Source: a virus. Taken from it: a DNA stretch of 55,171 bases. Of this stretch, positions 1 to 55,171 are shown one piece after another (the stretch's first letter is position 1; every line of letters begins with the position of its first letter). The notes beneath the pieces are model-generated. The model made no database searches, was not told where the DNA came from, and saw only the letters and a program-made list of their open reading frames with translations. The position numbers and the translations under genes were made by a program. The stretch lies in the IMG/VR virus record IMGVR_UViG_3300012971_000890; one strand, given 5' to 3'.

Positions 1-210
1 CGCACTTGTCGAAGAACGCCTTGGCTTCCTGAATCTGGGCGAAGTCGTGGCGGTCCCAGGAGTAGCGTTTGTCGCCTTCTTTCTCGGTCATCACGCGGAA
101 ACAGCCGCAGCCGGCGGGCGCGGTGTTGTCGTGAAGTTCAGGGAGCGCCGTCTTGATGGCGACGACGCCCTTGCCGCCTTTGAACACTGGCAGTTCCAGC
201 ACGTTATCCA
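1..210 (-). CDS. hypothetical protein, C-terminal part cut by window start (MDNVLELPVFKGGKGVVAIKTALPELHDN...)
   Basis: Open minus-strand frame from ATG at 208-210 running off the window edge; start overlaps stop of the next gene. Confidence 0.4.
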
Positions 211-554
211 TCGCCTTGACCTCCACCGAAGTATTCAAACCACAGTTCGCGCATCCGCACGTCGCGGATGTGATCCGCAGATTCAATCACCGAGCCGTCG
301 CGGGCGTTTGCCTTGATCCTGCTGCTGAACGGCTCCTTGGAGTAGGCCGACTTGGGGACGTGGACTTCCTCCTCATACGACCCCTGGAGGCCGTCATTAT
401 ATTCCACGATCTGGCCGTCCTTGGTTGCGCGGGGGTGAGGATGCCCGCAGTTGGGGCAGCACATCTTGATCTTGATGTTGAGGGCCATGTCCAGCTTGAC
501 CCGGAAGTACCCGGAGCAGTCGTTGCAGTAGAATTCTTGCCAGATTTTAGCCAC
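204..554 (-). CDS. small zinc-ribbon protein (CxxC ... CPNCGH)
   Basis: 116-aa ORF with two Cys pairs; packed between neighbours. Confidence 0.5.
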   Translation of the reverse strand: MAKIWQEFYCNDCSGYFRVKLDMALNIKIKMCCPNCGHPHPRATKDGQIVEYNDGLQGSYEEEVHVPKSAYSKEPFSSRIKANARDGSVIESADHIRDVRMRELWFEYFGGGQGDG

Positions 555-834
555 AGCACTCTCCGTTGCCTTGCGCCAGGATGAGATGTTTCAGAAGCTC
601 GAAGTAGGTCCGAGCCAGGGGGTGGTTTTTCCGCTCACTGTACCTGGCGCGAAGCATGAACACGTCCAGGGGTTCGTGGTCGGTAAAGCGGAAGAACCGG
701 CGAGCGTTCAACTCGTCCGGCGCATCAGCGTCAAACGAACCGACCACAGGCGGGGGCGGCGACGGTGCCACCGACCGGGGCCGGTAGGCAGCACCGTAGT
801 AGAACACGCCGTCCTCGTAAACGCCGTCTGGCAT
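547..834 (-). CDS. hypothetical protein
   Basis: 95-aa ORF, overlaps neighbours by a few nt. Confidence 0.45.
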   Translation of the reverse strand: MPDGVYEDGVFYYGAAYRPRSVAPSPPPPVVGSFDADAPDELNARRFFRFTDHEPLDVFMLRARYSERKNHPLARTYFELLKHLILAQGNGECCG

Positions 835-835
835 G

Positions 836-1393
836 TCATCCCTTCTTGATGTTCAACATGCCCGTCAGCATCCGCCCGACGTGGACGGGCCGGAGTTGAG
901 CATAGCATTCCACCACGTTGCCGTCAAGATACGGCGTGAACGTGAGCAGGGTGTTGAACTTCTGGTCGAGGTAGTTGCAGACCTGGAGCATCTGGATTTG
1001 CCGCAGCAGGAAGTAGTAGTCGGCCACCGGGATGGCGGCTTTGAGCCGGTTGGCGTCGTCGTGGAAGTGGACTTCCGCCCCGCTCAGGTGGAAGCGGAGG
1101 GTCTGCTGGGCCGGAGCGCCAGCAGGCGGGGCAGGCGGCGGTTGCTCGGCCTGTTGTCCGGCGACCGGCGGGGAGGCCGTCGCCTGCTGCGCGGCCCCAG
1201 GGGGCTGCTGGATGATGGTTTCGCCGCCCTTGTCGCCGGGGCCTTGTTGCTGCACGGTCGATTCATACTGACCGCCCATGTTCTTGCTCCTTTTCTTCTT
1301 CTTGGGGTTAACCCGCGAATGAGCTTGCTTGCTCGTCTTCCGGGTACGGGTCTTGCTCGTCTTGCTGGTGCTGCTTTTCTTGGTCATGTTCAC
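836..1393 (-). CDS. hypothetical protein with Lys/Ser/Thr-rich basic N-terminus (likely ATG start at 1387)
   Basis: 185-aa ORF; track start is GTG, in-frame ATG 2 codons later; low-complexity basic N-term followed by a globular C-terminal region. Confidence 0.45.
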   Translation of the reverse strand: MNMTKKSSTSKTSKTRTRKTSKQAHSRVNPKKKKRSKNMGGQYESTVQQQGPGDKGGETIIQQPPGAAQQATASPPVAGQQAEQPPPAPPAGAPAQQTLRFHLSGAEVHFHDDANRLKAAIPVADYYFLLRQIQMLQVCNYLDQKFNTLLTFTPYLDGNVVECYAQLRPVHVGRMLTGMLNIKKG

Positions 1394-1635
1394 CCCGCGA
1401 ATGAGTCGTCTTGTTCGTCCTCCGGTTCAAAGCCAAAGCGTTTGGCCACGTCCGCGTCTTCGGTGACCAGCATCGCATAGTCATCATCGGCACCACCCTG
1501 GAGGGTCACCACGCCTGTGGCCCGCATCTCTACCAACTCGGTAGCCGCAGCCTGAAGGCCCTGGATCATATCGCCCAGGGTCTTCGCCTCCAGGGTAAGG
1601 AACTTGTTACGCCAGGTCCGGGTGTACCGCATCAT
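1390..1635 (-). CDS. hypothetical protein
   Basis: 81-aa ORF ending ...EDEQDDSFAG; stop abuts next start. Confidence 0.45.
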   Translation of the reverse strand: MMRYTRTWRNKFLTLEAKTLGDMIQGLQAAATELVEMRATGVVTLQGGADDDYAMLVTEDADVAKRFGFEPEDEQDDSFAG

Positions 1636-1865
1636 CGGTTTACTCCGTGGGAGGAATCGGGGGAATCTGCACCGGCAACTCCTCGCGGGCGTGTGTCACC
1701 CCTGGGATCGCCTGCACCTTGGCGAGCAGGTCCGGGCTGGGAATCTCGCAGGTGATGATGTTGAGGGCGTCCATGCTTTGGATATTGTCGCGCCCAGGTC
1801 CGTCAAGTGGGCTTCCACGAGGGCGGGTTCCATCGCGTCGTCCAGGGTCATGACGATTCCGGTCA

Positions 1866-2072
1866 TTACAGTGCCCTCCACAGATAATAGCCAGCGATTG
1901 CCAGCAACAGCAGTGCGAAGATAAAGACGTGGTATACTGCTACCACGATGAGAAGCGAGTAGGCGCTCCGAAGTGTAGCTTTCATGCCCTCCTTGAAAGG
2001 GGCGTCGTAGTCTCGTTCCCACCACAACGCCCGTTGAATGTGAAACCAGTACCAGGACCAGAACCGCTTCAT
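1866..2072 (-). CDS. small membrane protein (one C-terminal TM helix)
   Basis: Internal ATG at 2072 gives an ATGA overlap with the upstream gene stop at 2069; hydrophobic stretch LLIVVAVYHVFIFALLLLAIAGYYLW. Confidence 0.4.
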   Translation of the reverse strand: MKRFWSWYWFHIQRALWWERDYDAPFKEGMKATLRSAYSLLIVVAVYHVFIFALLLLAIAGYYLWRAL

Positions 2073-2272
2073 TGCTTTTGACGCTTGTGGTGACACACCG
2101 AACAATATGTGCTGATTTGGCGATATTTTTGCTTGTCGGAGTCCCACTCACGCAGGACATAACAGCAGCCGCAGTCTTTGCAGACACGCGGCGGCTCATT
2201 GGCACCGGGCGGCAGGGGCGGGAAAAGCTGGCGGGCGAGATCGGATTGCCAGAAGGTATCCACGTCAATCAT
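2069..2272 (-). CDS. small Cys-rich (zinc-binding) protein
   Basis: 67 aa with CKDCGCC ... CSVCHH. Confidence 0.4.
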   Translation of the reverse strand: MIDVDTFWQSDLARQLFPPLPPGANEPPRVCKDCGCCYVLREWDSDKQKYRQISTYCSVCHHKRQKQ

Positions 2273-2540
2273 GGTTGCTCCACGGTGGTTGCCCGGCGCA
2301 GAAGTTCCTCGACCTCCTTGGCGATGCGCTTCCGCTCCTCCGGGTCGTTGTTGTACTTTTCGAGAGCTTCCTCGGCTTCCAGAACAGCGTCAGGGCTGGG
2401 GGCTAAAAGTGAAGCCTCCAAGACCGCCTTGAAGTTGCGCCAGTGTTCCAGGGGGATGGTGACGACATCCCCTTCCTCCTTCGCCAACGCAAGGAGATAC
2501 ACGGCAGCACGAGCCACAGCTACGAGACTGGCTTCCATCA
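2269..2540 (-). CDS. hypothetical protein (start MEASLV...)
   Basis: ATG at 2540 forms an ATGA overlap with the stop of the 2538..3206 gene; a longer N-terminal extension would overlap that gene by 105 nt. Confidence 0.4.
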
Positions 2541-3206
2541 GATCGTCTCCCCAGGGCGCGGGTCCACGAAGGATTTCGATTCGTACCACAACTCTGGCGG
2601 CAGGGACAGGGTGCCGTTCGGGTATTCCTTCATGATCTGGCACTGGTACTCATTGGGCTGCCAGCCGGCCTCGACCTTCTCGATGGCGAATAGCGCCTCG
2701 GCCTCGAAGGCATAGGCGAGTTTCAGCGAGTCCACCGACAGCCGCCCGTTATAATAGTCCCGCGCCTGGCTGCTGGTGCAAACAACGCCGCCGAATTGCA
2801 TGATCGGGTCTTTGAGCAGTTGATCGAGCCAGTTGTCGGGGATCATAAAGCAGGCGTACTTGCCTTGCTCGATGGTCTTCTTTTCAAAATTCGCGCCACG
2901 GCCTTCCCCGACGAAGGAAATAGTGCCGGTCGGGGTGGGGCCGATGCAGGCGGGAATGACGCGATTGCCGACCAGGCCCCAGATGAGTTTGCCGAGATTT
3001 CGGACACGCTCGCTCAGGAACGGGGTGCGGCGCATCAGGTCCACGAAGGTGGTGAAGCTGTTGCCGGTGATGATGACTTTCTGCCGAAGGCGGGCCATCT
3101 TCGGCGTCGTGTCCGATTCCGGCATGTCTTCGATGTGCAACGGCTGGCCGAAAATCTTCCCGAATATCGTGCCCGCCGTCGAAACTTTCGGCTGTTTCGG
3201 GAACAT
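2538..3206 (-). CDS. hypothetical protein, 222 aa
   Basis: Long clean ORF; no motif recognised. Confidence 0.5.
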   Translation of the reverse strand: MFPKQPKVSTAGTIFGKIFGQPLHIEDMPESDTTPKMARLRQKVIITGNSFTTFVDLMRRTPFLSERVRNLGKLIWGLVGNRVIPACIGPTPTGTISFVGEGRGANFEKKTIEQGKYACFMIPDNWLDQLLKDPIMQFGGVVCTSSQARDYYNGRLSVDSLKLAYAFEAEALFAIEKVEAGWQPNEYQCQIMKEYPNGTLSLPPELWYESKSFVDPRPGETI

Positions 3207-3265
3207 GGTTCTTATTCCGCAAAGAAGGGGCCGGGGGCGCGAACGCCCCCGGCGTTAGGTGCGGT

Positions 3266-5314
3266 TTACTGACGCTGTTCCTCACCCCCGTTCTCACCGT
3301 CCACCCACGAGACGGTCAGGGCCTTGAGGGCTTCGGTCAGGGCGTTCTCTGCCTCCTTGACAGCTTTCTTCAGGGCCGGCACCTTCTCACGTTCGAGCGA
3401 GTGGATGTCCTTCTCGTTGGTGGCCAACTCCTGACGCCAGGTGTCCACCTGGGCACCACTCCCGCCCGATTTGACCAGTTCCAGCTTGCGGGCCTGTTCG
3501 CGGGAGAGAACCTGAACCTCCTGCTCCGCGTCACGGACCTTCTCGTTGGCCTCCGTGACCTTGTTGAACAGGTCGATGACGTTGGTGATCTTGCGGGACT
3601 TCACCAGCTTCTCCGGCGGGTTGTCCACTTCGAGGACCGAACGCAGGAACCACTGGAAGTTCTGAACCGGACTCTCATACAGGATGATGGTCTGGCTGAT
3701 CGGGTACGTCTCCTGCACCCGGACTTCCAGTTGGCCCTTGCCTGGCAGCTTGGCCGGGATGCGCAGGCCGTTCTCCAGGGCGGCGGTCGGGCCACTGTTG
3801 CCCTTGACCTGGAACGTGGTACGGGCGTCACCGATCTGGCGGGGATGCTCCACTTCCACGTTGAAGGTTTCGGGTTTGCTGTTGTTGAAGCGGTAGACCG
3901 TCTCGTGCGTATTCACATTGTCGATGACCACCGTGCCCTTGGTGATCTCGATGCGCACCCGACGATCACTGGTGCTGCCGCCGTTGGAGCCAGGCGGGTT
4001 CTTGAAGACGCGGACGCCGTTCTCGCGGGCGTGCGGCAGGGTGCGCTCCTCGCCGGGCTTGGTGGCCTCCAGCACGACCTGGCCCTGGTACACGTCGTCG
4101 GAATAAACCGTGCAGCTTCCCTTGCCGAGCGAGTATTCCGTGGTGTTTTTGAATTTCACCGCACGGTAGGGTCGCTTGGCGTCGGCCTGCTCCTTATAGA
4201 GCAGCAACACCTGGCCCTGGGCGTCCGCCTGGAACAGTGGGATGACCGCCGAACGCTTGCGCCCGATATTGACGGGGTTCTTGCTGGTGTAGATGGCGAA
4301 GTCGCCCACGTCGCTGACAACGGCACCGCCGCCCTCGGCGCGAGCCATTTCCGGCACTTCCGCGAACGCTGCCGCCGCCGGAGCCGCCATCGGGCGTGCC
4401 GCACCGAACGCCTGTGCTTTGGCCGTCCGGGCGGCACCGCCACGGGCGCGGACCCCGGAATCCTCCAACTCGGCCACTTCGTTGGACCATTGCGGCAGGG
4501 CGTCTTCCGCACCGACAGCGCCGGTCGCCATGTCGCTGATGATATTGACGCGCTGGCGACGGGGCTTGCGCACGTCGGCCAGGTCCGTCTCGAAGGTGTT
4601 GGGGTCGCCGGTGGCGCACGACACGATGTAGTCGTTCAGGTCTTCGTCGGTGGGGTTATCGACCTTGGCGCTGGCCTCGATCTCGCACTTGCCGTTCTTG
4701 AGACGGAGTTGGTAGACCATCTGCCAGGCCGAGAAGGGGATGGTCAACTGGTAGAGGACCGGCTCGTTGCCCTTGGCTTCGCCATCGGGGGCCAGACCGA
4801 TGCTGACCAGAGTGCTTTCGGGGTTGATGGTCGCGTAGTTGCGCTCCAGGGCCTTCTTGATCTCCTGCTGCACCACGTCATCGAGGAAGCGGAGCGACTT
4901 CACGTCGGCGTCGTTGTAGGTATAGCAGCGACCGTCTTCGCCGTAGACCGCCACGCGGTAGCGCTCGACCACCGCCTCGCCCACACGCTCCTCGTAGGGC
5001 TGGAGGCCGAGGAGGGTGCCCTTCATGCCCTCCCCGCCGCGTTCCTCGACCTGGACCTTGGCCCCGCTCAGCTTCGTGGCCAGGTCGCGGGTGACGTTGT
5101 TGGGGTCCACCGTCAACAGCTTCTCCGCGTCAGCCACGGGGTAGGAGGGCGGCTCGGTGATGCGGACGTTGCCGAACACCGCGAGGGTGGCCAGGGCGTC
5201 ACCGAGGCTGGTGCGCTTCACCGGGATTTGAACGGTGGTCTTCTCTTTCACCGCCGGGAGGCTCCGGGTGAAGTGGGCCATCCCGTTCGAGAAAATCGTC
5301 AAGTAATTACTCAT
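3266..5314 (-). CDS. large hypothetical protein (682 aa) with C-terminal coiled coil
   Basis: Longest ORF in the region; Ala/Gly-rich linker in the middle; heptad-like charged C-terminus (EKVRDAEQEVQVLSREQARKLE...). Confidence 0.55.
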   Translation of the reverse strand: MSNYLTIFSNGMAHFTRSLPAVKEKTTVQIPVKRTSLGDALATLAVFGNVRITEPPSYPVADAEKLLTVDPNNVTRDLATKLSGAKVQVEERGGEGMKGTLLGLQPYEERVGEAVVERYRVAVYGEDGRCYTYNDADVKSLRFLDDVVQQEIKKALERNYATINPESTLVSIGLAPDGEAKGNEPVLYQLTIPFSAWQMVYQLRLKNGKCEIEASAKVDNPTDEDLNDYIVSCATGDPNTFETDLADVRKPRRQRVNIISDMATGAVGAEDALPQWSNEVAELEDSGVRARGGAARTAKAQAFGAARPMAAPAAAAFAEVPEMARAEGGGAVVSDVGDFAIYTSKNPVNIGRKRSAVIPLFQADAQGQVLLLYKEQADAKRPYRAVKFKNTTEYSLGKGSCTVYSDDVYQGQVVLEATKPGEERTLPHARENGVRVFKNPPGSNGGSTSDRRVRIEITKGTVVIDNVNTHETVYRFNNSKPETFNVEVEHPRQIGDARTTFQVKGNSGPTAALENGLRIPAKLPGKGQLEVRVQETYPISQTIILYESPVQNFQWFLRSVLEVDNPPEKLVKSRKITNVIDLFNKVTEANEKVRDAEQEVQVLSREQARKLELVKSGGSGAQVDTWRQELATNEKDIHSLEREKVPALKKAVKEAENALTEALKALTVSWVDGENGGEEQRQ

Positions 5315-5335
5315 GCTTCCGTACTCCGAAAAGGT

Positions 5336-5941
5336 TCAGAAACTTCCATCATGGAGAATCACCGCCCCTGGCAAGCAAATGTCAAGCTCGTCAAGGTCGT
5401 ACTTCTTCTCCTCCCCCACCATCAGCCCCTTCTTGTCCAGCGCCGCGTCCACCAGCTTCCTTGCCTCCTTTCGGTTGTTGGCGACAACCACGGCGGTCAC
5501 ACCGACCGGCCACCTGCCGATGAAATTGGTAACGGTGAAAACCTTCAAGGGTTGCCTCTTGTAGTTGAAGGGGAACAACTCCAGCCCGTCGCAGAGCGGC
5601 TTGCCGACCGGGTGGAAGCTCCACCAGTAGCGTTTCTGTTTGTTGGGCACGATGACTTCAACGTGGGTCATGTCCATGATGACGATGTTGAAGCGACTTT
5701 TCTCGCCCTCGTACTGAAGGTCCAGAAGGCCGGTCGCGCCCTTCTTGATGATATTGTTGTTGAACCAAACGTCAACCTGTAACTCGCCGGTGGCCCGTAC
5801 TCCATCGTCGTAAGCCCCGGTGTCGTCCTCAGCCCACTCGTCGTCTTCCTTGGTCACCACTTCGAGTTGGACCTTTGCCTCGATCTGGCGGTGCGCCCCG
5901 ATAGTCAGCCCGCCCTTGTCGAACGTGTGGAAATCTCGCAC
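5336..5941 (-). CDS. hypothetical protein (GTG start, RBS AGAAAGGGG)
   Basis: 201-aa ORF directly downstream of a TTTACA promoter copy; strong Shine-Dalgarno before GTG. Confidence 0.5.
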   Translation of the reverse strand: MRDFHTFDKGGLTIGAHRQIEAKVQLEVVTKEDDEWAEDDTGAYDDGVRATGELQVDVWFNNNIIKKGATGLLDLQYEGEKSRFNIVIMDMTHVEVIVPNKQKRYWWSFHPVGKPLCDGLELFPFNYKRQPLKVFTVTNFIGRWPVGVTAVVVANNRKEARKLVDAALDKKGLMVGEEKKYDLDELDICLPGAVILHDGSF

Positions 5942-5969
5942 GGTAGCCCCTTTCTGTTGCCGCTACCGC

Positions 5970-5999
5970 ATTTTACTGACGGGTGGGACCGATTGTAAA
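5970..5999 (-). promoter_or_regulatory. phage promoter, TTTACA(AT)-N18-TAAAAT
   Basis: Minus-strand GAGTTTACAATCGG...TAAAAT about 30 nt upstream of the 5336..5941 gene. Confidence 0.6.
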
Positions 6000-6000
6000 C

Positions 6001-6414
6001 TCAGATCGTCTTCTTGTCAACGATCAGGGCGACCTGGGTGCGTTTACTCCAGCAGAAGCTCTGATAGAGGTACACCCGCTCGCGTTCCGGCTCGCGGCAA
6101 GCGGCGATGTCCCCCAGGTAGCTGCTGGGGTCGATGCGGATGTGGCGGATCGGCCCGCAGGGATACATCAGCAGGACCAGCCGCCACTTGCCGGTCTTGC
6201 TTTTGCTGTACCCCAGCACAGTCCCCTTCTTGTAGCGGTTATTGACGACCACGCCGATAACGTTTCCCGGCTGGAACAGGTCAAGGACGACCTCGATTTG
6301 GCACAACTCGCTGCGCCGCTCGCACTTGCCGGTGAGCAGGGTGTCGTCAATCTCCCCCTGGAGAACCCGCTTCGCTTCCTTCTGCGACATGAAGTCTGCC
6401 ACCTTCGTCTGCAT
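6001..6414 (-). CDS. hypothetical protein (start MQTKVADF...)
   Basis: ATG at 6414 preceded by GGAAGGAGGAGAGG; the track's longer N-terminal extension runs through an AT-rich intergenic region. Confidence 0.45.
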   Translation of the reverse strand: MQTKVADFMSQKEAKRVLQGEIDDTLLTGKCERRSELCQIEVVLDLFQPGNVIGVVVNNRYKKGTVLGYSKSKTGKWRLVLLMYPCGPIRHIRIDPSSYLGDIAACREPERERVYLYQSFCWSKRTQVALIVDKKTI

Positions 6415-6494
6415 ATCGCCTCTCCTCCTTCCGTTGCCCCTATCCATAAAGGGCGTCAAACCACGCCGCCGGTGCAGGAATTCTCGAATTTCTC

Positions 6495-6526
6495 CTAAAA
6501 AGAAGACGGGCGGCGTTCCACCCGTT
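6495..6526 (-). terminator. rho-independent terminator (minus strand)
   Basis: Hairpin ACGGGUGG-AACG-CCGCCCGU followed by CUUCUUUUU. Confidence 0.5.
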
Positions 6527-6683
6527 ACAGTTAATAGCCCTTGCCCCCGGAATTTTTCCCACCAACAGGAAACGCCTGAGAGGGCATTCCGGTGACAGAC
6601 AATATTCGTTTTTGGAGGAGATTTTTCCCGCCCAATAGTATACGGTCGCTGAGGATCGTTGTTTCTCCCTGGGGCGCAAGAAT

Positions 6684-6968
6684 TTAGCGCGGAGGCCCCT
6701 TGCCCTTGTCCTCGTCGTCCCGCTCCCAGGGCGGCGGCTCGCCCCGTAACCACCAGTGTTCCTTGTCGTCTACTTTGCTATCTGGGGGCTTGGGCACCGC
6801 GACCTTTACGAAGAAAACCATCAGGCCGAAGCAGACGCCGAACCCCAGGCCGAAGGCCAGGACAAGTCGGCTGGTGGATGCCTCCACCCCGGTAGCTGCT
6901 AGAAGTGAGCCGAGAAGCAATCCCAGCATAAAGCTGATCCATGCCTTAAATAAGACGTGCATTTCCAT
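6684..6968 (-). CDS. small two-TM membrane protein, holin-like topology
   Basis: Two hydrophobic helices then a charged C-terminal tail (DDKEHWWLRGEPPPWERDDEDKGKG); start at internal ATG (MEMHV). Confidence 0.4.
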   Translation of the reverse strand: MEMHVLFKAWISFMLGLLLGSLLAATGVEASTSRLVLAFGLGFGVCFGLMVFFVKVAVPKPPDSKVDDKEHWWLRGEPPPWERDDEDKGKGPPR

Positions 6969-6990
6969 GCACCTATATAGTGGCCGCAGC

Positions 6991-7032
6991 AAAAGACGAA
7001 AAAACCCCGGCAAGTTGTACACCTTGCCGGGG
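6991..7032 (-). terminator. rho-independent terminator (minus strand)
   Basis: 10-bp stem CCCCGGCAAG/CUUGCCGGGG followed by UUUUUUCGUCUUUU. Confidence 0.6.
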
Positions 7033-7191
7033 CACGGACATCAACTTTTGTCGGCGGTCCACGAACGAGGTTCATCGCCACGTTCGGTCTACAGACCTCC
7101 CAATAGCGTTCCTCCCCACAAGCAGGAGGCCGGCGCTATAGCTCCGCTCGAACGCTTCACCCCGCTTTCTAGGGTTGATGTCCTTTCCTAC

Positions 7192-7470
7192 TCAGTCGTC
7201 GGGCCAGTCGTTTTCTTTTGCCACGACGGCGTACACTTCGTCCAGTTTTAGTTTCAGGAGGCCGCACAGGCAGTTTGCCTTGATGAACGGGTACTCCTCG
7301 TTGTTACGCCCCCACAACCAGCCAAACGCGATCAGCAAAAACTCCCGCCCGTTCTTGGGCGAGTATTTATATTGCTCGCACAGCTTGCGGGATAACGCCT
7401 CCCAGCCCCGCTCCGGCCAGTCCAGGTAGTAGGCGTAGGCTTCGAGGAACGCCAGGATAAGCTCGTCCAT
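7192..7470 (-). CDS. hypothetical protein (start MDELILAF...)
   Basis: Internal ATG; the upstream part of the track ORF is an Arg/Ser-rich alternate frame of the neighbouring gene. Confidence 0.45.
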   Translation of the reverse strand: MDELILAFLEAYAYYLDWPERGWEALSRKLCEQYKYSPKNGREFLLIAFGWLWGRNNEEYPFIKANCLCGLLKLKLDEVYAVVAKENDWPDD

Positions 7471-7471
7471 G

Positions 7472-8047
7472 TTACACCCGATCAGCGACGGTGACCCAAT
7501 CCCGCCCATACGCGACGATCTCCCGCGCCTGGGTGATGGCCTGGTCCAGCGTGTAGCCGTTCTCCGGCTTGAAGGCGTTGTTACCTCCGGCGAGGTTGTG
7601 GACGAAGCGGTAGGCCGAGAGCGGCGGCTCCGGGCCGGCGCTGCCCAGGACAGCGACCACGATAAAGTCGAAGTCCTTGCAGCGCTCCACTTCGGCGGGG
7701 CTGCAATCGGGGTCGCTCGCATACGCCTGCTGCGTATAAACCACGACTTGCAACCTTTCGGTCTTGGTCGCGTACTTGCGGTCCACGAAAAGCGTCGGTC
7801 CCTCGCGGTACTCAACGATGTGGTAGCCCTCCAGGGGCACGTCCTGGCGGCGGGCCACCCCACAGATGACGGTGTGGAGTCCTTCGGGCACGTCCAACTT
7901 CATCTGACCGATGGCCGGGATGCACGTCGCGCCTTCAATGGCTTTGACCAAGTGACGCAGGAAGGCGTCCTGGGCACCGGCCACGATCTTGGAGCCGACG
8001 CACTTCTCCTGGGCGGCAGTGCAGATGTTGGAAAAGCCGATGTTCAT
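7472..8047 (-). CDS. hypothetical protein, 191 aa
   Basis: Clean ORF abutting 7470. Confidence 0.45.
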   Translation of the reverse strand: MNIGFSNICTAAQEKCVGSKIVAGAQDAFLRHLVKAIEGATCIPAIGQMKLDVPEGLHTVICGVARRQDVPLEGYHIVEYREGPTLFVDRKYATKTERLQVVVYTQQAYASDPDCSPAEVERCKDFDFIVVAVLGSAGPEPPLSAYRFVHNLAGGNNAFKPENGYTLDQAITQAREIVAYGRDWVTVADRV

Positions 8048-8304
8048 TCATTTTCTCCTTGGTAGGGCCGATATTGGTCGTCGGTTTCAAATGCCTGGGT
8101 CGTGGCTGCACCGAACTTCGCGTGTTCCGCCGAGGCTTTATTCGCCTCCTCGGCGCTGCTGTACGGCCCCATGTCGATCTCCTCCAGGTCCGCACGCAGA
8201 TACTTGTACCACCACTGCATCGAGACTCCTCCGTGGTCAGGTATTTCTCGCCCTCCGTCCTTCGTCGCCGGGGTGGCGTGGTTGCCGGGAGGGCCACTGG
8301 TCAA
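8044..8304 (-). CDS. small hypothetical protein (true start probably internal, about 8220)
   Basis: Overlaps the 3-prime end of 8237..8761 in another frame. Confidence 0.3.
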   Translation of the reverse strand: MTSGPPGNHATPATKDGGREIPDHGGVSMQWWYKYLRADLEEIDMGPYSSAEEANKASAEHAKFGAATTQAFETDDQYRPYQGENE

Positions 8305-8761
8305 GCACGCCTACAATCGCGTGGGTCACCCCCAACTGCCTGTCGGTGAACTTTGGCGCATTGTTCACCAACTCGGAAGTAATCCACAGGTTGTTCTCGC
8401 CATCGTATTTGTAGAAGTCGGTGTTATCGGCATCCGGCTCGCCCTCGTTCACCGACTCCGGGTAGGTGTCCTCGTAATTGCGGAGGGTCAGCACGACCAC
8501 ACCACGAGGGAAGGGCGTAAATTCCACCGTGTAGACCTGCTTGCCAACCAGACCAAACGGCAGGAAGGAGCAGTCCAGCCCCTCCTGGCGGTACTTGCCA
8601 CTTCGGACAGCCTCAACATTCTTGTCCCACTGGTCCACAGTCAGGCGCTCGACCGCGCCCCGGATAATGTGGATCAGGTGGTCGGCGTCACAGCCCAGCC
8701 GCCGGACAAAGTTCTTGGTCAGCAGCACTTTGTATTCGACTTCCGCGATCTTTTTGGGCAT
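8237..8761 (-). CDS. hypothetical protein
   Basis: 174-aa ORF. Confidence 0.45.
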   Translation of the reverse strand: MPKKIAEVEYKVLLTKNFVRRLGCDADHLIHIIRGAVERLTVDQWDKNVEAVRSGKYRQEGLDCSFLPFGLVGKQVYTVEFTPFPRGVVVLTLRNYEDTYPESVNEGEPDADNTDFYKYDGENNLWITSELVNNAPKFTDRQLGVTHAIVGVLDQWPSRQPRHPGDEGRRARNT

Positions 8762-8764
8762 GGG

Positions 8765-9298
8765 TCACCCCAGAATCTCGCACTCAATGTTGTTAACGTC
8801 CTGCAACCTTGCCCAGAAACGCCGATTAGGCATCTTGGCGTCCTTGCCGCCATAGCAGACCAAAGGACATTTCTCGACCTTGAAGGTGATCGAGTCAAAG
8901 GCTTCGGCACCTTGGCGGATGTAGTAACGGTCGATGGCCAGCACCGTGGTCGCCGGCAGGTTAACCTCGATATATGGCAATGGTACTTGCGTCAGGAAGG
9001 ATTTGTAAACCTCATCTTTCGGTTCTTTCGATTTTTCCGCCTTGTAGACGGTGAAACCTGCCGATTTGAAACTGGCAAGCAGTGTCTTCCACTCCTCGCG
9101 GCCCCGCTTGGACCAACCCGGCTCCTCGCCCTTGCCATACCACTTTTCCAGATGGCGGACCCAGGGGATGGTGACCTTCTTGCTGCCGTCCAGCACGGCG
9201 GCGAGGACGGTGGCGTTGCGGCTCTCGAAATATAGCCGGAAGTACCATTCTTCCTGTAAAGCGATCAACGCCCCCAGGGGCGGGATGCAGAGTCGCAT
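8765..9298 (-). CDS. hypothetical protein
   Basis: 177-aa ORF. Confidence 0.45.
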   Translation of the reverse strand: MRLCIPPLGALIALQEEWYFRLYFESRNATVLAAVLDGSKKVTIPWVRHLEKWYGKGEEPGWSKRGREEWKTLLASFKSAGFTVYKAEKSKEPKDEVYKSFLTQVPLPYIEVNLPATTVLAIDRYYIRQGAEAFDSITFKVEKCPLVCYGGKDAKMPNRRFWARLQDVNNIECEILG

Positions 9299-9299
9299 G

Positions 9300-9962
9300 T
9301 CACTCTCCGTACTGTTCCCAGCCGTCGCCCCAGCGCTTTTTTAATTCCGCGAGGTAGCTGTGAGTCTTGATTTTACGCATCCACAGGCGGTGGCCGGTGC
9401 CGCCCTTGGCGACTACCCCCTCGCAGACCGGGTAGCGACCCTCCCGCACGTCGAGGACGAACTTCTCGGTGAACGGACCCTGATAGATAACGGTGGCCAC
9501 CGGAAGATGTCCGAATACCCGGACAAATTCTTGCGGCTCCACCAGTCCTTTCTTGTGCAGGTTCACGTCGAGCAGCATCACGTCCTTCGGGTCGTTGTGC
9601 GGGGCCTGGATGACCATGTGGTTGGGGTCGTGCTGCCCGCTAAACGACACCGGCCCGAAGAATTCGCAATAGGCGATGGCATCGGTTATGCGGGGGTAGC
9701 GGTCGCGGAGAGTTTTTTCAATTGCCTCCGCATATTTTGCCTGGAATATCGGGATGGCGCAGCCATATTCCGGGTCAGCAAAGTCAAAAACGCGGCGGCG
9801 GGTGCCGAATTGCCACCAACCCTTCTTTTTATTCCACTCAAAGCGGAGGTTGGACCCGTCGTATTTGAAAAACGCCACGCATGGCTCGCCCAGGGGCGGC
9901 TTCACGCTCGCGCCGTCGATGCTCCAGTATTCCTTCATGTGCAGCCACCACTCGGCCTTCAC
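9300..9962 (-). CDS. ATP-dependent RNA ligase-like nucleotidyltransferase (minimal NTase domain)
   Basis: Motif I KYDGSN, motif IV CEGVVAKG, motif V MRKIKT in ligase order. Confidence 0.5.
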   Translation of the reverse strand: MKAEWWLHMKEYWSIDGASVKPPLGEPCVAFFKYDGSNLRFEWNKKKGWWQFGTRRRVFDFADPEYGCAIPIFQAKYAEAIEKTLRDRYPRITDAIAYCEFFGPVSFSGQHDPNHMVIQAPHNDPKDVMLLDVNLHKKGLVEPQEFVRVFGHLPVATVIYQGPFTEKFVLDVREGRYPVCEGVVAKGGTGHRLWMRKIKTHSYLAELKKRWGDGWEQYGE

Positions 9963-10463
9963 TTGACCACCTTTGTCACCATCACGTCGTTATTGACGGG
10001 GCCTAGCTTCTCCGTCGTCAGCGTTGTTTCCGGCACCAGAACCCGCACCGCCTCCAACGCCTTGTCCCACGTCTCGTACTTGTCCACCGTCCATTCCTTG
10101 GGGCTGGTTCGACGCCACACTACGAAGCACCCTTTCGTAGTAGTCGTCGTAGCGGCGGCAGGCTTCTCGACCTTCTTCCGTGATCGTCCAGCCATTCTCG
10201 TGTTTCTCCACCCACCCGTAGCGCTCCAGGTGGCTCATATAATAGCGCTTCAGCTTGGGGTAGCCGCAGTCAAGGGTGTCATAACCTTCGGGATTTAAGA
10301 AGGTTTCCAGTTGGGGCACCCTGAACCGCCAATATATTCGCTCCTGGTCGCTGTATTTGTTCCCTGGCAGGTGCGGCCACTTGCCGATAATTAGCTTCCG
10401 CCCCTCCGCGAGCCAGTGAAGGGTCTGGTGCTGGTTCCAGGTGGGAATGCGTGGTTTGGCCAT
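9959..10463 (-). pseudogene. hypothetical gene with an apparent frame change near 10130 (N-terminal frame 9990..10463, C-terminal frame 9959..10195)
   Basis: Two overlapping ORFs; each has a protein-like half and a low-complexity half that complement one another. Confidence 0.35.
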
Positions 10464-10470
10464 TGGTCGT

Positions 10471-10507
10471 TTCCAAAAGCTGGCCAGGTGCTAGGCACCT
10501 GGCCAGC
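10471..10507 (-). terminator. terminator-like hairpin GCUGGCCAGGUGC-loop-GCACCUGGCCAGC followed by UUUU (copy 1 of a repeated element)
   Basis: 13-bp perfect stem, directly upstream of the 10463 start codon. Confidence 0.5.
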
Positions 10508-10523
10508 CTGCTGGGCTGCCCCT

Positions 10524-10691
10524 TACTTCCTTCCCGGTCGTCCGGTCTTGCGCTGGTACTCCTCCGCGCTTAGCCACCGCCCTTCCGCCTTCTTCTGGCG
10601 GATGGCGCTTTCCTTGTAGGTCTGGGACGCCCGCTTGTTGAAGCTCGACACGTTCTCGCCCTTCTGGCGGAACAGTTTCCCGAAGAAACCC
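10524..10691 (-). CDS. small basic protein (56 aa, MGFFGKLFRQKGENVSSFNKRASQTYKESAIRQKKAEGRWLSAEEYQRKTGRPGRK)
   Basis: Not in the ORF track (below 60 aa); strong RBS AAAGGAGG 6 nt before ATG; followed by a terminator hairpin. Confidence 0.35.
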
Positions 10692-10747
10692 ATCTCAGCC
10701 TCCTTTCGGGCGATGGAAACAGGAACAGAACCACGCCACTTCTATAC

Positions 10748-11230
10748 TCATTGCCGCGCTCGCAGATAATTTCCGATCACTTCCATCGCCCGGTTGGAGG
10801 TGCCGAAGTACAGGTCGTGGCCATCCTCCAGCGACTCGATCCAACGCTCCTTGTTTTTGCACAGCTTCTCGTAAAAACCGATGCTGAGCCAGGCGACGTA
10901 CTCCGGCGGGGTGAAGTCCAATAGTTGGACCCCGGTGGTCCAGTTCCAATAAGTGACGGCGCGGCCCATAATGTCTTCGAGGCCGTCGTAGTCATGGTCT
11001 TCGGGGTCCACGCCTTCTGGGCAGGCCGTCTTGCGGCGCATCCAGTTGTCCCACTCGTGGCGGGTGTTGATGTCTCCGGTGTGCTGGACCGGGCTGAGCG
11101 GGTAGCCATCCATATCCACGGGGTAGGCTTCCACAAGCTCCCAATAACGGTGGGTGCGGCGGCGGTCCTCGTCGGGCGGGGCCTTGTACTGCCAGTAACA
11201 GATCACGCCATCCGGGATGCGCTCGCTCAT
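10748..11230 (-). CDS. hypothetical protein
   Basis: 160-aa ORF. Confidence 0.45.
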   Translation of the reverse strand: MSERIPDGVICYWQYKAPPDEDRRRTHRYWELVEAYPVDMDGYPLSPVQHTGDINTRHEWDNWMRRKTACPEGVDPEDHDYDGLEDIMGRAVTYWNWTTGVQLLDFTPPEYVAWLSIGFYEKLCKNKERWIESLEDGHDLYFGTSNRAMEVIGNYLRARQ

Positions 11231-11789
11231 AAATCCAGGTTCACCTTTCCTTTTTGGAGGGCCACGGAGTCCTCCACGATCTTCTCCACCCGGTTGCGCT
11301 CCTCGGTCAGCTTGTCTTTATAATTGGCGAGGGTCCACCCGTCAACGTTTTCGAGAGTCCAGCAGTTTTCGCCCTGCATCGGGAACCAGTATTCCTTGCC
11401 GTTGGCGAGCAGAAGAGGCACCCCGTCCGCAATGCGAAGGCCGCATTCCGCCGCCAAGCGCTCGGCGGTGGCGCGGTCCTCGATGGGAATGCCGACCACG
11501 AAGAACTGCATCGGGTCTTCCTGGGGCCAGTTGACGATGGTGAGCCGGTAGCGGGAATTCTTGGCCGTGCCGGGGCGGTAGTGTTCGTGTTCAAGGCGGG
11601 TGACGAACTCCGCAATACCGGGACGCACGGTGGCTCCGATGATATTGAACACGGTCTTGTCGGCAGCGAAGACTTCCAGGGGGATGTAATTGTTGACCGG
11701 CTCGGCATAGTTGTTGCCGTCCGGCCCTTCAAGCAACATCACCACCGGCGAAGTGTGGTAAATCGGTTCCAAGGGTTCGTCGCTCACGG
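11227..11789 (-). CDS. hypothetical protein (GTG start after RBS GCAGGAGAA)
   Basis: The track's N-terminal extension is the Arg-rich alternate frame of the Lys-rich small gene; a GTG with a good RBS lies at 11789. Confidence 0.45.
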
Positions 11790-11830
11790 GTTCTCCTGCG
11801 GGCAACTGCCCGCGCCTTTTATCAACGTCA

Positions 11831-11992
11831 GCCCCCTGGGTCGCACTTATAAATCGCCGCTCCCAGCGAATGAGAGCGGATGTCGGCCAAGTGCTGCTCC
11901 ATCGTCTTCTGCTCGAACTTGATGACTTTGACGCTTTTCTTGGCCTTCTTGGATTTCTTGGCCTTCTTGGATTTCTTGTCCTTCTTGGCCAT
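11831..11992 (-). CDS. small lysine-rich protein (MAKKDKKSKKAKKSKKAKKSVKV...), histone/H1-like basic N-terminal repeats
   Basis: ATG with GGAGGT RBS immediately after a hairpin; KKxKK repeats; 53 aa, not in track. Confidence 0.4.
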
Positions 11993-12014
11993 CGCTTAGA
12001 CCTCCATAATAGAA

Positions 12015-12041
12015 CTGGCCAGGTGTGGGCCACCTGGCCAG
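12015..12041 (-). terminator. terminator-like hairpin CUGGCCAGGUG-loop-CACCUGGCCAG (copy 2 of the repeated element)
   Basis: 11-bp stem between the 12070 gene stop and the RBS of the Lys-rich gene. Confidence 0.45.
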
Positions 12042-12069
12042 TGTCCCAGGAGTACCCGCAGGTTGGGAC

Positions 12070-12510
12070 TTAGTTCAACAACGGGTCAACCTTCTTTCGG
12101 TACTTCGGGCGGTTGACGATGCCGCCGACCACGCTCTGGCTGGCCGGAATGCAGGTCGGGACGATCTTCTTCCCTTCCTTCAACAGCACCACAAACAGGA
12201 CATCATCGTGGACCAGAAATGCGAAGCGTTCGTAGCCGTAGCGGTTATAAATCCGCTCCATGAAGACCGAGTTGTTGGTATAGGACCGTTCCTCGTGGGC
12301 TTTGAACAGGCGGGCGGCGAGGATGCAGTCCAGACGGTGACGGCCAACTTTGGCCTCTTCATGTAGATCGAACGCCAGGTCCACACAAGTTGGGCAGCTT
12401 TGTTTCCGGCAGAGTCGCAAATGGTCGTAGTGTTTCTTGTTTTCAAACCGTTCGACGTACCGTTCGCGCAGGTGGTTGGTCAGGATGAACTCAGGCTGTT
12501 TGCCCTCCAT
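12070..12510 (-). CDS. hypothetical protein
   Basis: 146-aa ORF followed by a terminator-like hairpin. Confidence 0.45.
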   Translation of the reverse strand: MEGKQPEFILTNHLRERYVERFENKKHYDHLRLCRKQSCPTCVDLAFDLHEEAKVGRHRLDCILAARLFKAHEERSYTNNSVFMERIYNRYGYERFAFLVHDDVLFVVLLKEGKKIVPTCIPASQSVVGGIVNRPKYRKKVDPLLN

Positions 12511-12538
12511 TTCAATGCCCTTCCTCCGTTAAGGGACC

Positions 12539-12575
12539 AGAAAAAAGCCCGCCCAGGCGCGGGGCCTGGGCGGGC
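12539..12575 (-). terminator. rho-independent terminator (minus strand)
   Basis: Stem GCCCGCCCAGGC/GCCUGGGCGGGC followed by UUUUUU. Confidence 0.65.
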
Positions 12576-12585
12576 GACACGACGC

Positions 12586-13512
12586 TCAGACATCACTGTT
12601 GCCGATGATGTCGCCGGCAATCCCCTTCAGCCGCTCGACCTTCTCGGCGGGCGTGTCATTCAGACCCAGCTTCGCCTTGCCGACGAAGTGGACCGGCGAG
12701 AACACGCGGAAGATGGCCTTGACGTGATCCAGGGCCTTGGCGTAGACCGGGACGCGACCAATGACGCCCTTCTTGACCGTGACCTGCGGGGTCGTCACCA
12801 GCACCAGCTTGCGCTCCTCCGGCGTCAACTCGTTCTGGACGAACCCCATGATCTTCTTGGCCACGGCCTTTTCCTCGTCGGTGGCCTCCTTGAAGTCCTT
12901 GCCTTCCTGGTGGCCGAACAGCAACTCGTTGAAGGCCCGCAGGCTCTTCACCGGGCGCATCTCGACCTCGTTGGCCAGGAACGCCTCGGCCTGCTCCTTG
13001 GGGACGCCCATCTCGGTCAGCAGGCGCACGGTCGCCGCCTGAATGGTTTCGCCCTCGGCGGGTTCGGGCATGTGGATGTTATTCTTGGTGAAGCGGTCCT
13101 GCACCTGGAACAACGCCTCCATGTCGCGCTTGCCGGGCTGGCCGTCCTTGTCGAGCTTGAGGGCGGGGTTAGTCGGCTGGGACTTGTACTTCCAAAGCGA
13201 CTCCTGCCAGAGATCGAACACGGCGCGGTCAACCTCGGCCTCGCTGTTCTCGGCACGCTTCAGGACGATCTCAGCCAGCACCTTGGAGCCGACGAAGCGC
13301 TTGAACGCCTCGACCACGGCGGGCGGCAGTGGAACTTCGGGCCGCTCGGCCTTCTTCCCTTTCTCCTTGACGGTGGCCGAACCGTCGTCGCCCAGGGCGT
13401 CGAACAGATCGTCACCGGCGGGAGCGCCACGGACGGCGGCGGGGATGGAGTGGGCGGGCTGGGAGCCGGTGGCGGGCTGGGAACCGGCGGGGGTGGAACG
13501 GGAACGAGCCAT
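12586..13512 (-). CDS. hypothetical protein, 308 aa
   Basis: Downstream of a TTTACA promoter copy (RBS GAGGAGGA) and followed by a terminator. Confidence 0.5.
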   Translation of the reverse strand: MARSRSTPAGSQPATGSQPAHSIPAAVRGAPAGDDLFDALGDDGSATVKEKGKKAERPEVPLPPAVVEAFKRFVGSKVLAEIVLKRAENSEAEVDRAVFDLWQESLWKYKSQPTNPALKLDKDGQPGKRDMEALFQVQDRFTKNNIHMPEPAEGETIQAATVRLLTEMGVPKEQAEAFLANEVEMRPVKSLRAFNELLFGHQEGKDFKEATDEEKAVAKKIMGFVQNELTPEERKLVLVTTPQVTVKKGVIGRVPVYAKALDHVKAIFRVFSPVHFVGKAKLGLNDTPAEKVERLKGIAGDIIGNSDV

Positions 13513-13600
13513 TGGTCAAATCCTCCTCGAAGCCGGCGACTGTAGGCCCCCAGCACTCGCGGCTGGTACAGGGCTTAGGGCACCGGAATCGAACAACTGC

Positions 13601-13629
13601 ATTTTACTGTGGCAATCGCGGGTTGTAAA
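13601..13629 (-). promoter_or_regulatory. phage promoter, CTTTACAAC-N17-TAAAAT
   Basis: Upstream of the 12586..13512 gene. Confidence 0.65.
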
Positions 13630-13664
13630 GCCGCGATTCCTTCTGACCATACCGCCCCTGACTT

Positions 13665-14009
13665 TCACTGGTGTTCACGATTTTCCTTCGACGCCTGGGA
13701 ATTTTCATCCTCATCCGGCTCCCCCAGGCGCTCGATGGCGCGGTCCTGCTGGAGCATGATGATCTTGGCCTTGAGCAGCGTGATCTTCTCACGCCGTATC
13801 TTCTTTTCCTTCTTGAGTTTGCTCTCCTGCTTGAGCATGTCCTGGCGAAACTCGGCGTAGGCGCGGTGGTGTTCCTCGCAGCGCGGTTCGGGGAGAATCT
13901 TGAGCAACTTCTCGATACCGGGGAGGAATTCGGCGTCCTTGCGCTCCATCTCATCGAGGGCGTCGAGGATGGTGTCCAGGTCGGCGTCGGTAAACTCAGG
14001 CTTGGCCAT
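13665..14009 (-). CDS. hypothetical coiled-coil protein
   Basis: 114-aa charged, helical-looking ORF. Confidence 0.45.
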   Translation of the reverse strand: MAKPEFTDADLDTILDALDEMERKDAEFLPGIEKLLKILPEPRCEEHHRAYAEFRQDMLKQESKLKKEKKIRREKITLLKAKIIMLQQDRAIERLGEPDEDENSQASKENREHQ

Positions 14010-14018
14010 GCTGCTCTC

Positions 14019-15047
14019 CTACTTGATGTTGAGGGAGTTGCAGAAACGGGTTGCCACGTCCAATACTACCTCCCGATCCTGCAAACCGTCTACCAGATTT
14101 CGGGGGAATATCGCCGGCCCGTGCAGGGCACCCAGCAGCGCCGCCAGCATGGAGCCGTTGGTGTCGGTATCCCCACCAGCCGACACGCAGTCAAACAGGG
14201 CGTCGATGGAGAGGGGGTTCTTCACGAAGAACATATAAGTGAAGGGCAGCGAGTTGAAAATATAGCAGTTGCCGCCCCCGAAGGCTTCGCTGATCTTGGC
14301 CGCGTCCTCATAGTCCTGGTGGTTGTAGAGCAGTTTGAGGGCGGCGTGCAGGTCGTCGTCGCCTTCGTCTTTACTTTTGGGGAATCGCTTGTCCTTGCCC
14401 ATCAAAGCGGCACCCACCACGCAATTTATAAAGGAATGGGTGCGGAAGTCCTGTGGGTCGCTGGTAAGGCATTTGAAAACGGCGAACGCCTGGCACAAGC
14501 CGCTTTGCACGGCCATGCGGGCGTCATGGGTCATACGGGAAAAGTAGTCGATGGTTTGGAGGCTTTCGGCCCAGGCCGGCTCCTTGCATTCGGGGTTGGT
14601 AACGGCCATTTGCGCCCCGATGGGGGCGATCTTCATGGGTATGCCGTTGCCAGTGCCGCGCTTCGGCTCAGTCGTCTTCCCCGACTTGTTCCACGGCACC
14701 CCGGTGGCAAGGCGGGCAACCGCTTCTCTGGTTGTTTTTCCCCAGCCGCGCACGCTCTTCTGATATTCAACAATGTGCCACGCGGCGATGGCGTTCATGT
14801 CCACGGTGCCGTAGGGCGACTCGATAATGCCTTCGGCGGTGGCCTTGGTCAGTTGCCAGTCGTCGGTGGTGGTCCCCCGTGAGTCGTGGTCGAAGTATTT
14901 GTGGCTGGCGCAGTCCTCATAGGAGGTAATGCGACCGTAGCGCTTCTGAATATTTTCCAGGCTCGCGCTCTCGGCGGGCTTACCCAGGGCGTCCCCAATG
15001 GCGATGCCCAGGAACATGCCGTTGATCCGGTCGCGGGTGATGGTCAT
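14019..15047 (-). CDS. ADP-ribosylglycohydrolase (DraG/ARH3 family)
   Basis: N-terminal GMFLGIAIGDALG, then GWGKTT, GNG and SAGGDTDTN in the family order; start taken at MTITRDRI. Confidence 0.75.
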   Translation of the reverse strand: MTITRDRINGMFLGIAIGDALGKPAESASLENIQKRYGRITSYEDCASHKYFDHDSRGTTTDDWQLTKATAEGIIESPYGTVDMNAIAAWHIVEYQKSVRGWGKTTREAVARLATGVPWNKSGKTTEPKRGTGNGIPMKIAPIGAQMAVTNPECKEPAWAESLQTIDYFSRMTHDARMAVQSGLCQAFAVFKCLTSDPQDFRTHSFINCVVGAALMGKDKRFPKSKDEGDDDLHAALKLLYNHQDYEDAAKISEAFGGGNCYIFNSLPFTYMFFVKNPLSIDALFDCVSAGGDTDTNGSMLAALLGALHGPAIFPRNLVDGLQDREVVLDVATRFCNSLNIK

Positions 15048-15453
15048 TGCGTTTCTCTCCGGGCAGGGGTTTGAAGGCGTCATCGCCTGTCGCCAGGTCC
15101 ACCATTTCGCGGGCGGAAAGCGCCTTGCGCCAGGCGGCGAGCTTGTTGGCGAACTCCCGCTCGCCGGCCTCGCACAGTTTCTTCCACTCCAGACTCAGGA
15201 AGGCGTCCACCTTGCCGACGATGAAATCCTTCCACTGATGCAGCTTCATCTCGTATTCATCGTAGAGGCGAAGCTCCAGGGTTGCACATTTATTGCGCTC
15301 GGCACGCAACATCCGGTAGGCTTCTTCGTACCCTTCTTCGAGGGCACGCTCCATTTCATTCTTCACGTCCGAGAGTTTTTGCTTATATTCTTCTTCCAAC
15401 TCGGCACGCACTTCGGCCTTAATCGCGGCCCGGTCCATCCAGTAGTTTTCCAT
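14980..15453 (-). CDS. hypothetical coiled-coil protein (3-prime end overlaps the ARH gene start)
   Basis: 157-aa ORF; the last ~25 residues look like an alternate frame of the ARH N-terminus. Confidence 0.4.
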   Translation of the reverse strand: MENYWMDRAAIKAEVRAELEEEYKQKLSDVKNEMERALEEGYEEAYRMLRAERNKCATLELRLYDEYEMKLHQWKDFIVGKVDAFLSLEWKKLCEAGEREFANKLAAWRKALSAREMVDLATGDDAFKPLPGEKRNDHHPRPDQRHVPGHRHWGRPG

Positions 15454-15465
15454 AACTTGGCATCC

Positions 15466-16032
15466 TTATATTTTGCCCAACTTCTTATACATGAGCAGTA
15501 CCGGCCAGGTCTTGGAGGAAATCTTGTTACGACTCACGCAGAGGGCGCAGACCTCGTTGAAGTCCATCAAGTGGACCTCGATCTCCTCGGTGGCCTCGTG
15601 GTGGTCGTGGGACACGGTGCCCTCGCACTCGCAGTATACCATGACCACCGACTCGTCAGAAAGGCCCGCCGATGAATAGAGCGGCGGGCTGATGTCGGTA
15701 ATGCCGGTCAGCGTCAGCCCGGTTTCCTCGTGTAACTCGCGCTTGGCGTCGGATACCGCGTCGGCTTCGGCAAGGCCGGCGGGAAAGGCATACTCGGTGT
15801 CGGCCAGGGGGATGCGGTATTCGCGGATCAGAACCAGCCTGCGGTTGCCGGCGGGGTCAACATGGACGGGAATCACGATCACAGCGTCAGGCTTGGGCTG
15901 GCCCTGGCTCACCGGGTTCTTCTTGCGGGAGGCGAAAATCCAATCACCTTCCTGGCCCCGGTTCTTCCAGTGAACCGAGAACAGGTTAAGCCAACGAAAG
16001 TCGGTGAGTTTCTTAGGCGGTGTTACCTGCAC
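15466..16032 (-). CDS. Nudix hydrolase (ADP-ribose pyrophosphatase-like)
   Basis: Nudix box GLAEADAVSDAKRELHEETGL (Gx5Ex7REUxEExGU). Confidence 0.75.
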   Translation of the reverse strand: MQVTPPKKLTDFRWLNLFSVHWKNRGQEGDWIFASRKKNPVSQGQPKPDAVIVIPVHVDPAGNRRLVLIREYRIPLADTEYAFPAGLAEADAVSDAKRELHEETGLTLTGITDISPPLYSSAGLSDESVVMVYCECEGTVSHDHHEATEEIEVHLMDFNEVCALCVSRNKISSKTWPVLLMYKKLGKI

Positions 16033-16276
16033 GTTTATCCCCCAGAAGTTTGAACTTGATCCCGTTCTCCTCCATCAAGACAATTGTGGAGAGGTAGATC
16101 AAGTCGTCGGTGTCCACCCCGCAGACCCCGACCAGGAAACCAAGGTGGATGTCCTCCTCGGTCTTTTTCAAAAGGCCGATGGCATCAACCGCCGCGCGCC
16201 TCGCGGATCGGCGGTTGATGCGGACGTTGAAATCCCCACTGCTCACTATAAATTCGGGCATGTTTTGCTCCTTCAA
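16013..16276 (-). CDS. hypothetical small protein
   Basis: 87-aa ORF. Confidence 0.35.
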   Translation of the reverse strand: MKEQNMPEFIVSSGDFNVRINRRSARRAAVDAIGLLKKTEEDIHLGFLVGVCGVDTDDLIYLSTIVLMEENGIKFKLLGDKRAGNTA

Positions 16277-16294
16277 ATAACAGAGTCCCTTCTG

Positions 16295-17383
16295 TTAGCC
16301 GTCGTCGTCCGACAAATCAGCGAACAGCCGGTTGGGGTACTTCAGCTTGTATCCCTCCAGCAGACGAGTTTTGATGCCCTCCTCGACACTGCGCTTGTCA
16401 AACGCCGTCATGAGCGACCCAAAAATCTGCGGGTACTCATTCTTGGCGAACCAGGCATAATCCTTGCGCAGTTTATCTGGCGGCGGGTCACCCACCCCCG
16501 CCACTAGCATTATAGACGCTGCGGTTTCGCGGACACGCTTGGTTTCGTGCAAAAGGTCAAGCTGGGCTTCGGTGTAAATCTCGCGCAGCTTTTCCTTGTG
16601 GCGGTCGGGGGCCTTGGCGATTAAGTCATCCATTAGGTCATCGAAAACGACCTCGTAGAGACGATAGGCCGGGCGCATCAAAGCGTCCACCGCACGGTGG
16701 CGCTCCAAATACCAGTTGCACTTCGCCTTCACCCAGAGGCCATTCTCAAGAACCACAACGTAGCCCTCAAACTCCTCCTTGTCAAGATGGCCAAACAGAT
16801 CGGCAAACGCGAAGTCGTACTGCTGCGCGGCGTCAGGATAGCGGGGGTAATAACTGTACTCGCCCGTGGCCCGGCACCGGGAATGCAGGTACACCAGGCG
16901 GGGGCGGGGATATTCCACCACGATCTGATTGTGAGGGGCGACAAATTCAAAAATCGGCGTGCAGCCCCTTCGCACATCCGCCACAATGTCGTCCACCATC
17001 CCCAGGCTGCGGGCCAACCGCATCGCCTGCTGCGCCTGCGGCGTCTCGCAAGACATTCGCGTGGACGCCCGCAGATCGCCCTTCCATTCAAAGAAGTGGA
17101 CCATCGAGCCGTCGAGCTTTTCGTAGACCCTGCCGTTCAGATGGCAGAGCTTGTGGTACTGCGTGTCTTCCGTCTGACCCACGTTGAAGAACTTGTGGAG
17201 AGGCAGGGAAACGATTTCCCCGGTGGCCTCGGCAAAAGTGATGCCACGGAATTCGCGGCGGATGCCGTCGAACGACCCTGGGAACTGGAGCAGGTAGTTG
17301 ATGCAAACCAAGCCATCGTACCGTTTTACGAGGAATTCCTCACGGCCTTCCAGGGCAACCAGGGCTTCGGGCAGCTTGAGCAT
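16295..17383 (-). CDS. RNA ligase, T4 Rnl1-like family
   Basis: 362 aa (T4 Rnl1 is 374 aa); motif I EKLDGS, motif IV EGYVVV, motif V LWVKAK; a TTTACA promoter copy lies immediately upstream. Confidence 0.65.
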   Translation of the reverse strand: MLKLPEALVALEGREEFLVKRYDGLVCINYLLQFPGSFDGIRREFRGITFAEATGEIVSLPLHKFFNVGQTEDTQYHKLCHLNGRVYEKLDGSMVHFFEWKGDLRASTRMSCETPQAQQAMRLARSLGMVDDIVADVRRGCTPIFEFVAPHNQIVVEYPRPRLVYLHSRCRATGEYSYYPRYPDAAQQYDFAFADLFGHLDKEEFEGYVVVLENGLWVKAKCNWYLERHRAVDALMRPAYRLYEVVFDDLMDDLIAKAPDRHKEKLREIYTEAQLDLLHETKRVRETAASIMLVAGVGDPPPDKLRKDYAWFAKNEYPQIFGSLMTAFDKRSVEEGIKTRLLEGYKLKYPNRLFADLSDDDG

Positions 17384-17388
17384 ATCAC

Positions 17389-17417
17389 ATTTTACTTCGG
17401 ATTGTGCGGGTTGTAAA
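17389..17417 (-). promoter_or_regulatory. phage promoter, GTTTACAAC-N17-TAAAAT, preceded by an A-rich UP-like tract
   Basis: 5 nt upstream of the Rnl1-like gene start. Confidence 0.65.
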
Positions 17418-17486
17418 CTTGGGTTTTTTGTTTTGCAACCCTATATAGGTGCGGAGGGAACCGTGAAAACGCCAAGGACTTGCAGC

Positions 17487-17515
17487 ATTATCGCATCTAC
17501 CCCGAATTGTATCAA
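17487..17515 (-). promoter_or_regulatory. second, canonical sigma-70-like promoter TTGATA-N17-GATAAT in tandem
   Basis: About 100 nt upstream of the Rnl1-like gene. Confidence 0.4.
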
Positions 17516-17522
17516 GGCCGGC

Positions 17523-18185
17523 TCACAGCCTGTTAGCCTGTTCTTCTAAAGCGGCTCTCACTCGCGTGGCGTCGGCCTTTCCTCCTAGCTCCTTCAAGAT
17601 CGGGCCGATAAGCGAGTTGAGAGCCTGCTTTTTTCCTTTCTTGTAATCCTCGATCACCTTGGGTTTTTCCGCCAGGTGCCGGGCCACCGTCGCCTCCAGC
17701 ACGTCCGCCTGCATCTCGTTGAGGATGTCCAACTGAAGGATCGCGGTCAAGGCGTCCACCCCGGTCCAGCACACCCCGAAGACTTCTTTGACCTGGGTGG
17801 CCGACAACACGCCCTTGTGGCGTAGGAACAGGAGTGCCGGAATGTCCTCGCGCAGCCAGGGAAAATAATCCACCATCTGCTCAAACGTCGTCTTGGTTTC
17901 CTCCAACTTGGCCAGCATGTCGTTGGTCAGGAAATTAAAAACCAGCTTGCACCAAATGGGCCACTCCGGTCTGGCCTGGCAGTTATAATGGGGCATTTTG
18001 CACAGCCAGAATATTGCCTTGCCGAGCTTATCGTTGCTTTTCTCCCAATGCTCCTCCTCGGCGGTTAGCCAGAAGTCCACGCCGTCACCCTGGGGGCAGC
18101 CGGCGGCTTCCCACTTGTAATATGCGGCTGTACGGACTTCATGAAGCATCTGGCAGTCTCCGTATGTGCAGCACTCGGAGGCCAA
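17523..18185 (-). CDS. protein with DUF2934-like N-terminus and GatB/YqeY-like C-terminal domain
   Basis: C-terminus IEDYKKGKKQALNSLIGPILKELGGKADATRVRAALEE resembles the GatB/YqeY domain. Confidence 0.45.
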   Translation of the reverse strand: MASECCTYGDCQMLHEVRTAAYYKWEAAGCPQGDGVDFWLTAEEEHWEKSNDKLGKAIFWLCKMPHYNCQARPEWPIWCKLVFNFLTNDMLAKLEETKTTFEQMVDYFPWLREDIPALLFLRHKGVLSATQVKEVFGVCWTGVDALTAILQLDILNEMQADVLEATVARHLAEKPKVIEDYKKGKKQALNSLIGPILKELGGKADATRVRAALEEQANRL

Positions 18186-18321
18186 GTTCTACGGCTTTAT
18201 GGACAAACTCGCGCCGTGCTTTTTCCTCGTCCGGCTCGTTAGTGCTGGCTGGGCACCACTCGCTCTCGCCCAAGTCGTTGAGAACAAGTATTTCGTAGCG
18301 ATATTGATAGCTACCGCTCAT
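18139..18321 (-). CDS. small hypothetical protein (start MSGSYQYRYE...)
   Basis: Internal ATG overlapping the upstream gene stop by 11 nt. Confidence 0.3.
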   Translation of the reverse strand: MSGSYQYRYEILVLNDLGESEWCPASTNEPDEEKARREFVHKAVELGLRVLHIRRLPDAS

Positions 18322-18508
18322 TCCGGGTGATCTCGAACTTGAGCGTAGACAGGTCGTAACCCCGCGCCACAAGCTCCTGTAACCCCTGCTCGCTGAGTAT
18401 GCTGGCGAGCAGGCGGCGGTCGGGACCATTGGGGCCATCGAATAGCAACTTCTTTTCCTTTTCAAATTGCAACTTGCCCCAATAAGCCCGCAGCTTGGTT
18501 TTTTTCAT
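18311..18508 (-). CDS. small hypothetical protein
   Basis: 65 aa; ATG directly after a terminator hairpin. Confidence 0.35.
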   Translation of the reverse strand: MKKTKLRAYWGKLQFEKEKKLLFDGPNGPDRRLLASILSEQGLQELVARGYDLSTLKFEITRNER

Positions 18509-18515
18509 GCGTCTC

Positions 18516-18558
18516 CAAATAAAAAAGGCTGCCGTGCGGCTGCAACCGCACGACAGCC
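18516..18558 (-). terminator. rho-independent terminator (minus strand)
   Basis: 13-bp stem GGCUGUCGUGCGG/CCGCACGGCAGCC followed by UUUUUUAUUU. Confidence 0.65.
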
Positions 18559-18580
18559 CGCACCTGGGAGGGGTGTACGG

Positions 18581-20299
18581 TTACGCCGCCGCGATGTCGG
18601 GACGCAGCTTCTCGATGTTCAGGCCACAACGGCTGAGGCCCTTGCGTTCGATGAAGTCGTCAATATCGAAACTGGCGTTCATGCTGACGTGGCTCAAGTA
18701 GGTCTGATGAACCGCAGCCCGGAAATCATCGACGCGGACGAAGGTGCCCTTGCCGGTCTTGGAGGCCATGTCGCGCTTGAGGGCGCAGGACGTGGCCAGG
18801 TCCACGATGCCGGCGATCATGGCCCCGGAGATGCAGTCCCCCAGGGTCATGTAGTGTTCCCGACCGTCGCCATTCGAGAACTTGTAGAGGACACGCTCCT
18901 GGGAGAAAATCTCGGCGGTAGTATGCGCGGCGATCTCGGCCAAATCGGCGGGGCCGGTCGGGATGTTGCGCAGGTGAATGCGGAAGTATTCAATGGCCGT
19001 GCGGGTGGTCGGACGCCCGATGCGAACGTGGCGGTCAATGCGGCCCTCGCGCACCACGGCGGGGTCCAGGCTGTTGGGCTGGTTGGTGGCCAGCACCACC
19101 ATCACCTTGCTCGTCTCCAGGCCGTCCATTTCGGACAGGAACATGGGGACGATGGTTTTTTCCACGTCGGAGGACTTGCCGGTGCCACGCTGCGGCATGA
19201 TGGCGTCGGCCTCGTCAATGAAAAGCAGCGCCGGGTAGCCGTGCTTTTCGTGGTGTTCACGGCCACGGTCGAACAGTTCACGGATTTGCCGCTCGCTCTC
19301 GCCCACCCACTTGCTGAGCAGTTCCGGTCCCTTGACGTAAATGAAACCGGACTGCATCTGTGGCTTTTCGTGGATTTTGGCGATACTGAAGGCAGCCGCC
19401 TTGGCGCACAGGGTCTTGCCGCAGCCCGGAGGGCCGAAAAGGAGGACGCCCTTGGGTGGCCGCTTGTTGTAGTGGCGGTACAGTTCTGGGAACTGGTACG
19501 GCAATTCGATGGCCTCGACCAGTTGCTCCTTGGCATCGCGGACCCCGGCGATGTCGTCCCAGGTGACCTGGGAATCTTCCAGCAGGTTGAAGCGGTCGTT
19601 GCCCTCGCGCTCCAGCAGCCGGACGATCACGGTGTCGGAAGGGTCCAGAACCACACGGTCGCCGGGCTTGAAGGTCACGTTGGTCAAACCGGCCAAAACC
19701 TGGCGGGGCCGACCGTCCACGTCCACTTCGGCGTGGTCCTTGTCGATCAGGCGGGTGATGCCACAGATCGTACCCCCGCCGGTCGTCTCGGCCTTGTCGT
19801 GAATCTGGTACGATTGCAAATCGACCTTCACAACCTCGGACGGGTGAAACTTCTTGCCGGGGACGCCGTGGACCTCGTACTGTTGGCCGTTGAACACGAT
19901 GACGCAGTTGGTGCCATCATCCTTGCCGAGCAGCTTGACCTGGACGGGGGCATCTTTCAGACCGATGGAGAACTTGTGGCAAGCCCCGTTGGGCAGGGCC
20001 AGCGTCACGTTGTCTTCCTTGTCCACGCCCTTGGAGGCGATCTTGCCGTAGCGCGGGCGCTTATCGTTCTTGCGCCATTCGCGGTCGATAATGAGCATCA
20101 GGTCGCCCTGCTCGAAGGCTTCCAGGTTGAACTCATTACGAGCCTTCACCACCGTGGCGTAGACCAGGGGAGCCGCGAGGAGACGAGCCACGAAGCACTC
20201 GTATTCCAGAATGGTCCCCTTGGCTTCCTCCAACAGCGCCATCATCTGTTCTTCGTTCATTGGAATCCTCGCATCCATTCTAGTTCTCCCCATAGTCAA
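18581..20299 (-). CDS. AAA+ ATPase, ARC/Mpa (proteasome-associated ATPase)-like: N-terminal coiled coil, OB-like middle region, single AAA domain
   Basis: Walker A GPPGCGKT, Walker B LLFIDEADA, second region of homology; the 572-aa length and domain order fit ARC/Mpa. Confidence 0.75.
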   Translation of the reverse strand: MTMGRTRMDARIPMNEEQMMALLEEAKGTILEYECFVARLLAAPLVYATVVKARNEFNLEAFEQGDLMLIIDREWRKNDKRPRYGKIASKGVDKEDNVTLALPNGACHKFSIGLKDAPVQVKLLGKDDGTNCVIVFNGQQYEVHGVPGKKFHPSEVVKVDLQSYQIHDKAETTGGGTICGITRLIDKDHAEVDVDGRPRQVLAGLTNVTFKPGDRVVLDPSDTVIVRLLEREGNDRFNLLEDSQVTWDDIAGVRDAKEQLVEAIELPYQFPELYRHYNKRPPKGVLLFGPPGCGKTLCAKAAAFSIAKIHEKPQMQSGFIYVKGPELLSKWVGESERQIRELFDRGREHHEKHGYPALLFIDEADAIMPQRGTGKSSDVEKTIVPMFLSEMDGLETSKVMVVLATNQPNSLDPAVVREGRIDRHVRIGRPTTRTAIEYFRIHLRNIPTGPADLAEIAAHTTAEIFSQERVLYKFSNGDGREHYMTLGDCISGAMIAGIVDLATSCALKRDMASKTGKGTFVRVDDFRAAVHQTYLSHVSMNASFDIDDFIERKGLSRCGLNIEKLRPDIAAA

Positions 20300-21057
20300 C
20301 GGGCCTTGACTAAGATTTCCTTGCCCGTGTCCTCAAAATCATAGCCGCCACTCGACGGGACGGCAATGGTCTTGAGCGGGGCCTTGGTAACGCGCACGTT
20401 GTTGTTAACGTCCACCGTGTAGCTGGCGAGCGGCTTGCCGGCGGTCTTCCCGGTGGGCGTGGGCTTCTGCACAACCAGAGTGGTGCCGTCCTTGGTCCAC
20501 ACGGCCACCTTGTCCTTCGGCTTGAAGCCGCAGGCGCGGAGGTACTTGGCGGGGATGCACACCGTCCCACGGGCGTCGGGCTTACGGCCCTTCTTGGCCG
20601 TCCCGGCGGCTAACTTCGGCAAACTGGAAGGTGGGGCGAGGCTCGCCGTACCGCCACCGCCAGAGCCGTTGTCACTGGACCCGTCGTCGGCATTGGGGTC
20701 AGCTTGGCCCTGGGCGTAAAAGCCACTGACCGCCGCCGCCACGTCCGCCGGATTCGAGTTGGCCGCAGGGCGAGGCTTGGAGTGCGGGTTGAACGTCGTC
20801 GGGTCATCGGTGTGGCGATGGTAGAGGAACGCCGGCATGGGCGCTCCCGCGATGGGGATGAGCGTCCGGGTGTAGTCCGGCCCCATCAACCCGCGACCGT
20901 AGTAGTCGTGGACCACCTGCTTGATGTTGTCGTGGCGTTCGCGGTGGCCCCGGTTCCTGACCTCCTTGGTCACGTCGTAGGCGGTGAACATCTCACCGTC
21001 TTGAACCTTGTCATTGACCACCGACTCGATCACGCTCTGAAGGGCTGCATCAACCAT
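20296..21057 (-). CDS. protein with C-terminal AbrB/SpoVT-type swapped-hairpin DNA-binding domain
   Basis: C-terminus TVCIPAKYLRACGFKPKDKVAVWTKDGTTLVVQK; Gly/Ser/Ala-rich linker; TTTACA promoter copy upstream. Confidence 0.5.
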   Translation of the reverse strand: MVDAALQSVIESVVNDKVQDGEMFTAYDVTKEVRNRGHRERHDNIKQVVHDYYGRGLMGPDYTRTLIPIAGAPMPAFLYHRHTDDPTTFNPHSKPRPAANSNPADVAAAVSGFYAQGQADPNADDGSSDNGSGGGGTASLAPPSSLPKLAAGTAKKGRKPDARGTVCIPAKYLRACGFKPKDKVAVWTKDGTTLVVQKPTPTGKTAGKPLASYTVDVNNNVRVTKAPLKTIAVPSSGGYDFEDTGKEILVKAR

Positions 21058-21080
21058 TGTTCGTTCCTTTCTGTTACGCT

Positions 21081-21109
21081 ACTTTACTGCGAGTCTTCGC
21101 CGTTGTAAA
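21081..21109 (-). promoter_or_regulatory. phage promoter, CTTTACAAC-N17-TAAAGT
   Basis: Upstream of the AbrB-domain gene. Confidence 0.6.
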
Positions 21110-21120
21110 GCAGAACTTTT

Positions 21121-21486
21121 TTAGTCGTCGTCATCAATGCTGCGGTGTCTTGGGACGCCTTGTGGGTATTTAGCCTTGAGCCGGCGCTCCAATATAACCC
21201 ACTCGATAGCTTCTTGCACATCGGGCCAATATATGGCGGGCTGATCCCATTCCCCCTCCGTGGTTTCGTCCAGGGACTTGAGGATGCGCGATTCAAAAAA
21301 CTCGCCGCCGTCCACATCTCGCTGGACCAAACGGCACATGGTCCAGAACAGGATGTCATTGGCTTCGTCAAGGGACCGGGCCGGGATGTCATACGGCCCG
21401 GTCCACTTGTAGTTTTTCTGCATCGTCTCCAGGTCGTAGACGACGTAGCAAAACTTCATCGGGAAGGTTTCAAGCTTGCGTCTCAT
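21121..21486 (-). CDS. hypothetical protein, translationally coupled to the PARP-like gene
   Basis: ATGA overlap at 21483-21486 with the PARP-like stop. Confidence 0.45.
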   Translation of the reverse strand: MRRKLETFPMKFCYVVYDLETMQKNYKWTGPYDIPARSLDEANDILFWTMCRLVQRDVDGGEFFESRILKSLDETTEGEWDQPAIYWPDVQEAIEWVILERRLKAKYPQGVPRHRSIDDDD

Positions 21487-23105
21487 GCCGCAAATTCCAC
21501 GAGGTAGCGAAGCTCGAACTGGTTGCGCTGGAACACGATCCACTCGTTGTTCTGGACCTGCGAGTGGCCTCCCTTTCCGAAGACGCAGTGGCAGCCAGCC
21601 GGCGGGGCGGTATAACCACGCGGACCTGGCGCGACGTGCGGACGGCCCAGCACCACGTCACCCGCGAACATGAAAGCTTCACGGCCCCGCACGGCACCGC
21701 CGCCGGACGACCAGTAGCTCCCCCGCAGGCTGGTGTAGCCGGCACTTTTCTTCCAGTCGTCGGCCCAATAAATGCCGGGGCCGAACATAGCGCCGGTGAT
21801 GACCACGCCGACCAACTGACTCGGCATACGCAGGTTCTCCCGCAGGATGCCGGTGACGTTGACCGAGCGGGTGCCGTGGAACAGCAGGCCGGTGTTGCTG
21901 TCACGGTAGCGGCGGATGTCGTCGCTATTTTGCAAATCCGCACGCTCCGGCGGCTGGAACAGGGGCCGCTCGTCAATGCGATGCTTGCCCTGGACGATGC
22001 CGGCCTGCGCCCCCACCACCAACTTGTGGTCGCCGTGGCGCTCGACCCGCCAGGCGTTCTTGATTTTCATGGCTCCCAGGTAGCCGTGCTTGTTGGCCGT
22101 AGCGCGGGGCCACCAGCCGTAAAGCCACTTGCCCACATCGCTCTTGGGGTCGATCCACTCCATCTCGATGGGCATACCACCGAACGGGTCGTGCTGATGC
22201 TTCACGTCGTCCACGTCCGCAGCGACCGCCAGAGCCGCCTCAAAGGCGTCCAGGTCCGCCTGCCAGCCCAGGATGTTGCTGGTGTTGAGAATCCAGTCCT
22301 GGGGCGGGCAGTGCAGCGGCTTCTTCTTGGGGATGCGACCGTACATGAGCGCGGTCAAGTGCTTCAGGTCGTCATCGGCCACCTGGGCGTCCACGCTGTC
22401 GCCCACCACCAGCAGGCGCTTCTGGGCTTCGGCCAGGAAGTCGCGGGCCTCCTCGATGGCCGCTTGGGTGGGGATGGAGGCATCGGCCATGCTGCCACGG
22501 GCGTACTGCACCGTCGCCACGTTCAGGTCGCGCATGAGCGAGAGCGTATTCTGGTCCGCCGCACGGGCCGGGGCCTTGATGACCTTCTTCTTGGCACCTT
22601 TTTTGTCGTCCGCCGGGGTGTCGTCGGGCTTGTCCTTCGGTTTCGCCCCGTCGTTGGCCTTGATGGTGCGGGCGTCCGGCAGGCCAGTGCTGCGGGTCGC
22701 CATCGCCCGGACGAGGTAGCAGTCCTTGCCGGCGCGGGCACGCAGCACCCGCTTGCTGGCCACCTGGACCCACTCGCCCCGCTTGTCGTTCTTGTCGTGG
22801 AGTTGCGAAGCGAATTCACGCTGGGCGTCCGCCTCGCCGGAGCAGACCACGAACTGGAAGTTGGGGTTTTTCGCCCCGGTGCGGCCCCACTCGAAGTAAA
22901 CGGCCCACTGGCCGCTCGTCTTATGCTTGACGACCGCCGCGTGGTAGTATTTGTTTGAGTCCTTGCCGTCCTGGGTGAAACACCCCATGTCGGCAATCTT
23001 GCAACTGTCGAAGTCCCCATCCGCGATGGCGGGTGGTCCGAAGCACTGCCAATCGTTGGGGCTGGACCCGTTCGGGTAACTGTTCTTCTCGATCTTCGAT
23101 CCCAT
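21483..23105 (-). CDS. poly(ADP-ribose) polymerase-like ADP-ribosyltransferase with N-terminal WGR domain
   Basis: WGR motif (WAVYFEWGRTG); catalytic H-Y-E triad context LLFHGTRS, GPGIYWADD, QNNEWIVFQ; RBS GGAGAG; TTTACA promoter copy upstream. Confidence 0.75.
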   Translation of the reverse strand: MGSKIEKNSYPNGSSPNDWQCFGPPAIADGDFDSCKIADMGCFTQDGKDSNKYYHAAVVKHKTSGQWAVYFEWGRTGAKNPNFQFVVCSGEADAQREFASQLHDKNDKRGEWVQVASKRVLRARAGKDCYLVRAMATRSTGLPDARTIKANDGAKPKDKPDDTPADDKKGAKKKVIKAPARAADQNTLSLMRDLNVATVQYARGSMADASIPTQAAIEEARDFLAEAQKRLLVVGDSVDAQVADDDLKHLTALMYGRIPKKKPLHCPPQDWILNTSNILGWQADLDAFEAALAVAADVDDVKHQHDPFGGMPIEMEWIDPKSDVGKWLYGWWPRATANKHGYLGAMKIKNAWRVERHGDHKLVVGAQAGIVQGKHRIDERPLFQPPERADLQNSDDIRRYRDSNTGLLFHGTRSVNVTGILRENLRMPSQLVGVVITGAMFGPGIYWADDWKKSAGYTSLRGSYWSSGGGAVRGREAFMFAGDVVLGRPHVAPGPRGYTAPPAGCHCVFGKGGHSQVQNNEWIVFQRNQFELRYLVEFAA

Positions 23106-23156
23106 GACGTTCTCTCCAGGGGTAAAGTAACATCCGTCTGCTGTTGATATTACATC

Positions 23157-23185
23157 GGCAGAAGCCGGTTGTAAATTAAGAAATC
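23157..23185 (-). promoter_or_regulatory. phage promoter, ATTTACAAC-N17-TAATAT
   Basis: Upstream of the PARP-like gene. Confidence 0.65.
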
Positions 23186-23189
23186 CGCG

Positions 23190-23465
23190 TTACTCCAGCC
23201 CCGCCCGTTCCCGCAAATGGCGCAGGCAATGGATGCACACCGGGCGAAGGAAATCCAGCATCTTGTCGTAGCCGCCCAGACGCTCGCGGCGGTCCTCGCA
23301 GTCCGGGCAGATGTAGTCGAAATCAACCTCCCGGTCGTCGTTGTTCTCGATAGGCAGCCACTCTGTTGTCTCTGGCCGCTCCATCAAGTGGATGCAGATG
23401 ATGGCCCAGGGTGCCCAGGTGTGATCGGCACACCGGATCAGGTTGGGGGCTTTGTTCTTGGCCAC
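23190..23465 (-). CDS. small Cys-rich protein
   Basis: 91 aa with CPDC ... CIHC. Confidence 0.45.
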   Translation of the reverse strand: MAKNKAPNLIRCADHTWAPWAIICIHLMERPETTEWLPIENNDDREVDFDYICPDCEDRRERLGGYDKMLDFLRPVCIHCLRHLRERAGLE

Positions 23466-23480
23466 GTTAGACTCCTTTCG

Positions 23481-23993
23481 TCACAACTCCACGTCTACTT
23501 TCTCTGTGTACAGGCCCGCCGCCATCCAAAGCGCCTTCATGGCAGTGTTATCCAGTCGGTCGTCCACGGTTTGTATCGGGGGCACGTCGGGAAATTCTCG
23601 CCACGCCTTTCGGGCGATCCTCGCCGCCTTTTGCACCGTCTCCGGTATCTTAGTTAAGTCGTGCGTATGGGCGTGATAACACACCTTATCACACGGTTGA
23701 CCATGCCACACCCATCGCTGGAACCAGATCGAATAGCCGTAGCGGGGTCGCCCTGTGTCAATATCGTTGCCCCAGCCCATGTAGGTGAGCCGGTCTTCAC
23801 TGATCCAGCCCAGCTTGGTCATCACCAGGCGAATCTTCACGGGGTCCGGTTTCCTCGGCATTTTCGGGGTCCGTGGAAAATAAAAGGGGCCAACAGTCAC
23901 GGCGCTGCTTCCCGGTCTTGCTGTGTCGGCGGTTGCATTCGGGGGCAGCTTCGTGAATGATCCGCATGGTGTCTCGAAATAAACCAACCACAC
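23481..23993 (-). CDS. hypothetical protein (true start probably internal)
   Basis: The N-terminal part of the track ORF overlaps the next gene. Confidence 0.4.
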   Translation of the reverse strand: MWLVYFETPCGSFTKLPPNATADTARPGSSAVTVGPFYFPRTPKMPRKPDPVKIRLVMTKLGWISEDRLTYMGWGNDIDTGRPRYGYSIWFQRWVWHGQPCDKVCYHAHTHDLTKIPETVQKAARIARKAWREFPDVPPIQTVDDRLDNTAMKALWMAAGLYTEKVDVEL

Positions 23994-24279
23994 AGCACCG
24001 AGCGTAACTGTATATCAAGGGCGGCAGCCACGCCCGTCCTTGTTCCAGCTTCTCCAACTTTTTATCGCGCACCAGCGTCAGGCAGTACATGAGCAGCGAG
24101 GGGTCGGCAGCCAGATGCTTCTTGAGGCGCAGGACAACATCCTTGCACTCGTTCCAAACCTTCATGACGAAGTGGGTAACTTTCTGGTCCTTCGCCTCCA
24201 TCAGCAGCTTGTTGAGAGTGACGTGGCTGGGGCGGCTGCCGATGGTGCCCACGTCAATATGTCCGCCATGCCGAGTCAT
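23797..24279 (-). CDS. hypothetical protein
   Basis: 160-aa ORF. Confidence 0.35.
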   Translation of the reverse strand: MTRHGGHIDVGTIGSRPSHVTLNKLLMEAKDQKVTHFVMKVWNECKDVVLRLKKHLAADPSLLMYCLTLVRDKKLEKLEQGRAWLPPLIYSYARCCVVGLFRDTMRIIHEAAPECNRRHSKTGKQRRDCWPLLFSTDPENAEETGPREDSPGDDQAGLDQ

Positions 24280-24602
24280 TGCTCACTCCCACTGTGACTA
24301 CTGATGCCCGTCAGCAGGCGGGTGTCCTGGGTGCAGGGCCGAATTTCTCCGGCTGGGGTGGTCCATGTCAAACGCCTGTATTCGTAGTACAGACGGTAGC
24401 GGTAGAAATAACCGCTATATTGAACGTGGTACTCCTCGATCTCGAACGACCCCTCGCGGTGCATGTCAAGCAACACCCCGTTGGACAGCACCCAGGACAC
24501 CGCCAGAAAGTCGTCCAGGTGGAGTGACATCTCACAGGTAGTTTCTCGTGAGAAACGCGATGACGCTGCGCATCCCCGCAGGAATATCAATTGCCACGGC
24601 AA
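24276..24602 (-). CDS. hypothetical protein (likely start MSLHLDD... at 24530)
   Basis: An internal ATG gives an ATGA overlap with the next gene. Confidence 0.35.
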   Translation of the reverse strand: MPWQLIFLRGCAASSRFSRETTCEMSLHLDDFLAVSWVLSNGVLLDMHREGSFEIEEYHVQYSGYFYRYRLYYEYRRLTWTTPAGEIRPCTQDTRLLTGISSHSGSEQ

Positions 24603-24720
24603 ACTCCTTGCCCTCCCGTTCGGCCTTTTCCTTCAAGACTTCCTCGACCCGGCACTCCAGCGCCAAACCGAGTTTTTGACATTCCTCGTCCGTGAGGGTA
24701 ACGTTTGCTTGAAATACCAC
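24532..24720 (-). CDS. small hypothetical protein (62 aa)
   Basis: Compact ORF between the macro-domain gene and 24276..24602. Confidence 0.35.
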   Translation of the reverse strand: MVFQANVTLTDEECQKLGLALECRVEEVLKEKAEREGKEFAVAIDIPAGMRSVIAFLTRNYL

Positions 24721-24730
24721 TTTCTGCTCC

Positions 24731-25243
24731 TTAGTTGGGAGGCGTCCAGCCCGGAGGAAGGAAGCGCCGGAGATAAAAGACCGTGACAGGCAGATCGTTC
24801 TCCAACCAGTGGCGGGCGATCAGTTCCTCGATTTTGTTCCAATCACCCCCGGCGATGCCTGAACCGAAAAGCGGGCAGCGAATTTCCACGTCGCGGCCCG
24901 CCTGGATATATTGTTTCGCCGTGGTGGCGACGGCCTTGAGGCACGCCTCCAGCGAGTCGTAAATCAAGGGCGGGTTATGCCCGAAGTGCTGCGCCACCAT
25001 GTTGGCAACCACCACGTTGCCGTCGTCGCTGGGGACGAACTGCGTTTGCCCCAAGGCCAGGTCATGATTGGCGAGGTAAAGGGTTTTGGCGACGGGAAAC
25101 TGCTCGGCCAGGGGCAGGACGAAACCGGCACCCCACACCTTCTCGTCATTAACGACGTGCGGGATGATGACCAGTTTCGGGTCGTGGGGGTCGAGCGAGG
25201 CGAACAGGTCGCCCTCGACGTAGGCGGGATGGGTCTTGGCCAC
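24731..25243 (-). CDS. macro-domain protein (ADP-ribose binding or hydrolysing)
   Basis: VVNDEKVWGAGFV ... CPLFGSGIAGGDWNKIEELI matches the macro-domain Gly-rich loops. Confidence 0.7.
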   Translation of the reverse strand: MAKTHPAYVEGDLFASLDPHDPKLVIIPHVVNDEKVWGAGFVLPLAEQFPVAKTLYLANHDLALGQTQFVPSDDGNVVVANMVAQHFGHNPPLIYDSLEACLKAVATTAKQYIQAGRDVEIRCPLFGSGIAGGDWNKIEELIARHWLENDLPVTVFYLRRFLPPGWTPPN

Positions 25244-25516
25244 AAGTCTCCCCAGCCAACGTGAGCCAGCCGGGGCTTCTCCTTTCTGAATGTAAGAGTG
25301 CGGTCTTCGGGGGCGGTTTTGGCCACTTGCCCGATACTCGGTTTCCCTTCAAGCGAGTGTCCCAGGGTGGCTTGCGGGCCAGTGCCCCGGTACTCGTCGG
25401 GAGCCAAAGAGCGCTCAGGCCGCAACCTTCGCGCTCCCGGTGGCAGTGCTGCCGGAGGCTCTAGGCTTCTTCACCCCAGCCGCCTCCCTAGCCGCCGCTC
25501 TTTCGGCCATGTCCAG

Positions 25517-25545
25517 ATTCTACAGACGGATTTTCCGGTTGTAAA
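25517..25545 (-). promoter_or_regulatory. phage promoter, CTTTACAAC-N17-TAGAAT
   Basis: About 270 nt upstream of the macro-domain gene. Confidence 0.6.
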
Positions 25546-25551
25546 GCAAAG

Positions 25552-25737
25552 TTATTCCTTCGCCGGCTCTTCTGCCTCGTGGGAGCAGTAGCCACAGCGA
25601 GCGCCGGTGAGAATGCCGCCGCAAGTGCAGCAGTAGCGAGTCAGGAAGTTCTGAATGAACTCCAGGCGGTCTTCCGGGCGGAAGTGCTTCTGCCGCTCCA
25701 GAAACGCCTCATATTCCTCCTTGGCGGACTGCAACAT
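25552..25737 (-). CDS. small zinc-ribbon protein
   Basis: CCTCGG ... CGYCSH. Confidence 0.4.
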   Translation of the reverse strand: MLQSAKEEYEAFLERQKHFRPEDRLEFIQNFLTRYCCTCGGILTGARCGYCSHEAEEPAKE

Positions 25738-26380
25738 CGACGCCTCCGATCAGGGTGTTTGGGGTGAGGGGCTGCTTCATCCAGTGCTGGGAGGTTTGGA
25801 CGTGTCGGGGCCGGACGTACTTGGCGACGTGCAGGCCGAAATCCTGGTAGGGAAAAGCATCACGGGTGCGAACGACGTAGCCTTCGCAAGTGTGTCCGAA
25901 CGCCGAGGCGCGGGGCCACAAGTCGCGGATGCGGTCCTCGTCCCAGATTCCCTCATATAAAACCGGCACCGTGGGCACGTCCAGCAGACAGGCCCACTCC
26001 TGGGTGTCGTCCCAGGAAAGACAGGTGTTTCCGTCGTCATAAATACCGATCAGGTAGAAATAAGCGGTCAGGCGGTCGTAGAAGATGCTGTGCTTGGCGT
26101 ACAGGTTTTCACCACATAATCGCCAGCCCTGCGGGATGTTATGGCGAATTGAAGCGTGGACTTGCTTGACCAAAGTGCGGGAAGGATGGCTGCCTGAACT
26201 GCGGGAACGGGCGTGGTAGTGGATCGGATACATGGACGTATTTTCACCGTCCAGCTTCTCGGTCATGATGACTTGCTTGCCGAGAAAATGGTTCACATCC
26301 CCCAGCACCCTGTCGTCCTGGTCGGACTTTCGGCTCCAGGGAAAGTGGGGCGTTCGCGGGTACTTGTAAAGCCCGTTCAT
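25709..26380 (-). CDS. ATP-dependent RNA ligase (PF09414/Rnl2-like minimal ligase)
   Basis: YKYPRTPHFPWS N-terminus; motif I TEKLDGEN; motif IV CEGYVVR; motif V HVAKYVRP. Confidence 0.6.
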   Translation of the reverse strand: MNGLYKYPRTPHFPWSRKSDQDDRVLGDVNHFLGKQVIMTEKLDGENTSMYPIHYHARSRSSGSHPSRTLVKQVHASIRHNIPQGWRLCGENLYAKHSIFYDRLTAYFYLIGIYDDGNTCLSWDDTQEWACLLDVPTVPVLYEGIWDEDRIRDLWPRASAFGHTCEGYVVRTRDAFPYQDFGLHVAKYVRPRHVQTSQHWMKQPLTPNTLIGGVDVAVRQGGI

Positions 26381-26421
26381 GGGAACCTCCTCGCCTATAG
26401 TACGTCGAGAAGGGCCAATTG

Positions 26422-27396
26422 TTAAGCCCAGCGCCCGTCATTTTTGTCGCGCTCGCGGACGATGGGGCGGTCCTGGTTCCAGTGTTCCGGCAAAAACTGC
26501 GGGTCCATCGTCTCCAAGAAATGCCCCCGCCACATCTTCACAAAGCTCTCCAGGTCCAGGTACGTTTCGCTGATCTTGGCGACGATGGTTTCCCCGTGCC
26601 GGGCGAAGTCCTCGGTCTGGATCATCGACTCCATCGCATCGGCCCGCTCCATGTCTTCCTCGGTAATATCATGCTTCTTGTAAAAATCTCGAAGGGTATC
26701 CAACAACTCCTCGCGGCGGGCCGGGGGAATGCCTTTCCAATGTTTGCGGAGGGCGTGGGCGTGCTTTTTTAATTTGATGATGGTTTTGTCGTGATGCCAG
26801 CCCGTGCCCATGAGCGGAATGCCGTACTCAAAGGCCAACTTTTCCTTGAGCCGATTAGCCTCCTCCTCGTACTTGTCATGGCAGGCCACGCACAGGAGGA
26901 GGATGTCATGGTAGCTGTGGTCCTTGACAATGGCAGGAAAATATTTCCGATAACACCAGGGGACGACGTGGTGACGGGTCAATTGCACTTTGCTGCCGCA
27001 GACCACGCACTCGTTGCGCTTGCTGGTGAGATAATAGTCGTCCCCCATGTGACCGGGGCCGTTCGGCTGGAATTTTAACTGGATCGTGGGCGGATCGTCC
27101 TTGACCTTCTCGGCCAGGCCCCGGCTCAAGTACCAGTTGATCTTGTCCTGGTTACAATGGAACATGACCTCGCCCTCTGGGTTGAGGACGTGACAGTTCC
27201 CATACAGTCGTGTCTTTAGCGGTCGCGTCATATTCTGTGCCGTCAGCCCCACTATTCTCGCTCTTATTATAGGGGGAGTTTTGCTCACCCACTCAGCCTG
27301 GCGGAAGTCCTCCACCATTCTGGCGGCGTGGTGCAGCGAGGCACAGAAAAGCACTTTGTTGCTGTCCTTGGCCAAAACTAGCACCGGCGTATTCAC
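26422..27396 (-). CDS. HNH-motif nuclease
   Basis: CVVCGSKVQLTRHHVVPWCY ... LLLCVACHDKY (a C..C/HH/C..C core). Confidence 0.55.
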   Translation of the reverse strand: MNTPVLVLAKDSNKVLFCASLHHAARMVEDFRQAEWVSKTPPIIRARIVGLTAQNMTRPLKTRLYGNCHVLNPEGEVMFHCNQDKINWYLSRGLAEKVKDDPPTIQLKFQPNGPGHMGDDYYLTSKRNECVVCGSKVQLTRHHVVPWCYRKYFPAIVKDHSYHDILLLCVACHDKYEEEANRLKEKLAFEYGIPLMGTGWHHDKTIIKLKKHAHALRKHWKGIPPARREELLDTLRDFYKKHDITEEDMERADAMESMIQTEDFARHGETIVAKISETYLDLESFVKMWRGHFLETMDPQFLPEHWNQDRPIVRERDKNDGRWA

Positions 27397-28394
27397 TAGA
27401 CACTCCGCTTCCGAGCCGCGTTGAGCCAGGACAAGTAGAACGCCTCCATGTGTATGTCAATAAAGGCGTCCTCCGGGCCACCCTCCACCTTCCGGTACGG
27501 CAGGAAGACTTCCTCCCACATTGCCTCACTCTCGTCGCAATAGAGCGCCAGGAAACGTTTGTCCTGGCACTGTTCCATATCGCGCAGGTTGCAAGAACGG
27601 TCGAAGAACTTGATGACCTTGGCTTCCCAAGACACGGTTTTCAAATGGTCGCGGTCCATCTTTTTCCGCTCGGCCCGTGGAAGCTTCCAACCCTTGCTGG
27701 GATTGGTCAACTCCAGCACCAAACGGTACACGTCCTCACCCGCCGTGGAAATAATGGCGGTATAGGGGGTGTTGGGGCAGTCCTCGATAACGTCATGCAG
27801 CCACGCCGCCTTGGCCATTCGGAGCCACTGGCCCATCGGAAGGTCACGTCGCCACCAGTTGATGCGGTCGAACACCTGCGAGGGGTGGGTGATATAGGCC
27901 GCGTCAACGTATTTGCGCTTTTGACCTTCGTGGGCACAGTGCGCCAACAGGATGGTATTCTGGAGGCCCTGATCCATAAACATGCCGTGAACGAACATAC
28001 GGCAGTTCACGCAGGTGCCGTCACCGCTCAGGTTCCAACAGGTGTTGCGCCAGTCATGCGGGCAGTTCAATATCTGTTGGAGACGATTGTGGGCCATTTC
28101 CTCAGCCGCAATCCAGCCGCCGGCTTTTTCACCGCTCGCGCCGCCGGTCACCCCGAACTGGCTACGATGAATGGCGTGGTCGTGCCAGTAATCCAGGGCG
28201 GGCAGATGCAACGGCACCGGGAGGACGACGGCGAAGCTACAACTTGGTTCTTCGGGATTCTCGCTGAGAATATAATCCAAACCGAGCTTGCGATTATACG
28301 AGCAGCGAATATCAGCGTCCTCCGGCCAATCCAATTGGCACTGGTACTTACCACCGGGGGGAGGGCCGTTGACGATGGGCACGAGGGGTTTCAC
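27396..28394 (-). CDS. HD-domain (p)ppGpp hydrolase, SpoT/Mesh1-like small alarmone hydrolase, with Cys-rich N-terminal extension
   Basis: HCAHEGQKRKYVDAAYITHP ... AAWLHDVIEDCPNT ... KFFDRSCNLRDM parallel the SpoT HD-domain motifs. Confidence 0.65.
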   Translation of the reverse strand: MKPLVPIVNGPPPGGKYQCQLDWPEDADIRCSYNRKLGLDYILSENPEEPSCSFAVVLPVPLHLPALDYWHDHAIHRSQFGVTGGASGEKAGGWIAAEEMAHNRLQQILNCPHDWRNTCWNLSGDGTCVNCRMFVHGMFMDQGLQNTILLAHCAHEGQKRKYVDAAYITHPSQVFDRINWWRRDLPMGQWLRMAKAAWLHDVIEDCPNTPYTAIISTAGEDVYRLVLELTNPSKGWKLPRAERKKMDRDHLKTVSWEAKVIKFFDRSCNLRDMEQCQDKRFLALYCDESEAMWEEVFLPYRKVEGGPEDAFIDIHMEAFYLSWLNAARKRSV

Positions 28395-28813
28395 TTGTCC
28401 TCCTTCCAGGTCTTGAGAATGCGCTTGACGGCCTGAACACAGTTGCCAGGCATCAGCACAGTCAACACCGGGACATCAGAAGGCATCCGTAGGGTTGAGT
28501 GGATGTCCACCGCGTAATCGGCGGTAGAGGCAAACGGCGGGCAGGCCAGCACGATATGCGGGGTGTTGGCGGCGACCATACCGGACAGAGCGTTGGACCT
28601 CCCTGCCACCGTCACGAAAATGACCCGGCTCTCGTTTTCAAAACGGTTGAGCAGGTCGAGAAGCTGCCGGGGGTTCTTGTGGGCCGAGCAGACGTGCTTC
28701 TCGACCTCCAGCCAATCGTAGCCGCGACTTCCCACCAGGGCGCTTAGCGGTCCCCACAGTTGTTCGACGTGATCGTTGTCCTTCTCGGAGCCGGCAATGA
28801 TAATGACTTTCAT
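28391..28813 (-). CDS. purE: PurE-like (N5-CAIR mutase / AIR carboxylase family)
   Basis: MKVIIIAGSEKD ... CSAHKNP ... VAGRSNALSGMVAANTPHIVLACPP. Confidence 0.65.
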   Translation of the reverse strand: MKVIIIAGSEKDNDHVEQLWGPLSALVGSRGYDWLEVEKHVCSAHKNPRQLLDLLNRFENESRVIFVTVAGRSNALSGMVAANTPHIVLACPPFASTADYAVDIHSTLRMPSDVPVLTVLMPGNCVQAVKRILKTWKEDK

Positions 28814-29049
28814 TTTATCAGGTCCAAAATAAATTCGGGTGTGTATAGAGTAATATCGAAGCCCTTCCCGCTCATTTCCATCAAGACCAGTCGCATGGTC
28901 TGTGCCCGCTTCGGACTGTCGCTCATGATTTTGCGGACGAGGGCCTTGGCCTCGTCGTCCACTTCCTGCTCCGAGAAGAACGGGCCGTGCTTGGAGCAGG
29001 AGAAGACCTCCACCACCAGCAACCAGTATTCGGTGAGTTTTTTGGGCAT
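28810..29049 (-). CDS. hypothetical small protein
   Basis: 79 aa. Confidence 0.4.
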   Translation of the reverse strand: MPKKLTEYWLLVVEVFSCSKHGPFFSEQEVDDEAKALVRKIMSDSPKRAQTMRLVLMEMSGKGFDITLYTPEFILDLIK

Positions 29050-29540
29050 CAGAATTTCAAAAGCTCCTGGGGAATCTCGTCGTAATTCACCACCAGGCGA
29101 TTTTCTTTGGTGAGCCGCCGGATGTCTTCAAGTTTATACTTCTGGCGCTCGCCCATCGTGCGCAGGTCCAATCCTGCGTCAAGAAACTTGCCGAGCGCGT
29201 AATCCTCAACCGCCTGTTTCCACCGCCAGTAGTACCGGATTGCCTCGTGGACGCTGGCATAGCGGCAACGTTCGTAGAAGTCGTCGCGTCGTTCGCTGGG
29301 CATGGATTCGTGTTCCCATTCCCCCAGCTTGTTGAGGCAGCCAAATGTGCCTTTGATGGCCCAGCGATCCGGGGCTTCTCGGTCGGGATTGCCCACGTTC
29401 TTGACGAAAACGCCATGCAAGCGCACGTCGTCAGAGAAGAACTCCCACCAGAATGGGGTGCCGCACAGCAGAGGCTCCGGCCCCAGATAAAATTCCGAGG
29501 CGAGGCTCAGCAAGTCATTGTCACTGATCCGCTCGCTCAT
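29049..29540 (-). CDS. hypothetical protein
   Basis: 163 aa. Confidence 0.45.
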   Translation of the reverse strand: MSERISDNDLLSLASEFYLGPEPLLCGTPFWWEFFSDDVRLHGVFVKNVGNPDREAPDRWAIKGTFGCLNKLGEWEHESMPSERRDDFYERCRYASVHEAIRYYWRWKQAVEDYALGKFLDAGLDLRTMGERQKYKLEDIRRLTKENRLVVNYDEIPQELLKF

Positions 29541-29575
29541 TTTGTTTCTCCAGGGCCAAAAGCAGCCGGTTGCCC

Positions 29576-30547
29576 CTAATCGAGTTTGACATCTCCGGCC
29601 TTCAACCTTTCCCGAATGCGGTCCAGCCCCCGCTCACGCAGTTGCCGAACACGTTCCTTGGTCAGTCCCAAATCCGCACTGATTTCCTTGAGGGTGCGTT
29701 TGCTGCCGTCGCAATCATGCAGCCCAAACCATTCCTCGATGACGAAGCGCTTGCGCTCGTCCTCCTCGCGGTCCAGCAGGCTTAGAAGGCGGGAGACATT
29801 TCTCTGCGTAAGCTCCTTGGCTTCCTCGTGGTCACGGCAATCCTCGTCGCTGGTGTCGAGGCGGGTGTCATATATTCCGTCATCGAAGCCGGTGACGAAC
29901 CGCTCGTTGAAGTTGCGTTCACCGGCGAGATCGCGGGTGAAGTTGTTGAGCAAGACCCAGGTGCCGTAGGTGGAGAATTTGAAACCACGGGTCCAGTCAA
30001 AACAATCCACCGCCTTGACGATATTCAGGTAGGCGTCGGAGAGCAGGTCGTTCACCAGGCTGTGCGCCCGATAAAAGTCCGTGCGTTTGCGAAGCACCTG
30101 AGCGGCCAACCGGGTGTTGGAACACACAAGTTGGTGCTTTACCGTCTCGGCCAGTTTCAAATAGTCCTCCACCTTCTGGAGCTTCTTTTTCATTCGATCA
30201 TATTGATCCCTGGTGGTCGGCTCCTTCTGCCGCAGGGTGCGGGCCAGCCTTTTTGCCCGATACTTGAAATAGTTGAACTTGCGAAACAGGTGATATTCTT
30301 GCTCCTTGTCCAGCAGGGGTTCCTGGTACAATGGAATCAACTCGGTCGGTATATTTTGGCCCTTGAGCTTCGTGACCTCGTTGCGCTTCTCGTTGAATTC
30401 CGCCAGCCGGGGCATGTCGCCAACGATAACGACTTCCTTAGTGCGGTCATCAAAGTCGGGATGGTTGAAAATCTTGAATTTCTTGTTGGTGACGAACGCC
30501 TTGAGTCGTTTGGCCTTCTGCGTAACGTCGTCCTTAACTGCCAGCAT
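29576..30547 (-). CDS. sigma-70 family RNA polymerase sigma factor
   Basis: Region 2 FSTYGTWVLLNNFTRDLA; region 4 HTH KRTLKEISADLGLTKERVRQLRERGLDRIRERL; sits behind the promoter copy with a perfect TATAAT. Confidence 0.75.
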   Translation of the reverse strand: MLAVKDDVTQKAKRLKAFVTNKKFKIFNHPDFDDRTKEVVIVGDMPRLAEFNEKRNEVTKLKGQNIPTELIPLYQEPLLDKEQEYHLFRKFNYFKYRAKRLARTLRQKEPTTRDQYDRMKKKLQKVEDYLKLAETVKHQLVCSNTRLAAQVLRKRTDFYRAHSLVNDLLSDAYLNIVKAVDCFDWTRGFKFSTYGTWVLLNNFTRDLAGERNFNERFVTGFDDGIYDTRLDTSDEDCRDHEEAKELTQRNVSRLLSLLDREEDERKRFVIEEWFGLHDCDGSKRTLKEISADLGLTKERVRQLRERGLDRIRERLKAGDVKLD

Positions 30548-30582
30548 GGCTGCGCCTCCTTTCGGCAGTCCTACGCAGTCTG

Positions 30583-30611
30583 ATTATAGACCAAACCTGG
30601 CCAGTTGTAAA
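30583..30611 (-). promoter_or_regulatory. phage promoter, CTTTACAAC-N17-TATAAT
   Basis: About 36 nt upstream of the sigma-factor gene. Confidence 0.7.
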
Positions 30612-30638
30612 GTGCGTTTGTCCAGGTAGGGATAAGAT

Positions 30639-31043
30639 TTACGGAAGCGGCACGAGAAATGCGTTAAGTGCCTTGACGATCTTCCGCACCCGATACCCGT
30701 TGGGGTGGTCCACAACAACCGTAATTTCCTTGTCAGCCACCGCCCAGGGTTTGCCGGCGGCGTTTTGTTCGATGATGACGTAGATGCAGGTGTTGTGGGT
30801 GTAGCGGCGGCTGTAACCGTGCGTGTCCCAAAGCTCCTTGTCTTGCGGCGTTTGGAAAATAAAAAACTCGTTGCGATCAAGTGCTTGGCGAAGTCGCCGG
30901 CTGGGAGCGCCGTGGGGCGGGTCGTCGTACTCAACGACCAGCCCTGGCCACTCCCGCCGGCAAATACCGAGGACGCCTTTCTCAACCTGGGCGTAGGTCT
31001 TCCCCTCCGGCCACTCATAAAGCAGATCGTAACCGCCGATCAT
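30639..31043 (-). CDS. hypothetical protein (start MIGGYDLLYE...)
   Basis: ATGA overlap with the histidine-kinase stop at 31040. Confidence 0.4.
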   Translation of the reverse strand: MIGGYDLLYEWPEGKTYAQVEKGVLGICRREWPGLVVEYDDPPHGAPSRRLRQALDRNEFFIFQTPQDKELWDTHGYSRRYTHNTCIYVIIEQNAAGKPWAVADKEITVVVDHPNGYRVRKIVKALNAFLVPLP

Positions 31044-33283
31044 CCGATCTCCACCTTGGAGTGTTTCCTGAACAAGTCCTCCAGCACGCCGGGGATCACC
31101 GGCTTGACGAGATATTCGTGGAAGCCCGCCTCGCTCGCTAACATGCGGTGTTTCTCGGAAGCCAAGCCGGTGACCGCGATAATCACCGCTTGCGGCACCA
31201 GACGGCGCAGTTCTCTGCACACCTTGAAGCCGTCCATGTAGGGCAAGCCGATGTCGAGCAGCACCACGTCGGGATCGAACTCATTGGCACTTTTGATAGC
31301 CGCCGGCCCGTCATTGGCCACCCACACGTCGTAGCCCTGCATACGCAGCATGGCCACGAAGCTGTCCGCCGCGTCCACGTTGTCATCCACCACCAGGATG
31401 CGGCAGTCCTTGCTGGGGGCGGTGGGCACGGTAGCCGGCTCTTCGCGGGTGCGACGTGGAGTGATGGGTTCCGGCATGGCCACCCGCTCCTCGCGCCCGT
31501 TGATGACAGGCAGTTTGACGGTGAAGGTGCTGCCAAGGTTCAAACCAGGACTGTGGGCATTGACGCTGCCGGCGTGCATCTCCACGATCTGCTTGACCAG
31601 GCTCAGGCCCACGCCCAACCCGCCCATGCTTCCGGTGACATGGTTCTGGCCGCGCCGTTCCGCCTGAGCGAACAGGTCGAAAACCTTCCCCAGCATTTGC
31701 TCCGAGATGCCGATGCCCGTGTCGGTGATGCTGACGATGGCCTCGCGCTCGTCGCTCTCCATGTCAATGCGAATCTTGCCGCACGCCTCGGTATATTTCG
31801 CGGCATTATTGAGGAGGTTGGTGAAAACCTGCTCCAGACGGGCCAGGTCGCCTTCCACCCACACCGCCATGACCGGGACGTTGATGGTCAGGGCATGATA
31901 ACGCATATCCAGGTTGGGGCGAGACTGCTCGATGGCACGGGCAATCGCCTGCTGGAGTTGGACCGGCTTGCGCTGCAATTGGAGCTTACCCCGGCTGATG
32001 CGAGCAACGTCCAGCAGGTCGTCCAGCAAACGCGAAATGTGCTGGACCTGGCGCTCGATGAGTTGGCGGTGGTCGCGCACCACCGGATCGCAGTCGCCGT
32101 CACGCATCCGCGTCACTTGCAAGCTGGACAGGATGGGTGCCAAGGGGTTGCGCAGTTCGTGGGACAGGATAGCCAGGAACTCGTCCTTGCGGCGGTCGGC
32201 CTCGGAAAGCTCCTCTACCAGTTGGCGGTGTTCGGTCAGGTCGAGGCACAAGGACACCCAGCCGTCCTTGACGGGCGTATAGAGGCCATTCACCCACCGC
32301 TTGCCGATGCCGGGGATGTCCAGTTCGTCCTCGTAGTTGACATGCTCACCGGCAAGGACTTTTTGAAACTTGGGCAGCAACTTGTCGAAGATTTCCTGGC
32401 CGAAGACTTCGATGATGGACTTGCCGATAATGTCCTCGACGGGCCGTTTCAGCCAGCACCCGTAGGGTTTGCTGCACCACAGGACTTTGAAATCACGGCT
32501 GAAGTGGATCACACACGCCGCCATGCCGTCCACGACGGTGTGCAATTGCGCCGTGACCTCGGCCAACTGGTCGGCCTCGTGCTTACGCTCCGTGAAATCC
32601 TGAAGCACCGCGACCCAACCCTCCTTGGTGGGGGTGTACCGGCCCACCACCCAGCGCGGGCCGATGTTGGCGATGTTAATTTCCTGCTCGTATTCGACCT
32701 GCTCCCCGTGGATCGCCTTTTCCCAGAGGGGCCGCAGGATATTGAACGCCTCATCTCCGATAATATCACGGATCGGGCGACCGATAACCTCCTCCGGGGA
32801 CTTCCGCAGCCAATCGCAATACGGCTTGCTGGCCCAGAGGTATTTGTAGTCCCGGTCCAGGTGGCAGACGGCTGCGGCCATGCCGTCCACTACGCTGTGC
32901 AATTGGGTCGTCACACGCGCCAGACGTTCTTCGTGTTTTTTTCGCTCGGTGATGTCGCGGACGACCGCCACAAATCCCATCTCGCAGGGCGAAATCGTCA
33001 TCTCGATGGGAAACTCCTCGCCGTTGAGGCGCTTCGCCCGTGTCTCCACGAGAGAGCCTATCATCGGCCCCCGCCCCGTGGCCTTGTAAGTGTCCAGACC
33101 GGCGCGGACCTGCGGCACCATTCGTTCCGGCACGAACAATTCGTGAACGGATTTTCCCACCAGATTATCCGCCGGGCAGCCGAACATTCGTTCCGCCGCC
33201 GGGTTGAACGTGGTGATGGTCAGGTCTTTATCGGTGAGGATGATTGCGTCCTGCGCGGCTTCCAGAACGGCGTTCAGCATCAT
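31040..33283 (-). CDS. hybrid sensor histidine kinase/response regulator with about four PAS domains
   Basis: H-box HELRNPLAPI; N/G boxes (NLLNNAAKYT, DTGIGI, GGLGVGLS); C-terminal receiver domain (ILVVDDN ... LLDIGLP ... LVKP). Confidence 0.85.
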   Translation of the reverse strand: MMLNAVLEAAQDAIILTDKDLTITTFNPAAERMFGCPADNLVGKSVHELFVPERMVPQVRAGLDTYKATGRGPMIGSLVETRAKRLNGEEFPIEMTISPCEMGFVAVVRDITERKKHEERLARVTTQLHSVVDGMAAAVCHLDRDYKYLWASKPYCDWLRKSPEEVIGRPIRDIIGDEAFNILRPLWEKAIHGEQVEYEQEINIANIGPRWVVGRYTPTKEGWVAVLQDFTERKHEADQLAEVTAQLHTVVDGMAACVIHFSRDFKVLWCSKPYGCWLKRPVEDIIGKSIIEVFGQEIFDKLLPKFQKVLAGEHVNYEDELDIPGIGKRWVNGLYTPVKDGWVSLCLDLTEHRQLVEELSEADRRKDEFLAILSHELRNPLAPILSSLQVTRMRDGDCDPVVRDHRQLIERQVQHISRLLDDLLDVARISRGKLQLQRKPVQLQQAIARAIEQSRPNLDMRYHALTINVPVMAVWVEGDLARLEQVFTNLLNNAAKYTEACGKIRIDMESDEREAIVSITDTGIGISEQMLGKVFDLFAQAERRGQNHVTGSMGGLGVGLSLVKQIVEMHAGSVNAHSPGLNLGSTFTVKLPVINGREERVAMPEPITPRRTREEPATVPTAPSKDCRILVVDDNVDAADSFVAMLRMQGYDVWVANDGPAAIKSANEFDPDVVLLDIGLPYMDGFKVCRELRRLVPQAVIIAVTGLASEKHRMLASEAGFHEYLVKPVIPGVLEDLFRKHSKVEIG

Positions 33284-33308
33284 GGCCTTCCCCTGTCCTG
33301 GGCGATGC

Positions 33309-33701
33309 CTACTCTTCCGGTGGCATTTCCAAAAAGATGTCTGCTTGTCCGACCCCCTGGCCGCTCTGTTTGGCCGCTAGTTTATGAGCCAACTTGAGAA
33401 GCCCCAAAGCGATGTGAGGCGGCAGGTTGTGAACCTCCATGTCCAGGTCCATACCCAACGGCTCGAATTTGGGCAGGAGCAAGACGAAAGGCGGCTGCGG
33501 CCTTTTGCGCAGTTCACCCAGGATTTGGTCTGTTGTAGCCAACTCCAGGTCGAGTTGCAACGGGTCTTTCTCCAGCACGGCATTTAGTTGGTCTTGCAAC
33601 CGCCGTGCCATCAGCTTGTATCGGAGCAGAGAAAAGCCCAGCAACCCCACCAGGACCGTCACGAGGAGGGCGATGACGCCGCCGAGGATGATGTTAACCA
33701 T
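33309..33701 (-). CDS. membrane-anchored hypothetical protein (N-terminal TM)
   Basis: MVNIILGGVIALLVTVLVGLLGFSLL. Confidence 0.45.
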   Translation of the reverse strand: MVNIILGGVIALLVTVLVGLLGFSLLRYKLMARRLQDQLNAVLEKDPLQLDLELATTDQILGELRKRPQPPFVLLLPKFEPLGMDLDMEVHNLPPHIALGLLKLAHKLAAKQSGQGVGQADIFLEMPPEE

Positions 33702-33990
33702 CTGTACCTTCCTTGTAGATCATGCAGTTGGCATACCGTTCGCCGTCCAGGCACCACAGTTGGAGGGAGGCGGTGTCGCAAACCAGCCGCCGCCAGTCAT
33801 CCGGGGGCACGGTTCCAGGGCTGATTATATCACCTGCCCCCATTAAAAATCCATGAGTGGATGGGCAGCGACAGAAGCAACCCTTCTCATCCGCCGCAAT
33901 GTGTGGACACACCCGCGTGCCCTGGCTCTCAGCCCACAACTCGCGCCACAGTTCCATGCCAATCCCCCTACAGGCGACGGAGGGTTTCAC
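33694..33990 (-). CDS. small Cys-rich hypothetical protein
   Basis: 98 aa. Confidence 0.35.
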   Translation of the reverse strand: MKPSVACRGIGMELWRELWAESQGTRVCPHIAADEKGCFCRCPSTHGFLMGAGDIISPGTVPPDDWRRLVCDTASLQLWCLDGERYANCMIYKEGTDG

Positions 33991-34519
33991 TGATGAGCTT
34001 GTCCCGCCACGCGAATATAGTCCAATCGGGTGCTACTTCATACGAATCGTCCGCAGGAAATGCACCGTATCTTACCACAACACCATCGCATGTCAACAAC
34101 AAAGGTTCATTACCGGACAGGAACGCGGGGTTCACGGGGACCACAAACGGTTCGAGGACCAGCCCGTGCTGCGGTCGGCTGGCCTGGCCGATGGTCAGGT
34201 CAAGCATCTGGCCTTTTGAAATCACCACCAGATGCCCCGACCACTTCCCCTCAGTATAACCATATCCCAGGCCGACGCTATAGGAACCGTCCTCCGCGAA
34301 CGCTTTTTCGAGTTCCTGCATGGTGCGCGGCGTCCGGCGCTCGCGCATCCGCTTCGCCAGTGGGGCATTATAAATAATGGCCTTCACCGAGAGGGCGTTG
34401 GCGGGAATTTTGAAAAGGTGCAGCACGTCCAGGGCCAGACGGGTCGCCAGGATGCAACAGTCCGGGCGGTGGTTGCACAGCACTTCGGGCAGCACCTTGC
34501 AGAGCTTTTCGAGCATCAT
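33968..34519 (-). CDS. hypothetical protein
   Basis: 183 aa. Confidence 0.45.
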   Translation of the reverse strand: MMLEKLCKVLPEVLCNHRPDCCILATRLALDVLHLFKIPANALSVKAIIYNAPLAKRMRERRTPRTMQELEKAFAEDGSYSVGLGYGYTEGKWSGHLVVISKGQMLDLTIGQASRPQHGLVLEPFVVPVNPAFLSGNEPLLLTCDGVVVRYGAFPADDSYEVAPDWTIFAWRDKLISETLRRL

Positions 34520-34926
34520 TTACACCAAAAGGGTCCACAGTCTTTGGCACCTTCGACGCTTTTCTTGTAGATGTAGGCTTCCGCCCGCTTGGCCTGATAA
34601 TCCTCGAATACCTTCGGGTCGGTGGGCAGGAAGGCCAGGTTTATTTCCGCGAAGGAAATCAACTTTCGCTCGTAAAGTCCGTGGGCGACGGCCTCCACCA
34701 CGTCAAGCTGTTTCAGGCACTCCTCGTCCACTTCATACAACTCACCATGAACGTGACTGCCCTCGTCGCTAGGTTCCACGAGAGCCGGGTGACCGGACAA
34801 CTGGTGCATCCGGTAGCTGGGCGTGGTCACGCCGATGCCCAGGTAGCGTTGGCCCACCAAATAACGATAACGAGAGTGGGCTTGCTTGAGGGTGCCATAA
34901 ACGAACATTAGATATTTTCTCGGCAT
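34516..34926 (-). CDS. gamma-glutamyl cyclotransferase (AIG2/GGCT-like)
   Basis: YLMFVYGTLKQ N-terminal signature; start taken at MPRKYLMF. Confidence 0.55.
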   Translation of the reverse strand: MPRKYLMFVYGTLKQAHSRYRYLVGQRYLGIGVTTPSYRMHQLSGHPALVEPSDEGSHVHGELYEVDEECLKQLDVVEAVAHGLYERKLISFAEINLAFLPTDPKVFEDYQAKRAEAYIYKKSVEGAKDCGPFWCK

Positions 34927-35015
34927 ATTGCTCCTTTTAGCAGAAAAGCCACCGCGACCCACTAACCACCTGGCGGTAGAGGGTCGGGTGGCTTTCGGCG
35001 CGGTTGCGGCGTCCG

Positions 35016-35330
35016 CTAGGTATTATACTGACGCACGAAGAATTCGTGCATCATGAAGAATACTTTCGTCTTCGAGTCGGCGGGGGCAGGCTTCTTGCGG
35101 CGCTGGTACAGGACATCCAGTCGCAACAAGGCTTCAGCCATATCCGTCTCCCCCTCGCCTTCGATGCCGAAGTGCCGCAGGGTGTTGTTGAGTGCGTTCA
35201 GTCGCTTCTTCGCCTTCCGGTCATGGGCAGCAGCCTCCCGCAACTTCTCGTAGAAGCTTGAGCCGGTCGGCAGCAATTGCAGGTTCATCAACACAGTCAG
35301 ACCCCCTTGTGAAAGGTGCCACCTACTCAT
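35016..35330 (-). CDS. hypothetical protein
   Basis: 104 aa. Confidence 0.35.
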   Translation of the reverse strand: MSRWHLSQGGLTVLMNLQLLPTGSSFYEKLREAAAHDRKAKKRLNALNNTLRHFGIEGEGETDMAEALLRLDVLYQRRKKPAPADSKTKVFFMMHEFFVRQYNT

Positions 35331-35941
35331 ATTACTGCCGTGGAGCCGTCAAACGTAACAGCAAACAGGTTGAGAATCAGATTTTCCAACCCCACCGCCC
35401 GGCGCTCCACGATGCCGGACTCGACGGAGTACCTATACAGCCCCCAGAAAAGCTCCCACAGCCCGGACGGGCCACAAACCCAGGAAGCACTCATTGGGTC
35501 GCCGTACTTCTTGATGACCTTCTCCTCGACCAAGGCGCTTACCTTGACGCGGTTCTCGATGCTGACCACCGGGAACACCAGGAAGAAGGGTTGCAACGTG
35601 TGGGATTTGCAAACGAGCTTCCGTTCACCAAGCTTGAAAAGGTTCCTGGTATCGCTCGTAAGCGCGAAATCCGGCGGGCACAGGAGCCAAACCCCCGGAG
35701 GGATGCCGTTTCCTATAACACTGTCGTAGCGGTCGATAGCACGGGAGTTGTAGGTGCTGCGTCCAGGGACGCAACTCAGCCCCAACTCCGCAATTGTTTC
35801 CTTGCCCTCTGGAGGGATTCCAAAGTCAAGGGCCACTCCTGGCAGGGCGAGGTTCTTCAACGATCTGGCCCACTTGACCCCGCTCGTTCCCCACGTTTTC
35901 TTGTCGAAATCGGTAATAACGACGTGGTTTATTTCATCCAT
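35327..35941 (-). CDS. hypothetical protein (start MDEINHVV...), possible nucleotide-sugar transferase-like
   Basis: Internal ATG overlapping the upstream stop; the track's N-terminal extension is an alternate frame. Confidence 0.4.
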   Translation of the reverse strand: MDEINHVVITDFDKKTWGTSGVKWARSLKNLALPGVALDFGIPPEGKETIAELGLSCVPGRSTYNSRAIDRYDSVIGNGIPPGVWLLCPPDFALTSDTRNLFKLGERKLVCKSHTLQPFFLVFPVVSIENRVKVSALVEEKVIKKYGDPMSASWVCGPSGLWELFWGLYRYSVESGIVERRAVGLENLILNLFAVTFDGSTAVI

Positions 35942-36596
35942 CATTCTCCTTCTGTTGGCCGTTGAGTTCAAACACCGTTGGGGCGTGGACGAGGCGATAT
36001 TTCCCGTCCACCACCGTGACGTTGGCCACGATGGTGCCGTCCATTTCCCACTGACCGCGCCCTTCATGGATGTGGCCAAAAACCATCAGCTTGGGTTTTA
36101 TTTCCTTGAGCCTGGCGAGCAGGCCGGGCGATCCCACCTTCTCACTGTCCCGCCCCCGTGGGGCCTCGTCGCCATAGCCGCGAGGCGGGCTGTGGGCGAC
36201 GAGGATATTGATGTCGTTGGGTATCAGCGCCCACTTCTTGACCAGATCGGGTTCGTAGAGATTGAACGCCCAATCAAAGAAATAAAGCTGCCAGGGCGTG
36301 CCCCAAATTTTGAAGCCTTCAAATTCCGTGCCACTGTCCTGAAGGTAAGTCCAGGGAAGGTCCGGCACCCGATGCGGCGCATTTTGAAATATCAGATCGT
36401 GGTTGCCCGCGACCCCAATTATCTTGCGGGCGGGAACCAACTTCAGCCAATAACGGAAATCCGTGTTGAGCCAATGCTCCTGGTACTCCACCCGATGGTT
36501 GATGGTGGGACAAATATCCCCCGCGATCAACAGGAGATCGCAAGGCGGGATGTCGGGCAAATACCCATGCAAATCACTGACGGCGACGACCTTCAC
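35934..36596 (-). CDS. calcineurin-like metallophosphoesterase
   Basis: DLHG, GDIC, GNHD and GHIHEG motifs in order. Confidence 0.8.
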   Translation of the reverse strand: MKVVAVSDLHGYLPDIPPCDLLLIAGDICPTINHRVEYQEHWLNTDFRYWLKLVPARKIIGVAGNHDLIFQNAPHRVPDLPWTYLQDSGTEFEGFKIWGTPWQLYFFDWAFNLYEPDLVKKWALIPNDINILVAHSPPRGYGDEAPRGRDSEKVGSPGLLARLKEIKPKLMVFGHIHEGRGQWEMDGTIVANVTVVDGKYRLVHAPTVFELNGQQKENDG

Positions 36597-37033
36597 TTCT
36601 CACTCCCTCGCAGCTTCAAGATGCTCCCCTCAAAGAACCGGATGATCTCGGCCTCCATCAAATCACGCCAGTAGTCATTGTCCCAATCAATGTCCTTCCA
36701 GACGCGCGGCTCATATTGGTATTCTAGGACGCCGTAATGCCAACCCTCCACATCAAAGTGGAAGACGGTCAGCACGTCGTTATGTTCGAGGCCCTGCTCC
36801 TCCTTGTTGGTAACATAGCGGTCCAGCCCGAAAACGATCTCCTTGGCACCCTTACAGAGCAGGCAGTTCAGTGCAAACTTGATAACGTCGTCGGGGCTGA
36901 TGTCCAGCATCCCGACGTACACCATCTCCCCGCACTCGGTCTGCCAGACGCACTGGTTCGGATATACGCCCTTCTCCTGCAACGCCCGCTCGCACTGCTC
37001 GGTAAAGATGTCAAGGAGATTTTCGTCGCTCAT
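36593..37033 (-). CDS. hypothetical protein
   Basis: 146 aa. Confidence 0.45.
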   Translation of the reverse strand: MSDENLLDIFTEQCERALQEKGVYPNQCVWQTECGEMVYVGMLDISPDDVIKFALNCLLCKGAKEIVFGLDRYVTNKEEQGLEHNDVLTVFHFDVEGWHYGVLEYQYEPRVWKDIDWDNDYWRDLMEAEIIRFFEGSILKLRGSEK

Positions 37034-38136
37034 CTGCGCCCCCTACGACCGCCGCCACACCTGAAGCCTCGCGGCCCGCCATAGTAGGCGGGCATGGAGT
37101 AGTAATACCCAGACGACGGTGGGTAGTAATACGGCGCGGGATAGAAGGCCGGCGAGTACACGGGGGGCGACGAATAGACCGGCGGGGGACTCACGTTCCG
37201 CGTGTCGGGCTGGATGGAAATGACATAAGTGCCGCCGGGGGTACATTCGGTGAGAATAACCTCCGACGAACCCACTACCTGACTCCGCACCGTACCGGCG
37301 GGGACTTCCACCCGCACCGTTTTGCCCGCCTTCACCGGGTACTTCCTGCCGTTGACCACGATGGTCGTGTCATGTTCGATCTTGCTATTCAGGACCAGAG
37401 TGCCGGTTTTCTTGGCCGGGGCGGGTTCGGGCTTGGGTTCCGGCTCCGGCTTGGGTTCTTCGGGTTCCACCGGCTTCTCATTCGGCCTGGGAGTTTTATC
37501 CTCGGTCGAGCGGACCACGATTCGGTAGTTCTCCCCAGCCTTGATAGTCCGGGTAATCTTGTTCGTGATCCCCTCAATCTGGTAGGTAAACTGCCCTGGA
37601 TCAACCTTGAAAGACTTTGTTTCCTGGGCGGGAACCTTGTGCTTCTGGTCATTCAACAACAGGGTCACGTCGTTGGTCCAGGTGTTTTTTACTTCCACCA
37701 CGGTGTCCTTCGCGGCTGGGGCGGGGCCTGGGGCTTGCTCCTTTCCCTGCGCCACGAATACTTCATTGCCAACCTCGCAGCTTTCCTCAACCTGGGTCTT
37801 GCCTTCGCGGCCCGCGAAGGTGTGGTATTCGCGCACGGCGGGCGGACGGGAAACCTTTTGCTTGGCGGATTCCGTGCCCTCGGCGGTCACCGGGTTCGTC
37901 AGAGCTTCTTCGATCCCGTCCACCCGGCGTTTCAGGCTGTCCAGGTCAGTGCGCACGGCCTTGTAGTCGCTGCGCATCTCCTCCAGAATCTTGATGATCT
38001 GGTCGATTTTCTCATCCTTGGTTTCCCCCTTGGGCCGGGACTGCGCTGAGGCGGGCGCAGTCACCGGCATCGTTGGGAGGAATACGAGCGGGAGGGCGAG
38101 TCCCGCGAAGGCGACCAGTCCCATATAGCGTGCCAT
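37030..38136 (-). CDS. secreted repeat protein (signal peptide, two internal beta-rich repeats, Pro-rich linker, Tyr-rich C-terminus)
   Basis: MARYMGLVAFAGLALPLVFLPTMPVTAPASA signal peptide; PEPKPEPEPKPEP linker; YY-rich tail. Confidence 0.5.
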   Translation of the reverse strand: MARYMGLVAFAGLALPLVFLPTMPVTAPASAQSRPKGETKDEKIDQIIKILEEMRSDYKAVRTDLDSLKRRVDGIEEALTNPVTAEGTESAKQKVSRPPAVREYHTFAGREGKTQVEESCEVGNEVFVAQGKEQAPGPAPAAKDTVVEVKNTWTNDVTLLLNDQKHKVPAQETKSFKVDPGQFTYQIEGITNKITRTIKAGENYRIVVRSTEDKTPRPNEKPVEPEEPKPEPEPKPEPAPAKKTGTLVLNSKIEHDTTIVVNGRKYPVKAGKTVRVEVPAGTVRSQVVGSSEVILTECTPGGTYVISIQPDTRNVSPPPVYSSPPVYSPAFYPAPYYYPPSSGYYYSMPAYYGGPRGFRCGGGRRGRR

Positions 38137-38147
38137 CGTTACTCCTT

Positions 38148-39440
38148 TTAGGCGGCTTTTACGGGGTACAACTTGGCCTCACCCCGGACCACTTCCGGCG
38201 TGACGACGTACTTGCCTCCCTGGTGTTCCGGCAGTTCGTACATGATGTCGAGCATGATCTCCTCGACCACGCCCCGCAACGCACGGGCACCCGTGTCGCG
38301 CTCGATGGCCCGCTTGGCGACTTCCTTGATGGCATCCGGCGTAAATTCCAGGGTCGCGCCGTCCATCTTGAAAATCTTCATGTACTGCTTGAGTAGGGCG
38401 TCCTTCGGCTCGGTCAGAATCTTGCAGAGGAATTCCTCGTTCAACTCGCTGAGGGTGGTTACGACCGGCAGCCGGCCCACGAACTCCGGGATCATCCCGA
38501 ACTCAATCAGATCGTCGCTGGTCACCTTGCCCATGATGGCGTCGTTCTGCTCTTGCTCAGTGCCCTCGTCACGCGATACGCCGAAGCCGATGCTGCGTCG
38601 GCCCGTCCGGCGAGCGATGATCTCCTTCAGGCCGGTGAAGGTTCCCCCGCAGATGAACAGGATGTTCGTCGTGTCCACCTGGATGTATTGCTGCTCCGGG
38701 TGCTTGCGCCCGCCCTGGGGCGGGACGTTGGCGAGCGTGCCCTCAAGCATCTTCAGGAGAGCCTGTTGCACGCCTTCGCCGGAAACGTCGCGGGTGATGG
38801 AAATATTCTGCGTGGTCTTCCCGATCTTGTCGATCTCGTCAATGTAAATGATGCCGCACTGCGCGGCCTCGATGTTAAAGTCCGCCGAGCGGAGAAGACG
38901 CAGGATCAGGTTTTCCACGTCCTCTCCGACGTAACCGGCCTCGGTTAGCGTGGTGGCGTCCCCAATGGCAAAGGGGACATCCAGTTTCTTGGCCAGGGTG
39001 CGGGCCAGAAGGGTCTTGCCCGACCCGGTGGGACCGACCAGCAGAATGTTGCTCTTGTCGATCACCACGTCCGCCAACGGGTCTTCCTCCTCCTTGTTCT
39101 GGTTGGTGGTGTCCTTCAGACGCTTGTAATGGTTGGCGACGGCGACGGCCAGAATCTTCTTCGCCCGTTCCTGGCCCACAACGTACTGGTCCATGTGGGC
39201 GACCAGTTCCTTGGGCGAAGGGATGTGCTGGGGCAGGTGCTTGTCGATGAGTTCGCGTTTCAGGTTTTGCTTCTTGATGATCTCCTGGCAAATCTCCACG
39301 CAGGTGGGGCAAATGAAGACCTTATCCTCGTCCGGCTTTCTGCCGTTGGCGAGGGCACCTGGCCCCTCAATCAACGGTCCCACAACCTTGTGAGACTGCT
39401 TGCAGAAGTCACAGTGCTGCTCACGCTTTTTCCTCGTCAT
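38148..39440 (-). CDS. clpX: ATP-dependent Clp protease ATP-binding subunit ClpX
   Basis: N-terminal C4 zinc-binding domain; [47 protein letters not shown] is near-identical to the ClpX consensus. Confidence 0.9.
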
Positions 39441-39479
39441 GCTGTCCTCGTTGGGTGTAAAGGATCGCGTTTCCAACCT

Positions 39480-39508
39480 AGTATACTTACCGAGGAGCCG
39501 ACTGTAAA
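39480..39508 (-). promoter_or_regulatory. phage promoter, CTTTACAGT-N17-TATACT
   Basis: Upstream of clpX. Confidence 0.6.
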
Positions 39509-39512
39509 GTGA

Positions 39513-40589
39513 CTACTCGCAAGAACTTGCTGCCTTTTCACGCGCCTCGCTAAGTGCCTGTTTGCAACGCGCCTTAAAGTCTTGATCCGTCATGGCCTCC
39601 ACGATTCGCTCGATCTCCTCGATGGGCTTGTTGGCCTCAACAGCATTCAACACCGCGTCGAGGTCATGGTTTTGCCTCCGCAGGCAGGCCAGTTCCAACC
39701 CGCCAATCTCCGTGGCCACCAGATGGGGGTCGGGGTACGCCCGGCCCAGCACCGCCAGAAGGGGTCCAAAGTCCGCCCCCGGCGTGTTTTTGCAAATTTC
39801 CAGCGTCCGCAGCAGGTTGACGTGGAGGGACGCTTTCGTGGCGGGAACGGCGGCTTCCGCCTCCGCATACCTCCCCAAGCTCGCCAACACAAAGACCTTG
39901 CGCAACCTGCGGAATTCGGCATGATTCTCGACCCGGTTGATCTCAGACTGTGCCAGCAACGCCACCAGGGGCATGATGAGGGCCATCATCCACAGCCCCG
40001 TGGCCAAAGCATACAGGAACAGGAGCAGGCAGGTCACCTGGCCGACCCGCACGGCCCACCAATTGGCCTTCTGGTAGTCCATGAACCGGCCCAAGATGGA
40101 GCGAAAGATGCGGCCTCCGTCCATCGGATAAGCCGGTGCCAAATTGAAAACGAACAGCATGACGTTGATGTAGGCAAACCAGAACGCCACCTGAGCCGCA
40201 ACCATCCAATTCAGTTCGACAAATACCAGCACCAAGCCGCTACACAGTACCGCCAGGACAACATTCACCATCGGCCCCATAACGGTGACGATAAACTCCT
40301 TGCGCGGGTCGTCCGGGCCAATCTCGATGGCGGCAACCCCGCCGATAGGATAAAGGACCACCCGATCCACCTGGATGCCCTGGCTCTTGGCGGCGAGGAT
40401 GTGTCCGTATTCGTGCATTACCACGAACAGGAACACAGCCAGGAACAGCGCGGTGGCCAAGGGGTTAAGGAACAGCATCATCACCATCATCATGACCCAC
40501 GACCAGTGGGCATAAAGGGGCACCCCAAAGTAAGTACCCAGGTGCGGGTTAACTATTTTCTGCAAAAGCTCCGTGCTGTTCATATTCAT
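39513..40589 (-). CDS. site-2 protease family (M50) membrane metalloprotease
   Basis: HEYGH and NLAPAYPMDGGR motifs; several TM segments. Confidence 0.75.
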   Translation of the reverse strand: MNMNSTELLQKIVNPHLGTYFGVPLYAHWSWVMMMVMMLFLNPLATALFLAVFLFVVMHEYGHILAAKSQGIQVDRVVLYPIGGVAAIEIGPDDPRKEFIVTVMGPMVNVVLAVLCSGLVLVFVELNWMVAAQVAFWFAYINVMLFVFNLAPAYPMDGGRIFRSILGRFMDYQKANWWAVRVGQVTCLLLFLYALATGLWMMALIMPLVALLAQSEINRVENHAEFRRLRKVFVLASLGRYAEAEAAVPATKASLHVNLLRTLEICKNTPGADFGPLLAVLGRAYPDPHLVATEIGGLELACLRRQNHDLDAVLNAVEANKPIEEIERIVEAMTDQDFKARCKQALSEAREKAASSCE

Positions 40590-40635
40590 CCTTGGGGTGG
40601 GGGCTACATAAATATTATAGGGAAAAGGAGCCAAT

Positions 40636-41211
40636 TTGAGACTCGACCATATAGCATACCGCGTCCGCGACCGCCACACCACCGCGAAATTCTTTCGGGA
40701 AGCATTCGGCTACAAAGTCCAGACCGAATTTGACATCGACTTCGGCGGCGGCAAGTGTGCCAAGTGCCTCGCCCTGGAGCCGCCGGAGCGTCAAAATGCC
40801 CCCCGACATCTTATCCCCTGGGTGGCCGGGGAAGCAATATACATTCCGTGCCCGGACGGCGGGATGCAGAATGTGGTGCAGGATTACCACCTGGCCCCGG
40901 AGATTTTCGTCTCCGATGGTTCGCCAGGAAGCATTGTGGGGGATTGGGTTGCGGCCCGTGGAGGGGTCGGTGGCATTCACCACCTGGCATATCAGGTCGA
41001 AGATGTGGCGGCAACAATGAAGGAGTGGCGGGACAGAGGCTACGCGGAATTTACATCAGAAGAACCCATGCGATGTCCCGGACTGACCCAGGTGTTTACC
41101 AAACCCTCCTCGCTAACGGGCGTGATTTACGAGTTCATCGAGCGCCAGGAATTCGGCTTCTGCAAAGACAACGTGCGCCAGTTGATGCTCTCGACCCAGG
41201 AGGAAAAATGA
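40636..41211 (+). CDS. VOC/glyoxalase-family protein (TTG start)
   Basis: MRLDHIAYRVRD...FFREAFGY glyoxalase-fold N-terminus; RBS AAGGAG. Confidence 0.6.
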   Translation: MRLDHIAYRVRDRHTTAKFFREAFGYKVQTEFDIDFGGGKCAKCLALEPPERQNAPRHLIPWVAGEAIYIPCPDGGMQNVVQDYHLAPEIFVSDGSPGSIVGDWVAARGGVGGIHHLAYQVEDVAATMKEWRDRGYAEFTSEEPMRCPGLTQVFTKPSSLTGVIYEFIERQEFGFCKDNVRQLMLSTQEEK

Positions 41212-41717
41212 AGATTTGTTCTAAGTGCGGGGCTACCCAAGAAATCGGTAACTTTGCCGTTCGGTCCAAGACTACCGGGCGTCGTCATTCTTGGTGCAAT
41301 GCCTGCCTTAAACAATATAAGGCCGACTACTATGCCAAGCACCAGGATAAATTCCGAGAATACAAAAAGGTGTGGTATCCGGCCAACCAAGACCAGCAGC
41401 GTGCGAAATGCCGCGAGCGGTACGACAAGTGCGACAAGGACCAGCACGCTCAGGTTGTATGGAAAAATAAAATCCTCCGAGAATTTGGTCTTACCGTAGA
41501 GGAATACAACCTTCGACTGACAGAACAAAAAGGGGTGTGCGCCATCTGTGGCAAAGCAGATAGTCAACGGCTCGCTGTTGACCACTGCCATAAAACAGGT
41601 ATGATCCGTGGACTCCTTTGCCGGCGATGCAACGTGGCCATTGGTATCTTCGAGGACGATCCAGAACTGTTGGAAAAAGCCCTTGCGTATCTCAAGTCGG
41701 CTTGTCTTCGGGCGTAA
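41208..41717 (+). CDS. recombination endonuclease VII (T4 Endo VII family)
   Basis: GVCAICGK ... LAVDHCHKTGMIRGLLCRRCNVAIG; ATGA overlap with the VOC gene. Confidence 0.7.
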   Translation: MKICSKCGATQEIGNFAVRSKTTGRRHSWCNACLKQYKADYYAKHQDKFREYKKVWYPANQDQQRAKCRERYDKCDKDQHAQVVWKNKILREFGLTVEEYNLRLTEQKGVCAICGKADSQRLAVDHCHKTGMIRGLLCRRCNVAIGIFEDDPELLEKALAYLKSACLRA

Positions 41718-41982
41718 TCTCGAACGCCAGCCCCGCGATGAAACCTTCAAGAAACTGCGGCGTGCTTTGCAGCCGAATCGCCACGTCAAACAACCAATCC
41801 CCGGTGCAGTCTTCCGCACCAATTAACACCGTTTCCAACAGATTGCACTCGCCCGGCTTCAGCAGCCGATAGTTTTGAGCGACTTCATCCCATGTCATGC
41901 CGGCATTCTTATGGTGCCGGTTGATCTTGTAGCCCATCTTAAAGGCCACGGCATATGAGTTAATAAGGGCCTGTCGATTCAT
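41692..41982 (-). CDS. hypothetical protein
   Basis: ATGA overlap with the upstream gene; convergent with Endo VII. Confidence 0.35.
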   Translation of the reverse strand: MNRQALINSYAVAFKMGYKINRHHKNAGMTWDEVAQNYRLLKPGECNLLETVLIGAEDCTGDWLFDVAIRLQSTPQFLEGFIAGLAFEITPEDKPT

Positions 41983-42857
41983 GCCGCACTTCCTTCCAGG
42001 CAACGGAGCCAGCGAGCGAACCCTGAAAGGGTCGCCGCCTCCCCGTAATCAAAGGGGTCGGGCAACCCGGCCTGCCGTGCCGCCAACCGCCAGTGGCCTC
42101 GTTTCCACGGGTACGTTTCGATTTCCTCTGGTGACATCTCGGAGGTATCCGGGTAGGTCAACTTCCCCTGCCCGAATCCGTACTTCTTCTTGAGCGCTTC
42201 CTTCTCGGCCCCGGTTGCCCTGTGGTATTGGGACAACATCCGAATGCGTTCCATGTCCTGGTCAGCCGGGGCCAATGCTTTTTTTGAGGCTTTAGCCTCG
42301 TTATACTTCTCCTTGAATTTCCACACCGGACCAAGCTCGCTGCCGACGTTGACGATGCGGGCGTCCTTGCCGACTTGCAACTCGTCAATCAGGTCGTTGA
42401 GCAAGTCCCAACCACCTTGGGGCGGGATGCTCCAGAGCATCAACGCCTCGATGCCCTTGATATATCCATGCCTCCCGATCAGGTTGTCCTTCATCGCAAG
42501 CTCGCGCACCTTCCAGTGGTCGTAAGACCGCTCGGTGCCCATCTCCCGGTAACCGCCGGTGTCCGGGTCGCGTTCGGAACTGTAGAGAGTGCGAGTGTAG
42601 CCGATCTCCGGCTCGATCTTGTCGAGATTGGGTCCGAAGAAACCCCGGAGAATATTGGGGTCGGTAATGTGTTGCTCGTGCCCGACGCCCGCCCCGAAGG
42701 CGTGCAGCCGCTTCCCTTGGTCGTCGGGATAGCGGGTGAAAAAGAACGCGGTTTGACCGCGACCGTAGCGGGCGTTCATCGAACTAGGTCGCAGTACGTC
42801 CGGCCCACGACCCAGGGCGATTGGGGGCAACAAGTTTTGCCCGTCGCTGAAGTCCAT
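41979..42857 (-). CDS. hypothetical protein, 292 aa
   Basis: Clean ORF followed by a terminator. Confidence 0.45.
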   Translation of the reverse strand: MDFSDGQNLLPPIALGRGPDVLRPSSMNARYGRGQTAFFFTRYPDDQGKRLHAFGAGVGHEQHITDPNILRGFFGPNLDKIEPEIGYTRTLYSSERDPDTGGYREMGTERSYDHWKVRELAMKDNLIGRHGYIKGIEALMLWSIPPQGGWDLLNDLIDELQVGKDARIVNVGSELGPVWKFKEKYNEAKASKKALAPADQDMERIRMLSQYHRATGAEKEALKKKYGFGQGKLTYPDTSEMSPEEIETYPWKRGHWRLAARQAGLPDPFDYGEAATLSGFARWLRCLEGSAA

Positions 42858-42880
42858 ACGCTATTTAGCCCTCCCTTCTT

Positions 42881-42918
42881 GCAAAATAAAAGCCCTGGGC
42901 TGGCAGGCCCCAGGGCTT
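42881..42918 (-). terminator. rho-independent terminator (minus strand)
   Basis: Stem AGCCCUGGG/CCCAGGGCU followed by UUUAUUUUG. Confidence 0.6.
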
Positions 42919-42922
42919 CCGG

Positions 42923-43369
42923 TCAACTGGTCAGGCCCCGCAGGAATTCGGCCAGGACGATGAGGTTGTCGTAGCCGCCGACCTCGGCGGCGACTTCCTT
43001 GACGCGCTTCGCTTTCAAAGTAAAACCATGCAGGTCCACCTTGGCCTGGTCCACCGGCCTGTTGGCGGGGTCCGGCTGAAGAAGCGCGGCTGCTTGATCG
43101 GGAGTGACGACGGACGTGGCAGGAGGGGCAACGGGCGGGGCTGGGACCGGGGTGTTGTGAGGCTGCGGCGGGCGTGAGTTACCTCGCCGGCGCTCGGCAG
43201 CCTCCTCCTCCCGGATTTTCTTCCGCTCCGCATAGACGAGCGACGAGTGGCAGGTCTGGCGGTAACGCCGCTCCATCTCGTCAATCACCTTCTGGGCATC
43301 TGTGTCCGCACCCAGGTCGGCCAAGATCGTTCGGACCATCTGGGTACGGGTCTGCGTCTGCACTGCCAT
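42923..43369 (-). CDS. hypothetical protein
   Basis: 148 aa, downstream of a TTTACA promoter copy. Confidence 0.45.
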   Translation of the reverse strand: MAVQTQTRTQMVRTILADLGADTDAQKVIDEMERRYRQTCHSSLVYAERKKIREEEAAERRRGNSRPPQPHNTPVPAPPVAPPATSVVTPDQAAALLQPDPANRPVDQAKVDLHGFTLKAKRVKEVAAEVGGYDNLIVLAEFLRGLTS

Positions 43370-43413
43370 CGAAGTGGTTCTCCTTTGGTGGGTACTGTCT
43401 CAATGCCAAGGAT

Positions 43414-43443
43414 ATAGTACGGCACCCGGTTGTGGGTTGTAAA
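43414..43443 (-). promoter_or_regulatory. phage promoter, CTTTACAAC-N18-TACTAT
   Basis: Upstream of the 42923..43369 gene. Confidence 0.6.
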
Positions 43444-43444
43444 G

Positions 43445-43479
43445 CCAAAAAAATTGCCCGGCCTGTTAGAACCGGGCAA
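43445..43479 (-). terminator. rho-independent terminator (minus strand)
   Basis: Stem UUGCCCGG/CCGGGCAA followed by UUUUUUU; lies between a promoter and the upstream gene stop. Confidence 0.6.
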
Positions 43480-43504
43480 TTTATCCGCCAGGCCAGAAGA
43501 AGGT

Positions 43505-44011
43505 TTAGGCGGCTTCTCCCTTGAAGTAGCGCATGGAGTCGTTGTCGCGGACCAGCACCTTCTTCTTCATCATGCGCCCCACCGCCTGCTGGACCATATT
43601 GTGGAAGTTCTTGCTGGTGGACTTGTAACCCGCCTTGAGGGCCTGGGTCACCATCTCGTCCAGGGCCAGGCCGTTCCTCGACTTCTCAACCAGTTCGAGG
43701 AGCAGTTCCTCCAGGGGCGGCTGCTTCCCCTCCACGCCCAACTCGGCCTTGGACGGACGCCCTCGGCCCCGCTTCTGCCCATTCGCCGCCGGCTTCCGGG
43801 CCTGCCGGGTCGCACGGGGGCCACTTTGCTTGGGCGGCTGCCGGCCCACGGTCACGGTCGGGGTGGGCTTGATGGCAGCGCCATCCTCACTTTTGAAGGA
43901 CCACCCAAGCTCCGCGAGCTTGGCGTCGATTTCCTTCAGTTCCTCCCTCAGTTCTTCTTCCTTCGCGGCCCTCTGCTGAAGTAGCTCGATGGCCTGCTTC
44001 GTGTCGGACAT
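43505..44011 (-). CDS. DNA-binding protein with AT-hook (KRGRGRPSK) and N-terminal coiled coil
   Basis: RGRP AT-hook motif; basic middle region. Confidence 0.45.
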   Translation of the reverse strand: MSDTKQAIELLQQRAAKEEELREELKEIDAKLAELGWSFKSEDGAAIKPTPTVTVGRQPPKQSGPRATRQARKPAANGQKRGRGRPSKAELGVEGKQPPLEELLLELVEKSRNGLALDEMVTQALKAGYKSTSKNFHNMVQQAVGRMMKKKVLVRDNDSMRYFKGEAA

Positions 44012-44097
44012 TGAGAAGTCTCCTGTCCCATTCTTATTTTCACACCGCCGGTTCAGGAGGGACTTCCCCGACGCACGGCGGTCCTGGCCTCTACTCT

Positions 44098-44125
44098 ACT
44101 ATACGGGCCATATTATGGCTGTAAA
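44098..44125 (-). promoter_or_regulatory. phage promoter, CTTTACAGC-N16-TATAGT
   Basis: Upstream of the 43505..44011 gene, divergent from csrA. Confidence 0.55.
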
Positions 44126-44207
44126 GCAGGAGAAAGCGATTTTCCAAAAATAGTCGGGGCTTACTCGCTTAAACCAGCACAGAAGGATTATCAGAAAGGA
44201 AACACTC

Positions 44208-44396
44208 ATGCTCGTGCTATCCAGAAAGAAGGACGAAACCATCATCCTGAAAGGCCCCGACATGCACGAAATCCGAATCACGGTGGTGCGGATCGACAAT
44301 CGCAATAAGGTCCGCCTGGGTATCGAAGCCAATAAGGATGTCACGGTCCTTCGTTCGGAACTTACCAACGGCACCGGCCACGAGGGCGAAGCCTAA
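44208..44396 (+). CDS. csrA: carbon storage regulator CsrA homolog
   Basis: MLVLSRKKDETIIL...VRLGIEANKDVTVLRSEL matches the CsrA fold sequence; RBS AAAGGAAAC. Confidence 0.75.
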   Translation: MLVLSRKKDETIILKGPDMHEIRITVVRIDNRNKVRLGIEANKDVTVLRSELTNGTGHEGEA

Positions 44397-44848
44397 CTGT
44401 ACTCCGGTACATGGAGGGCTTTATTTATCACGCCCACTACGCGGCGATATTCCTGGCTGTTGATGTCCCAAAAATAACGTGCGAAATAGCAGACCGCCTC
44501 CGGGGCGTAGTCCTGCCCCTTATCCCAGCCCGCCGCACGAACCTGCTCGGCCCAGCTTGCGATGTCCTCGTCAGTAACCTGCACCCCAGCATCCCAGGGA
44601 TGCCCCTTGGGCTTGCAAGGTGGCTTTCCTGCGGGGATGACCACCCGCGACCGCCCACTGGTGACCACACTCGGCTGGGGTTCGGGGGCCGGCGGCTCGG
44701 CGGGGGCACCGCCAATAACTCCAGCCGCCGTGGCCGGCGTATCGGCCAGCTTCACCGGCGGCGAGAACTGGTGGCCGCACTCGCATCGCTGCGTCCGCAA
44801 ACCCACCGACTTGTGGCACTTCGGGCATTCCTTCAAACCACGGGGCAT
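44393..44848 (-). CDS. zinc-ribbon hypothetical protein
   Basis: CPKCH ... CECGH near the N-terminus; downstream of a TTTACA promoter copy. Confidence 0.45.
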   Translation of the reverse strand: MPRGLKECPKCHKSVGLRTQRCECGHQFSPPVKLADTPATAAGVIGGAPAEPPAPEPQPSVVTSGRSRVVIPAGKPPCKPKGHPWDAGVQVTDEDIASWAEQVRAAGWDKGQDYAPEAVCYFARYFWDINSQEYRRVVGVINKALHVPEYS

Positions 44849-44870
44849 CGGTCGTCCTCCTCTCGCGCTT

Positions 44871-44899
44871 ATTCTATCGCCCACTTTTCCGGTTGTAAA
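44871..44899 (-). promoter_or_regulatory. phage promoter, CTTTACAAC-N17-TAGAAT
   Basis: Upstream of the 44393..44848 gene. Confidence 0.65.
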
Positions 44900-44913
44900 G
44901 CCGAAATATATGC

Positions 44914-45903
44914 TTAGGAGAGCAGGTCGCTGATCGAGTCCTCCTGGTGGATGCGCCGGATGGCCTGCGCAAACAGATTCGTGGTGTCAATAATCTTCAG
45001 GTTCTTCTGAAGGGCGGGCTGGACGCGAAAGGGTCGGATCGAGTCGGTGATGACCGTGCGTTCGATGCCCGCCAGGTTCTCGTTGGCCCTGCCGACGAAC
45101 AGGCCGTGGGCGGCACAACAGCCCCAAACCTGTCCGCCGTCACGCTCCACCGCTTGCCGGGCCTCCAGCATGGTCTTGGCACTGGCAATCATATCGTCAT
45201 ATATTACCACAAGCTTGCCACGAACATCGCCGCCTATCTTGTGCCCCTTGATGGTCCGTCCCGCGTGTTCCTTATCCAGCACCGCCACTTCGATGTCCAC
45301 CCCTAGAATCTGGCTGAGTTTGTTGCGGAAGTAGCGCGAGCGTGGCCCGCCCCCCGCGTCCGGGGCCAGCACACAGAGCCGCTTGGGGTCGTGGCAGTTC
45401 TCGGCCACATAGCGGGCAATAAGGTTCTTCGCCTCCAGATGGTCGGTGGGGACATCAAACGTACACTGGAAGGCCGCGAGGTTGTGTACATCCATCGTAA
45501 GGATGCGGTCCACCCCCACGCTCTGAAACAGGTACTTGATGTACTTTTGGGTAATAGGGGCACGGCTTTCCGTCTTCCGGTCTTGCCGTCCATAGCAGAG
45601 GTAGGGGACGACCGCAGTGACTCGCCGGGCACTGGCGTCCTTGAGACTGCCGATGAAAAACAGCAGCTTTAGCAGTTTATCGGAAACGGACTCGTGGGTG
45701 CAAGAGTAAAGGGACTGGATTACAAACACGTCCCACCCCCGCACGTTGACGTTGGACCGGAGGTAATACTCCTGGTCATCGAAGCAGGTTTCCTCGTGCC
45801 GGCACAGCGAACCGTCCGTCTCGCACTGGCCCGCCAGGTGGCCGGCGACCTTGGCGGCGAAGTCCTTGCTGGCGTCCAGACCGAAAAGGCGAATCCCGTT
45901 CAT
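44914..45903 (-). CDS. ribose-phosphate pyrophosphokinase homolog (PRPP synthetase / possible ADP-ribose pyrophosphokinase)
   Basis: RVTAVVPYLCYGRQDRK and VVIYDDMIASAKT in Prs positions. Confidence 0.75.
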   Translation of the reverse strand: MNGIRLFGLDASKDFAAKVAGHLAGQCETDGSLCRHEETCFDDQEYYLRSNVNVRGWDVFVIQSLYSCTHESVSDKLLKLLFFIGSLKDASARRVTAVVPYLCYGRQDRKTESRAPITQKYIKYLFQSVGVDRILTMDVHNLAAFQCTFDVPTDHLEAKNLIARYVAENCHDPKRLCVLAPDAGGGPRSRYFRNKLSQILGVDIEVAVLDKEHAGRTIKGHKIGGDVRGKLVVIYDDMIASAKTMLEARQAVERDGGQVWGCCAAHGLFVGRANENLAGIERTVITDSIRPFRVQPALQKNLKIIDTTNLFAQAIRRIHQEDSISDLLS

Positions 45904-46783
45904 CGTTGAACCTGCTCCTTTGCTGCCTCCAGTGTGTTCCGCAGCAGCATGGTCACGGTCATCGGGCCGACCCCGCCCGGCACCGGGCTGATCGCCTCCA
46001 CTATTTTAGACACCGCCGCGAAATCCACGTCCCCTACCAGCTTCTTCCCTCCTAGACGGTTTACCCCCACGTCCACGACCACCTGACCCGCCCGCACCAT
46101 ATCGGCGGTGAGGAATCCCGGAATCCCCACCGCCACCACAATGATGTCGGCGGCGCGGGTTATCTCCTTCAGCAATGCCGGCGGCGTCCGGTTGTGGCAG
46201 ACGGTCACCGTCGCGTTGGCGTACTCGTCGTTGTCCTGTAGCAACATGCTCGACAGGGGCTTGCCCACGACATCACTACGGTTGATAACAACCACCTTCT
46301 TCCCCGCAATCCCGATGCCACTGCGCCGCAGCATCTCCTGAATGCCGTGCGGGGTGCAGGGCTTCAGCCGGGGCCGACCCTGGACCAGCAGGCCGACGTT
46401 TAACGGATTGAAAACGTCCACGTCTTTGTCGGGATTGATGAGGTCGAATATCGTATATTGATTCACCGGGCTGGGGAGCGGCAACTGAACAAGTATCCCG
46501 TGGCACCAGGGTTCCTCATTCAAATAACAGAGAATGCCCTCCAGCGTCTTCTGACCCTCCGAGAACCCGATGTACGGCTGGTACAGTTCGCTTCGGATGC
46601 CCACCCGTGCGCAGGCGTCCCGTTTGCGTTGGACATACACCGCGCTGGCCGGGTCGCTGCCCGCCAACAATACCACCAGGCAGGGGGTAACGCCTGTGTC
46701 CGCCTGAAAGTCCTGTACCTCGGCGGCTATTTCTTTCTGAAGTTCTTGCGCTATTTTCGACCCATCAATAATGTGCGCCACCC
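45900..46783 (-). CDS. folD: bifunctional methylene-THF dehydrogenase / methenyl-THF cyclohydrolase FolD
   Basis: Collinear FolD motifs; GTG start after AGGAGGGA. Confidence 0.85.
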
Positions 46784-46792
46784 GCGTCCCTC

Positions 46793-47092
46793 CTAGAGCG
46801 TGCCGTGGCAGGCGAGGCCCGGCCACTGAATCTTGACGGCGTTCGGGTCCGCAGGCTTCTCCTGCCAGCCCAGCGCCCTGATGAAACACAGTTTGCAGAA
46901 GGCGACCTCGCGGATTAAGTCGGTCATGGCCATGACGGACTCCCGGTCGATGGCCGAGAAGTTGTCCCCGATCAGGGGCAGCCGCTCGTTCAGACTAGCC
47001 CGGTAAATATTGCCCTGGACGATCACGCCGCATTCGGGCTTCAAAATCGGCTGGTCGCAACTTTCGCAGACCAGCACCTTGACCGTTTTCAA
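46793..47092 (-). CDS. hypothetical Cys-containing protein
   Basis: 99 aa. Confidence 0.4.
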   Translation of the reverse strand: MKTVKVLVCESCDQPILKPECGVIVQGNIYRASLNERLPLIGDNFSAIDRESVMAMTDLIREVAFCKLCFIRALGWQEKPADPNAVKIQWPGLACHGTL

Positions 47093-47616
47093 AATATCAC
47101 CTTTCCTTCCCCAATTTCCTGCCAGGAAACCGGGTGAATGGCCTCAAAGCCTTCCTCCAGGGAAGGCGCGATGAACAGTGCGTTGTGCGTGTTGGCCACC
47201 TTGAGCCAGTAGGCGTAGTCGTGGCCACGCAGGTCGTTGTCGGCCCGCCGCCGGGCGTGAACGCTCGGCCCCTCATTCTTAAAAAGCAACGCCTCGCAGG
47301 GCACATCGAAGCTGCGGGCCAGGGCCAGCCAGCGTTTCCGCCCGGTGACGCTGACGTTGAGGCCCCGGTCCACGATGACGGTGCGGCCCAGAGCCAGGGC
47401 GGTGCCGATGACTTGGTTCTCCACCGTCTTATAAAGCACCTTCAGGGCCTTGTCATATAAAGTGTAGTCGTCGCCGTGCAGCATGTTGACGATGGCATCG
47501 TCGTTGACGCACAGTGCGCCTGCGCGGGCCGCGTTCTTGCAGTAGGTGGACTTCCCCGACGCGATCATTCCGACCAGGACTTGCAGTTTCGGCATCATGC
47601 CCGACCTCCGTGCCAT
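47089..47616 (-). CDS. P-loop kinase (polynucleotide kinase-like)
   Basis: Walker A GMIASGKST near the N-terminus; 175 aa. Confidence 0.55.
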   Translation of the reverse strand: MARRSGMMPKLQVLVGMIASGKSTYCKNAARAGALCVNDDAIVNMLHGDDYTLYDKALKVLYKTVENQVIGTALALGRTVIVDRGLNVSVTGRKRWLALARSFDVPCEALLFKNEGPSVHARRRADNDLRGHDYAYWLKVANTHNALFIAPSLEEGFEAIHPVSWQEIGEGKVIF

Positions 47617-47653
47617 ATTCTAATGGCTGATATAGCGGCACGGAAGGGGAATA

Positions 47654-47965
47654 TCACGCCGACACCTGGATGAATATTTTCGAGGGGATGCCCAACTCCC
47701 GCAGCGCCCTCTGGAATTCGTCCACCGAGTAGCAGTTGTCGGCCACAAACGTGTGTACGAGCAGGGCTTCGGCGTCGGACAGGCCGGAGTGAAATTTGAA
47801 TTTTTCGAGGCTGATGTTCGGGTCGTGCTTTATGATCCAGAACCCGGAGAGAAGTCGATTATATACACAACTGTCGAAAACGCGGTTGCAGTGGCCGCAG
47901 GCGGTAATACCATCAATGAGTTGACGATTCAGTTGATGTCCGCAGAAGGGGCAGACGTAAATCAT
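47654..47965 (-). CDS. zinc-ribbon hypothetical protein (start MIYVCPFCGH)
   Basis: CPFCGH ... CGHCN. Confidence 0.4.
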   Translation of the reverse strand: MIYVCPFCGHQLNRQLIDGITACGHCNRVFDSCVYNRLLSGFWIIKHDPNISLEKFKFHSGLSDAEALLVHTFVADNCYSVDEFQRALRELGIPSKIFIQVSA

Positions 47966-48002
47966 TACTGTATGTATGCACATCCGCCAGGAAATTTGGG
48001 GT

Positions 48003-48032
48003 TGACAACCCGAACTCATCCGGTAGACTTCT
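48003..48032 (+). promoter_or_regulatory. sigma-70-like promoter TTGACA-N17-TAGACT followed by the 8-bp palindrome GCAACGTG-cgat-CACGTTGC (48041-48060)
   Basis: Upstream of the plus-strand secreted-protein gene. Confidence 0.45.
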
Positions 48033-48088
48033 CCCCGGATTGCAACGTGCGATCACGTTGCATTTTTCGTTTCACTGTCTAGGAGGAC

Positions 48089-48490
48089 GTGATGATGCGG
48101 AAGTCGATCTTCGTGGGAATGGTGGCCCTGATCGCTCTGGTGGCGATGGCCGACACGGCGATGGCTCGCGGACGGCGCGGGGGCTGCGGCGGCGGGGGTG
48201 GCTGTGGCGGTTGCTACTACGGCGGCTATGTCACCTACGGCGGCGGCTGTGGCAGTTACGGCGGCAACGGCTACGGCGGCTACTACAACGGCAACGGCTA
48301 CGCGGCGGGCAGCTACGGCACGCCCGTCACCTACGGTGCCCCCGTGTACAGCACGCCGGGGCCGGTGATCGTGGACCAGCCCCAGGAGGGCACCCAGAGC
48401 AGTGGCGCGATTCAAGTCCGTGACCAGCAGGGTCGTATCTTCTATCTGGTCCCGGAGGGCCAGTACAAGAAGATGCAGCAGCCGAAGTAA
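48089..48490 (+). CDS. secreted Gly/Tyr/Cys-rich protein
   Basis: Signal peptide MMMRKSIFVGMVALIALVAMADTAMA; GGCGGGGGCGGCYYGGY low-complexity region; RBS AGGAGG; a sigma-70-like promoter upstream and a terminator downstream. Confidence 0.55.
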   Translation: MMMRKSIFVGMVALIALVAMADTAMARGRRGGCGGGGGCGGCYYGGYVTYGGGCGSYGGNGYGGYYNGNGYAAGSYGTPVTYGAPVYSTPGPVIVDQPQEGTQSSGAIQVRDQQGRIFYLVPEGQYKKMQQPK

Positions 48491-48496
48491 CGGCGC

Positions 48497-48545
48497 AAGA
48501 AAAGGCCCCGGCGGTTCGCTCACCGCCGGGGCCTTCCTTCTTTTT
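48497..48545. terminator. bidirectional rho-independent terminator
   Basis: 11-bp GC stem GGCCCCGGCGG/CCGCCGGGGCC flanked by T-runs on both strands; serves the plus-strand secreted-protein gene and the minus-strand ParB-like gene. Confidence 0.65.
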
Positions 48546-49789
48546 CACTTCTCCTCGACGGCCTGGAGCTTCTTGCCCCACTTGCGGAAAATCTTCATCG
48601 GCTCGGTTTCGCCGTCGTGGATGCCCTTGGCCACCGCCATCCCGAACTTCAGCACTTCCACCGGGGCGAGGAACTGGCCTTCCGGGTCGTTGCCGTCGTT
48701 CTTGATGGCCGTCTCCAGCGTCTCCATGTAGTGCTTCTTGATCTTGGGGCCGCGAAGCGACTGCGTGGACTGGCCCCCGGCATCCCGCAGGCCGGCGCGG
48801 GCGTGCTTGGCCTTGACAACGGGCTTGACTTCGCCCTTCTGCTGGGTCTTCTCCTCCACCCGCTTCTGGGCGGCATCGTGTTCTTGGCCCGCCTCCTTCT
48901 TGCCCTGGTCGTCATCGGAGAATTCGGCCTCGGCCTGCTTCGCCTTGGCGACCTCCACATCCTCCTTGGCCTTGATGATGGACTTTTCGAGCTTCTGAAC
49001 CTTCTTCTTGGCGTCCTCACCCGCGTACTCGGTGGCCTTTTCCAGCCCCTCGTGGCGGATGCCCAGGTCTTCGACCTCCGCGAAGGCCAACGCCGCCGCC
49101 TTGTTGATGTCCCCCTTGAAGAAGGCGGTCAGGGTGTCCTGATCGTCGGACAGCTTCTCGATCAGACGGTCCATGTCCCGCAACCACTCCGGGCGGTTGC
49201 CGGTGACTTCGAGGATTTCGTCGTCGCTCCAGCCCTTGGAGCGCAGTTCGCGCACCAAGTTGATGTCAGCCTCGTCACCGAAGTCCACGCGGCAGGTGCC
49301 CGACTTGTACGCCAGCTTGAGGGCGTCCTTGTCGGTCGGGGCGTCGTAGACCTGGCACAAGATCGACCCGTACAGTTCCTTGGCCGGGACGTACTTGCCG
49401 GTAGCAGGGTCTTTGCACTTCTCGTTCTTGCGCACCAGGAAGTCGATGTTGCGCAGGCGGCGCTCGCCGTCCACCAGTTGGACCGTGCGCATTTCGTCCT
49501 GGCTGATCCACCGGCAGATGAGCGGATAGTGCAACCCCTCGTCGCGGATGGACTCACGCAGGCGGGTCATGCTGGGTTTGTCGAAGCCGCGCCCCGCCTC
49601 CCCCTCCTCGGTCGTGAGGTAGCGGAGGTTGCTCCACTTGTACTCACCCCCTTCCGGGGCGTCCGGGTCGGGCTTGTCGGCCACCGTGATGGCCGCAAAC
49701 TTGACCTTGAACAACGTGCCCTCGATCCCTACGATTCCATCAGCCAACGGCTCGCCGTTGTCCGGGGCGCTGCTTTCCTTGTCCGCCAT
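48545..49789 (-). CDS. ParB/Srx-domain protein with long charged coiled-coil C-terminus
   Basis: GLHYPLICRW...VQLVDGERRLRNIDFL ParB N-terminal-domain motif. Confidence 0.6.
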   Translation of the reverse strand: MADKESSAPDNGEPLADGIVGIEGTLFKVKFAAITVADKPDPDAPEGGEYKWSNLRYLTTEEGEAGRGFDKPSMTRLRESIRDEGLHYPLICRWISQDEMRTVQLVDGERRLRNIDFLVRKNEKCKDPATGKYVPAKELYGSILCQVYDAPTDKDALKLAYKSGTCRVDFGDEADINLVRELRSKGWSDDEILEVTGNRPEWLRDMDRLIEKLSDDQDTLTAFFKGDINKAAALAFAEVEDLGIRHEGLEKATEYAGEDAKKKVQKLEKSIIKAKEDVEVAKAKQAEAEFSDDDQGKKEAGQEHDAAQKRVEEKTQQKGEVKPVVKAKHARAGLRDAGGQSTQSLRGPKIKKHYMETLETAIKNDGNDPEGQFLAPVEVLKFGMAVAKGIHDGETEPMKIFRKWGKKLQAVEEK

Positions 49790-49825
49790 AAAATTCGCTC
49801 CTTTTCTCTTGGTGGGGTGGAACCC

Positions 49826-49854
49826 AGGCAGGCCGACTGTACTGAAAAATTCCG
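49826..49854 (-). promoter_or_regulatory. canonical sigma-70-like promoter TTGACA-N18-TACAGT (coordinates approximate)
   Basis: Minus strand CTTGACAAATCCCGGAATTTTTCAGTACAGT about 35 nt upstream of the ParB-like gene. Confidence 0.45.
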
Positions 49855-49889
49855 GGATTTGTCAAGTTCGGTCGTAAGTCCCGTCAGAA

Positions 49890-50540
49890 CTAGAAGTTGT
49901 AGTTCTTGTGGGCCTTGCGGCAGCGAATCTGCCAGTCGGTTTCGTACTCCACCTTCCCGAAACTGTCCAGTACCGAGTCCTTACGACGAAGGACCAGGCC
50001 CTCGATCAAATCGACGCTCTCCGCTTCCTTGAAGCGGTCTACAAAATGTTCGGTGAAAGTTTCGGCCAGCCAGAGGTTGGGGCTGATCTTGAGCGCAAGG
50101 CCCGCCATCTGGTCGGTCGCGGGATCGCCGGTGCCCGTGGGGTTGCCGCAAATGTCGAACAGGATTTCCAGGCGCTTCATCTGGTCGGGCGAGCAGAAGA
50201 AATAGCGGCCCGCCTCCAGAATGTCGAAAAACACCAGACAGTTGGGGCCGTCCTTGGTCTTGTTCATCACGCCGCCGTCGATCCAGTAGGTCTTGTTGGG
50301 GTCCAGCTTGAGGTTGGCCTTGATCTCCTCGGCCAAAGCGCTGGTAAGCGAGAAGCGGACGTGCTTGCCCCCGTGGCGGTTCCACACGCTCAACTCCCGG
50401 CCCAGGTCCACGCGGAGCAAGGTGCGGCTGTCGTTGAACTTGCGCTGGGCGATCCACAGCCCCGTCTCCTCGTAGTACGACAGGTCGGACGGGCTGATCT
50501 TGCCGCGTGGCCGAGGCGGGTAGATGGGCTTCTTTATCAT
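49890..50540 (-). CDS. hypothetical protein with degenerate covalent-nucleotidyltransferase (ligase-like) motifs
   Basis: KFNDSR (motif I-like, lacks Gly), FFDIL, EGLVLRRKDS, WQIRCRK. Confidence 0.4.
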   Translation of the reverse strand: MIKKPIYPPRPRGKISPSDLSYYEETGLWIAQRKFNDSRTLLRVDLGRELSVWNRHGGKHVRFSLTSALAEEIKANLKLDPNKTYWIDGGVMNKTKDGPNCLVFFDILEAGRYFFCSPDQMKRLEILFDICGNPTGTGDPATDQMAGLALKISPNLWLAETFTEHFVDRFKEAESVDLIEGLVLRRKDSVLDSFGKVEYETDWQIRCRKAHKNYNF

Positions 50541-50561
50541 TGCGTCGTTCCTCCTGCAATG

Positions 50562-50591
50562 ATATTACCGCCCGGAGCGGGCAGTTGTAAA
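50562..50591 (-). promoter_or_regulatory. phage promoter, CTTTACAAC-N18-TAATAT
   Basis: Upstream of the 49890..50540 gene. Confidence 0.6.
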
Positions 50592-50606
50592 GCGCGGATT
50601 TCAAAA

Positions 50607-50822
50607 TCACCGCTCCTCGCGGTGGACCACGATCTCGTTCTGAAGCTGGATCGGGCAGTTCTTATTTCGCAGAACCGCCATCGCCCGCTCGGTGGCGATC
50701 TGCTTCAGGTAGTAGCTCCGCACCGTGCCACGCAACACGATGGCGGTGGGCGTCTCGATCACGACGATGCCGAGCCGGCCAACATGACAATCCTGGGCGA
50801 TGGCGTCCTTGATGCTACCCAG
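50607..50822 (-). CDS. small BON-like domain protein (GTG start overlapping the SprT stop)
   Basis: GIVVIETPTAIVLRGTVRSYYLKQIATERA resembles BON. Confidence 0.3.
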   Translation of the reverse strand: MGSIKDAIAQDCHVGRLGIVVIETPTAIVLRGTVRSYYLKQIATERAMAVLRNKNCPIQLQNEIVVHREER

Positions 50823-51489
50823 CACTGGTCTTCTCCGTGACACAGACGAATAGAGAACCACACTGTTCACATCGGATGCGAAGCGGATTGGCTCCGTCCG
50901 GGCGTCGGCCACTGCGGATCGAATTGTGCGGCGGCGGGCACTTGCAGACGTATTTCAAAAAGCACGGCTTGGGGGGACGGGCACGACCGGCCTTGTCCGC
51001 GATATTATTCTTGGCCTCCCGAAATATCTGCTTGTCGATATTGACCTCGTTAAAGGTCTTAACCCGCCTCTGGATGGCCGGCTTCTCCGGCACCCGCACC
51101 AGTTCCCCGTCCACCCCGCCCTTGGGGATATTCGTGCCGGTGATACCCCAGCCCTGGGTCTTGTGCTTCTTGACCACCAGGCCCACTTCCAGGGCCTTGA
51201 CCAAGAACTTCTTGTTATGGTACTGGTTGGCGGTGCAATCGACCACCCCTTCCTGGTGGTTGCCAATATGGATCATCTCGTGGAGCAGGACCAGGAGAAC
51301 GTCGTGGTAGTCGATGTTGATGAACTCCACCCCGATCACCAAGTTTTCCGACTGGTAACGGATGGAGAGCTTCTTCTTGGTGTCGATGACCACGGGCGGC
51401 ATTTTCAAGGTGCCGCCGAAAAGTTTAATGTTGAGGGTGGAGAAGGCCCGCTCCAACTCCCCGACGATAGGCGGCTTTGCCTTGTGCAT
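50815..51489 (-). CDS. SprT-like zinc metalloprotease with C-terminal zinc ribbon
   Basis: LLHEMIH (HExxH) in SprT context; CKCPPPH ... CEQCG. Confidence 0.6.
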   Translation of the reverse strand: MHKAKPPIVGELERAFSTLNIKLFGGTLKMPPVVIDTKKKLSIRYQSENLVIGVEFINIDYHDVLLVLLHEMIHIGNHQEGVVDCTANQYHNKKFLVKALEVGLVVKKHKTQGWGITGTNIPKGGVDGELVRVPEKPAIQRRVKTFNEVNIDKQIFREAKNNIADKAGRARPPKPCFLKYVCKCPPPHNSIRSGRRPDGANPLRIRCEQCGSLFVCVTEKTSAG

Positions 51490-51491
51490 GG

Positions 51492-51740
51492 CTAATCTTC
51501 CGTGTCCATGTGTGTTTCGGGGAAAGGAGGGTTATAGGTGGGAAGCGCCGCCAGGCTGCCAATCCGGTAGTTGTGACGCGAGCGCACCACGGTCCCGATC
51601 TCGGCCTCCGCACCAGGGTCCGTGGGGTAGATGACCTTGCGACAGGAGCCGCACACCATGTTTAATTTGGCGTCGAAATAAAAACCCCTGTCAACCGGGA
51701 CGGGTTTGAGACAGTGGGGGCAAAGACGGGCCTTGTTCAT
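51492..51740 (-). CDS. zinc-ribbon small protein
   Basis: CPHC ... CGSC. Confidence 0.4.
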   Translation of the reverse strand: MNKARLCPHCLKPVPVDRGFYFDAKLNMVCGSCRKVIYPTDPGAEAEIGTVVRSRHNYRIGSLAALPTYNPPFPETHMDTED

Positions 51741-51836
51741 ACGATGATAATAAGGGGGAGGCCAAATAAAAGCAAGGTGAAAAGGAAAAAAACAGCCCGG
51801 TGGGAGCCGGGCTGTGGACCGCGCTGGCGGCGCAAA

Positions 51837-52547
51837 TCAAATGGCCTCGTTCATCTTATATTCGCGGAACAAGTCGTCACGGAGATTGACGTGGCTCAGG
51901 TCAACGAACCGGCTGGCCTCCTTCATCAGAATGGAGGAGCAGCCGACGCTGCTGAAAAAAGCGACCTCAACGCTGAGGCCCGTTTCGCTCCGAATGCGCC
52001 GGACGGTACGGGCGTAATCCTCGTCGCCAGCCACCAGGACGAAGGTGTTGTACCGGCCTGCGCGGGACAGAATGGCCATGTCGTAGACGATTTCGCAATC
52101 CAGCCCCTTCTCCACCGGCACCTGTACGGGCGCACCGTTTTCGTTGATGGTCCGCTCGCGCAACGGCAATTCTACCATGTGGTAGCCCAGGTTGGAACCC
52201 AAGAAGTCGTAGAACTTGTTGCGCTTGGCCTGGCGCAGCCGGTCCTCTGTAACAAGGTTGCCCAGGTCGGGAGAACTGTAGTAAAATCGCACGGTAGCTG
52301 TCCGACCGTCAGCCAGCACGTCCCGCAGCTTGATGTAGTCGAGGCGGCGGTTGCCCAGGTTCATGCTTTTCAGCGCGTGGAAAAGGTTGGAGTTGTCGAT
52401 GAACAGGCACACCTTCTCCTGGGAGCGGATCAGGCGGTTCATCTCACTCAGATACTCCACCATGTCCGCCGTCTGCGTGGCAGGGGGCACCGGAAACTCG
52501 ATGGTCCGGTCGTTCCTAACAGGTTCGCCGTTCTTGACTGCGTGCAT
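51837..52547 (-). CDS. NYN/LabA-like (PIN-fold) putative RNase
   Basis: VCLFIDNSNLFHALKS ... FVLVAGDEDYARTVRRIR pattern of PF01936. Confidence 0.6.
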   Translation of the reverse strand: MHAVKNGEPVRNDRTIEFPVPPATQTADMVEYLSEMNRLIRSQEKVCLFIDNSNLFHALKSMNLGNRRLDYIKLRDVLADGRTATVRFYYSSPDLGNLVTEDRLRQAKRNKFYDFLGSNLGYHMVELPLRERTINENGAPVQVPVEKGLDCEIVYDMAILSRAGRYNTFVLVAGDEDYARTVRRIRSETGLSVEVAFFSSVGCSSILMKEASRFVDLSHVNLRDDLFREYKMNEAI

Positions 52548-52598
52548 TTTGGACCTCGTAATTCGAGACTTCGTGCATTTTAGTCGGGCGCTTGCCGC

Positions 52599-52628
52599 TT
52601 TGGCAATAAGGGAAACTGTTTTTTACTC
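52599..52628 (+). promoter_or_regulatory. putative plus-strand promoter TTTACT-N16-TATACT, with palindrome TTGCC-n5-GGCAA just upstream
   Basis: Divergent region before the CinA-NMNAT gene. Confidence 0.35.
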
Positions 52629-52676
52629 ATGAGGGTTTCCCCGTATACTATGCTTAGGAGGCCCACGAGAGGATAT

Positions 52677-53783
52677 ATGCTTACAGAACTGGTCCGAAAA
52701 ATTCATGATTCGGCTCCGATGGGCGTGCTGGCCATCACCGGCGGCGGCACAGAAGCTATCGGGGAACTCCTGCGCCACGGCAACGGAAGTAAAACCCTGC
52801 TGGAAGCCTTTGTCCCATATGCAAACGCATCCTTCGCCGGTTTCCTGGGCGGGAAACCGGACCAATATTGTTCGGAGGCCGCAGCCCGCCAATTGGCGAT
52901 GGCCGCGTTCCAGCGAGCAAAGGCTCTGACCGAGAGCAACGTCGCCCTTTTCGGCGTGAGCGCAACCTGTTCTCTGATGAAGGAAAACGAACGCCGAGGA
53001 CGGGAACACCGCGTCTTCGTGGGTCTTCAAACGGTTGTGAAAACCGTTTCTATCAGCGTCCGTCTGACCGCCCGGCGAGAGCGGGAGAATGAGGAACAAG
53101 TGGCCTGCCACCTGATCCTTAATGCGGTGGCGGAAGCATGTGGTATTCCTGACCGACTTCCCGCTACCGACGACCCCCTCATGAGGCGTGAGGCTGAATG
53201 CACCCCGGAGCAGTATAAACTTCTCACCGGGGAAGTCAAGCAGTTTTTCCTCCCGTTTCACTCGCCTTTGCCAACAACGCCGGTAATTTTCCCTGGCTCG
53301 TTTCATCCCGTCCACGACGGGCACCGAGCCATTGTGTCACACGCCTGTCAACTTACCGGCAAGCCGGTGGTGGCGGAAATCTCCGTAAATACAGTGGATA
53401 AGCCCGCGCTTGACTTTTTTGAAATGAACAGCCGCCGCGAGGCTCTGGAGCGGGAGTCGTGCTTTCATGGCGTTTATTTTACCAACGCGGCAACTTTTAT
53501 CAACAAGTGCGCTTTGTTCCCCGGACACACATTCCTGGTCGGCTTCGACACCCTGCTCCGCATGGCCGATCCCAAGTTTGCCTCCGTCCAGGGAACCATC
53601 AACGCCCTGGCCAGCAATGACATCCGAATCCTGGCCTACCCGCGTCCCAACCCGGACGGCAGCCTGCCGCCCCAAGGCGAATTCGACGCCCTGCCCGATG
53701 GCCTGAAGGCGCGCACCACGCTGGTTGCGAATTTTACGCCGGTGGCCGTGGCGTCCAGGGACATTCGCAAGGCGGCACCCTAA
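52677..53783 (+). CDS. CinA C-terminal (PncC-like) domain fused to an NMN/NaMN adenylyltransferase (NadD-like) domain
   Basis: N-terminus GVLAITGGGTEAIGELL ... FVPYANASFAGF (CinA_C-like); C-terminus FPGSFHPVHDGH (HxGH motif) and VAVASRDIRK (ISSTxIR-like); start chosen at the third ATG, which has a GAGAGGA RBS. Confidence 0.65.
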   Translation: MLTELVRKIHDSAPMGVLAITGGGTEAIGELLRHGNGSKTLLEAFVPYANASFAGFLGGKPDQYCSEAAARQLAMAAFQRAKALTESNVALFGVSATCSLMKENERRGREHRVFVGLQTVVKTVSISVRLTARRERENEEQVACHLILNAVAEACGIPDRLPATDDPLMRREAECTPEQYKLLTGEVKQFFLPFHSPLPTTPVIFPGSFHPVHDGHRAIVSHACQLTGKPVVAEISVNTVDKPALDFFEMNSRREALERESCFHGVYFTNAATFINKCALFPGHTFLVGFDTLLRMADPKFASVQGTINALASNDIRILAYPRPNPDGSLPPQGEFDALPDGLKARTTLVANFTPVAVASRDIRKAAP

Positions 53784-53856
53784 ATATGCAGTGCCCGTTC
53801 TCCAACGACTACTGGAATATTGCCCAGGTTGCCGCCTGAACTTCTACTACCCTACT

Positions 53857-54012
53857 ATGTTCATGGACGAAAGCGGACAGGTGACCGCCATCGGCCAGCC
53901 CCTCGACAAGTGCCCGACGTGCGGACACTGCGGGGACTGCCACCCCAACGGACACTGCCCAAATTTTGAAAATGCGAAGGACTTCCTCAACCCTCCCCGC
54001 CAATATCCGTGA
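53857..54012 (+). CDS. small Cys/His-rich protein (51 aa)
   Basis: CPTCGHCGDCHPNGHCP. Confidence 0.3.
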   Translation: MFMDESGQVTAIGQPLDKCPTCGHCGDCHPNGHCPNFENAKDFLNPPRQYP

Positions 54013-54238
54013 AGTAGGTATCGAGGAGAAAAACGTATACCTCATGGTCCAGCTTCTCCAGGGCCTTTGCCGGCGGATCGGGAAGCGACATCAGGTGGAT
54101 GCGGAGCTTTCGTAGTTTCTCAGCCTTGCGGTGGCCGTTGGGAAAGACCGCCAATGCCTCCTCCAGCCAGTCCTCAACCATATGTACTCCTTTCCGAAAG
54201 GGATGGTGGAGTCTATCAGACGAGGATGATGGAGTCAA
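53987..54238 (-). CDS. hypothetical small protein
   Basis: 83 aa. Confidence 0.3.
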   Translation of the reverse strand: MTPSSSSDRLHHPFRKGVHMVEDWLEEALAVFPNGHRKAEKLRKLRIHLMSLPDPPAKALEKLDHEVYVFLLDTYFTDIGGEG

Positions 54239-54289
54239 CCAAACGAAGCAGGCGTTGCAAGTGCAACGCCTGTTTCATCTTACGCCGCC

Positions 54290-54499
54290 TTAAAACAACC
54301 GTTGGTTGCAGACGGTCACGGCAGCAACGAATGCGCCGTGGGTCGAGCTACAAATCTGGTTGGGGTTGATCTTCGGGCACTGCGGGAAGAAAAGTCGCCA
54401 CGTCACGCAAGTCACGTTGTCAGCCTGGATGCTGGCGTTGTAATACTTGCAGGCCATGATCGGCGCGGGTGATGTCGGGCTTTGCGCACACTTGCTCAT
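54290..54499 (-). CDS. small Cys-rich protein
   Basis: 69 aa. Confidence 0.3.
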   Translation of the reverse strand: MSKCAQSPTSPAPIMACKYYNASIQADNVTCVTWRLFFPQCPKINPNQICSSTHGAFVAAVTVCNQRLF

Positions 54500-54544
54500 A
54501 TTGGTCCTCCACGTTGGTTATAACCAGTCAGTGTATGTAGGCCC

Positions 54545-55171
54545 TTACTTGTATTTTTTGATGTCCGAGATACATTTTTCCCGGTTGCCCTCCATGACCT
54601 GCCGCAAGTACGGTTTCTTTTGCAACAAGGTATTGATGGTCACCCCGCCCTCGTGGCGAACCCAGCTTTTGCCGCATATACCCTGCTTGAACTTAAAATA
54701 ACGCATCCGGTGGGCTAGTTCCTCGTCCTCGTACATGGCGTAGGGGTAACTTTTTATAAAGCCGCCGATGCGGTTGAACAACTCCCGGTGACACATCGCA
54801 CAAAATAAGGGAATGGCTCCGTCCTCCAATACCACGTCCTCCCCTAGTTCCCCTTTCCTGCCCACCAATCGCTCGTCCCCTGGGTTATTGGAACGTGCGG
54901 ACATTAGCCGGACATTTTTCTGCCGCAGCGCCAGCAGCGACTCTCCCAGCCGCAACATCCAGCCGCCGTCCTCCGGCACCACGTCGGAATGCACGAACAA
55001 CACCCACGGTTGCTGGGTGGCCCGGAACCCGGCCTCCAGTGCGCCACCGAAGCCCACCTGCTCGTTGAGCCGAATGGGCAACACCTGCGGTATCTTCTTG
55101 GCCTGTTCGATGAAGTCCTTGTTGGGCGAGGCGTCGTCCACCAGGCAAATTTGGTATGGGTTGCTCCGGGT
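54545..55171 (-). CDS. family-2 glycosyltransferase, N-terminus beyond window end
   Basis: Open frame continues to the window edge (..QICLVDDASPNKD = DDxS motif); C-terminal part fits the GT2 pattern. Confidence 0.6.
   Translation of the reverse strand, partial: TRSNPYQICLVDDASPNKDFIEQAKKIPQVLPIRLNEQVGFGGALEAGFRATQQPWVLFVHSDVVPEDGGWMLRLGESLLALRQKNVRLMSARSNNPGDERLVGRKGELGEDVVLEDGAIPLFCAMCHRELFNRIGGFIKSYPYAMYEDEELAHRMRYFKFKQGICGKSWVRHEGGVTINTLLQKKPYLRQVMEGNREKCISDIKKYK

Follow-up and report, generated by a model that had tools for sequence, protein, structure and literature searches.

A homogeneous class of predicted sigma-70-type promoters with a TTTACA -35 element in a block of a soil huge phage

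Phage sigma cascades, such as those involving SPO1 gp28 and gp33/34, T4 gp55 and phiEco32 gp36, depend on a phage-encoded sigma-70-family protein that redirects the host core RNA polymerase, and the gene for this sigma is transcribed from a host-type promoter. The -35 element of the E. coli lac promoter, a weak and activator-dependent promoter with an 18-nt spacer, is GCTTTACAC; ordinary housekeeping sigma-70 therefore reads TTTACA. Early promoters of phage T4 carry GTTTAC at positions -36 to -31 and are read by host sigma-70, and position -33 varies between T and G among relatives in T4-like phages (PMC1524935, PMC2988021). The PeSL elements of phages RB49 and phi1 are repeated sigma-70-like early promoters that are AT-rich upstream, often have a G+C-rich stem-loop between -35 and -10, and are located between genes, ahead of small ORFs (PMC2839356). 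In addition, "group 2" jumbo or huge phages with T4-like genes carry an RpoD-like, nearly complete sigma factor; these genes have been reported, but their cognate promoter was not defined (PMC7824862, PMC7162821).

In this report, we analyze a viral DNA of 55,171 nt (IMG/VR record IMGVR_UViG_3300012971_000890; hereafter, the window), which is a block of a soil huge phage. The window has a GC content of 59%. Mapping of the gene calls that the database lists for this phage shows it to be 92.5% coding, with 4,143 nt of intergenic sequence. Its gene content is of a takeover or auxiliary type: it encodes a sigma factor, ClpX, PARP-like and ADP-ribosylglycohydrolase proteins, RNA ligase(s), Prs, FolD and a ParB-like protein, and no phage RNA polymerase is evident in it. 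Synteny links the window to phage LR756511, of 595 kb, and to several contigs of 180-590 kb. Within it, we find 12 similar elements (Table 1) that we predict to be sigma-70-type promoters. Judging from sequence, the closest known kind would be the T4-type early promoter. This promoter class was not found described in the literature searched, and its resemblance to T4-type early promoters would make it ordinary, though cleanly defined.

Twelve co-oriented intergenic elements

The original prediction consisted of 12 intergenic copies of one extended promoter on the minus strand. All 12 were found in place, in called intergenic gaps and in the same orientation as the next gene. Their consensus is (C)TTTACA-AC(C)(G), a spacer of 17±1, G at -13 and then TAnnnT. 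The -10 element had been described as TAnnAT, a form that covers just nine of the 12 sites; TATACT, TATAGT and TAAAGT depart from it, and TAnnnT fits all. Similarly, the C or G thought to precede TTTACA is present at 11 sites (C at -36 in nine), whereas the site at 23175 has A. Every site has T at -33. G at -13 occurs in 10 of 12 sites (p = 2e-4) and is counted as part of the motif. Because A at -29 and C at -28 are each found in 10 of 12 sites, conservation reaches past the -35 hexamer, spanning 5-6 nt outside it, and the extension described in the original prediction is thus supported. The hexamers match the sigma-70 consensus at 5/6 and 4-6/6 positions with a spacing of 16-18 nt, and promoter 6 reaches 11/12 without G at -13. 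Directly 5' of the -35, the A/T-rich tract is only modest (AT content, 0.56 vs 0.41 for the window). The earlier description included neither G at -13 nor the 13th copy listed in Table 1, which is either a chance occurrence or an internal promoter.

Table 1. Predicted promoters of the window and the phage sigma gene. Distances run from the end of the -10 element; a number between elements is the spacer length, and (G) is G at -13.
Feature	Position	Strand	Elements	First T	Downstream gene	Remarks
Promoter 1	50562..50591	-	cgcTTTACAac-18-(G)TAATAT	50591	21 nt to ATG of 216-aa gene 49890..50540	
Promoter 2	44871..44899	-	ggcTTTACAaccgg-17-TAGAAT	44899	22 nt to ATG of 151-aa gene 44393..44848	Repeat family D11
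Promoter 3	44098..44125	-	tgcTTTACAgc-16-(G)TATAGT	44125	86-nt leader to gene 43505..44011	
Promoter 4	43414..43443	-	ggcTTTACAaccc-18-(G)TACTAT	43443	44 nt to gene 42923..43369	
Promoter 5	39480..39508	-	cacTTTACAgt-17-(G)TATACT	39508	39 nt to ATG of ClpX gene 38148..39440	
Promoter 6	30583..30611	-	cacTTTACAactgg-17-TATAAT	30611	35 nt to ATG of sigma gene	
Promoter 7	25517..25545	-	tgcTTTACAaccgg-17-(G)TAGAAT	25545	273 nt to called phosphatase-like gene 24731..25243	
Promoter 8	23147..23175	-	taaTTTACAaccgg-17-(G)TAATAT	23175	41 nt to ATG of WGR/PARP-like gene 21483..23105	
Promoter 9	21081..21109	-	tgcTTTACAacgg-17-(G)TAAAGT	21109	23 nt to ATG of 253-aa gene 20296..21057	A-tract aaaaag upstream
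Promoter 10	17389..17417	-	aagTTTACAaccc-17-(G)TAAAAT	17417	5 nt to ATG of T4 Rnl1-type RNA ligase gene 16295..17383	A-tract aaaaaa upstream; repeat family D3
Promoter 11	13601..13629	-	ggcTTTACAaccc-17-(G)TAAAAT	13629	88-nt leader to gene 12586..13512	Repeat families D3, D11
Promoter 12	5970..5999	-	gagTTTACAatcgg-18-(G)TAAAAT	5999	28 nt to GTG of gene 5336..5941	
13th copy	8980..9009	-	ggTTTACAaa-18-TACCAT			Weaker; within ORF 8765..9298; outside original 12
TTG class	49836..49865	-	TTGACA-18-TACAGT		ParB-like gene 48545..49789	
TTG class	48002..48029	+	TTGACA-16-TAGACT		Glycine-rich gene 48092..48490	
TTG class	54210..54238	-	TTGACT-17-TAGACT			Terminator hairpin 54272..54249 precedes
TTG class	52577..52606	-	TTGCCA-18-TAAAAT		NYN-domain gene 51837..52547	
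Sigma gene	29576..30547	-				323 aa; Pfam Sigma70_r2 + r4

The element is strongly enriched in the window. The minus strand carries 19 copies of TTTACA and the plus strand two, and TTTACA-N17-21-TANNAT is found at 10 distinct sites, compared with 0.04 expected from shuffles. The enrichment of intergenic over coding positions that the original prediction called for was observed in the window: 13 of the 19 minus-strand copies are intergenic, whereas composition predicts 0.57 (binomial p = 4e-11). TTTACA ranks first of all 4,096 hexamers at 16-18 nt 5' of TAnnnT (13 cases, 12 with an intergenic -10), followed by TTGACA with four cases. All nine occurrences of TTTACAAC in the window are intergenic. 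A de novo repeat search recovers the element as families D3 and D11, of about 30 nt each, as does a k-mer census, and a generic sigma-70 scan of the window includes all 12 sites among 42 matches, against 15.4 expected. Likeness among copies is limited to a block of about 30 nt from -35 to -10. Enrichment, strand bias, intergenic placement, co-orientation, the sigma-70 scan, this limited likeness, the upstream AT content and a preceding terminator together support the prediction that the elements are sigma-70-type promoters.

The 12 sites form a homogeneous class, apart from the heterogeneous TTG-type promoters of the window, whose -35 elements (TTGACA, TTGACT, TTGCCA and TTGCTT) are less uniform. 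The two TTGACA promoters of the original prediction, before the ParB-like gene and the plus-strand gene, do exist. No second enriched intergenic word was found in the window, which has one dominant promoter class.

At 11 sites, the called start codon lies 5-88 nt past the -10; promoter 7, at 273 nt, is an exception. There, an ATG 6 nt past the -10 opens a 31-codon ORF and is a possible leaderless start. At promoter 10, the ATG is so close to the -10 that a leaderless mRNA is predicted. Promoters 2 and 7 have GCTTTACAACCGGAAAA in common. Promoter 3 lies in a divergent gap adjoining a plus-strand CsrA homologue, and promoter 5 begins 4 nt past the stop codon of an M50 peptidase gene. Because an intrinsic-terminator hairpin (43482..43451) with a T run directly precedes promoter 4, this promoter would open a new transcription unit. 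Promoter 12 overlaps an upstream TTGACA-17-TACAAT promoter (6020..5992) in a tandem arrangement.

Comparison with known systems and related phages

Like this class, T4 early promoters have a TTTAC(A) -35 with T at -33, an A-rich upstream tract, G/T-rich sequence 5' of -12 and a TAnnnT -10 with conserved A-11 and T-7. They also occur in many copies that head short, uniformly oriented units made up of auxiliary or novel ORFs, and T4, like this phage, carries ADP-ribosylation enzymes. The differences are C rather than G at -36, and G at -13 only, as the classical TGn element at -15/-14 is present in 0/12 sites of the window. To our knowledge, the T4 consensus does not include AC at -29/-28. Also, the genome is 59% GC, its ADP-ribosyltransferase is PARP-like and not Alt/Mod-like, and it encodes an RpoD-like sigma that T4 lacks. 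The lac promoter shares a TTTACA preceded by GC, but is a single host promoter and not a repeated phage class. Phage sigma cascades also involve a phage-encoded sigma-70-family protein, and group 2 phages carry the same kind of sigma gene as this window. However, cascade promoters are far from the host consensus, whereas the members of this class match 9-11/12 positions of the universal housekeeping consensus.

The same promoter type recurs in related phages, with T or G at -33, including at equivalent positions before the ClpX, PARP and sigma genes. Orthologues of these genes in L004, L006, L007 and LR756511 retain the -35/-10 pair, while spacers and leaders diverge, which further supports their promoter nature. 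For example, ClpX is preceded by TTTACA-18-TATAAT in L004 and by TTGACA-16-GTAAAGT in LR756511, and the PARP orthologues of L006 and L007 by TTTACA-17-GATATT. Relative L068 has a TTTACA promoter equivalent to promoter 3, and both L068 and L076 carry a GGCTTTACAACCC promoter equivalent to promoter 4. When IMG/VR was scanned blindly with the pattern, two syntenic relatives were retrieved that carry GGCTTTACAACC...GGTATAAT at corresponding positions. Over seven relatives that have the sigma gene, TTTACA-N16-18-TAnnnT was counted 28 times on the strand of the genes and once on the opposite strand. TGG or GTGG, an extended -10, is frequent before the -10 in relatives, and the TTTACA/G(-13) type is kept in relatives of 35-60% GC whose hosts probably differ. 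LR756511 has 18 TTGACA and six TTTACA promoters in its syntenic 170-300 kb region. Promoter classes are regionally separated in this complete relative, and by analogy a temporal class switch, as originally suggested, is plausible for the present phage. LR756511 also has at least one further promoter class that is not sigma-70-like and needs some other reader.

Candidate readers of the promoter class

The presence of a sigma-70-family gene behind the TTTACA-17-TATAAT copy was confirmed. Its product has regions 1.2-2.4 and 4, scores under every curated RpoD/RpoS cut-off, and has no region 3 detectable by domain search. The -35 reading helix within region 4.2 (LTKERVRQL) is canonical (TKERVRQ vs TRERIRQ in sigma-70), and none of its residues predicts T over G at -33. 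Region 2.3 keeps the F/Y/W residues for reading a TAnnnT -10, and differences are found in region 2.4 (STYGTWVLLNNFTRDL; W434V, R436L and Q437N equivalents) and at R584K. DNA-contact residues, including the reading helix, are invariant across the phage family. Despite this, the promoters of the sigma genes in relatives have TTGACA (as in L041), TTGCGT, TTTACA or TTTACT.

We infer that the 12 promoters fire and stand at the head of transcription units in a block of co-directional, non-structural genes. A sigma-70-family factor would contact the -35 TTTACA through its region 4 and the -10 TAnnnT through its region 2 across a 17±1 bp spacer, with extra affinity from G at -13, from C(-36) and AC(-29/-28) in the flanks, and from the A/T-rich upstream tract. 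Transcription would start 6-8 nt past the -10, so that most genes would have a short leader with a Shine-Dalgarno sequence and two or three would have leaderless mRNAs. We think it somewhat probable that these are strong promoters read by the host housekeeping holoenzyme and constitute the early class of this phage, as a counterpart of T4 early promoters, with the phage sigma gene among the early genes expressed from it. Extended -10 elements are read by primary sigmas through region 3.0; their frequency in relatives, together with the undetectable region 3 of the phage sigma, argues for the host factor. So do the match to the universal housekeeping consensus, the interchange of T and G at -33 among relatives as in T4-like phages, the location of the sigma gene itself downstream of a class member, the variation of sigma-gene promoters under an invariant helix, and the takeover/auxiliary gene content. 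Against host recognition, the class is less variable than the TTG-type promoters, with its invariant T(-33), conserved AC and G(-13); the lack of TGn in the window and the modest upstream tract also count against it.

We favor the host sigma over the phage sigma, whose role as the reader we regard as doubtful, if possible. Such a factor would replace or outcompete the host primary sigma and prefer CTTTACAAC ... G-TAnnnT, and the position of its own gene behind a class member would amount to positive autoregulation; the initial supply of sigma would be due either to read-through transcription or to the host weakly recognizing the perfect TATAAT copy, which is one of just two without G(-13) and so resembles a kick-start copy. 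The homogeneous -35 and flanks, unlike those of the TTG class, are consistent with a dedicated reader, and TKERVRQ and the region 2.3 residues fit a TTGACA-like -35 and a TAnnnT -10, while the region 2.4 changes and R584K would fit a specificity that is shifted yet related. A phage-encoded invariant reader would more easily explain how the TTTACA/G(-13) type persists at 35-60% GC in probably different hosts. Characterized phage sigmas such as SPO1 gp28, T4 gp55 and phiEco32 gp36 usually read clearly different motifs, however, and the one found here comes close to the universal housekeeping consensus. One huge phage is reported to carry a sigma-70 gene while CRISPR-targeting that of its host (PMC7162821), which counts for a phage reader. 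The T4 early promoters, the best studied of this shape, work without a phage sigma (PMC1524935). With a canonical helix that does not predict T at -33, no detectable region 3 for reading the TGG of relatives, sigma-gene promoters that vary beside an identical helix, and the T4 analogy, the original proposal of the phage sigma as reader was not established. Use of the class by both factors appears improbable; the phage sigma would then open no separate class but act as a host-independent reserve, for instance if the host sigma became scarce or was inactivated. The near-identical contact residues of the phage sigma and primary sigmas, the single dominant class and the membership of the sigma gene in it suit this idea, but it leaves the coexisting TTG-class promoters unexplained and does not supply the other reader that LR756511 requires.

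We consider it very improbable that CTTTACAACCGG is mainly a phage transcription-factor site over the -35, such as that of a MotA-like activator or of a repressor, or that the copies are PeSL-like recombination cassettes. Conservation does continue 5-6 nt past the hexamer, and GCTTTA is similar to the T4 MotA-box core TGCTTtA, but it lies 19 nt from the -10 compared with 11-13 nt for the MotA box, and every site has a full -35/-10 pair. As in the PeSL stem-loops between -35 and -10 (PMC2839356), the spacers pair with themselves better than their shuffled counterparts do (mean z = -1.33, p = 0.017). The dyads, however, differ in sequence between sites and therefore do not form a common operator; LR756511 spacers show no excess pairing. 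Unlike PeSLs, which are alike over about 100 bp, the copies share about 30 nt, their stem-loops are short and missing at one third of sites, no evidence of cassette mobility was found, and most downstream genes belong to conserved families and are not ORFans.

Predicted promoters on the minus strand

The hexamer TTTACA occurs 19 times on the minus strand of the window and twice on the plus strand. A search for TTTACA-N17-21-TANNAT found 10 distinct minus-strand sites, where 0.04 are expected, and reading of the sequence added three more, whose -10 hexamer is TATAGT, TATACT or TAAAGT. Twelve of these 13 sites, named here by the first T of TTTACA, are the minus-strand intergenic copies of the original prediction; all 12 lie in called intergenic gaps and are co-oriented with the next gene. 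The thirteenth is a weaker copy inside an ORF. The expected enrichment in intergenic relative to coding sequence is evident within the window, where 13 of the 19 minus-strand TTTACA hexamers are intergenic versus 0.57 expected (binomial p = 4e-11).

Three analyses that did not presuppose the motif gave concordant results. Among all hexamers located 16-18 nt 5' of any TAnnnT, TTTACA ranks first (13 occurrences, 12 of them intergenic) and TTGACA second (four). Shine-Dalgarno words aside, the only enriched intergenic k-mers are derived from TTTACA, and TTTACAAC is intergenic in all nine of its occurrences. A de novo repeat search recovered the elements as families D3 and D11, of about 30 nt. A generic sigma-70 scan also recovers all 12, among 42 promoter-like sites overall (15.4 expected). 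Judged by these patterns, the 12 elements are very probably promoters of the sigma-70 type, and they appear to form a distinct class, in contrast to the smaller and heterogeneous set of promoters in the window whose -35 starts with TTG (see table). The latter set includes both TTGACA promoters proposed originally, before the ParB-like gene and a plus-strand gene.

The class consensus is (C)TTTACA-A-C-(C)-(G/C), a 17-nt spacer, G at -13 and TAnnnT. In every site, the -35 hexamer matches TTGACA at five of six positions. The -10 hexamer had been described as TAnnAT, which fits nine sites and leaves TATAGT, TATACT and TAAAGT outside; TAnnnT, in which positions 2 and 6 are A and T, fits all 12, and these hexamers match TATAAT at 4-6 of six positions. 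Spacers are 17 nt long in eight sites, 18 nt in three and 16 nt in one, which is the range anticipated. Sequence conservation past the -35 hexamer, also anticipated, consists of A at -29 (10/12; p = 6e-6) and C at -28 (10/12; p = 2e-4). Further conserved positions are -36, with C in nine sites, G in two and A in one (p = 1.5e-3), and -13, with G in 10 of 12 (p = 2e-4). None of the 12 sites in the window has TG at -15/-14. A+T makes up 56% of the 10 nt 5' of the -35, versus 41% overall.

At seven sites, 21-44 nt separate the end of the -10 from the start codon, with a Shine-Dalgarno sequence, and at two sites the distance is 86-88 nt. Leaderless mRNAs are predicted at three minus-strand places (17381-17394, 25508-25522 and ~51738-51760), where only 5-6 nt separate a -10 from a start codon. 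The ATG of the RNA ligase gene (17383) follows its -10 by 5 nt. At site 25545, the called gene is 273 nt away, and the ATG (25510) of a 31-codon ORF lies 6 nt after the -10. The third ATG, at 51740, follows TTGCTT-17-TATTAT. Such predicted starts are unusual beside genes with strong Shine-Dalgarno sites. An intrinsic terminator directly precedes site 43443. Folding of three long leaders is modest at best (z = -1.2 to -1.9). Downstream of promoter 7 is a 308-nt gap that has neither a called gene nor an Rfam match and folds slightly better than shuffled sequence (z = -1.87; 6/200). A long leader, a small RNA and a small ORF missed in gene calling are all conceivable there.

The spacers of the 12 promoters are more self-complementary than shuffles (mean z = -1.33, p = 0.017). 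At four sites z is below -3 or about -2, and at four there is no folding; the strongest folds belong to 50591 (8-bp stem, -13.2 kcal/mol), 23175 and 44125. A common operator is ruled out because the spacer dyads differ from site to site. ParB/parS sites or iterons were likewise rejected, as the element is not palindromic, is strictly gene-oriented and is always paired with a -10. Within the spacer of the sigma-gene promoter lies a half-site with the word CTGGCCAGGT, which occurs 17 times with up to one mismatch (4.8 expected).

Features of the window, with coordinates
Feature	Position	Strand	Remarks
TTGACA promoter	49865	-	before ParB-like gene
TTGACA promoter	48002	+	before plus-strand gene
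TTGACA promoter	6020	-	TTGACA-17-TACAAT, upstream of and overlapping site 5999
TTGACT promoter	54238	-	TTG-type
TTGCCA promoter	52606	-	TTG-type
TTGCTT promoter	near 51790	-	TTG-type
Thirteenth TTTACA copy	9009..8980	-	inside ORF
Half-site	30595-30606		in spacer of sigma-gene promoter
Gap without called gene	25244-25551	-	308 nt
Sigma-70-family protein	29576..30547	-	Pfam; regions 2 and 4 only
PAS/histidine-kinase/receiver hybrid	31040-33283	-	Pfam; 747 aa: three PAS, HisKA, HATPase, receiver
WGR/PARP-like ADP-ribosyltransferase	21483-23105	-	Pfam
ADP-ribosylglycohydrolase	14019-15017	-	Pfam
CsrA homologue	44208-44396	+	62 aa; PF02599 in database gene call
Gene for Gly/Tyr-rich product	48092-48490	+	own promoter, TTGACA-16-TAGACT
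Tandem GGC/TAC-rich repeats	48186-48282		family D4, within the preceding gene
Bidirectional terminator	48502-48535		common to the preceding gene and ParB-like gene
Hairpin, two copies	10478-10506; 12013-12041		intergenic

The gene block and its relatives

The minus strand carries nearly all genes of the window, whose GC content is ~59%. When database gene calls for the same phage are mapped onto it, the window is 92.5% coding, with 4,143 intergenic bases. Besides the proteins in the table, Pfam assignments include ClpX, an M50 peptidase, a T4 Rnl1-type RNA ligase, PRPP synthetase, FolD, a ParB-like protein and AAA ATPases. Scans of the window found no Rfam families and no tRNAs. Soil metagenome contigs of up to 151 kb encode proteins identical to those of the window; the phage collection held no near-identical or close DNA relative, and its relatives are recognized at the protein level only. 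The window appears to be a conserved non-structural block of a huge phage, because it is fully syntenic at the protein level with 181-202 kb of LR756511, a complete 595-kb uncultured phage, and contigs of 180-590 kb are syntenic with it as well. Genes in common with LR756511 encode the ParB-like protein, FolD, Prs, M50, ClpX (61% identity), sigma (31%), the PARP-like protein (62%) and the ADP-ribosylglycohydrolase.

Relatives retain the element while flanking sequence diverges; the upstream regions of the sigma genes are too diverged for MAFFT alignment, and their promoters were read by eye. The ClpX promoter is TTTACA-17-TATACT in the window, TTTACA-18-TATAAT in the related locus L004 and TTGACA-16-GTAAAGT in LR756511. 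For the PARP-like gene, TTTACA-17-TAATAT in the window corresponds to TTTACA-17-GATATT in L006 and L007. The sigma gene is preceded by TTTACA-17-TATAAT in the window, the perfect -10 that had been reported for it, by TTTACA-18-TATACT in L004, by TTGACA-17-TATATT in L041 and by TTGCGT-18-TATAAT in L006, L007 and L073.

A blind scan of IMG/VR with the pattern GCTTTACAACC-N14-16-GTANAAT gave 19 single hits, most of them attributable to chance in contigs rich in A+T. The exceptions, L068 (on a 340-kb contig) and L060, are syntenic relatives (CsrA 85-87% identical, AAA_33 67-70%; FolD, Prs and ParB-like genes in common) that have GGCTTTACAACC...GGTATAAT promoters at equivalent places and a sigma orthologue on both contigs. 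A scan of IMG/VR with the sigma as a single protein gave no hits, and the orthologues were reached through an alignment of the family. In seven sigma-bearing IMG/VR loci of 38-48% GC, the gene strand carries 28 copies of TTTACA-N16-18-TAnnnT and the opposite strand one, the respective numbers for TTGACA being four and two; TGG or GTGG precedes the -10 at many of their sites. Promoters of the TTTACA class co-occur with the sigma gene in L004, L075, L076, L084, L090, L093, L095 and L097, among relatives that all bear sigma.

In LR756511, the sigma-70-like type takes the form TT(G/T)ACA-A-N14-G-TAA(A/G)(G/A)T, with fixed spacing at 18 sites confined to the minus strand of 170-300 kb, the region syntenic with the window. 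Position -33 is mostly G there, versus T in all 12 window sites, and these 18 promoters show no excess spacer folding. A second and quite different LR756511 motif, (T)AAAGCTGTAC or more fully (T)(T)A(A)AGCTGTAC(t/a)aa, is found at 67 intergenic positions, most of them within 0-100 kb. Among the genes that it precedes are rIIA, rIIB, a clamp-loader-like gene, an Rnl1-like ligase gene and another sigma gene (152574-153575). In the copies inspected, ~15-55 nt separate the motif from the start codon, and a terminator hairpin often directly precedes the motif, which probably marks another promoter class. This second motif is absent from the window, as is the LR756511 motif AGCTGTA, and the T4 late motif TATAAATA is not enriched in LR756511. 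On this comparative evidence, the promoter type is best regarded as characteristic of the family and linked to this gene block, and more than one promoter class would exist among these phages.

Which sigma factor reads the class

The predicted promoters resemble T4-type early promoters, in which host sigma-70 reads GTTTAC at -36..-31 in T4, and RB49, RB43 and Aeh1 prefer G at -33, with an A-rich stretch at -40..-44 and a GT-rich stretch 5' of -12 (PMC1524935; PMC2988021). The window shares TTTAC at -35..-31 and, at -33, has the T of T4. The G at -36 is not matched, C being usual in the window; RB43 has G or C there (PMC1524935). As to the TGn or G/T-rich stretch 5' of -12, the window has G at -13 but no TG at -15/-14, and TGG or GTGG is common in relatives. 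About half of the sites have clear tracts of A or T, which may correspond to the A-rich UP-like tract of T4 (~-40 to -44). T4-like genes of the phage family include Rnl1 and rIIA/rIIB. The family also fits the 'group 2' jumbo phages, which are without RNA polymerase and encode RpoD-like sigmas (PMC7824862). Taken together, the class would represent a known kind of promoter, the T4-early type of sigma-70 promoter, in a poorly known huge-phage lineage.

Other T4-like arrangements fit less well. The MotA box of T4 middle promoters, TGCTTtA centred at -30 and 11-13 nt from the -10, replaces the -35 (PMC1524935); it was rejected on spacing, since GCTTTA ends 19 nt from the -10 and the normal -35 position is occupied. 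The PeSL cassettes of RB49 and phi1, which combine an early promoter with a stable G+C-rich stem-loop in or next to it (PMC2839356), are only partly matched: the window spacers fold better than shuffles, but similarity extends over ~30 nt rather than ~100 bp, the spacers of LR756511 show no such folding, and the genes downstream are mostly conserved across relatives, whereas PeSLs are tied to ORFan insertions or deletions. T at -33 in T4 is linked to Alt-ADP-ribosylated RNA polymerase. A correlation of T(-33) with the PARP-like gene was rejected, as the LR756511 protein is 62% identical yet -33 is mostly G.

The phage sigma falls short of all curated RpoD/RpoS thresholds, and region 3 is not detectable in it. 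Its region 4.2 helix reads LTKERVRQL versus VTRERIRQI in sigma-70, and its region 2.3-2.4 reads FKFSTYGTWVLLNNFTRD versus YKFSTYATWWIRQAITRA; these residues are invariant across all phage orthologues. The closest cellular homologues (36-40% identity, E about 1e-48) are alternative sigmas of ~560 aa from Gemmatales and other Planctomycetota, in which the TKERVRQ helix is likewise present and a long HTH-rich region extends the N terminus (loci L009-L032; also Gemmataceae and Singulisphaera). This homology is a weak hint of a possible host or gene donor. No TTTACA promoter was found upstream of those Gemmatales sigma genes, and the counts of TTTACA and TTGACA in ~95 kb of Gemmatales DNA (29 versus 26) are uninformative.

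We consider it somewhat probable that the host housekeeping sigma reads the class. This reading is favoured over the phage sigma or shared use because the motif matches TTGACA-17-TATAAT at 9-11 of 12 positions (the universal housekeeping consensus, which may not be the host's), because T and G at -33 interchange between relatives, and because of the T4 precedent. Moreover, sigma-gene promoters differ among relatives though the reading helix is invariant, and the sigma gene itself lies downstream of a class member. An extended -10 is seen in relatives, and primary sigmas read that element through a region not detected in the phage sigma. The original prediction thus stands as to the promoters and their distinctness, and the phage sigma that it named is, on balance, the less likely and an unproven reader. 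In that attribution, CTTTACAAC...G-TAnnnT would be the promoter cognate to an RpoD-like huge-phage sigma that is conserved in the family and whose nearest cellular relatives are the Gemmatales alternative sigmas. The class is uniform and, along with an invariant reading head, persists in relatives that differ greatly in GC; both points speak for such a pairing, but the motif is not distinct from the housekeeping consensus, and we regard the pairing as rather unlikely. That both sigmas read the class seems quite improbable.

If the host sigma is the reader, the T4 early design, with T at -33 and a G-rich stretch 5' of the -10, reaches a distant GC-rich huge-phage lineage. If the phage sigma is, the phage carries its own 'housekeeping' sigma with matching promoters, a rare matched pair mimicking the housekeeping system; the sigma gene would be autoregulated, and transcription of the conserved 50-130 kb block would be independent of the host sigma pool, in hosts of very different GC. 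To our knowledge, huge phages are known almost wholly from metagenomes, and their gene-expression programme is unmapped. A clean, family-conserved class offers a means to delimit transcription units and candidate early regions in their genomes, a concrete DNA target for probing the role of the phage RpoD-like sigma, and ready-made strong promoter parts.

Additional features of the block

The hybrid sensor gene lies ~500 nt upstream of the sigma gene and is unusual for a phage; the L004 version is shorter and without PAS domains. The CsrA gene is divergent from promoter 3, and its product shares 85-87% identity with its counterparts in L060 and L068, two distant relatives, a level far above the conservation of its neighbours. 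The intergenic hairpin CTGGCCAGGTG-N5-CACCTGGCCAG is terminator-like and has the word CTGGCCAGGT in common with the spacer of the sigma-gene promoter. A repeat absent from the window (ATTTYCSGAGAC) occurs in L006 and L007 just after stop codons, ~45-55 nt before the next start, as GCGCAAT(T/C)TCGGAGAC in L006 (about 14590-17760) and GATTTTCCGAGAC in L007 (14602-14613, 15294-15305 and 17064-17075). An ADP-ribosylation toolkit is kept across the family, comprising the WGR/PARP-like transferase, the ADP-ribosylglycohydrolase and, in relatives (L005-L007), NUDIX; the identity of the transferase to its LR756511 counterpart is twice that of sigma.

Follow-up and report, generated by a model that had tools for sequence, protein, structure and literature searches.

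The RNA repair set of phage T4 (Rnl1/gp63, Rnl2/gp24.1 and Pnkp/PseT) counters the anticodon nuclease PrrC; its genes rnlA, rnlB and pseT are dispersed, yet Rnl1 and Pnkp cooperate. In the bacterial Pnkp-Hen1 system, Clostridium thermocellum Pnkp comprises kinase, metallophosphoesterase and ligase domains. Multi-ligase RNA-repair complements were described in jumbo phages by Iyer, Anantharaman, Krishnan, Burroughs and Aravind in 2021 (PMC7824862): there are three Rnl2 paralogues in XacN1, and RtcB, Rnl1 and Rnl2 occur together in BcepSaruman and in BcepSauron. Comparative genomics reads the same jumbo-phage families as RNA repair directed against host RNase effectors (PMC7824862).

The DNA analysed here (the window, 55,171 nucleotides of IMG/VR virus record IMGVR_UViG_3300012971_000890) is part of a 151-kb metagenome contig and shows synteny both to IMG/VR contigs 188 to 532 kb long and to the phage assembly LR756511 (595 kb). 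It is a stretch of a huge-phage genome. Seven open reading frames, all found on the minus strand at the coordinates first given and each supported beyond a chance motif match, had been proposed to take part in RNA repair: three RNA ligases, a fourth nucleotidyltransferase (NTase), a kinase, a phosphoesterase and a NYN protein (Table 1). In profile searches, PF09511, PF09414, AAA_33, Metallophos and NYN each matched their own ORF, and the 9300-9962 and 49890-50540 proteins had no Pfam match of their own. The family assignments of the three ligases were borne out by Pfam and PHROG profiles, by invariant motifs and by the fold of the 9300-9962 model, and the motif I lysine is present in all three (16295-17383, 25709-26380 and 9300-9962). 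Those of the kinase, metallophosphoesterase and NYN protein were also correct.

Table 1. Features of the window discussed in the text.
Feature	Coordinates	Strand	Basis or remark
Divergent NTase-only RNA ligase	9300..9962	-	phrog_548 match, invariant motifs, fold
ADP-ribosylglycohydrolase (ARG)	14019-15017		Proposed ADP-ribose-module member
ADP-ribose-type Nudix hydrolase	15466-16032		Proposed ADP-ribose-module member
Rnl1-family (T4 RnlA-type) ATP-dependent RNA ligase, 362 aa	16295..17383	-	NTase domain and C-terminal helical domain
GatB/YqeY C-terminal-domain protein	17523..18149	-	Directly upstream of Rnl1; PF02637 GatB_Yqey
WGR-PARP	21483-23105		Proposed ADP-ribose-module member
Stand-alone PF09414 RNA ligase, NTase domain only, 223 aa	25709..26380	-	PF09414, E 1.3e-30
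HNH-motif protein	26422-27396	-	HNH at 3.3e-4, just under gathering cutoff
HD-domain protein	27396-28394	-	HD_4 at 4.5e-5, just under gathering cutoff
Calcineurin-type metallophosphoesterase, MPPED2/PDC-S10 kind	35934..36596	-	Metallophos at 1.5e-11
Stand-alone polynucleotide-kinase-like P-loop kinase	47089..47616	-	AAA_33 at 4.5e-15
ParB/Spo0J/Noc-family protein	48545..49789	-	Conserved neighbour of DNA-ligase-like NTase
Stand-alone DNA-ligase-type adenylation (NTase) domain, without OB domain	49890..50540	-	Non-canonical motifs
LabA-type NYN-domain nuclease, variable accessory gene	51837..52547	-	NYN at 9.3e-20

The Rnl1-family ligase matched PF09511 (RNA_lig_T4_1) with an E-value of 2e-16 and 60.9 bits (gathering cutoff 28.3), phrog_562 at 2.4e-55 (profile positions 51-371 of 377), TIGR02308 at 1.7e-27 (positions 53-365 of 373) and the T4 Rnl1 structure 2C5U at 2.6e-19. 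The equivalents of T4 Rnl1 residues R54, K75, F77, K99, E159, E227, K240, K242 and Y246 are all kept, and orthologues are present in three relatives (L004, L005 and L006). The adjacency of the GatB_Yqey gene (2e-16 against the NCBIfam GatB C-terminal region) to Rnl1 is not kept in relatives.

The PF09414 ligase matched phrog_34045 and phrog_24030 at about 1e-67, and K42-x-D44-G45-E46, E91, E166-G167 and K187 are invariant in its family. Homologues are found in many jumbo phages, where they are labelled 'RNA ligase', with at least 514 matches in IMG/VR; the protein has no close solved relative, the best being 3QWU at 1e-3. Immediately upstream lie the HD and HNH genes (26422..28394), whose start and stop codons overlap. 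The close relatives L115 and L122 have homologues of both in the vicinity of the ligase, and L128 has one of the HD gene there. Jumbo phages are reported to carry fusions of HNH with Rnl2, as well as healing phosphatases of the HD type (PMC7824862), and the HD and HNH proteins are possible partners of this ligase.

The divergent ligase matched phrog_548 'RNA ligase' at 2.3e-5, and many of its homologues carry PF09414. K33, E100, E181-G182, K197 and K199 do not vary among 31 homologues. The top 33 Foldseek PDB matches of its AF2 model (pLDDT 91.7) were all RNA ligases, the best being TbREL1, T4 Rnl2, T4 Rnl1 and NgrRnl with TM of 0.5-0.59; identity to any solved ligase is 14-17%. The family alignment places the probable true start at M9, coordinate 9938. 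Deposited phages with a member of the family were limited to Lak megaphages, XacN1 and the LR7565xx/LR7452xx huge phages, and the family is largely restricted to huge phages.

We considered an NAD+/ADP-ribose-centred module that senses and processes nucleic-acid breaks, with the Rnl1 and PF09414 ligases among its members. ADP-ribosylation of broken ends or proteins would then mark or regulate repair, with the hydrolases recycling the products. The Rnl1, Nudix and ARG genes are adjacent and syntenic in three relatives, but this may reflect shared ancestry only; of 80 viral loci, 8, some of them distant, have a WGR-PARP homologue at most 6 kb from the PF09414 ligase, which is a weak association. 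LR756511 has an extremely conserved homologue of the PARP (1.6e-238), the Nudix protein has the ADP-compound hydrolase NudE and ADP-ribose diphosphatase as its best matches, and the literature links NAD+/ADPr enzymes with phage RNA repair (PMC9503650). Yet a Tpt1/KptA, Macro or 2H domain was not detected within the window, and counter-defence against NAD+/ADPr signalling by the host would account for the PARP, ARG and Nudix proteins just as well. We consider such a module quite unlikely.

The 49890-50540 protein had been put forward as a possible fourth, degenerate ligase. It is indeed a degenerate NTase, but we rejected it as an RNA ligase because its fold is that of a DNA-ligase adenylation domain and its homologues carry PF01068. 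Like the PF01068 DNA ligases (Chlorella virus, T7, archaeal, eukaryal Lig1), it has the adenylation-domain fold (AF2 model pLDDT 94.5; Foldseek ranks adenylation domains of archaeal and human DNA ligases highest, with TM reaching 0.70), the motif I lysine, a motif Ia-like NRHG and the EG of motif IV. Unlike them, it has no OB domain, its motif I reads K-F-N-D-S-R where theirs is KxDGxR, Gly takes the place of the motif III Glu in its own clade, and motif V is R-C-R-K instead of KxK, both lysines being arginine throughout the family. K34, E180-G181, R206 and R208 are family invariants; the family consensus reads KFNGSR and DGELM at the sites where this protein has KFNDSR and DGGVM. In 17 of 22 loci it has ParB as a conserved neighbour, and in 15 a Zn-ribbon protein; it stands in a block of DNA-associated genes comprising ParB and a weak SprT-like match. 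The ParB assignment was supported by a profile of 14 homologues, which matched Thermus Spo0J (1VZ0) at 1.7e-13 over the GERRxRA N-domain and the HTH domain. The NTase probably acts on DNA or with an altered activity, rather than in RNA repair. It could in principle be the replicative DNA ligase of the phage in split form, with DNA binding provided in trans, as its modelled fold, its place in a conserved core block beside DNA-associated genes and the lack of a canonical DNA ligase in the window would suggest. This is, however, highly improbable, given that LR756511 has a homologue together with a canonical ATP-dependent DNA ligase (PF01068 and DNA_ligase_OB_2), that the motif III Glu is missing and that arginines replace the motif V lysines family-wide.

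The kinase starts at 47598 in the gene calls of public contigs, giving 169 residues. It matched phrog_505 'polynucleotide kinase' at 2.8e-9 and the NCBIfam models PNK-3'Pase and bacterial Pnkp at 6.7e-10 and 2.2e-8. When the profile of its clade was compared with the PDB, the best-scoring and all named matches were polynucleotide kinases, among them the C. thermocellum Pnkp kinase domain over its full length (3.3e-6) and mammalian PNKP (1.2e-5). Two observations count against a role in repair: Arg41 of C. thermocellum Pnkp has no equivalent in the aligned kinase, and the gene keeps a position 2 kb away from the DNA-ligase-like NTase instead of lying by an RNA ligase.

The phosphoesterase, which the initial annotation had cast as the end-healing phosphatase, holds the full metal-ligand set (DxH, GD, GNH, H and GHxH). 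Its identity as a metallophosphoesterase stood, but likeness to the Pnkp or lambda phosphatases was rejected: its only significant solved relative is the MPPED2 structure 3RL4 (1.6e-26), and it matched the PADLOC defence-island candidate PDC-S10 at 3.2e-64 over its full length. The family is found mostly in crAss-like and Flavobacterium phages, and no homologue was found in the complete LR756511 or, in the closest relatives, next to the ligases. The protein could be a diesterase for cyclic nucleotides or 2',3'-cyclic phosphates, and any link to RNA repair would be hypothetical. The NYN protein, a putative RNase, matched the PADLOC models HEC-09 (2.5e-7) and NYN (1.1e-6); neither LR756511 nor any of the 102 related loci has a homologue. 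Both are variable accessory genes whose products probably act on their own.

All four NTases are present in the same order in two IMG/VR relatives (contigs of 340 and 532 kb). UViG 3300020172_001601 has, as in the window, the DNA-ligase-type NTase, kinase, PF09414 ligase, Rnl1 and divergent ligase; UViG 3300049215_000771 repeats the NTase order without the kinase. The complete LR756511 encodes Rnl1, two PF09414 ligases and homologues of 9300-9962 and 49890-50540, as well as a stand-alone kinase, a T4-type Pnkp (kinase and HAD phosphatase) and a canonical DNA ligase. Several covalent nucleotidyltransferases, among them two mutually unrelated NTase-only RNA ligases, are a stable trait of the lineage. 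Three ligases in 55 kb had been called unusual; they are not, since multiple ligases are normal in jumbo and huge phages, LR756511 included, and have already been published.

The seven genes might form no system at all, being independent accessory genes that by chance share a large early or auxiliary region in a very gene-rich phage. Each ligase would then have its own job, the phosphoesterase would degrade cyclic-nucleotide immune signals or serve superinfection exclusion, the NYN protein would degrade host or competitor RNA, and the kinase would process DNA ends with the neighbouring DNA-ligase-like NTase. The affinities of the phosphoesterase and NYN protein fit this reading, as does the synteny of the kinase with 49890-50540 and ParB rather than with an RNA ligase. 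The set is scattered over 41 kb amid unrelated sigma factor, histidine kinase, ClpX, PurE, FolD and PRPP synthase genes, and the neighbourhoods of the PF09414 and divergent ligases are conserved in close relatives only. RtcB, Tpt1/KptA, 2H and HAD phosphatase domains are absent from the precomputed Pfam matches of the called genes of the window, and ARAGORN found no tRNA genes in it. All this counts against repair, and neither gene neighbourhood nor other evidence ties the scattered genes into the single dispersed RNA-repair arsenal of the initial annotation. Yet relatives keep the four NTases and their order although protein identity is no more than 40-58%, a pattern that points to selection on the set as a whole. 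In addition, a PF09414 ligase is tightly clustered with a PNK-like gene and Rnl1 in the unrelated viral contig L177, and with Rnl1 alone in L127 and L144, though such clusters occur in only a few unrelated contigs, and T4 offers a precedent of dispersed genes whose products cooperate. Full independence of the seven genes is possible, if rather doubtful.

HMM, structure-sequence and fold evidence backs the family of each gene, which speaks for repair, and we conclude that the RNA ligases and kinase of this huge phage, with its stable NTase set, most likely serve heal-and-seal RNA repair. A counter-defence role is the standard inference for such jumbo-phage gene sets (PMC7824862); one joint system is unsupported. 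The activities, substrates and cooperation that we infer would be as follows. The targets would be RNAs, chiefly tRNAs, cleaved by host anticodon nucleases or toxin RNases. The kinase would phosphorylate the 5'-OH end, and a phosphoesterase would open or remove the 2',3'-cyclic or 3'-phosphate. A ligase would then adenylylate itself at the motif I lysine and transfer AMP to the 5'-phosphate, and attack by the 3'-OH would close the break. Rnl1 would serve anticodon loops, and the minimal ligases nicks or other substrates.

Both minimal ligases share the NTase fold and motifs I, III, IV and V with the T4 Rnl2 NTase domain, TbREL1 and the Naegleria and Deinococcus ligases NgrRnl and DraRnl but, unlike solved nick-sealing ligases, have neither the Rnl2 C-terminal domain nor the Rnl5 N-terminal OB domain. 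As in bacterial Pnkp-Hen1, the window encodes a kinase, a metallophosphoesterase and a ligase NTase, and the best solved relative of its kinase is the C. thermocellum Pnkp kinase domain, the whole of which is matched; here, however, the domains are unfused and non-adjacent, the MPPED2-like phosphoesterase has no detectable relation to the Pnkp phosphatase, and the window has no Hen1 methyltransferase. With the T4 set it shares an Rnl1 orthologue in which the catalytic residues are complete and the C-terminal domain is present, extra Rnl2-superfamily (PF09414) ligases, a PNK-type P-loop kinase and dispersed genes. It differs in having two NTase-only ligases instead of one two-domain Rnl2, a stand-alone kinase without a HAD phosphatase domain (no HAD phosphatase was found in the window) and an additional DNA-ligase-like NTase. 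With the jumbo-phage complements (PMC7824862) it has in common the families, namely Rnl1, Rnl2/PF09414 and PNK proteins, occasional calcineurin-like or HD phosphatases and HNH association, and their interpretation as RNA repair; XacN1 has homologues of both the PF09414 and the divergent ligase. In contrast to these, RtcB and RlaP were not detected in the window, and its lineage is uncultured, has relatives of 340 to 595 kb, adds a DNA-ligase-type NTase-only family and keeps the whole set in conserved order. The window is a new example of the known multi-ligase RNA-repair toolkits of jumbo phages, not a new kind of system.

All seven ORFs that the initial annotation had gathered into a dispersed RNA-repair arsenal (three RNA ligases, a possible fourth, a kinase, a phosphoesterase and a NYN RNase) were present as described. 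The window is part of a 151,449-bp ENA metagenome contig (ERZ27264556, k141_6290215). Its G+C content is about 59%, no tRNA gene was found in its 55 kb, and gene calls, taken from identical public contigs, cover about 92% of it; 89 genes were counted, all but five on the minus strand. A search for near-identical DNA among deposited phages returned no match to the window. By its proteins and gene order it matches viral contigs in IMG/VR (188, 340 and 532 kb) and the 595-kb 'uncultured phage' assembly LR756511, which places its source in an uncultured lineage of huge phages.

The Rnl1-like ligase scored above the gathering cutoff of PF09511 (60.9 bits against 28.3; E = 2e-16), matched the phage Rnl1 PHROG phrog_562 over its whole length (2.4e-55) and aligned with the T4 Rnl1 structure 2C5U (2.6e-19). 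In the alignment with 2C5U, the residues that we take, from the mutagenesis of the Shuman laboratory, to be catalytic in T4 Rnl1 (R54, K75, F77, K99 of motif I, E159, E227, K240, K242 and Y246) were all conserved. The C-terminal helical domain specific to Rnl1 was covered as well, up to position 371 of 377 in phrog_562 and 365 of 373 in TIGR02308, and tblastn against the RnlA of Cr30 and ValKK3 aligned 93-94% of the protein. The score against TIGR02308, the NCBIfam equivalog model of T4 RnlA, was 96.6 bits and did not reach the cutoff of 242 bits. The protein is a genuine but distant member of the Rnl1 family, not an equivalog.

The second ligase was identified as a minimal PF09414/Rnl2-like enzyme. 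It exceeded the gathering cutoff of PF09414 (107.2 bits against 27; 1.3e-30), and K42-x-D-G-E, E91, E166-G167 and K187 (motifs I, III, IV and V) were invariant in 30 homologues. By ORF numbering, the motif I lysine is K89 in the Rnl1-like ligase and K43 here. At E < 1e-3, 2120 cluster representatives were counted for its very large family, and other members carry N-terminal extensions. No close solved structure was found for it, and single-protein scans of IMG/VR with this ligase and with the Rnl1-like one, the query patterns being too specific, returned no relatives. The nucleotidyltransferase (NTase) domain spans essentially the whole protein both here (223 aa) and in the third, divergent ligase (about 212 aa); neither carries an accessory domain of the type of the Rnl2 C-terminal domain or the Rnl5 N-terminal OB module. 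The genes directly upstream of the PF09414 ligase overlap and match HD and HNH weakly; they recall the HNH-Rnl2 fusions and HD-type healing phosphatases described in PMC7824862. Nothing informative came from the annotated surroundings of the ligase in CcrBL9, XacN1 and Phosso.

The third protein, which had been put forward as a further minimal NTase, gave no Pfam match of its own, PF09414 included, at E <= 0.1. Many of its homologues are PF09414-positive, it matched the RNA-ligase PHROG phrog_548 (2.3e-5), and K33 (motif I), E100 (motif III), E181-G182 (motif IV), K197 and K199 (motif V) were invariant in 31 homologues. Single-sequence searches of the PDB with this protein, the PF09414 ligase and the fourth NTase yielded only noise, and a HMMER profile of the divergent ligase found no match there either, so that a fold search was needed. 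With a confident model (pLDDT 91.7), the top 33 PDB matches were RNA-ligase NTase domains, including those of TbREL1, T4 Rnl2, T4 Rnl1, NgrRnl and archaeal Rnl3. Because the PHROG match, the PF09414-positive homologues, the invariant motifs and the fold agree, we assign the protein to the RNA ligases. Comparison of its profile with that of the PF09414 ligase or of the fourth NTase by hhalign was not significant, so that the ligases of the window are not recent paralogues. In XacN1, a small ORF annotated 'glutamyl-tRNA amidotransferase' is found about 1.7 kb downstream of the homologue of the divergent ligase.

The fourth protein had been proposed to be a degenerate, possibly inactive RNA ligase. 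It is indeed an NTase with non-canonical motifs, but its model (pLDDT 94.5) matched adenylation domains from DNA ligases of archaea and human (TM scores up to 0.70), and it is for this reason of the DNA-ligase and not the RNA-ligase type. Members of the family, of about 210 aa, often match PF01068. The OB-fold domain with motif VI is absent from the protein (216 aa), the model ending right after motif V. K34 (motif I), NRHG (motif Ia-like), EG (motif IV) and R206/R208 are invariant across the family. In place of the canonical KxDGxR, DGE (motif III) and KxK (motif V), the protein reads KFNDSR, DGG and RCRK, the family consensus being KFNGSR, DGE and RCRK. The Asp of motif I is replaced by Asn or Arg, and both lysines of motif V by Arg, throughout the family, while the clade of the window has in addition exchanged the Gly of motif I for Asp and the Glu of motif III for Gly. 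The family represents a stand-alone DNA-ligase-type adenylation domain whose active site has been rebuilt (KxN[G/D]xR, RxRK) around a retained, invariant lysine.

The neighbours of this gene point to a DNA context, since a ParB/Spo0J/Noc homologue is conserved beside it in 17 of 22 loci, a Zn-ribbon protein near it in 15 and a weakly SprT-like protein in 12. We considered whether the 414-aa conserved neighbour might supply the ligase with an OB or DNA-binding module; this was ruled out, as it is the ordinary ParB/Spo0J/Noc homologue. We likewise dismissed the idea that the lineage has no DNA ligase other than the rebuilt NTase, as LR756511 encodes a canonical ligase with PF01068 and OB domains, which adjoins a PARP and had escaped phmmer searches with T7 ligase and E. 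coli LigA. It is conceivable, though we think it improbable, that the rebuilt NTase seals no nicks and transfers nucleotides with a novel specificity for substrate or nucleotide, e.g. to AMPylate or cap a protein or the end of a DNA or RNA.

The proposed polynucleotide-kinase-like protein matched AAA_33 (4.5e-15), and NCBIfam PNK-3'Pase and bacterial Pnkp were its top matches in that collection. When a profile of six orthologues was compared with the PDB, the best-scoring and all named solved relatives were polynucleotide kinases: the kinase domain of C. thermocellum Pnkp, matched over its full length (3.3e-6), mammalian PNKP (1.2e-5) and, both weakly, Pnkp1 and T4 PNK. The invariant D33 aligns with D38, the general base of C. 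thermocellum Pnkp; at the position of R41, the next Arg in Pnkp, Ile or Val is found. From its closest characterised relatives we predict a polynucleotide 5'-kinase. In relatives, its gene is found 2 kb downstream of the rebuilt NTase and not beside an RNA ligase. In one related locus, L088 (IMGVR_UViG_3300032053_005312), about 230 residues with Cys-rich HNH-like motifs precede the kinase frame in frame, which suggests a homing-endonuclease insertion or a fusion.

For the phosphoesterase, the family assignment held and the function proposed for it was not supported. The protein matched Metallophos (1.5e-11) with all metal-ligand motifs (DxH, GD, GNH, H and GHxH) in place. The end-healing phosphatase of Pnkp had been offered as its analogue, but no kinship to the C. 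thermocellum Pnkp/lambda-phosphatase clade was detected. Its only significant PDB relative was mammalian MPPED2 (1.6e-26), and its full length matched PDC-S10, an anti-phage defence candidate of PADLOC (3.2e-64). Its phage homologues occur mostly in crAss-like and Flavobacterium phages, and LR756511 has none. On account of this kinship and distribution, the Pnkp analogy is unsupported; the gene is a phage-borne copy from a gene family of defence islands, and its product may act as a 2',3'-cyclic phosphodiesterase. The NYN protein was recovered as such by PF01936 (LabA-like NYN; 72.1 bits against a cutoff of 24.2; 9.3e-20) and shows the acidic motifs FIDNSN, GLDCE and GDEDY; neither the related loci examined nor LR756511 yielded a homologue.

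The rich ligase complement is a stable trait of the lineage, since two IMG/VR contigs (340 and 532 kb) keep the order of the four NTases, at only 40-58% protein identity, and the complete genome LR756511 has homologues of all four together with the stand-alone kinase. In the 340-kb contig the kinase is also in place among the ordered NTases. LR756511 further encodes a Rnl5-architecture ligase, a T4-type Pnkp and the canonical DNA ligase, none of which has a homologue in the window; a canonical healing enzyme may lie outside it. No further RNA-repair domain (2H, Macro, KptA, RlaP, HAD or RtcB) turned up when 20 neighbouring hypothetical proteins were scanned against Pfam. The neighbourhoods of the divergent ligase and the PF09414 ligase are not conserved beyond close relatives. 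In a few unrelated contigs, a PF09414 ligase is clustered with a PNK-like gene and Rnl1 (locus L177), with Rnl1 (L127, L144), with the divergent ligase (L141) or with the phosphoesterase (L146). A WGR-PARP homologue lies within 6 kb of the PF09414 ligase in 8 of 80 viral loci.

Some further features of the region were recorded. In three relatives the Rnl1, Nudix and ADP-ribosylglycohydrolase genes lie side by side. PRPP synthase and FolD keep their synteny in relatives, and 17 of 22 related loci have a conserved CsrA homologue. The sign of the AT skew flips at 40-42 kb of the window, near plus-strand genes.

Features of the window and of related sequences
Feature	Coordinates	Strand	Remark
Divergent NTase-only RNA ligase	9300-9962		Family alignment puts true start at M9, coordinate 9938
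ADP-ribosylglycohydrolase and ADP-ribose-type Nudix hydrolase	14019-15017 and 15466-16032	-	
Rnl1-like ligase	16295-17383	-	
GatB/YqeY C-terminal-domain protein	17523-18149	-	Stand-alone; immediately upstream of Rnl1
WGR+PARP protein	21483-23105	-	540 aa; 1.6e-238 against LR756511, extremely conserved
PF09414 ligase	25709-26380	-	
PRPP synthase, FolD, PurE	44914-46781, 28391-28813	-	Nucleotide metabolism; interleaved with repair genes
Sigma-70 family factor and hybrid histidine kinase	29576-30547 and 31040-33283	-	Side by side in the same phage; kinase of 747 aa, PAS/HisKA/HATPase/receiver
Metallophosphoesterase	35934-36596	-	
ClpX-like AAA+ unfoldase adjoining M50 site-2-type metallopeptidase	38148-40583	-	Unfoldase 2.3e-174 against LR756511
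Glyoxalase, endonuclease VII, CsrA	40636-41717, 44208-44396	+	Few plus-strand genes breaking the all-minus region
Polynucleotide-kinase-like protein	47089-47616	-	
ParB/Spo0J/Noc homologue	48545-49789	-	GERRxRA CTPase motif, HTH domain, long charged C-terminal region; 1VZ0 at 1.7e-13
DNA-ligase-like NTase	49890-50540		
NYN protein	51837-52547		
LR756511.1, OB-domain plus PF09414 (Rnl5-architecture) ligase	64628-65884	-	
LR756511.1, T4-type AAA_33 plus PNK3P/HAD Pnkp	101893-102909	-	
LR756511.1, PF01068 plus OB DNA ligase	184914-186065	-	
L088, kinase gene with HNH-like extension	12494-13687		

The multi-ligase set is thus confirmed as an observation, and its interpretation is supported in part. 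The reading as RNA repair is the standard published inference, as Iyer et al. (2021; PMC7824862) report the same families in the same role; corrections were needed for the fourth NTase, the phosphoesterase and the supposed unusualness of three ligases in 55 kb. According to these authors, jumbo phages combine RtcB, Rnl1 and Rnl2 ligases, XacN1 has three Rnl2 paralogues, and PNK and phosphatases of the HAD, calcineurin-like or HD type are found together with the ligases; multi-ligase jumbo phages had therefore already been published. XacN1 carries homologues of both minimal ligases of the window. Iyer et al. infer that RNAs cleaved by RNase effectors of the host are repaired in a specialised, non-redundant manner, and the conserved gene order of the present set speaks against redundancy among the paralogous ligases. 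Residual novelty lies with the families of the divergent ligase and the rebuilt NTase, which are uncharacterised, consist of the NTase domain only and are found, among deposited phage genomes, almost only in huge phages; the rewired DNA-ligase type is the more unusual of the two. Both families, of about 210 aa, are open to biochemical characterisation and might serve as minimal ligation tools. Rather than a new kind of system, the window represents a well-documented example of a multi-ligase RNA-repair complement in an uncultured huge-phage lineage.

Follow-up and report, generated by a model that had tools for sequence, protein, structure and literature searches.

A huge-phage accessory block around a full-length PARP homolog with a putative partner, candidate erasers and relatives in type XIII retrons

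Described systems and the phage locus

The PARPs of Herpetosiphon aurantiacus and Clostridioides difficile CD160 perform DNA-dependent PAR synthesis in vitro, which is undone by the cognate PARG (PMC8120803). In jumbo phages, PART/PARP ARTs (XacN1, Xoo-sp13, Klebsiella FBKp34 and others) carry the annotation poly(ADP-ribose) polymerase and have been pointed out by Iyer et al. (2021, 2022). The same authors (Iyer, Burroughs, Anantharaman and Aravind) described phage NAD+/ADPr networks, which are enriched in jumbo phages; the share of jumbo phages with ARG domains was put at only about 5% (Iyer et al.). For type XIII retrons (the Mx162, Mx65, Ne144 and Sa163 class), a PARP is not included in the component list of Mestre et al. 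(2020), nor in PADLOC v2.

We analysed a viral DNA of 55,171 nucleotides (IMG/VR record IMGVR_UViG_3300012971_000890; hereafter the window), which carries an accessory block at 14.0-25.2 kb around a full-length PARP homolog. As judged from the review description of the H. aurantiacus and C. difficile CD160 enzymes (PMC8120803), the window PARP resembles them in having a WGR domain, a helical region and an ART domain with the catalytic Glu, and a relative of the window phage encodes a microbial-type PARG. Unlike these enzymes, it is phage-borne, is core to a huge-phage clade and has a dedicated Ndom-AbrB partner; the erasers predicted in the window are an ARH and a TARG1-class macro domain, not a PARG. 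The jumbo-phage ARTs belong to the same ART family, but their matches cover only the last ~135 residues of the window PARP (36-41% identity, 25% coverage), and its WGR and helical-domain regions were unmatched in the comparison. T4 Alt, ModA and ModB are mono-ARTs of the R-S-E clade, whereas the window PARP is an H-Y-E protein. The block shares the concept of the networks of Iyer et al., in which ADPr writers occur with macro, ARG, NADAR and Nudix proteins and with NAD+ synthesis. Neither the fixed PARP-Ndom-...-ARH block nor its retron relatives appear in Iyer et al., whose 2022 text contains neither 'retron' nor 'WGR', and we found no literature report linking a phage PARP to type XIII retrons. 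Phage PARP/macro/ARH networks were already described; the kinship of this PARP to PARPs in type XIII retrons is new.

Domains and fold of the PARP homolog

The PARP gene (21483..23105, minus strand) encodes a 540-residue protein for which a sequence-only reading had proposed a WGR motif followed by a PARP catalytic domain with a retained H-Y-E triad. Both domains were matched by Pfam above the gathering score (WGR, residues 43-108, 5.1e-9; PARP, residues 398-514, 1e-18), and the translation contains VYFEWGRTG. In alignment with human PARP2 and PARP1, the segments LLFHGTRS, GPGIYWAD and NNEWIVF fell on the H, Y and E residues, and the WGR motif aligned as well. The triad residues H410, Y446 and E521 showed no variation among 41 homologs, confirming that the Glu is not replaced; W73, R75 and G77 of the WGR motif were also invariant in the homolog alignment.

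The AF2 model (pLDDT 81.9) comprises a WGR region (1-137), a disordered segment (154-180), a helical region (185-305) and the ART domain (313-540). In Foldseek searches, the WGR-HD-CAT structures of PARP1 and PARP2 on DNA breaks ranked top (7s6h and 6x0l; E 1e-21; TM 0.56-0.66 over about 550 columns); by sequence, the best PDB match was PARP2 (8e-12). Compared with the human WGR-HD-CAT enzymes PARP2, PARP3 and PARP1, the phage protein is only about 17-19% identical and has neither zinc fingers nor BRCT; Pfam PARP_reg was undetected by sequence, and the linker between the WGR and helical regions is disordered. PARP3 and PARP4 have the H-Y-E triad, yet they are mono-transferases. The triad is required for polymer synthesis but does not guarantee it, and the earlier prediction of poly- rather than mono-ADP-ribosylation was over-stated. 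PARG is absent from the window, although one relative (L001) carries it.

Neighbouring genes and their conservation

The published phage LR756511.1 (595 kb) is collinear with the window over a span running from ParB-like, FolD-Prs, ClpX, sigma, PARP and Ndom to ARH, and PARP homologs were found on contigs of 476-669 kb and on 23 IMG/VR contigs. The window thus belongs to a huge phage within the LR756511.1 clade; by indirect assignment, its host is probably a planctomycete.

On the minus strand, the PARP gene is followed by a small ORF (21121..21486; 121 residues from M20), the ATG of which overlaps the PARP stop codon (ATGA; junction GCGGCATGAGACG). This ORF had a homolog in none of the fetched loci and no Pfam match, and among the loci compared it is specific to the window's own lineage. 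The partner gene (20296..21057, minus strand), which the sequence-only reading had missed together with the kinship to Planctomycetota retron-linked PARPs, encodes an N-terminal domain of ~90 residues (Ndom), a low-complexity linker and an AbrB/MazE-like C-terminal domain. Support for AbrB is weak, at E about 3e-3, with matches to AbrB in the PDB (2.6e-3) and to Pfam MazE_antitoxin (0.013). Ndom is homologous (49% identity, E 1e-26) to the N-terminal ~90 residues of a retron reverse transcriptase adjoining a bacterial PARP. In phage and bacterial loci alike, orthologs of the partner sit downstream of the PARP; beside the PARP of the group-B phages (L052-L058, L063, L065 and L067), Ndom was undetected. 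The end of the partner gene is overlapped by the start of a gene for an Mpa/ARC-like AAA ATPase (18581..20299, minus strand; Pfam AAA, 2.3e-35; NCBIfam pup_AAA, 3.5e-94, under that model's cut-off), which again follows Ndom in L001, L004, L049, L050, L062 and L064. A strong intrinsic-terminator-like hairpin (18526..18559, minus strand; 15 pairs and a T-run) lies after the AAA gene.

ARH, Nudix and macro genes are all present within 11 kb of the PARP. The first of these, an ADP-ribosylglycohydrolase of the ARH/DraG family, occupies an ORF at 14019-15083 on the minus strand (Pfam ADP_ribosyl_GH, 2.9e-46) and matches MJ1187 in the PDB (5e-18), with its TDD and GGDTD motifs of the metal site aligned. 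Alignments to homologs start only at residues 10-13, favouring the start at 15047 (gene at 14019..15047) that had been chosen earlier. The Nudix gene (15466..16032, minus strand; Pfam NUDIX, 7.1e-8) showed weak similarity, below cut-offs, to NudE and ADP-ribose diphosphatase. The macro-domain call at 24731..25243 (minus strand) gained nothing from Pfam, where the search was empty even at E<=10; it was upheld by a family profile searched against the PDB (BT1257, 4e-53; SCO6735, 5e-50; ALC1, 1e-19; TARG1, 5e-15) and by an AF2 model (pLDDT 95.1) with Foldseek matches to 2fg1, 5e3b, ALC1, TARG1 and the DarG macro domain, consistent with a divergent member of the ALC1/TARG1/SCO6735 class. Profile and structure searches agree with the domain calls made from the letters for the writer, the erasers and the Nudix enzyme.

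The proposed linkage of writer and erasers is not due to chance, as many contigs of related huge phages have the same genes around the PARP. In L004, L045-L050, L062, L064 and L066 the gene order was PARP, Ndom, [AAA], [Rnl1], [Nudix], ARH, with bracketed genes variable, and in L049 and L050 it is identical to that of the window. At 11 phage-type loci an ARH gene lies downstream of the PARP, and Nudix recurs in L001, L004, L048-L050 and L064. Elsewhere, NADAR (L053-L056, L058 and L063), PARG plus NADAR (L001) or an adjoining macro gene (L060 and L068) was found near the PARP. Such swapping of NADAR, PARG or macro for ARH around a constant writer makes a writer-eraser link credible; synteny among related phages is partly inherited, not independently selected.

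Retron relatives and possible functions of the block

Close cellular homologs of the PARP were exclusively from Planctomycetota (38/38), and at 23 of the 38 loci the PARP gene adjoins one for an RT_XIII-type reverse transcriptase. At the retron-PARP loci PADLOC identified RT_XIII (3e-150 to 2e-181), SWIM_XIII (1e-174) and either HEAT-ARM_XIII (3e-185) or WGR_XIII (E=0), and the PARPs in these retrons are 56-65% identical to the phage PARP. In a tree of 47 PARPs, built by neighbour-joining with p-distance-type corrections and not by maximum likelihood, the phage clade (96/100) and the RT-fused bacterial clade (90/100) were recovered; the phage and bacterial PARPs are sister clades. The canonical accessory protein of type XIII retrons also has a WGR-like domain (Mestre et al., 2020). 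Unlike these retrons, the phages had no reverse-transcriptase core in any locus or in the whole of LR756511.1, and SWIM and HEAT/ARM genes were not found; the ncRNA search in this comparison covered Rfam. In bacteria, a PARP-then-Ndom pair occurs without a retron in L032, L036 and L041. The ARH of the bacterial retron cluster shares only about 25-29% identity with the phage ARH and hence does not stem from the same acquisition.

On balance, we lean towards reading the locus as an accessory block in which a full-length PARP is regulated by its partner and countered by erasers, with ancestry shared with a retron module. WGR would sense a nucleic-acid end or nick, relieving helical-domain autoinhibition, and the ART domain would move ADP-ribose from NAD+ to protein, possibly the PARP itself, or to nucleic-acid ends. 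The partner may bind the PARP and restrain or direct it in an antitoxin-like manner, an interaction we infer from co-occurrence and from the fusion of Ndom to reverse transcriptase. ARH and the TARG1-class macro protein would take the marks off, and Nudix would cleave the freed ADP-ribose. The PARP-Ndom pair would descend from the same ancestor as a module incorporated into type XIII retrons by Planctomycetota; in these, the reverse transcriptase carries Ndom as a fusion and the PARP appears to take the effector's place; the phage would have retained the pair without the reverse transcriptase, SWIM and HEAT/ARM components.

Counter-defence is possible, although we consider it unlikely. The erasers, Nudix and NAD-related enzymes would mainly reverse ADP-ribosylation or NAD+ depletion by the host, including the action of its retron-linked PARP, with the phage PARP and Ndom as decoys or dominant-negatives; for example, phage Ndom-AbrB could occupy a host PARP, standing in for the reverse transcriptase N-terminal domain. 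The presence of 56-65% identical retron PARPs in the presumed Planctomycetota hosts, together with an Ndom homologous to the reverse transcriptase N-terminus in phages devoid of reverse transcriptase, fits this scenario, and phage-encoded orphan antitoxin-like ADPr erasers against DarTG provide a precedent (PMC11825919). However, every catalytic residue of the phage PARP is strongly conserved, which a pure decoy would not need, and the host identity is presumed. In the literature examined we found no demonstrated defence phenotype of type XIII retrons, and Mestre et al. suggest that some of these retrons may be domesticated for other functions.

The layout of promoter-like sites bears on another reading. 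TTTACA-N17-TANNNT occurs eight times in the window, always on the minus strand; 0.04 occurrences were expected. Sites precede the PARP (23147..23175, TAATAT as the second element), the partner and AAA genes (21081..21109, TAAAGT), the Rnl1...ARH string (17389..17417, TAAAAT) and, by about 270 nt, the macro start (25517..25545, TAGAAT). The earlier proposal that every member is transcribed from, or coupled to, such a promoter is partly right: it fits these genes and fails for Prs, which overlaps FolD with no such site ahead of it. A T4 Rnl1-type RNA ligase gene (16295..17383, minus strand; Pfam RNA_lig_T4_1, 2e-16; TIGR02308, 1.7e-27) heads the string Rnl1, orf87, Nudix, orf157, ARH, with short or overlapping junctions. 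ARH and Nudix thus appear to be co-transcribed with an RNA ligase, outside the PARP transcription unit predicted from these sites, which makes a role in RNA repair or ADPr-metabolite processing a live rival. ARH, Nudix and macro would then support the two RNA ligases and further genes of RNA repair, and the PARP would be a mere neighbour. A second RNA ligase (25709..26380, minus strand; PF09414 family, Pfam RNA_ligase, 1.3e-30) is a conserved upstream neighbour of the PARP (also in L001, L049-L051, L062, L064 and L066). The window also encodes a GatB/YqeY-domain protein, a metallophosphoesterase and an AAA_33 kinase, and macro, Nudix and NADAR proteins have been described in phage RNA repair (Iyer et al.). 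Nevertheless, we find this role quite unlikely, and similarly doubtful that the substrates are ADPr-1''-phosphate, NAD caps or similar small molecules: ARH comes straight after PARP-Ndom with no RNA ligase in L003, L045-L047, L062 and L066, differing eraser families substitute beside the same PARP, and ARG domains prefer macromolecular conjugates, as argued by Iyer et al. (2022).

A type-II-like toxin-antitoxin pair for superinfection exclusion or competition, with the PARP mainly an NAD+-consuming toxin, would suit the AbrB/MazE-like domain of the partner and the retron-free bacterial PARP-Ndom pairs, and retron effectors are commonly toxins restrained by reverse transcriptase and msDNA, but we hold it to be very improbable given the weak AbrB/MazE evidence, the separate promoter-like sites of PARP and partner with another ORF between them, and the retention of the pair within a larger block throughout an entire clade of huge phages that look lytic.

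The NAD-supply arm of the earlier interpretation is weak, as it consists of an ordinary, distant Prs without Namat and a generic nucleotidyltransferase on the other strand. The window's Prs-family enzyme and nucleotidyltransferase have counterparts in NARP1 (Adps + Namat) and NARP2 (Nampt + Nmnat); unlike in those systems, no Namat or Nampt gene was found in the window, and a Namat neighbour is present for 97% of Adps proteins. The Prs gene (44914..45903, minus strand), 22 kb from the PARP in a conserved FolD-Prs block, matched three Prs domains and TIGR01251 (232 bits, cut-off 113), as expected of the PRPP-synthetase homolog first proposed; the alternative identity as ADP-ribose pyrophosphokinase (Adps) is disfavoured by its ordinary ribose-phosphate diphosphokinase score and the lack of a nearby Namat. 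The supposed CinA_C-NMNAT fusion (52677..53783, plus strand), 30 kb from the PARP, bore CinA_C/PncC and NMNAT labels from source-given names and one homolog with PF02464, neither of which was confirmed; PPAT/NaMNAT matches were weak and the HxGH nucleotidyltransferase segment alone was detectable (6.8e-5), preceded by an uncharacterised N-terminal domain. The gene is real: a database protein is 100% identical to its product.

The phage PARP and its relatives

The ORF at 21483-23105 (minus strand, 540 residues), which had been read from sequence alone as a WGR motif followed by a PARP catalytic domain with its H-Y-E triad retained, was confirmed on both counts. Pfam searches returned the PARP catalytic domain (PF00644, E 1e-18; 68 bits, cut-off 26.7) and, N-terminal to this ADP-ribosyltransferase (ART) domain, the WGR domain (PF05406, E 5.1e-9) containing VYFEWGRTG, both above the gathering score; phrog_23333 also matched at 3e-19. 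The closest PDB sequences were human PARP2 (8e-12) and PARP1. In alignment with these, LLFHGTRS, GPGIYWAD and NNEWIVF are the counterparts of the catalytic His, Tyr and Glu, and H410, Y446 and E521 are invariant across 41 homologs, as are Y457 and the WGR-motif residues W73, R75 and G77. Pfam gave no PARP_reg match between WGR and ART. In the AF2 model (mean pLDDT 81.9), WGR (1-137) is followed by a linker without order (154-180), then by helices forming a candidate helical domain (HD, 185-305), and finally by ART (313-540); its best Foldseek matches were the WGR-HD-CAT structures of DNA-break-bound PARP1 and PARP2 (E 1e-21, TM 0.56-0.66, about 550 columns). From this layout and these matches, the protein is predicted to be a complete PARP2/3-like or bacterial-type enzyme rather than a bare ART domain. 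The triad had also been taken to predict poly-ADP-ribosylation; by itself, it does not settle poly- versus mono-ADP-ribosylation.

When the 11-kb interval was compared by megablast with 50,697 phage records, no match was returned; judging from the sequences compared, kinship with known phages appears at the protein level only. The PARP is 62-64% identical to that of LR756511.1, the 595-kb genome of an 'uncultured phage', with which the window is collinear for ParB-like, AAA_33, FolD-Prs, M50, ClpX and sigma genes, the PARP, the ortholog of 20296-21057 and an ADP-ribosylglycohydrolase (ARH). PHROGs gave no match for eight large uncharacterised ORFs or for the 20296-21057 product, so that the phage identity of the window rests on this collinearity. 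More than 120 near-full-length PARP homologs were found, with 59-95% identity among the best 120, many of them on contigs of 476-669 kb; IMG/VR yielded 23 further viral contigs with PARP homologs.

Partner gene, erasers and accompanying enzymes

The conserved neighbour of the PARP gene (20296-21057, minus strand; hereafter the partner) had no match in Pfam or PHROGs, nor in PADLOC, which likewise matched none of the PARP, macro, ARH and Nudix products of the phage. Alignment of partner orthologs revealed an N-terminal domain of about 90 residues (Ndom), a variable low-complexity linker and a C-terminal domain of about 85 residues with weak likeness to the AbrB/SpoVT/MazE swapped-hairpin fold (PDB AbrB 2.6e-3; Pfam MazE_antitoxin 0.013). 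The end of the partner gene is overlapped by the start of an AAA ATPase gene (18581-20299, minus strand), which occupies the same position in several related phages. Its greatest similarity is to Mpa/ARC, the ATPase of actinobacterial proteasomes (pup_AAA 3.5e-94, under the cut-off); in PADLOC it matched only the generic ATPase models IetA and TRIP13.

Window proteins were mapped onto every fetched locus (denoted by L numbers). Phage loci of a first group (PARP 59-65% identical) share the order PARP, partner and ARH, with an RNA ligase gene before PARP and Mpa-like AAA, Rnl1 and Nudix genes between partner and ARH as variable members; L049 and L050 have the gene order of the window. In a second group (L052-L058, L063, L065 and L067; PARP 53-55% identical) a NADAR gene lies 3-10 kb downstream of PARP, and no Ndom partner was detectable in these viral contigs. 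A 669-kb phage carries NADAR together with a microbial-type PARG upstream of PARP, and a macro gene adjoins PARP in L060 and L068. Queries with the L001 proteins found no PARG or NADAR homolog in the 55-kb window. NADAR enzymes reverse ADP-ribosylation of guanine bases; this hints at targets among nucleic acids. That the families removing ADP-ribose marks (erasers) are functionally tied to PARP would be best supported by this pairing of one writer with four interchangeable eraser families, evidence that common descent weakens somewhat. An RNA-repair or metabolite role of ARH and Nudix is a real rival to such a tie, because both sit in an RNA-ligase string: the Rnl1-type ligase gene (16295-17383, minus strand) is the first of the close-packed series Rnl1, orf87, Nudix, orf157 and ARH.

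The enzymes that the sequence-only reading had gathered into an ADP-ribosylation toolkit fared unequally. Its DraG/ARH-family assignment held for the ORF at 14019-15083/15047 (minus strand): ADP_ribosyl_GH (PF03747) matched at 2.9e-46 across profile positions 1-286 of 287, and the TDD and GGDTD motifs of the binuclear metal site aligned with those of MJ1187 and DraG, with scores below the DraG and Tri1 equivalog cut-offs. The Nudix fold likewise stood, with PF00293 above its cut-off (7.1e-8) and a RELHEETG box in the translation. The proposed processing of ADP-ribose by this enzyme is only a guess, since the protein scored far under the curated models for NudF (31 bits, cut-off 169), NudE (19, cut-off 248) and YffH (18, cut-off 80).

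The proposed macro domain was not matched by any Pfam family in the 170-aa ORF at E<=10, and only one distant homolog carried PF01661. However, a profile of the 39-member family matched the solved macrodomains BT1257 (4e-53), SCO6735 (5e-50), ALC1 (1e-19) and TARG1 (5e-15), and the AF2 model (pLDDT 95) gave Foldseek matches to those folds and to the DarG macro domain with TM 0.7-0.85. H29, N32, G40, N81, Q85 and the GSGxAGG loop are retained in the family alignment. The ORF is assigned to the ALC1/TARG1 class of macrodomains, which spans both hydrolases and readers.

The product of 44914-45903 (minus strand), which overlaps FolD, is a PRPP-synthetase homolog as proposed, scoring as an ordinary ribose-phosphate diphosphokinase in NCBIfam (232 bits; cut-off 113). 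Its suggested alternative as an ADP-ribose pyrophosphokinase was rejected on account of this ordinary Prs score and the lack of a Namat neighbour. In NARP1, a Namat/Nampt homolog lies within about 10 genes of 97% of Adps proteins; no ORF of at least 140 aa in the window matched an NAPRTase/Nampt-type enzyme. The CinA_C-NMNAT fusion assigned to 52677-53783 (plus strand) was not borne out. The ORF is a real gene whose detectable part is only a generic HxGH nucleotidyltransferase segment (CTP_transf_like 6.8e-5); model searches found no CinA match, the NadD equivalog scored 15 bits against a cut-off of 315, and profile comparison with the PDB gave PPAT (about 5e-4) and NaMNAT (about 7e-3). A NadD/PncC label is backed only by source-assigned names and by a single homolog carrying PF02464.

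Retron-linked PARPs of Planctomycetota

A 4.03-Mb Gemmataceae contig carries a PARP homolog (63% identical) immediately 3' of the gene for a 650-aa reverse transcriptase, which bears NAxxH, VTG and YADD motifs and matches PADLOC RT_XIII at 6e-155. The first ~90 residues of this reverse transcriptase are 49% identical to the N-terminus of the phage partner (E 1e-26). A GTDB scan with one genome per species recovered 38 loci with close PARP relatives, every one in Planctomycetota; one belongs to the isolate Neorhodopirellula pilleata Pla100, and a 7.8-Mb chromosome is also among them. An RT_XIII-type gene adjoins PARP in 23 of the 38, with Ndom fused to the reverse transcriptase in 18; eight loci carry Ndom-AbrB as a separate gene next to PARP in the phage-like manner. 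The order in L028 and L029 is an Ndom-less reverse transcriptase, PARP and a separate Ndom gene. PADLOC identified HEAT-ARM_XIII (3e-185) and SWIM_XIII (1e-174) beside the PARP of L043, and WGR_XIII (E=0, 1021 aa), SWIM_XIII (8e-236) and RT_XIII (2e-181) in L028. The neighbours of the planctomycete PARPs are thereby assigned, by profile matching, as bona fide type XIII retron components, and the cluster is predicted to be a type XIII retron whose effector position is taken by PARP. In L043 (2912-11623) co-directional genes encode ARH, HEAT-ARM_XIII, SWIM_XIII, RT_XIII with an extra N-terminal domain, and WGR-PARP; the same PARP-bearing cluster occurs in L012, L016-L019 (L019 being Neorhodopirellula pilleata Pla100) and L030, and a variant in L028/L029. 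A second, shorter PARP-like ORF with 30% identity to the catalytic domain was seen in L027 (10320-11759), between the PARP-Ndom pair, which it directly follows, and a WGR/HEAT - SWIM - RT retron set further downstream.

ARH heads the cluster in many Pirellulaceae loci; with only ~25-29% identity to the phage ARH, a common origin of the two was rejected. In a neighbour-joining tree of 47 PARPs (100 bootstraps) the phage proteins formed a clade set apart from the bacterial sequences (96/100), and the loci with a fused reverse transcriptase formed a derived clade (90/100), those with a separate Ndom being basal. Whereas the bacterial sister loci have the type XIII set (RT_XIII with SWIM and HEAT/ARM or WGR-HEAT), the phage loci are without it: retron reverse-transcriptase core, SWIM and HEAT/ARM were found neither in the window nor in any phage locus nor in the whole of the 595-kb LR756511.1. 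Type XIII accessories have been listed as a 'WGR-like plus HEAT/ARM' protein and a SWIM protein, with PARP absent from the list (Mestre et al., 2020). No model of PADLOC v2 matches PARP, nor does it list a PARP-bearing type XIII cluster. We found no paper associating retrons with PARP, WGR or ADP-ribosyltransferases in a literature search of incomplete coverage, which leaves novelty unproven.

Proposed role and remaining genes of the window

Jumbo phages with PARP-family ARTs, macro, ARG, NADAR, Nudix and NAD+ synthesis genes have been described (Iyer et al., 2021, 2022), and bacterial WGR-PARPs are known, in-vitro activity having been reported for only two bacterial PARPs (review PMC8120803). 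The general notion of a phage ADP-ribosylation toolkit is therefore already established. Within the literature covered, four points are new: that a full-length WGR-HD-ART PARP is conserved across a clade of huge phages, that it has a dedicated partner, that eraser families alternate beside it, and that its sister group consists of PARPs located within type XIII retrons. The endogenous PARP biology of bacteria and phages is nearly unexplored. Here, full-length PARPs form a large and well-conserved family that belongs to the fixed gene content of one clade of phages, 0.4-0.67 Mb in size, with Ndom-AbrB as a candidate dedicated regulator. The swapping of four unrelated eraser families (ARH, macro, NADAR and PARG) beside one writer is a natural experiment, and the family is further linked to type XIII retrons, a group still awaiting an explanation of both its function and its WGR-containing accessory protein.

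In the most economical reading, planctomycetes and their huge phages would share an ancient two-gene module, PARP plus Ndom-AbrB. Bacteria would have incorporated it into type XIII retrons, where Ndom became part of the reverse transcriptase and PARP took the effector place; in phages it would have joined a fixed block with erasers. The PARP would act as a nucleic-acid-activated, NAD+-dependent ADP-ribosyltransferase, restrained or directed by the partner; ARH or macro would reverse its marks, and Nudix would clear the freed ADP-ribose. During infection it could serve to take over the host, to modify DNA or RNA ends, to exclude competitors or to interfere with a host retron-PARP. A bolder version of the last, which we consider rather unlikely, holds that PARP is the effector of an undescribed planctomycete type XIII variant whose reverse transcriptase gained a PARP-binding Ndom, and that phages use the effector without the reverse transcriptase, together with the partner and changing erasers, to disable the host retron or turn it to their own ends. 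They might do so through a surrogate antitoxin, a decoy, or removal of host-made marks; if true, a phage-host arms race would be waged with PARP chemistry in bacteria. The retron-PARP idea is testable because the cultured Neorhodopirellula pilleata Pla100 carries the cluster.

The window has 59% G+C, and its plausible genes are nearly all on the minus strand. Eight copies of the motif TTTACA-N17-TANNNT were counted, each of them on the minus strand, where 0.04 would be expected. Promoter-like sites lie upstream of PARP (23175), the partner (21109) and Rnl1 (17417), and about 270 nt upstream of macro (25545). The other four copies, TTTACA(AC)-N-TAnnnT at 13601-13629, 30583-30611, 39480-39508 and 44871-44899, stand upstream of other genes, which include sigma factor (29576-30547) and ClpX (38148-39476). 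This distribution suggests that one promoter class may serve this part of the phage genome. A strong terminator-like hairpin lies 3' of the AAA gene. A 121-aa ORF whose start overlaps the PARP stop codon (ATGA) had no homolog in the fetched loci and is lineage-specific. No tRNAs were found in the window, and neither there nor in five planctomycete retron loci did Rfam return anything at the gathering score.

RNA-repair-like genes are dispersed across the window: a GatB/YqeY-domain protein with DUF2934 (17523-18185), the Rnl1-type ligase and a second RNA ligase (PF09414, 25709-26380), a metallophosphoesterase (35934-36596) and an AAA_33 kinase (47089-47616), all on the minus strand. Minus-strand genes of nucleotide metabolism encode a PurE-like AIR carboxylase (28391-28813), FolD (45900-46889) and Prs (44914-45903), and the FolD-Prs pair is kept in LR756511.1 and IMG/VR relatives. 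A hybrid sensor kinase (31040-33283, minus strand) with several PAS-family matches (best PAS_4, three stretches), HisKA, HATPase and receiver domains is absent from the collinear stretch of LR756511.1. A small CsrA-like ORF (44208-44396, plus strand; PDB CsrA 1.4e-3, residues 1-53 of 62 aligned) overlaps a Zn-ribbon ORF (44393-44884, minus strand) at the latter's 3' end; the Zn-ribbon ORF lies just downstream of the promoter-like site at 44899-44871. The ORF at 40755-41717 (plus strand) has a C-terminal Endonuclease VII domain (1.4e-23) and looks like an inserted gene of homing-endonuclease type; the region around it, at about 40-42 kb, is the sole lower-G+C stretch (0.545) with positive AT skew. 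A separate plus-strand ORF at 40636-41211 is 62% identical to its LR756511.1 counterpart.

What the first reader, a model, noticed from the sequence alone, without database searches (positions are those of the whole stretch)
29576..33283. Sigma-70-family factor next to a PAS-rich hybrid histidine kinase in a phage-like context
The product of 31040..33283 is a 747-aa hybrid sensor kinase with about four PAS domains, an H-box, HATPase motifs and a C-terminal receiver. The receiver carries no DNA-binding output. A 134-aa gene (30639..31043) follows it by ATGA overlap, and the sigma-70-family factor (29576..30547) is next, with its own TTTACA/TATAAT promoter. Sensor kinases are rare in viral genomes. 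The arrangement of HK, a small partner, then sigma suggests the phage couples an environmental or host-state signal (redox or light through PAS) to control of its dedicated sigma, perhaps via phosphorelay or partner switching.
Basis: partly seen in the sequence, partly recalled or inferred. Interest (0 to 1): 0.65.

Follow-up and report, generated by a model that had tools for sequence, protein, structure and literature searches.

The report
Huge-phage hybrid sensor kinase beside sigma gene
A giant bacteriophage carries an intact bacterial-type sensor kinase and a small unknown protein just upstream of its own sigma factor gene, but comparison with relatives shows both are optional cargo next to a core gene, not a proven control circuit for it.

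Summary
The kinase (31040..33283, minus strand) has 3 PAS domains, not about 4, then HisKA, HATPase_c and a receiver, with every catalytic motif intact. The 134-aa gene overlaps its stop codon (ATGA). The sigma gene (29576..30547) has its own TTTACA-17-TATAAT promoter.

The context is a huge phage. Gene order matches the 595-kb 'uncultured phage' LR756511.1 and 400-673-kb contigs. Independent assemblies and codon usage rule out a chimera.

The sigma factor is a core gene of the lineage and sits at the same place in relatives that lack the kinase. Kinase and small protein occupy a variable slot upstream of its promoter. They occur together (with 3, 1 or 0 PAS domains), kinase alone, or small protein alone.

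The kinase core is 43-50% identical to abundant hybrid kinases, mostly of Planctomycetota. The small protein belongs to an unnamed alpha+beta family. It is not like Hpt, STAS or anti-sigma proteins.

My best reading is host-derived accessory signalling cargo that acts on host phosphorelays. Direct control of the phage sigma is not excluded (about 15%). Interest is moderate.

The parts
31040..33283 (-). Soluble hybrid sensor histidine kinase, 747 aa, with the order PAS1-PAS2-PAS3-HisKA-HATPase_c-REC. It has no transmembrane segment, no Hpt domain and no DNA-binding domain.
   Evidence: Pfam, NCBIfam (ArcB/TorS/PnpS-like, all below the equivalog cut-offs), motifs read. The core is 50% identical to the L003 phage kinase and 43-50% identical to bacterial, mostly Planctomycetota, HisKA-HATPase-REC proteins.
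32939..33277 (-). PAS1 (residues about 3-115). It is FixL-like in sequence, but the residue aligned to what I recall as FixL's haem-binding histidine is valine.
32234..32911 (-). PAS2 (residues about 125-235) and PAS3 (about 245-350), a tandem duplication 52% identical.
31991..32188 (-). HisKA dimerisation and phospho-acceptor domain, with H375 in the motif SHELRNPL.
31505..31852 (-). HATPase_c catalytic domain. The N, G1, F and G2 boxes are all present.
31079..31399 (-). C-terminal receiver domain (D633, D634, D677, T705, K727).
30639..31043 (-). 134-aa protein whose start overlaps the kinase stop codon (ATGA). It belongs to an unnamed alpha+beta family with invariant G4, D6, W32, F60, F61, W72, G76, T108 and V110.
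   Evidence: about 30 homologues in 5.8 billion proteins. AlphaFold2 model with pLDDT 90 and pTM 0.86. No significant fold or sequence match.
30583..30611 (-). Promoter of the sigma gene, TTTACAAC-N15-TATAAT. It is one of a family of 12 promoters in the window, all on the minus strand.
   Evidence: Sigma-70-type promoters sit at the same place in L009, L003 and L099.
29576..30547 (-). Core phage sigma-70-family factor, 323 aa. It has an N-terminal helical extension, region 1.2, sigma-2, a disordered linker of about 25 aa where sigma-3 would be, and sigma-4.
   Evidence: Pfam, NCBIfam (passes only the TIGR02937 superfamily cut-off), alignment to SigA, AlphaFold2 model, and synteny.
33309..33701 (-). 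130-aa protein with an N-terminal transmembrane helix, immediately upstream of the kinase. It marks the slot boundary and is not specific to the kinase, because it is also present in the kinase-less relatives L008, L097 and L103.
39480..39508 (-). Nearest upstream promoter of the same family (TTTACAGT-N15-TATACT), in front of clpX. It is the probable start of the long transcription unit that ends with the kinase and the small gene (inferred).
   Evidence: Same-family sites lie just upstream of clpX in L003 and L008.
38148..39476 (-). Phage ClpX. This is context only: it is the first gene of the inferred operon that contains the kinase.
   Evidence: NCBIfam equivalog match, 590 bits against a cut-off of 359; Pfam.

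Best explanation
The kinase and the small protein are accessory cargo in a variable slot of a huge-phage genome. By descent, that slot lies just upstream of the promoter of the lineage's core sigma-70-like factor.

Shown:
- The kinase is an intact, soluble PAS-HisKA-HATPase-REC hybrid kinase.
- Its catalytic core belongs to a very abundant bacterial family that is mostly planctomycetal.
- Its codon usage matches the phage, and it has been kept with all catalytic residues across phage relatives that are only 50% identical.

Inferred mechanism:
- The kinase is transcribed as a distal gene of the early clpX operon.
- It autophosphorylates on H375 and passes the phosphoryl group to its own receiver at D677.
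- Because it has no Hpt domain, and no Hpt or response regulator was found in the window, it then exchanges phosphoryl groups with host Hpt proteins or response regulators. It would act either as a donor or as a phosphate sink. Either way it rewires host signalling during infection, with the PAS domains tuning activity where they are present.

The sigma factor is made from its own near-consensus promoter and redirects host RNA polymerase independently of the kinase. The small protein is a separate accessory factor of unknown biochemical activity.
For: - Domains and motifs are intact. The kinase core is conserved at 50% identity with every catalytic residue retained in L003, and homologous kinase C-terminal (receiver) fragments lie at the same position in L099, L009 and L101.
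- At least 570 bacterial relatives are 43-50% identical over the whole core. Most are Gemmataceae, Pirellulales, Isosphaeraceae or other Planctomycetota.
- The sigma gene is at the same position, with the same neighbours, in relatives that lack the kinase.
- Slot contents vary: kinase + small + sigma, kinase + sigma, small + sigma, or neither.
- The sensor region varies between 3, 1 and 0 PAS domains.
- The sigma gene has its own promoter, one of a family of 12. No promoter of that family lies between 39508 and the kinase, and terminator-like sites in 28800..35200 are not enriched over shuffles.
- No second receiver, kinase or PAS domain occurs in the window. No Hpt was found among the roughly 60 window proteins scanned.
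- None of the 79 bacterial loci holding kinase relatives has a homologue of the small protein nearby.
- The region is not chimeric.
Against: - No host Hpt protein or response regulator target has been identified, and the host itself is only inferred.
- Only 55 kb of a genome of at least 151 kb was visible, so a phage-encoded Hpt or response regulator could lie elsewhere.
- The kinase sits directly upstream of sigma in four diverged lineages, and the small gene is immediately upstream of sigma in 7 of the 8 subclade lineages where this could be checked. That pattern is also what a functional link would give.
- The ATGA overlap shows that kinase and small protein are co-expressed where both are present.
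- A phosphate-sink or phosphate-donor role has never been demonstrated for a phage kinase.
Confidence: 0.5

Rival explanations
1. The PAS kinase senses host state and, through the small protein (by phosphorelay or partner switching), controls the activity of the phage sigma factor after translation.
For: The gene order kinase, small gene, sigma is kept in three diverged variants. Kinase and small gene are translationally coupled (L003). The receiver has no output domain. The small protein gives a confident, compact fold that could be a binding module.
Against: - The sigma gene is core and works without either gene in most of the clade.
- The kinase occurs without the small gene in L099, and the small gene without the kinase in L102 and L103.
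- The small protein has no invariant histidine, so it is not an Hpt. It also has no STAS or anti-sigma fold.
- Its distant homologues lie in a planctomycete chromosome and in other large contigs, without an adjacent kinase or sigma gene.
- The L003 kinase has no sensor domain.
Confidence: 0.15
2. The small protein, not the kinase, is the element linked to sigma. It would modulate the phage sigma factor or host RNA polymerase, and the kinase would be an unrelated later insertion next to it.
For: The small gene lies immediately upstream of sigma in 7 of the 8 subclade lineages that could be checked, including two without a kinase. The family is narrow and conserved.
Against: - L099 lacks the small gene.
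- Homologues elsewhere are not next to sigma genes.
- The small gene lies upstream of the sigma promoter, in a different transcription unit.
- No fold similarity to known sigma-binding proteins was found.
Confidence: 0.12
3. A proteolysis switch. The phosphorylated receiver would act like RssB, as an adaptor that hands the sigma factor (phage or host) to the phage ClpX. The kinase lies in the inferred clpX operon, next to an M50 protease gene.
For: A full-length ClpX equivalog and an M50 protease lie about 5-6 kb upstream on the same strand, with no family promoter in between. The kinase resembles ArcB at the domain level. From textbook knowledge, not tested here: ArcB feeds RssB in E. coli.
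Against: ClpX and M50 are core genes, also present in relatives without the kinase. No ClpP was seen in the window. RssB needs a C-terminal PP2C-like domain that is absent here. There is no direct evidence.
Confidence: 0.05
4. Artefact. The kinase region is bacterial DNA mis-joined to a phage contig, or is a decaying passenger gene.
For: The closest non-phage relatives are bacterial. Many 'phage' database hits for kinases appear, from their record names and lengths, to be bacterial contamination.
Against: The same junctions appear in independent assemblies at 99.96-99.98% identity. Codon usage correlates with the rest of the window at r = 0.95. The same insertion occurs in diverged phage relatives. 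All catalytic residues are intact at 50% divergence.
Confidence: 0.02

Closest known systems
Bacterial orphan hybrid histidine kinases (HisKA-HATPase_c-REC), abundant in Planctomycetota; textbook examples of the architecture are ArcB, TorS, BarA and LuxQ
   Same: The catalytic core and receiver are the same, at 43-50% identity over 395 aa. All phosphotransfer motifs are present, and cytoplasmic PAS sensors lie at the N-terminus.
   Different: It is encoded by a huge phage. It has no Hpt domain, unlike ArcB, TorS and BarA, and no membrane anchor. It scores below every NCBIfam equivalog cut-off. The number of PAS domains varies between 0, 1 and 3 among phage orthologues.
Sigma-70-like factors of huge and jumbo phages (Al-Shayeb et al. 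2020, PMC7162821; Iyer et al. 2021, PMC7824862, 'group 2' jumbo phages)
   Same: It is a phage-encoded factor related to RpoD, presumably used to redirect host RNA polymerase. Its position in the genome is conserved from the window to LR756511.1.
   Different: The sigma-3 domain is replaced by a disordered linker of about 25 aa, and there is an N-terminal helical extension. The main texts of these two papers do not describe a kinase next to a phage sigma gene.
PAS-HisKA-HATPase-REC gene of the 735-kb huge phage LR756501.1
   Same: The domain architecture and size are the same (737 aa), in a huge phage.
   Different: It is only 23% identical, so probably an independent acquisition. It is not next to a sigma gene or to a homologue of the small protein.
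Hybrid histidine kinases of brown-algal phaeoviruses such as EsV-1 (reviewed in PMC12993054, citing Delaroque et al. 2001)
   Same: They are virus-encoded hybrid kinases, proposed but not shown to sense cues for the viral programme.
   Different: They belong to eukaryotic giant viruses and have no demonstrated relation to the protein here.
Sigma regulation through two-component or partner-switching systems: ArcB-RssB-sigmaS-ClpXP, PhyR-NepR-EcfG, SpoIIAB/SpoIIAA, sigE-cseABC (from textbook knowledge)
   Different: The defining adaptor parts are all missing here. There is no RssB PP2C-like domain, no PhyR sigma-like domain, no STAS antagonist, no HATPase-only serine kinase and no DNA-binding response regulator.

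Membership tests
Two-component hybrid histidine kinase (HisKA class) | HisKA domain with an H-box histidine | tested here: met
   PF00512, E 8e-16; SHELRNPL with H375.
Two-component hybrid histidine kinase (HisKA class) | HATPase_c domain with N, G1, F and G2 boxes | tested here: met
   PF02518, E 4e-24; NLLNNAAKY, DTGIGI, FDLFAQ and GGLGVGLS.
Two-component hybrid histidine kinase (HisKA class) | Fused receiver with an acidic pocket, phospho-acceptor Asp, and the conserved Thr and Lys | tested here: met
   PF00072, E 1e-22; D633/D634, D677, T705, K727; the same residues are conserved in L003.
Two-component hybrid histidine kinase (HisKA class) | A downstream Hpt domain or protein and a terminal response regulator | tested here: not met
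   The protein has no Hpt domain. No Hpt or receiver was found elsewhere in the window. Only 55 kb of a contig of at least 151 kb was visible, so the rest of the genome and the host remain untested.
Two-component hybrid histidine kinase (HisKA class) | Autophosphorylation and phosphotransfer activity | not testable with these tools
   This needs biochemistry.
Sigma-70 family | Region 2 (core binding and -10 recognition) and region 4 (-35 recognition) | tested here: met
   PF04542 and PF04545. TIGR02937 scores 62.9 bits against a cut-off of 42.9. Alignment to SigA covers regions 1.2, 2 and 4.
Primary or primary-like sigma factors (RpoD/SigA, RpoS; groups 1 and 2) | Full set of regions 1.2, 2, 3 and 4, scoring above the equivalog cut-offs | tested here: not met
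   The best hits score 74-82 bits against cut-offs of 354-385. Only about 43 residues lie between regions 2 and 4, compared with about 97 in SigA. Residues 208-230 are disordered in the model, so there is no sigma-3 domain.
Hpt phosphotransfer protein (considered for the 134-aa product) | Four-helix bundle with a conserved phospho-accepting histidine | tested here: not met
   The model is a two-layer alpha+beta fold. No histidine is invariant across the family. There is no Pfam hit.
Anti-sigma factor or anti-sigma antagonist (STAS; RsbW/SpoIIAB type) (considered for the 134-aa product) | Sequence or fold similarity to a known anti-sigma, STAS or GHKL anti-sigma kinase | tested here: not met
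FixL-type haem PAS oxygen sensor (considered for PAS1) | Proximal histidine that ligates the haem iron | tested here: not met
   PAS1 aligns to the FixL haem domain (E 1.5e-9), but the query residue aligned to the H of FixL's RSRHDSY motif is valine. That this histidine is the proximal ligand is from my memory, not from a tool result.
Huge-phage lineage related to LR756511.1 | Shared gene order and homologous core genes with a record deposited as a phage | tested here: met
   The order AAA_33, FolD, PRS, Glyoxalase, M50, ClpX, Metallophos, GGACT, sigma is found in both. Relatives lie on contigs of 402-673 kb.
Huge-phage lineage related to LR756511.1 | Virion hallmark genes (capsid, terminase, portal) | tested here: inconclusive
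   None was found among about 60 window proteins scanned against Pfam and 10 scanned against PHROGs. The window is an early or auxiliary region, and the remainder of the contig was not available.
Known anti-phage defence systems (PADLOC) | A full-length match to a system component | tested here: not met
   Only domain-level hits were found: the receiver to SduA, sigma region 2 to MzaA, and an AAA protein to IetA/TRIP13.

The most novel reading that the evidence does not exclude
A huge phage uses a captured PAS hybrid kinase to read the host's cytoplasmic state. Through its receiver and/or the co-translated 134-aa protein of a previously undescribed fold family, it gates the activity or stability of its own sigma-3-less sigma factor. 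That would be a virus-encoded signal-transduction checkpoint on the phage transcription programme.
Probability: 0.13. Interest if true: 0.8.

Novelty: new member of a known kind. Interest (0 to 1): 0.4.

Why it matters
Sensor kinases are the main way bacteria read their environment. My full-text searches found no paper describing a phage-encoded histidine kinase.

This work shows an intact hybrid kinase retained across diverged huge phages, and a second, independently acquired one in the 735-kb phage LR756501.1. Some huge phages therefore carry their own signalling hardware. This points to host phosphorelays as a target of phage takeover.

It also gives three testable items:
- a soluble kinase whose natural variants have 3, 1 or 0 PAS domains;
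- a small, confidently folded family with no known function;
- a sigma-3-less phage sigma factor together with a well-defined promoter family.

The comparative result is also a caution. In these strongly syntenic genomes, lying next to a regulator gene is not evidence of regulation.

Tried and rejected
- Megablast of 24 kb of the window against INPHARED phages gave no match.
- Single-protein scans of IMG/VR with the sigma factor, the kinase and the small protein gave no confirmed relatives.
A subset alignment found no relatives in GTDB representative genomes.
- The afdb50 fold library was unavailable.
- Hpt, STAS or anti-sigma identity for the small protein was rejected: no Pfam, PDB-sequence or fold support.
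- Haem (FixL-like) sensing by PAS1 was rejected because the position I recall as the proximal histidine is valine. I saw no LOV-type NCRFL motif on reading the sequence.
- The L008 163-aa gene just upstream of sigma aligned at only 20% identity to the small protein and was not detected by the family profile.
- Chimeric assembly was rejected.
- Membership of a known defence system was rejected.
- Cluster names gave almost no taxonomy.
- No tRNA or Rfam family was found in the window.

Full report
**1. Observation.**

All three ORFs exist at the stated coordinates on the minus strand.

The 747-aa product of 31040..33283 matches PAS families in three separate stretches (residues about 3-115, 125-235 and 245-350). 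These are followed by HisKA (366-431), HATPase_c (478-593) and Response_reg (629-735), all well above Pfam's cut-offs. PAS2 and PAS3 are a tandem duplication, 52% identical.

The phosphotransfer motifs are all present: H375 in SHELRNPL, the N, G1, F and G2 boxes, and receiver residues D633/D634, D677, T705 and K727. There is no transmembrane segment, no Hpt domain and no DNA-binding domain.

The 134-aa ORF starts at an ATG that overlaps the kinase stop codon (ATGA), with a GGAG sequence upstream.

The 323-aa product of 29576..30547 has Sigma70_r2 and Sigma70_r4. It is preceded by TTTACA-17-TATAAT, matching 11 of 12 positions, and by a GGAGG ribosome-binding site.

**2. Is it a phage, and is the join real?**

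The window is one long array of minus-strand genes. It holds auxiliary and takeover functions:
- ParB-like protein, AAA_33 kinase, FolD and PRPP synthetase;
- M50 protease and a full ClpX equivalog;
- Metallophos, GGACT, PurE, an HD_4 domain protein and an HNH protein;
- two RNA ligases;
- PARP+WGR, NUDIX and an ADP-ribosylglycohydrolase.

No virion gene lies in the window. However, the sigma factor's best phage-database hit is LR756511.1, a 595-kb 'uncultured phage'. That region carries the same gene order: AAA_33, FolD, PRS, Glyoxalase, M50, ClpX, Metallophos, GGACT, sigma. Closer sigma homologues lie on contigs of 402, 587 and 673 kb with the same synteny on both sides.

LR756501.1 is in the same accession series, and its length of 735,411 bp matches the 735-kb genome of Al-Shayeb et al. 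2020 (PMC7162821). This link to the paper is my inference.

The segment assembled independently in other samples is 99.96-99.98% identical, without gaps, over 21 kb and 12.8 kb that span both kinase borders. The kinase's codon usage correlates with the rest of the window at r = 0.95, with GC3 of 0.805.

**3. Comparative anatomy of the slot.**

The sigma gene is a core gene. The table lists what lies in the slot upstream of it in each relative.

| Locus (sigma identity to window) | Slot content upstream of sigma |
|---|---|
| L005/L006, L007 (51-54%) | GGACT abuts sigma directly |
| L016 (32%) | GGACT abuts sigma directly |
| L097 (55%) | two unrelated small genes |
| L008 (45%) | seven unrelated small genes |
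| window, L001, L002 (100%) | TM130, kinase with 3 PAS, small |
| P0130 context, L009, L010, L101 (72%) | kinase with 1 PAS (512 aa), small |
| L003, L004 (65%) | kinase with no PAS (403 aa), small |
| L099 (64%) | kinase receiver ends 60 bp before sigma; no small gene |
| L103 (67%) | p87, TM130, small; no kinase |
| L102 (70%) | an Ala-rich ORF, small; no kinase |

The kinase and small protein therefore appear only in the subclade whose sigma factors are at least 64% identical to the window's, and there the slot is mosaic.

The membrane-anchored 130-aa protein just upstream of the kinase also occurs in relatives without the kinase, so it is not part of the module.

In summary, the sigma gene needs neither gene, and kinase and small gene do not need each other. 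The sensor part of the kinase is the most plastic element. Gene order in this lineage is conserved down to 32% sigma identity, so adjacency here mainly reflects descent.

**4. Origin of the kinase.**

The HisKA-HATPase-REC core is 50% identical between the window and L003, with all catalytic residues kept. That argues for selection on kinase and phosphotransfer activity.

It is 43-50% identical over its full length to at least 570 bacterial proteins. These are dominated by Planctomycetota (Gemmataceae, Pirellulales, Isosphaeraceae, Planctomycetaceae), with some Acidobacteriota, Myxococcota and Pseudomonadota. None of the 79 bacterial loci retrieved has a homologue of the small protein nearby, so the pairing arose in the phage lineage.

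A second huge phage, LR756501.1 (735 kb), carries its own 737-aa PAS-HisKA-HATPase-REC gene. It is 23% identical and has no sigma gene or small-family gene beside it. Most other 'phage' database hits look, from their record names and lengths, like bacterial contamination.

**5. The small protein.**

It has no Pfam, NCBIfam or PADLOC hit. An exhaustive search of 1.8 billion representative proteins found 7 relatives. A profile search found 30.

The family has an invariant N-terminal MIGGxD motif plus W32, E59-F60-F61, W72, G76 and T108/V110. No histidine is invariant.

It is therefore not an Hpt (which would be a four-helix bundle with a conserved histidine), a STAS domain or a known anti-sigma factor.

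Distant homologues occur in three other settings, none adjacent to a kinase or sigma gene (L011 has an ECF-type sigma gene about 5.4 kb downstream):
- a planctomycete chromosome, L015, which also carries PSCyt1/PSCyt2/PSD1, citrate synthase, SerRS and UvrC genes;
- a 764-kb contig, L013;
- L011.

**6. The sigma factor and its promoter.**

The protein matches primary-type sigma factors (SigA, HrdB, RpoD, RpoS) in regions 1.2, 2 and 4, but far below the equivalog cut-offs. It passes only the sigma-70 superfamily model.

Only about 43 residues separate regions 2 and 4. Residues 208-230 are disordered in the model, which otherwise shows an N-terminal helical extension, sigma-2 and sigma-4. It is thus a sigma-3-less derivative of an RpoD-like factor.

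Region 4.2 reads KERVRQ where the aligned SigA has RERIRQ. Region 2.4 reads TWVLLNNFTR where SigA has TWWIRQAITR. Recognition of promoters similar to the sigma-70 type is therefore plausible. This is an inference.

The promoter is not unique to the sigma gene:
- TTTACA[AG][CT]-N15/16-(G)TAnAAT occurs 12 times in the window, always on the coding strand and upstream of a gene start.
- With one mismatch allowed there are 6 matches against 0.04 expected. TTTACAAC alone occurs 9 times against 0.73 expected.
- Members precede clpX, PARP, rnl1, sigma and others.
- The class recurs in L003, L008 and L009.

Whether host SigA or the phage sigma factor reads these promoters is unknown.

No family promoter lies between the clpX promoter (39508) and the kinase, and no convincing terminator was found in the scanned stretch 28800..35200. 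I infer that the kinase and the small gene are the distal genes of the clpX transcription unit. A weaker TTGACA-16-TAAGAT at 34096 could add an internal start.

**7. Sensor specificity.**

PAS1 aligns to the haem PAS domain of FixL (E 1.5e-9). The position aligned to the histidine of RSRHDSY, which I recall as the proximal haem ligand, is valine. I saw no LOV motif on reading the sequence. The ligand is unknown, and the relative with no PAS domain shows that sensing is dispensable for whatever the core does.

**8. Mechanism.**

- **Shown.** This is an intact hybrid kinase without Hpt, with no partner response regulator or Hpt in the 55 kb examined. It is host-like in origin and retained in several phage lineages.
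- **Inferred.** The kinase autophosphorylates on H375 and transfers the phosphoryl group to D677. It then exchanges phosphoryl groups with host Hpt proteins or response regulators, as a donor or as a sink, and so perturbs host signalling early in infection. The phage sigma factor acts independently.
- **Rivals.**
 - A small-protein-to-sigma link that does not involve the kinase, suggested by the small gene lying next to sigma in 7 of 8 lineages (about 0.12).
 - An RssB-like hand-off to the phage ClpX (about 0.05).
 - An artefact (about 0.02).

**9. Comparison and novelty.**

As a protein, the kinase is an ordinary member of the hybrid histidine kinase family. Sigma factors are well known in huge and jumbo phages (PMC7162821; PMC7824862).

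My full-text searches found no description of a phage-encoded histidine kinase. The nearest viral precedent is the set of hybrid kinases of brown-algal phaeoviruses, whose role is also only conjectured (PMC12993054).

I classify the finding as a new member of a known kind in an unusual carrier. It comes with an uncharacterised small-protein family and a well-defined promoter family as by-products. Interest is moderate at 0.4. It would be high only if the checkpoint reading (about 13%) proved true.

Noticed in passing
window minus strand; first T of each site at 50591, 44899, 44125, 43443, 39508, 30611, 25545, 23175, 21109, 17417, 13629, 5999: A family of 12 promoters, TTTACA[AG][CT]-N15/16-(G)TAnAAT, all on the coding strand and upstream of gene starts, with none on the plus strand. 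There are 6 matches against 0.04 expected, and 9 against 0.73 for TTTACAAC alone. Most sites have a G directly before the -10 element. The class recurs in L003, L008 and L009. Which sigma factor reads it is unknown.
   Followed up: partly
window 17381..17417 (-): The rnl1 ATG (17383) begins only 5 nt after the -10 hexamer of its promoter. This suggests a leaderless mRNA.
   Followed up: no
window 25244..25545 (-): The promoter at 25545 is followed by about 270 nt with no called gene before the 170-aa ORF (24731..25243). This could be a long leader, a small ORF or a non-coding RNA. No Rfam family matched it.
   Followed up: no
window 38148..40682 (-): An M50 (site-2-type) metalloprotease gene lies directly upstream of a full-length ClpX equivalog. 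The M50-ClpX pair is also found in L003, L016, L097 and the P0130 context; L005, L007 and L008 have ClpX without an adjacent M50. No ClpP was seen in the window.
   Followed up: partly
window 14019..23105 (-): A cluster of NAD+/ADP-ribose and RNA-repair genes: PARP+WGR (21483..23105), a T4 Rnl1-like RNA ligase (16295..17383), NUDIX (15466..16032), an ADP-ribosylglycohydrolase (14019..15083), a GatB_Yqey-domain protein (17523..18185) and an AAA ATPase (18581..20299). A second RNA ligase lies at 25709..26380. The PARP, RNA ligase, NUDIX and glycohydrolase genes recur in the same order in L005 and L097, and mostly in L007.
   Followed up: no
window 40001..42000: A local drop in GC to 0.52 and a reversal of AT skew (+0.10 to +0.17, against negative values elsewhere). 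Overlapping ORFs lie on both strands (40755..41717 + and 41127..41822 -), and the minus-strand ORF has no Pfam hit. The coding strand here is unclear.
   Followed up: no
L017 5728..7941 (LR756501.1, 735-kb uncultured phage): A separate 737-aa PAS-HisKA-HATPase_c-REC hybrid kinase in the largest published huge phage. It is 23% identical to the window kinase. It lies next to a GH16 glycosidase and unknown genes, not next to a sigma gene.
   Followed up: partly
L016 9869..10805 (LR756511.1): The sigma homologue is split into two overlapping ORFs (9869..10438 and 10431..10805). This could be a frameshift, a sequencing error or a real disruption.
   Followed up: no
P0135, P0136 (218-aa members of the small-protein family): These two members carry an N-terminal extension of about 80 aa with a weak match to the ribosomal L7/L12 C-terminal domain. 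They are the only domain fusions seen in the family.
   Followed up: no
L102 1..263: An Ala-rich, low-complexity ORF occupies the position where the kinase sits in the window, directly upstream of the small-protein gene.
   Followed up: no
window 29049..29540 (-) versus L005 and L007 (HD_4 ORFs): The 163-aa protein just downstream of sigma is homologous to part of the ORF that carries the HD_4 domain in L005 and L007. This suggests a gene fission or fusion in the sigma-HD_4 interval, where the window also has a 79-aa ORF and PurE inserted.
   Followed up: no
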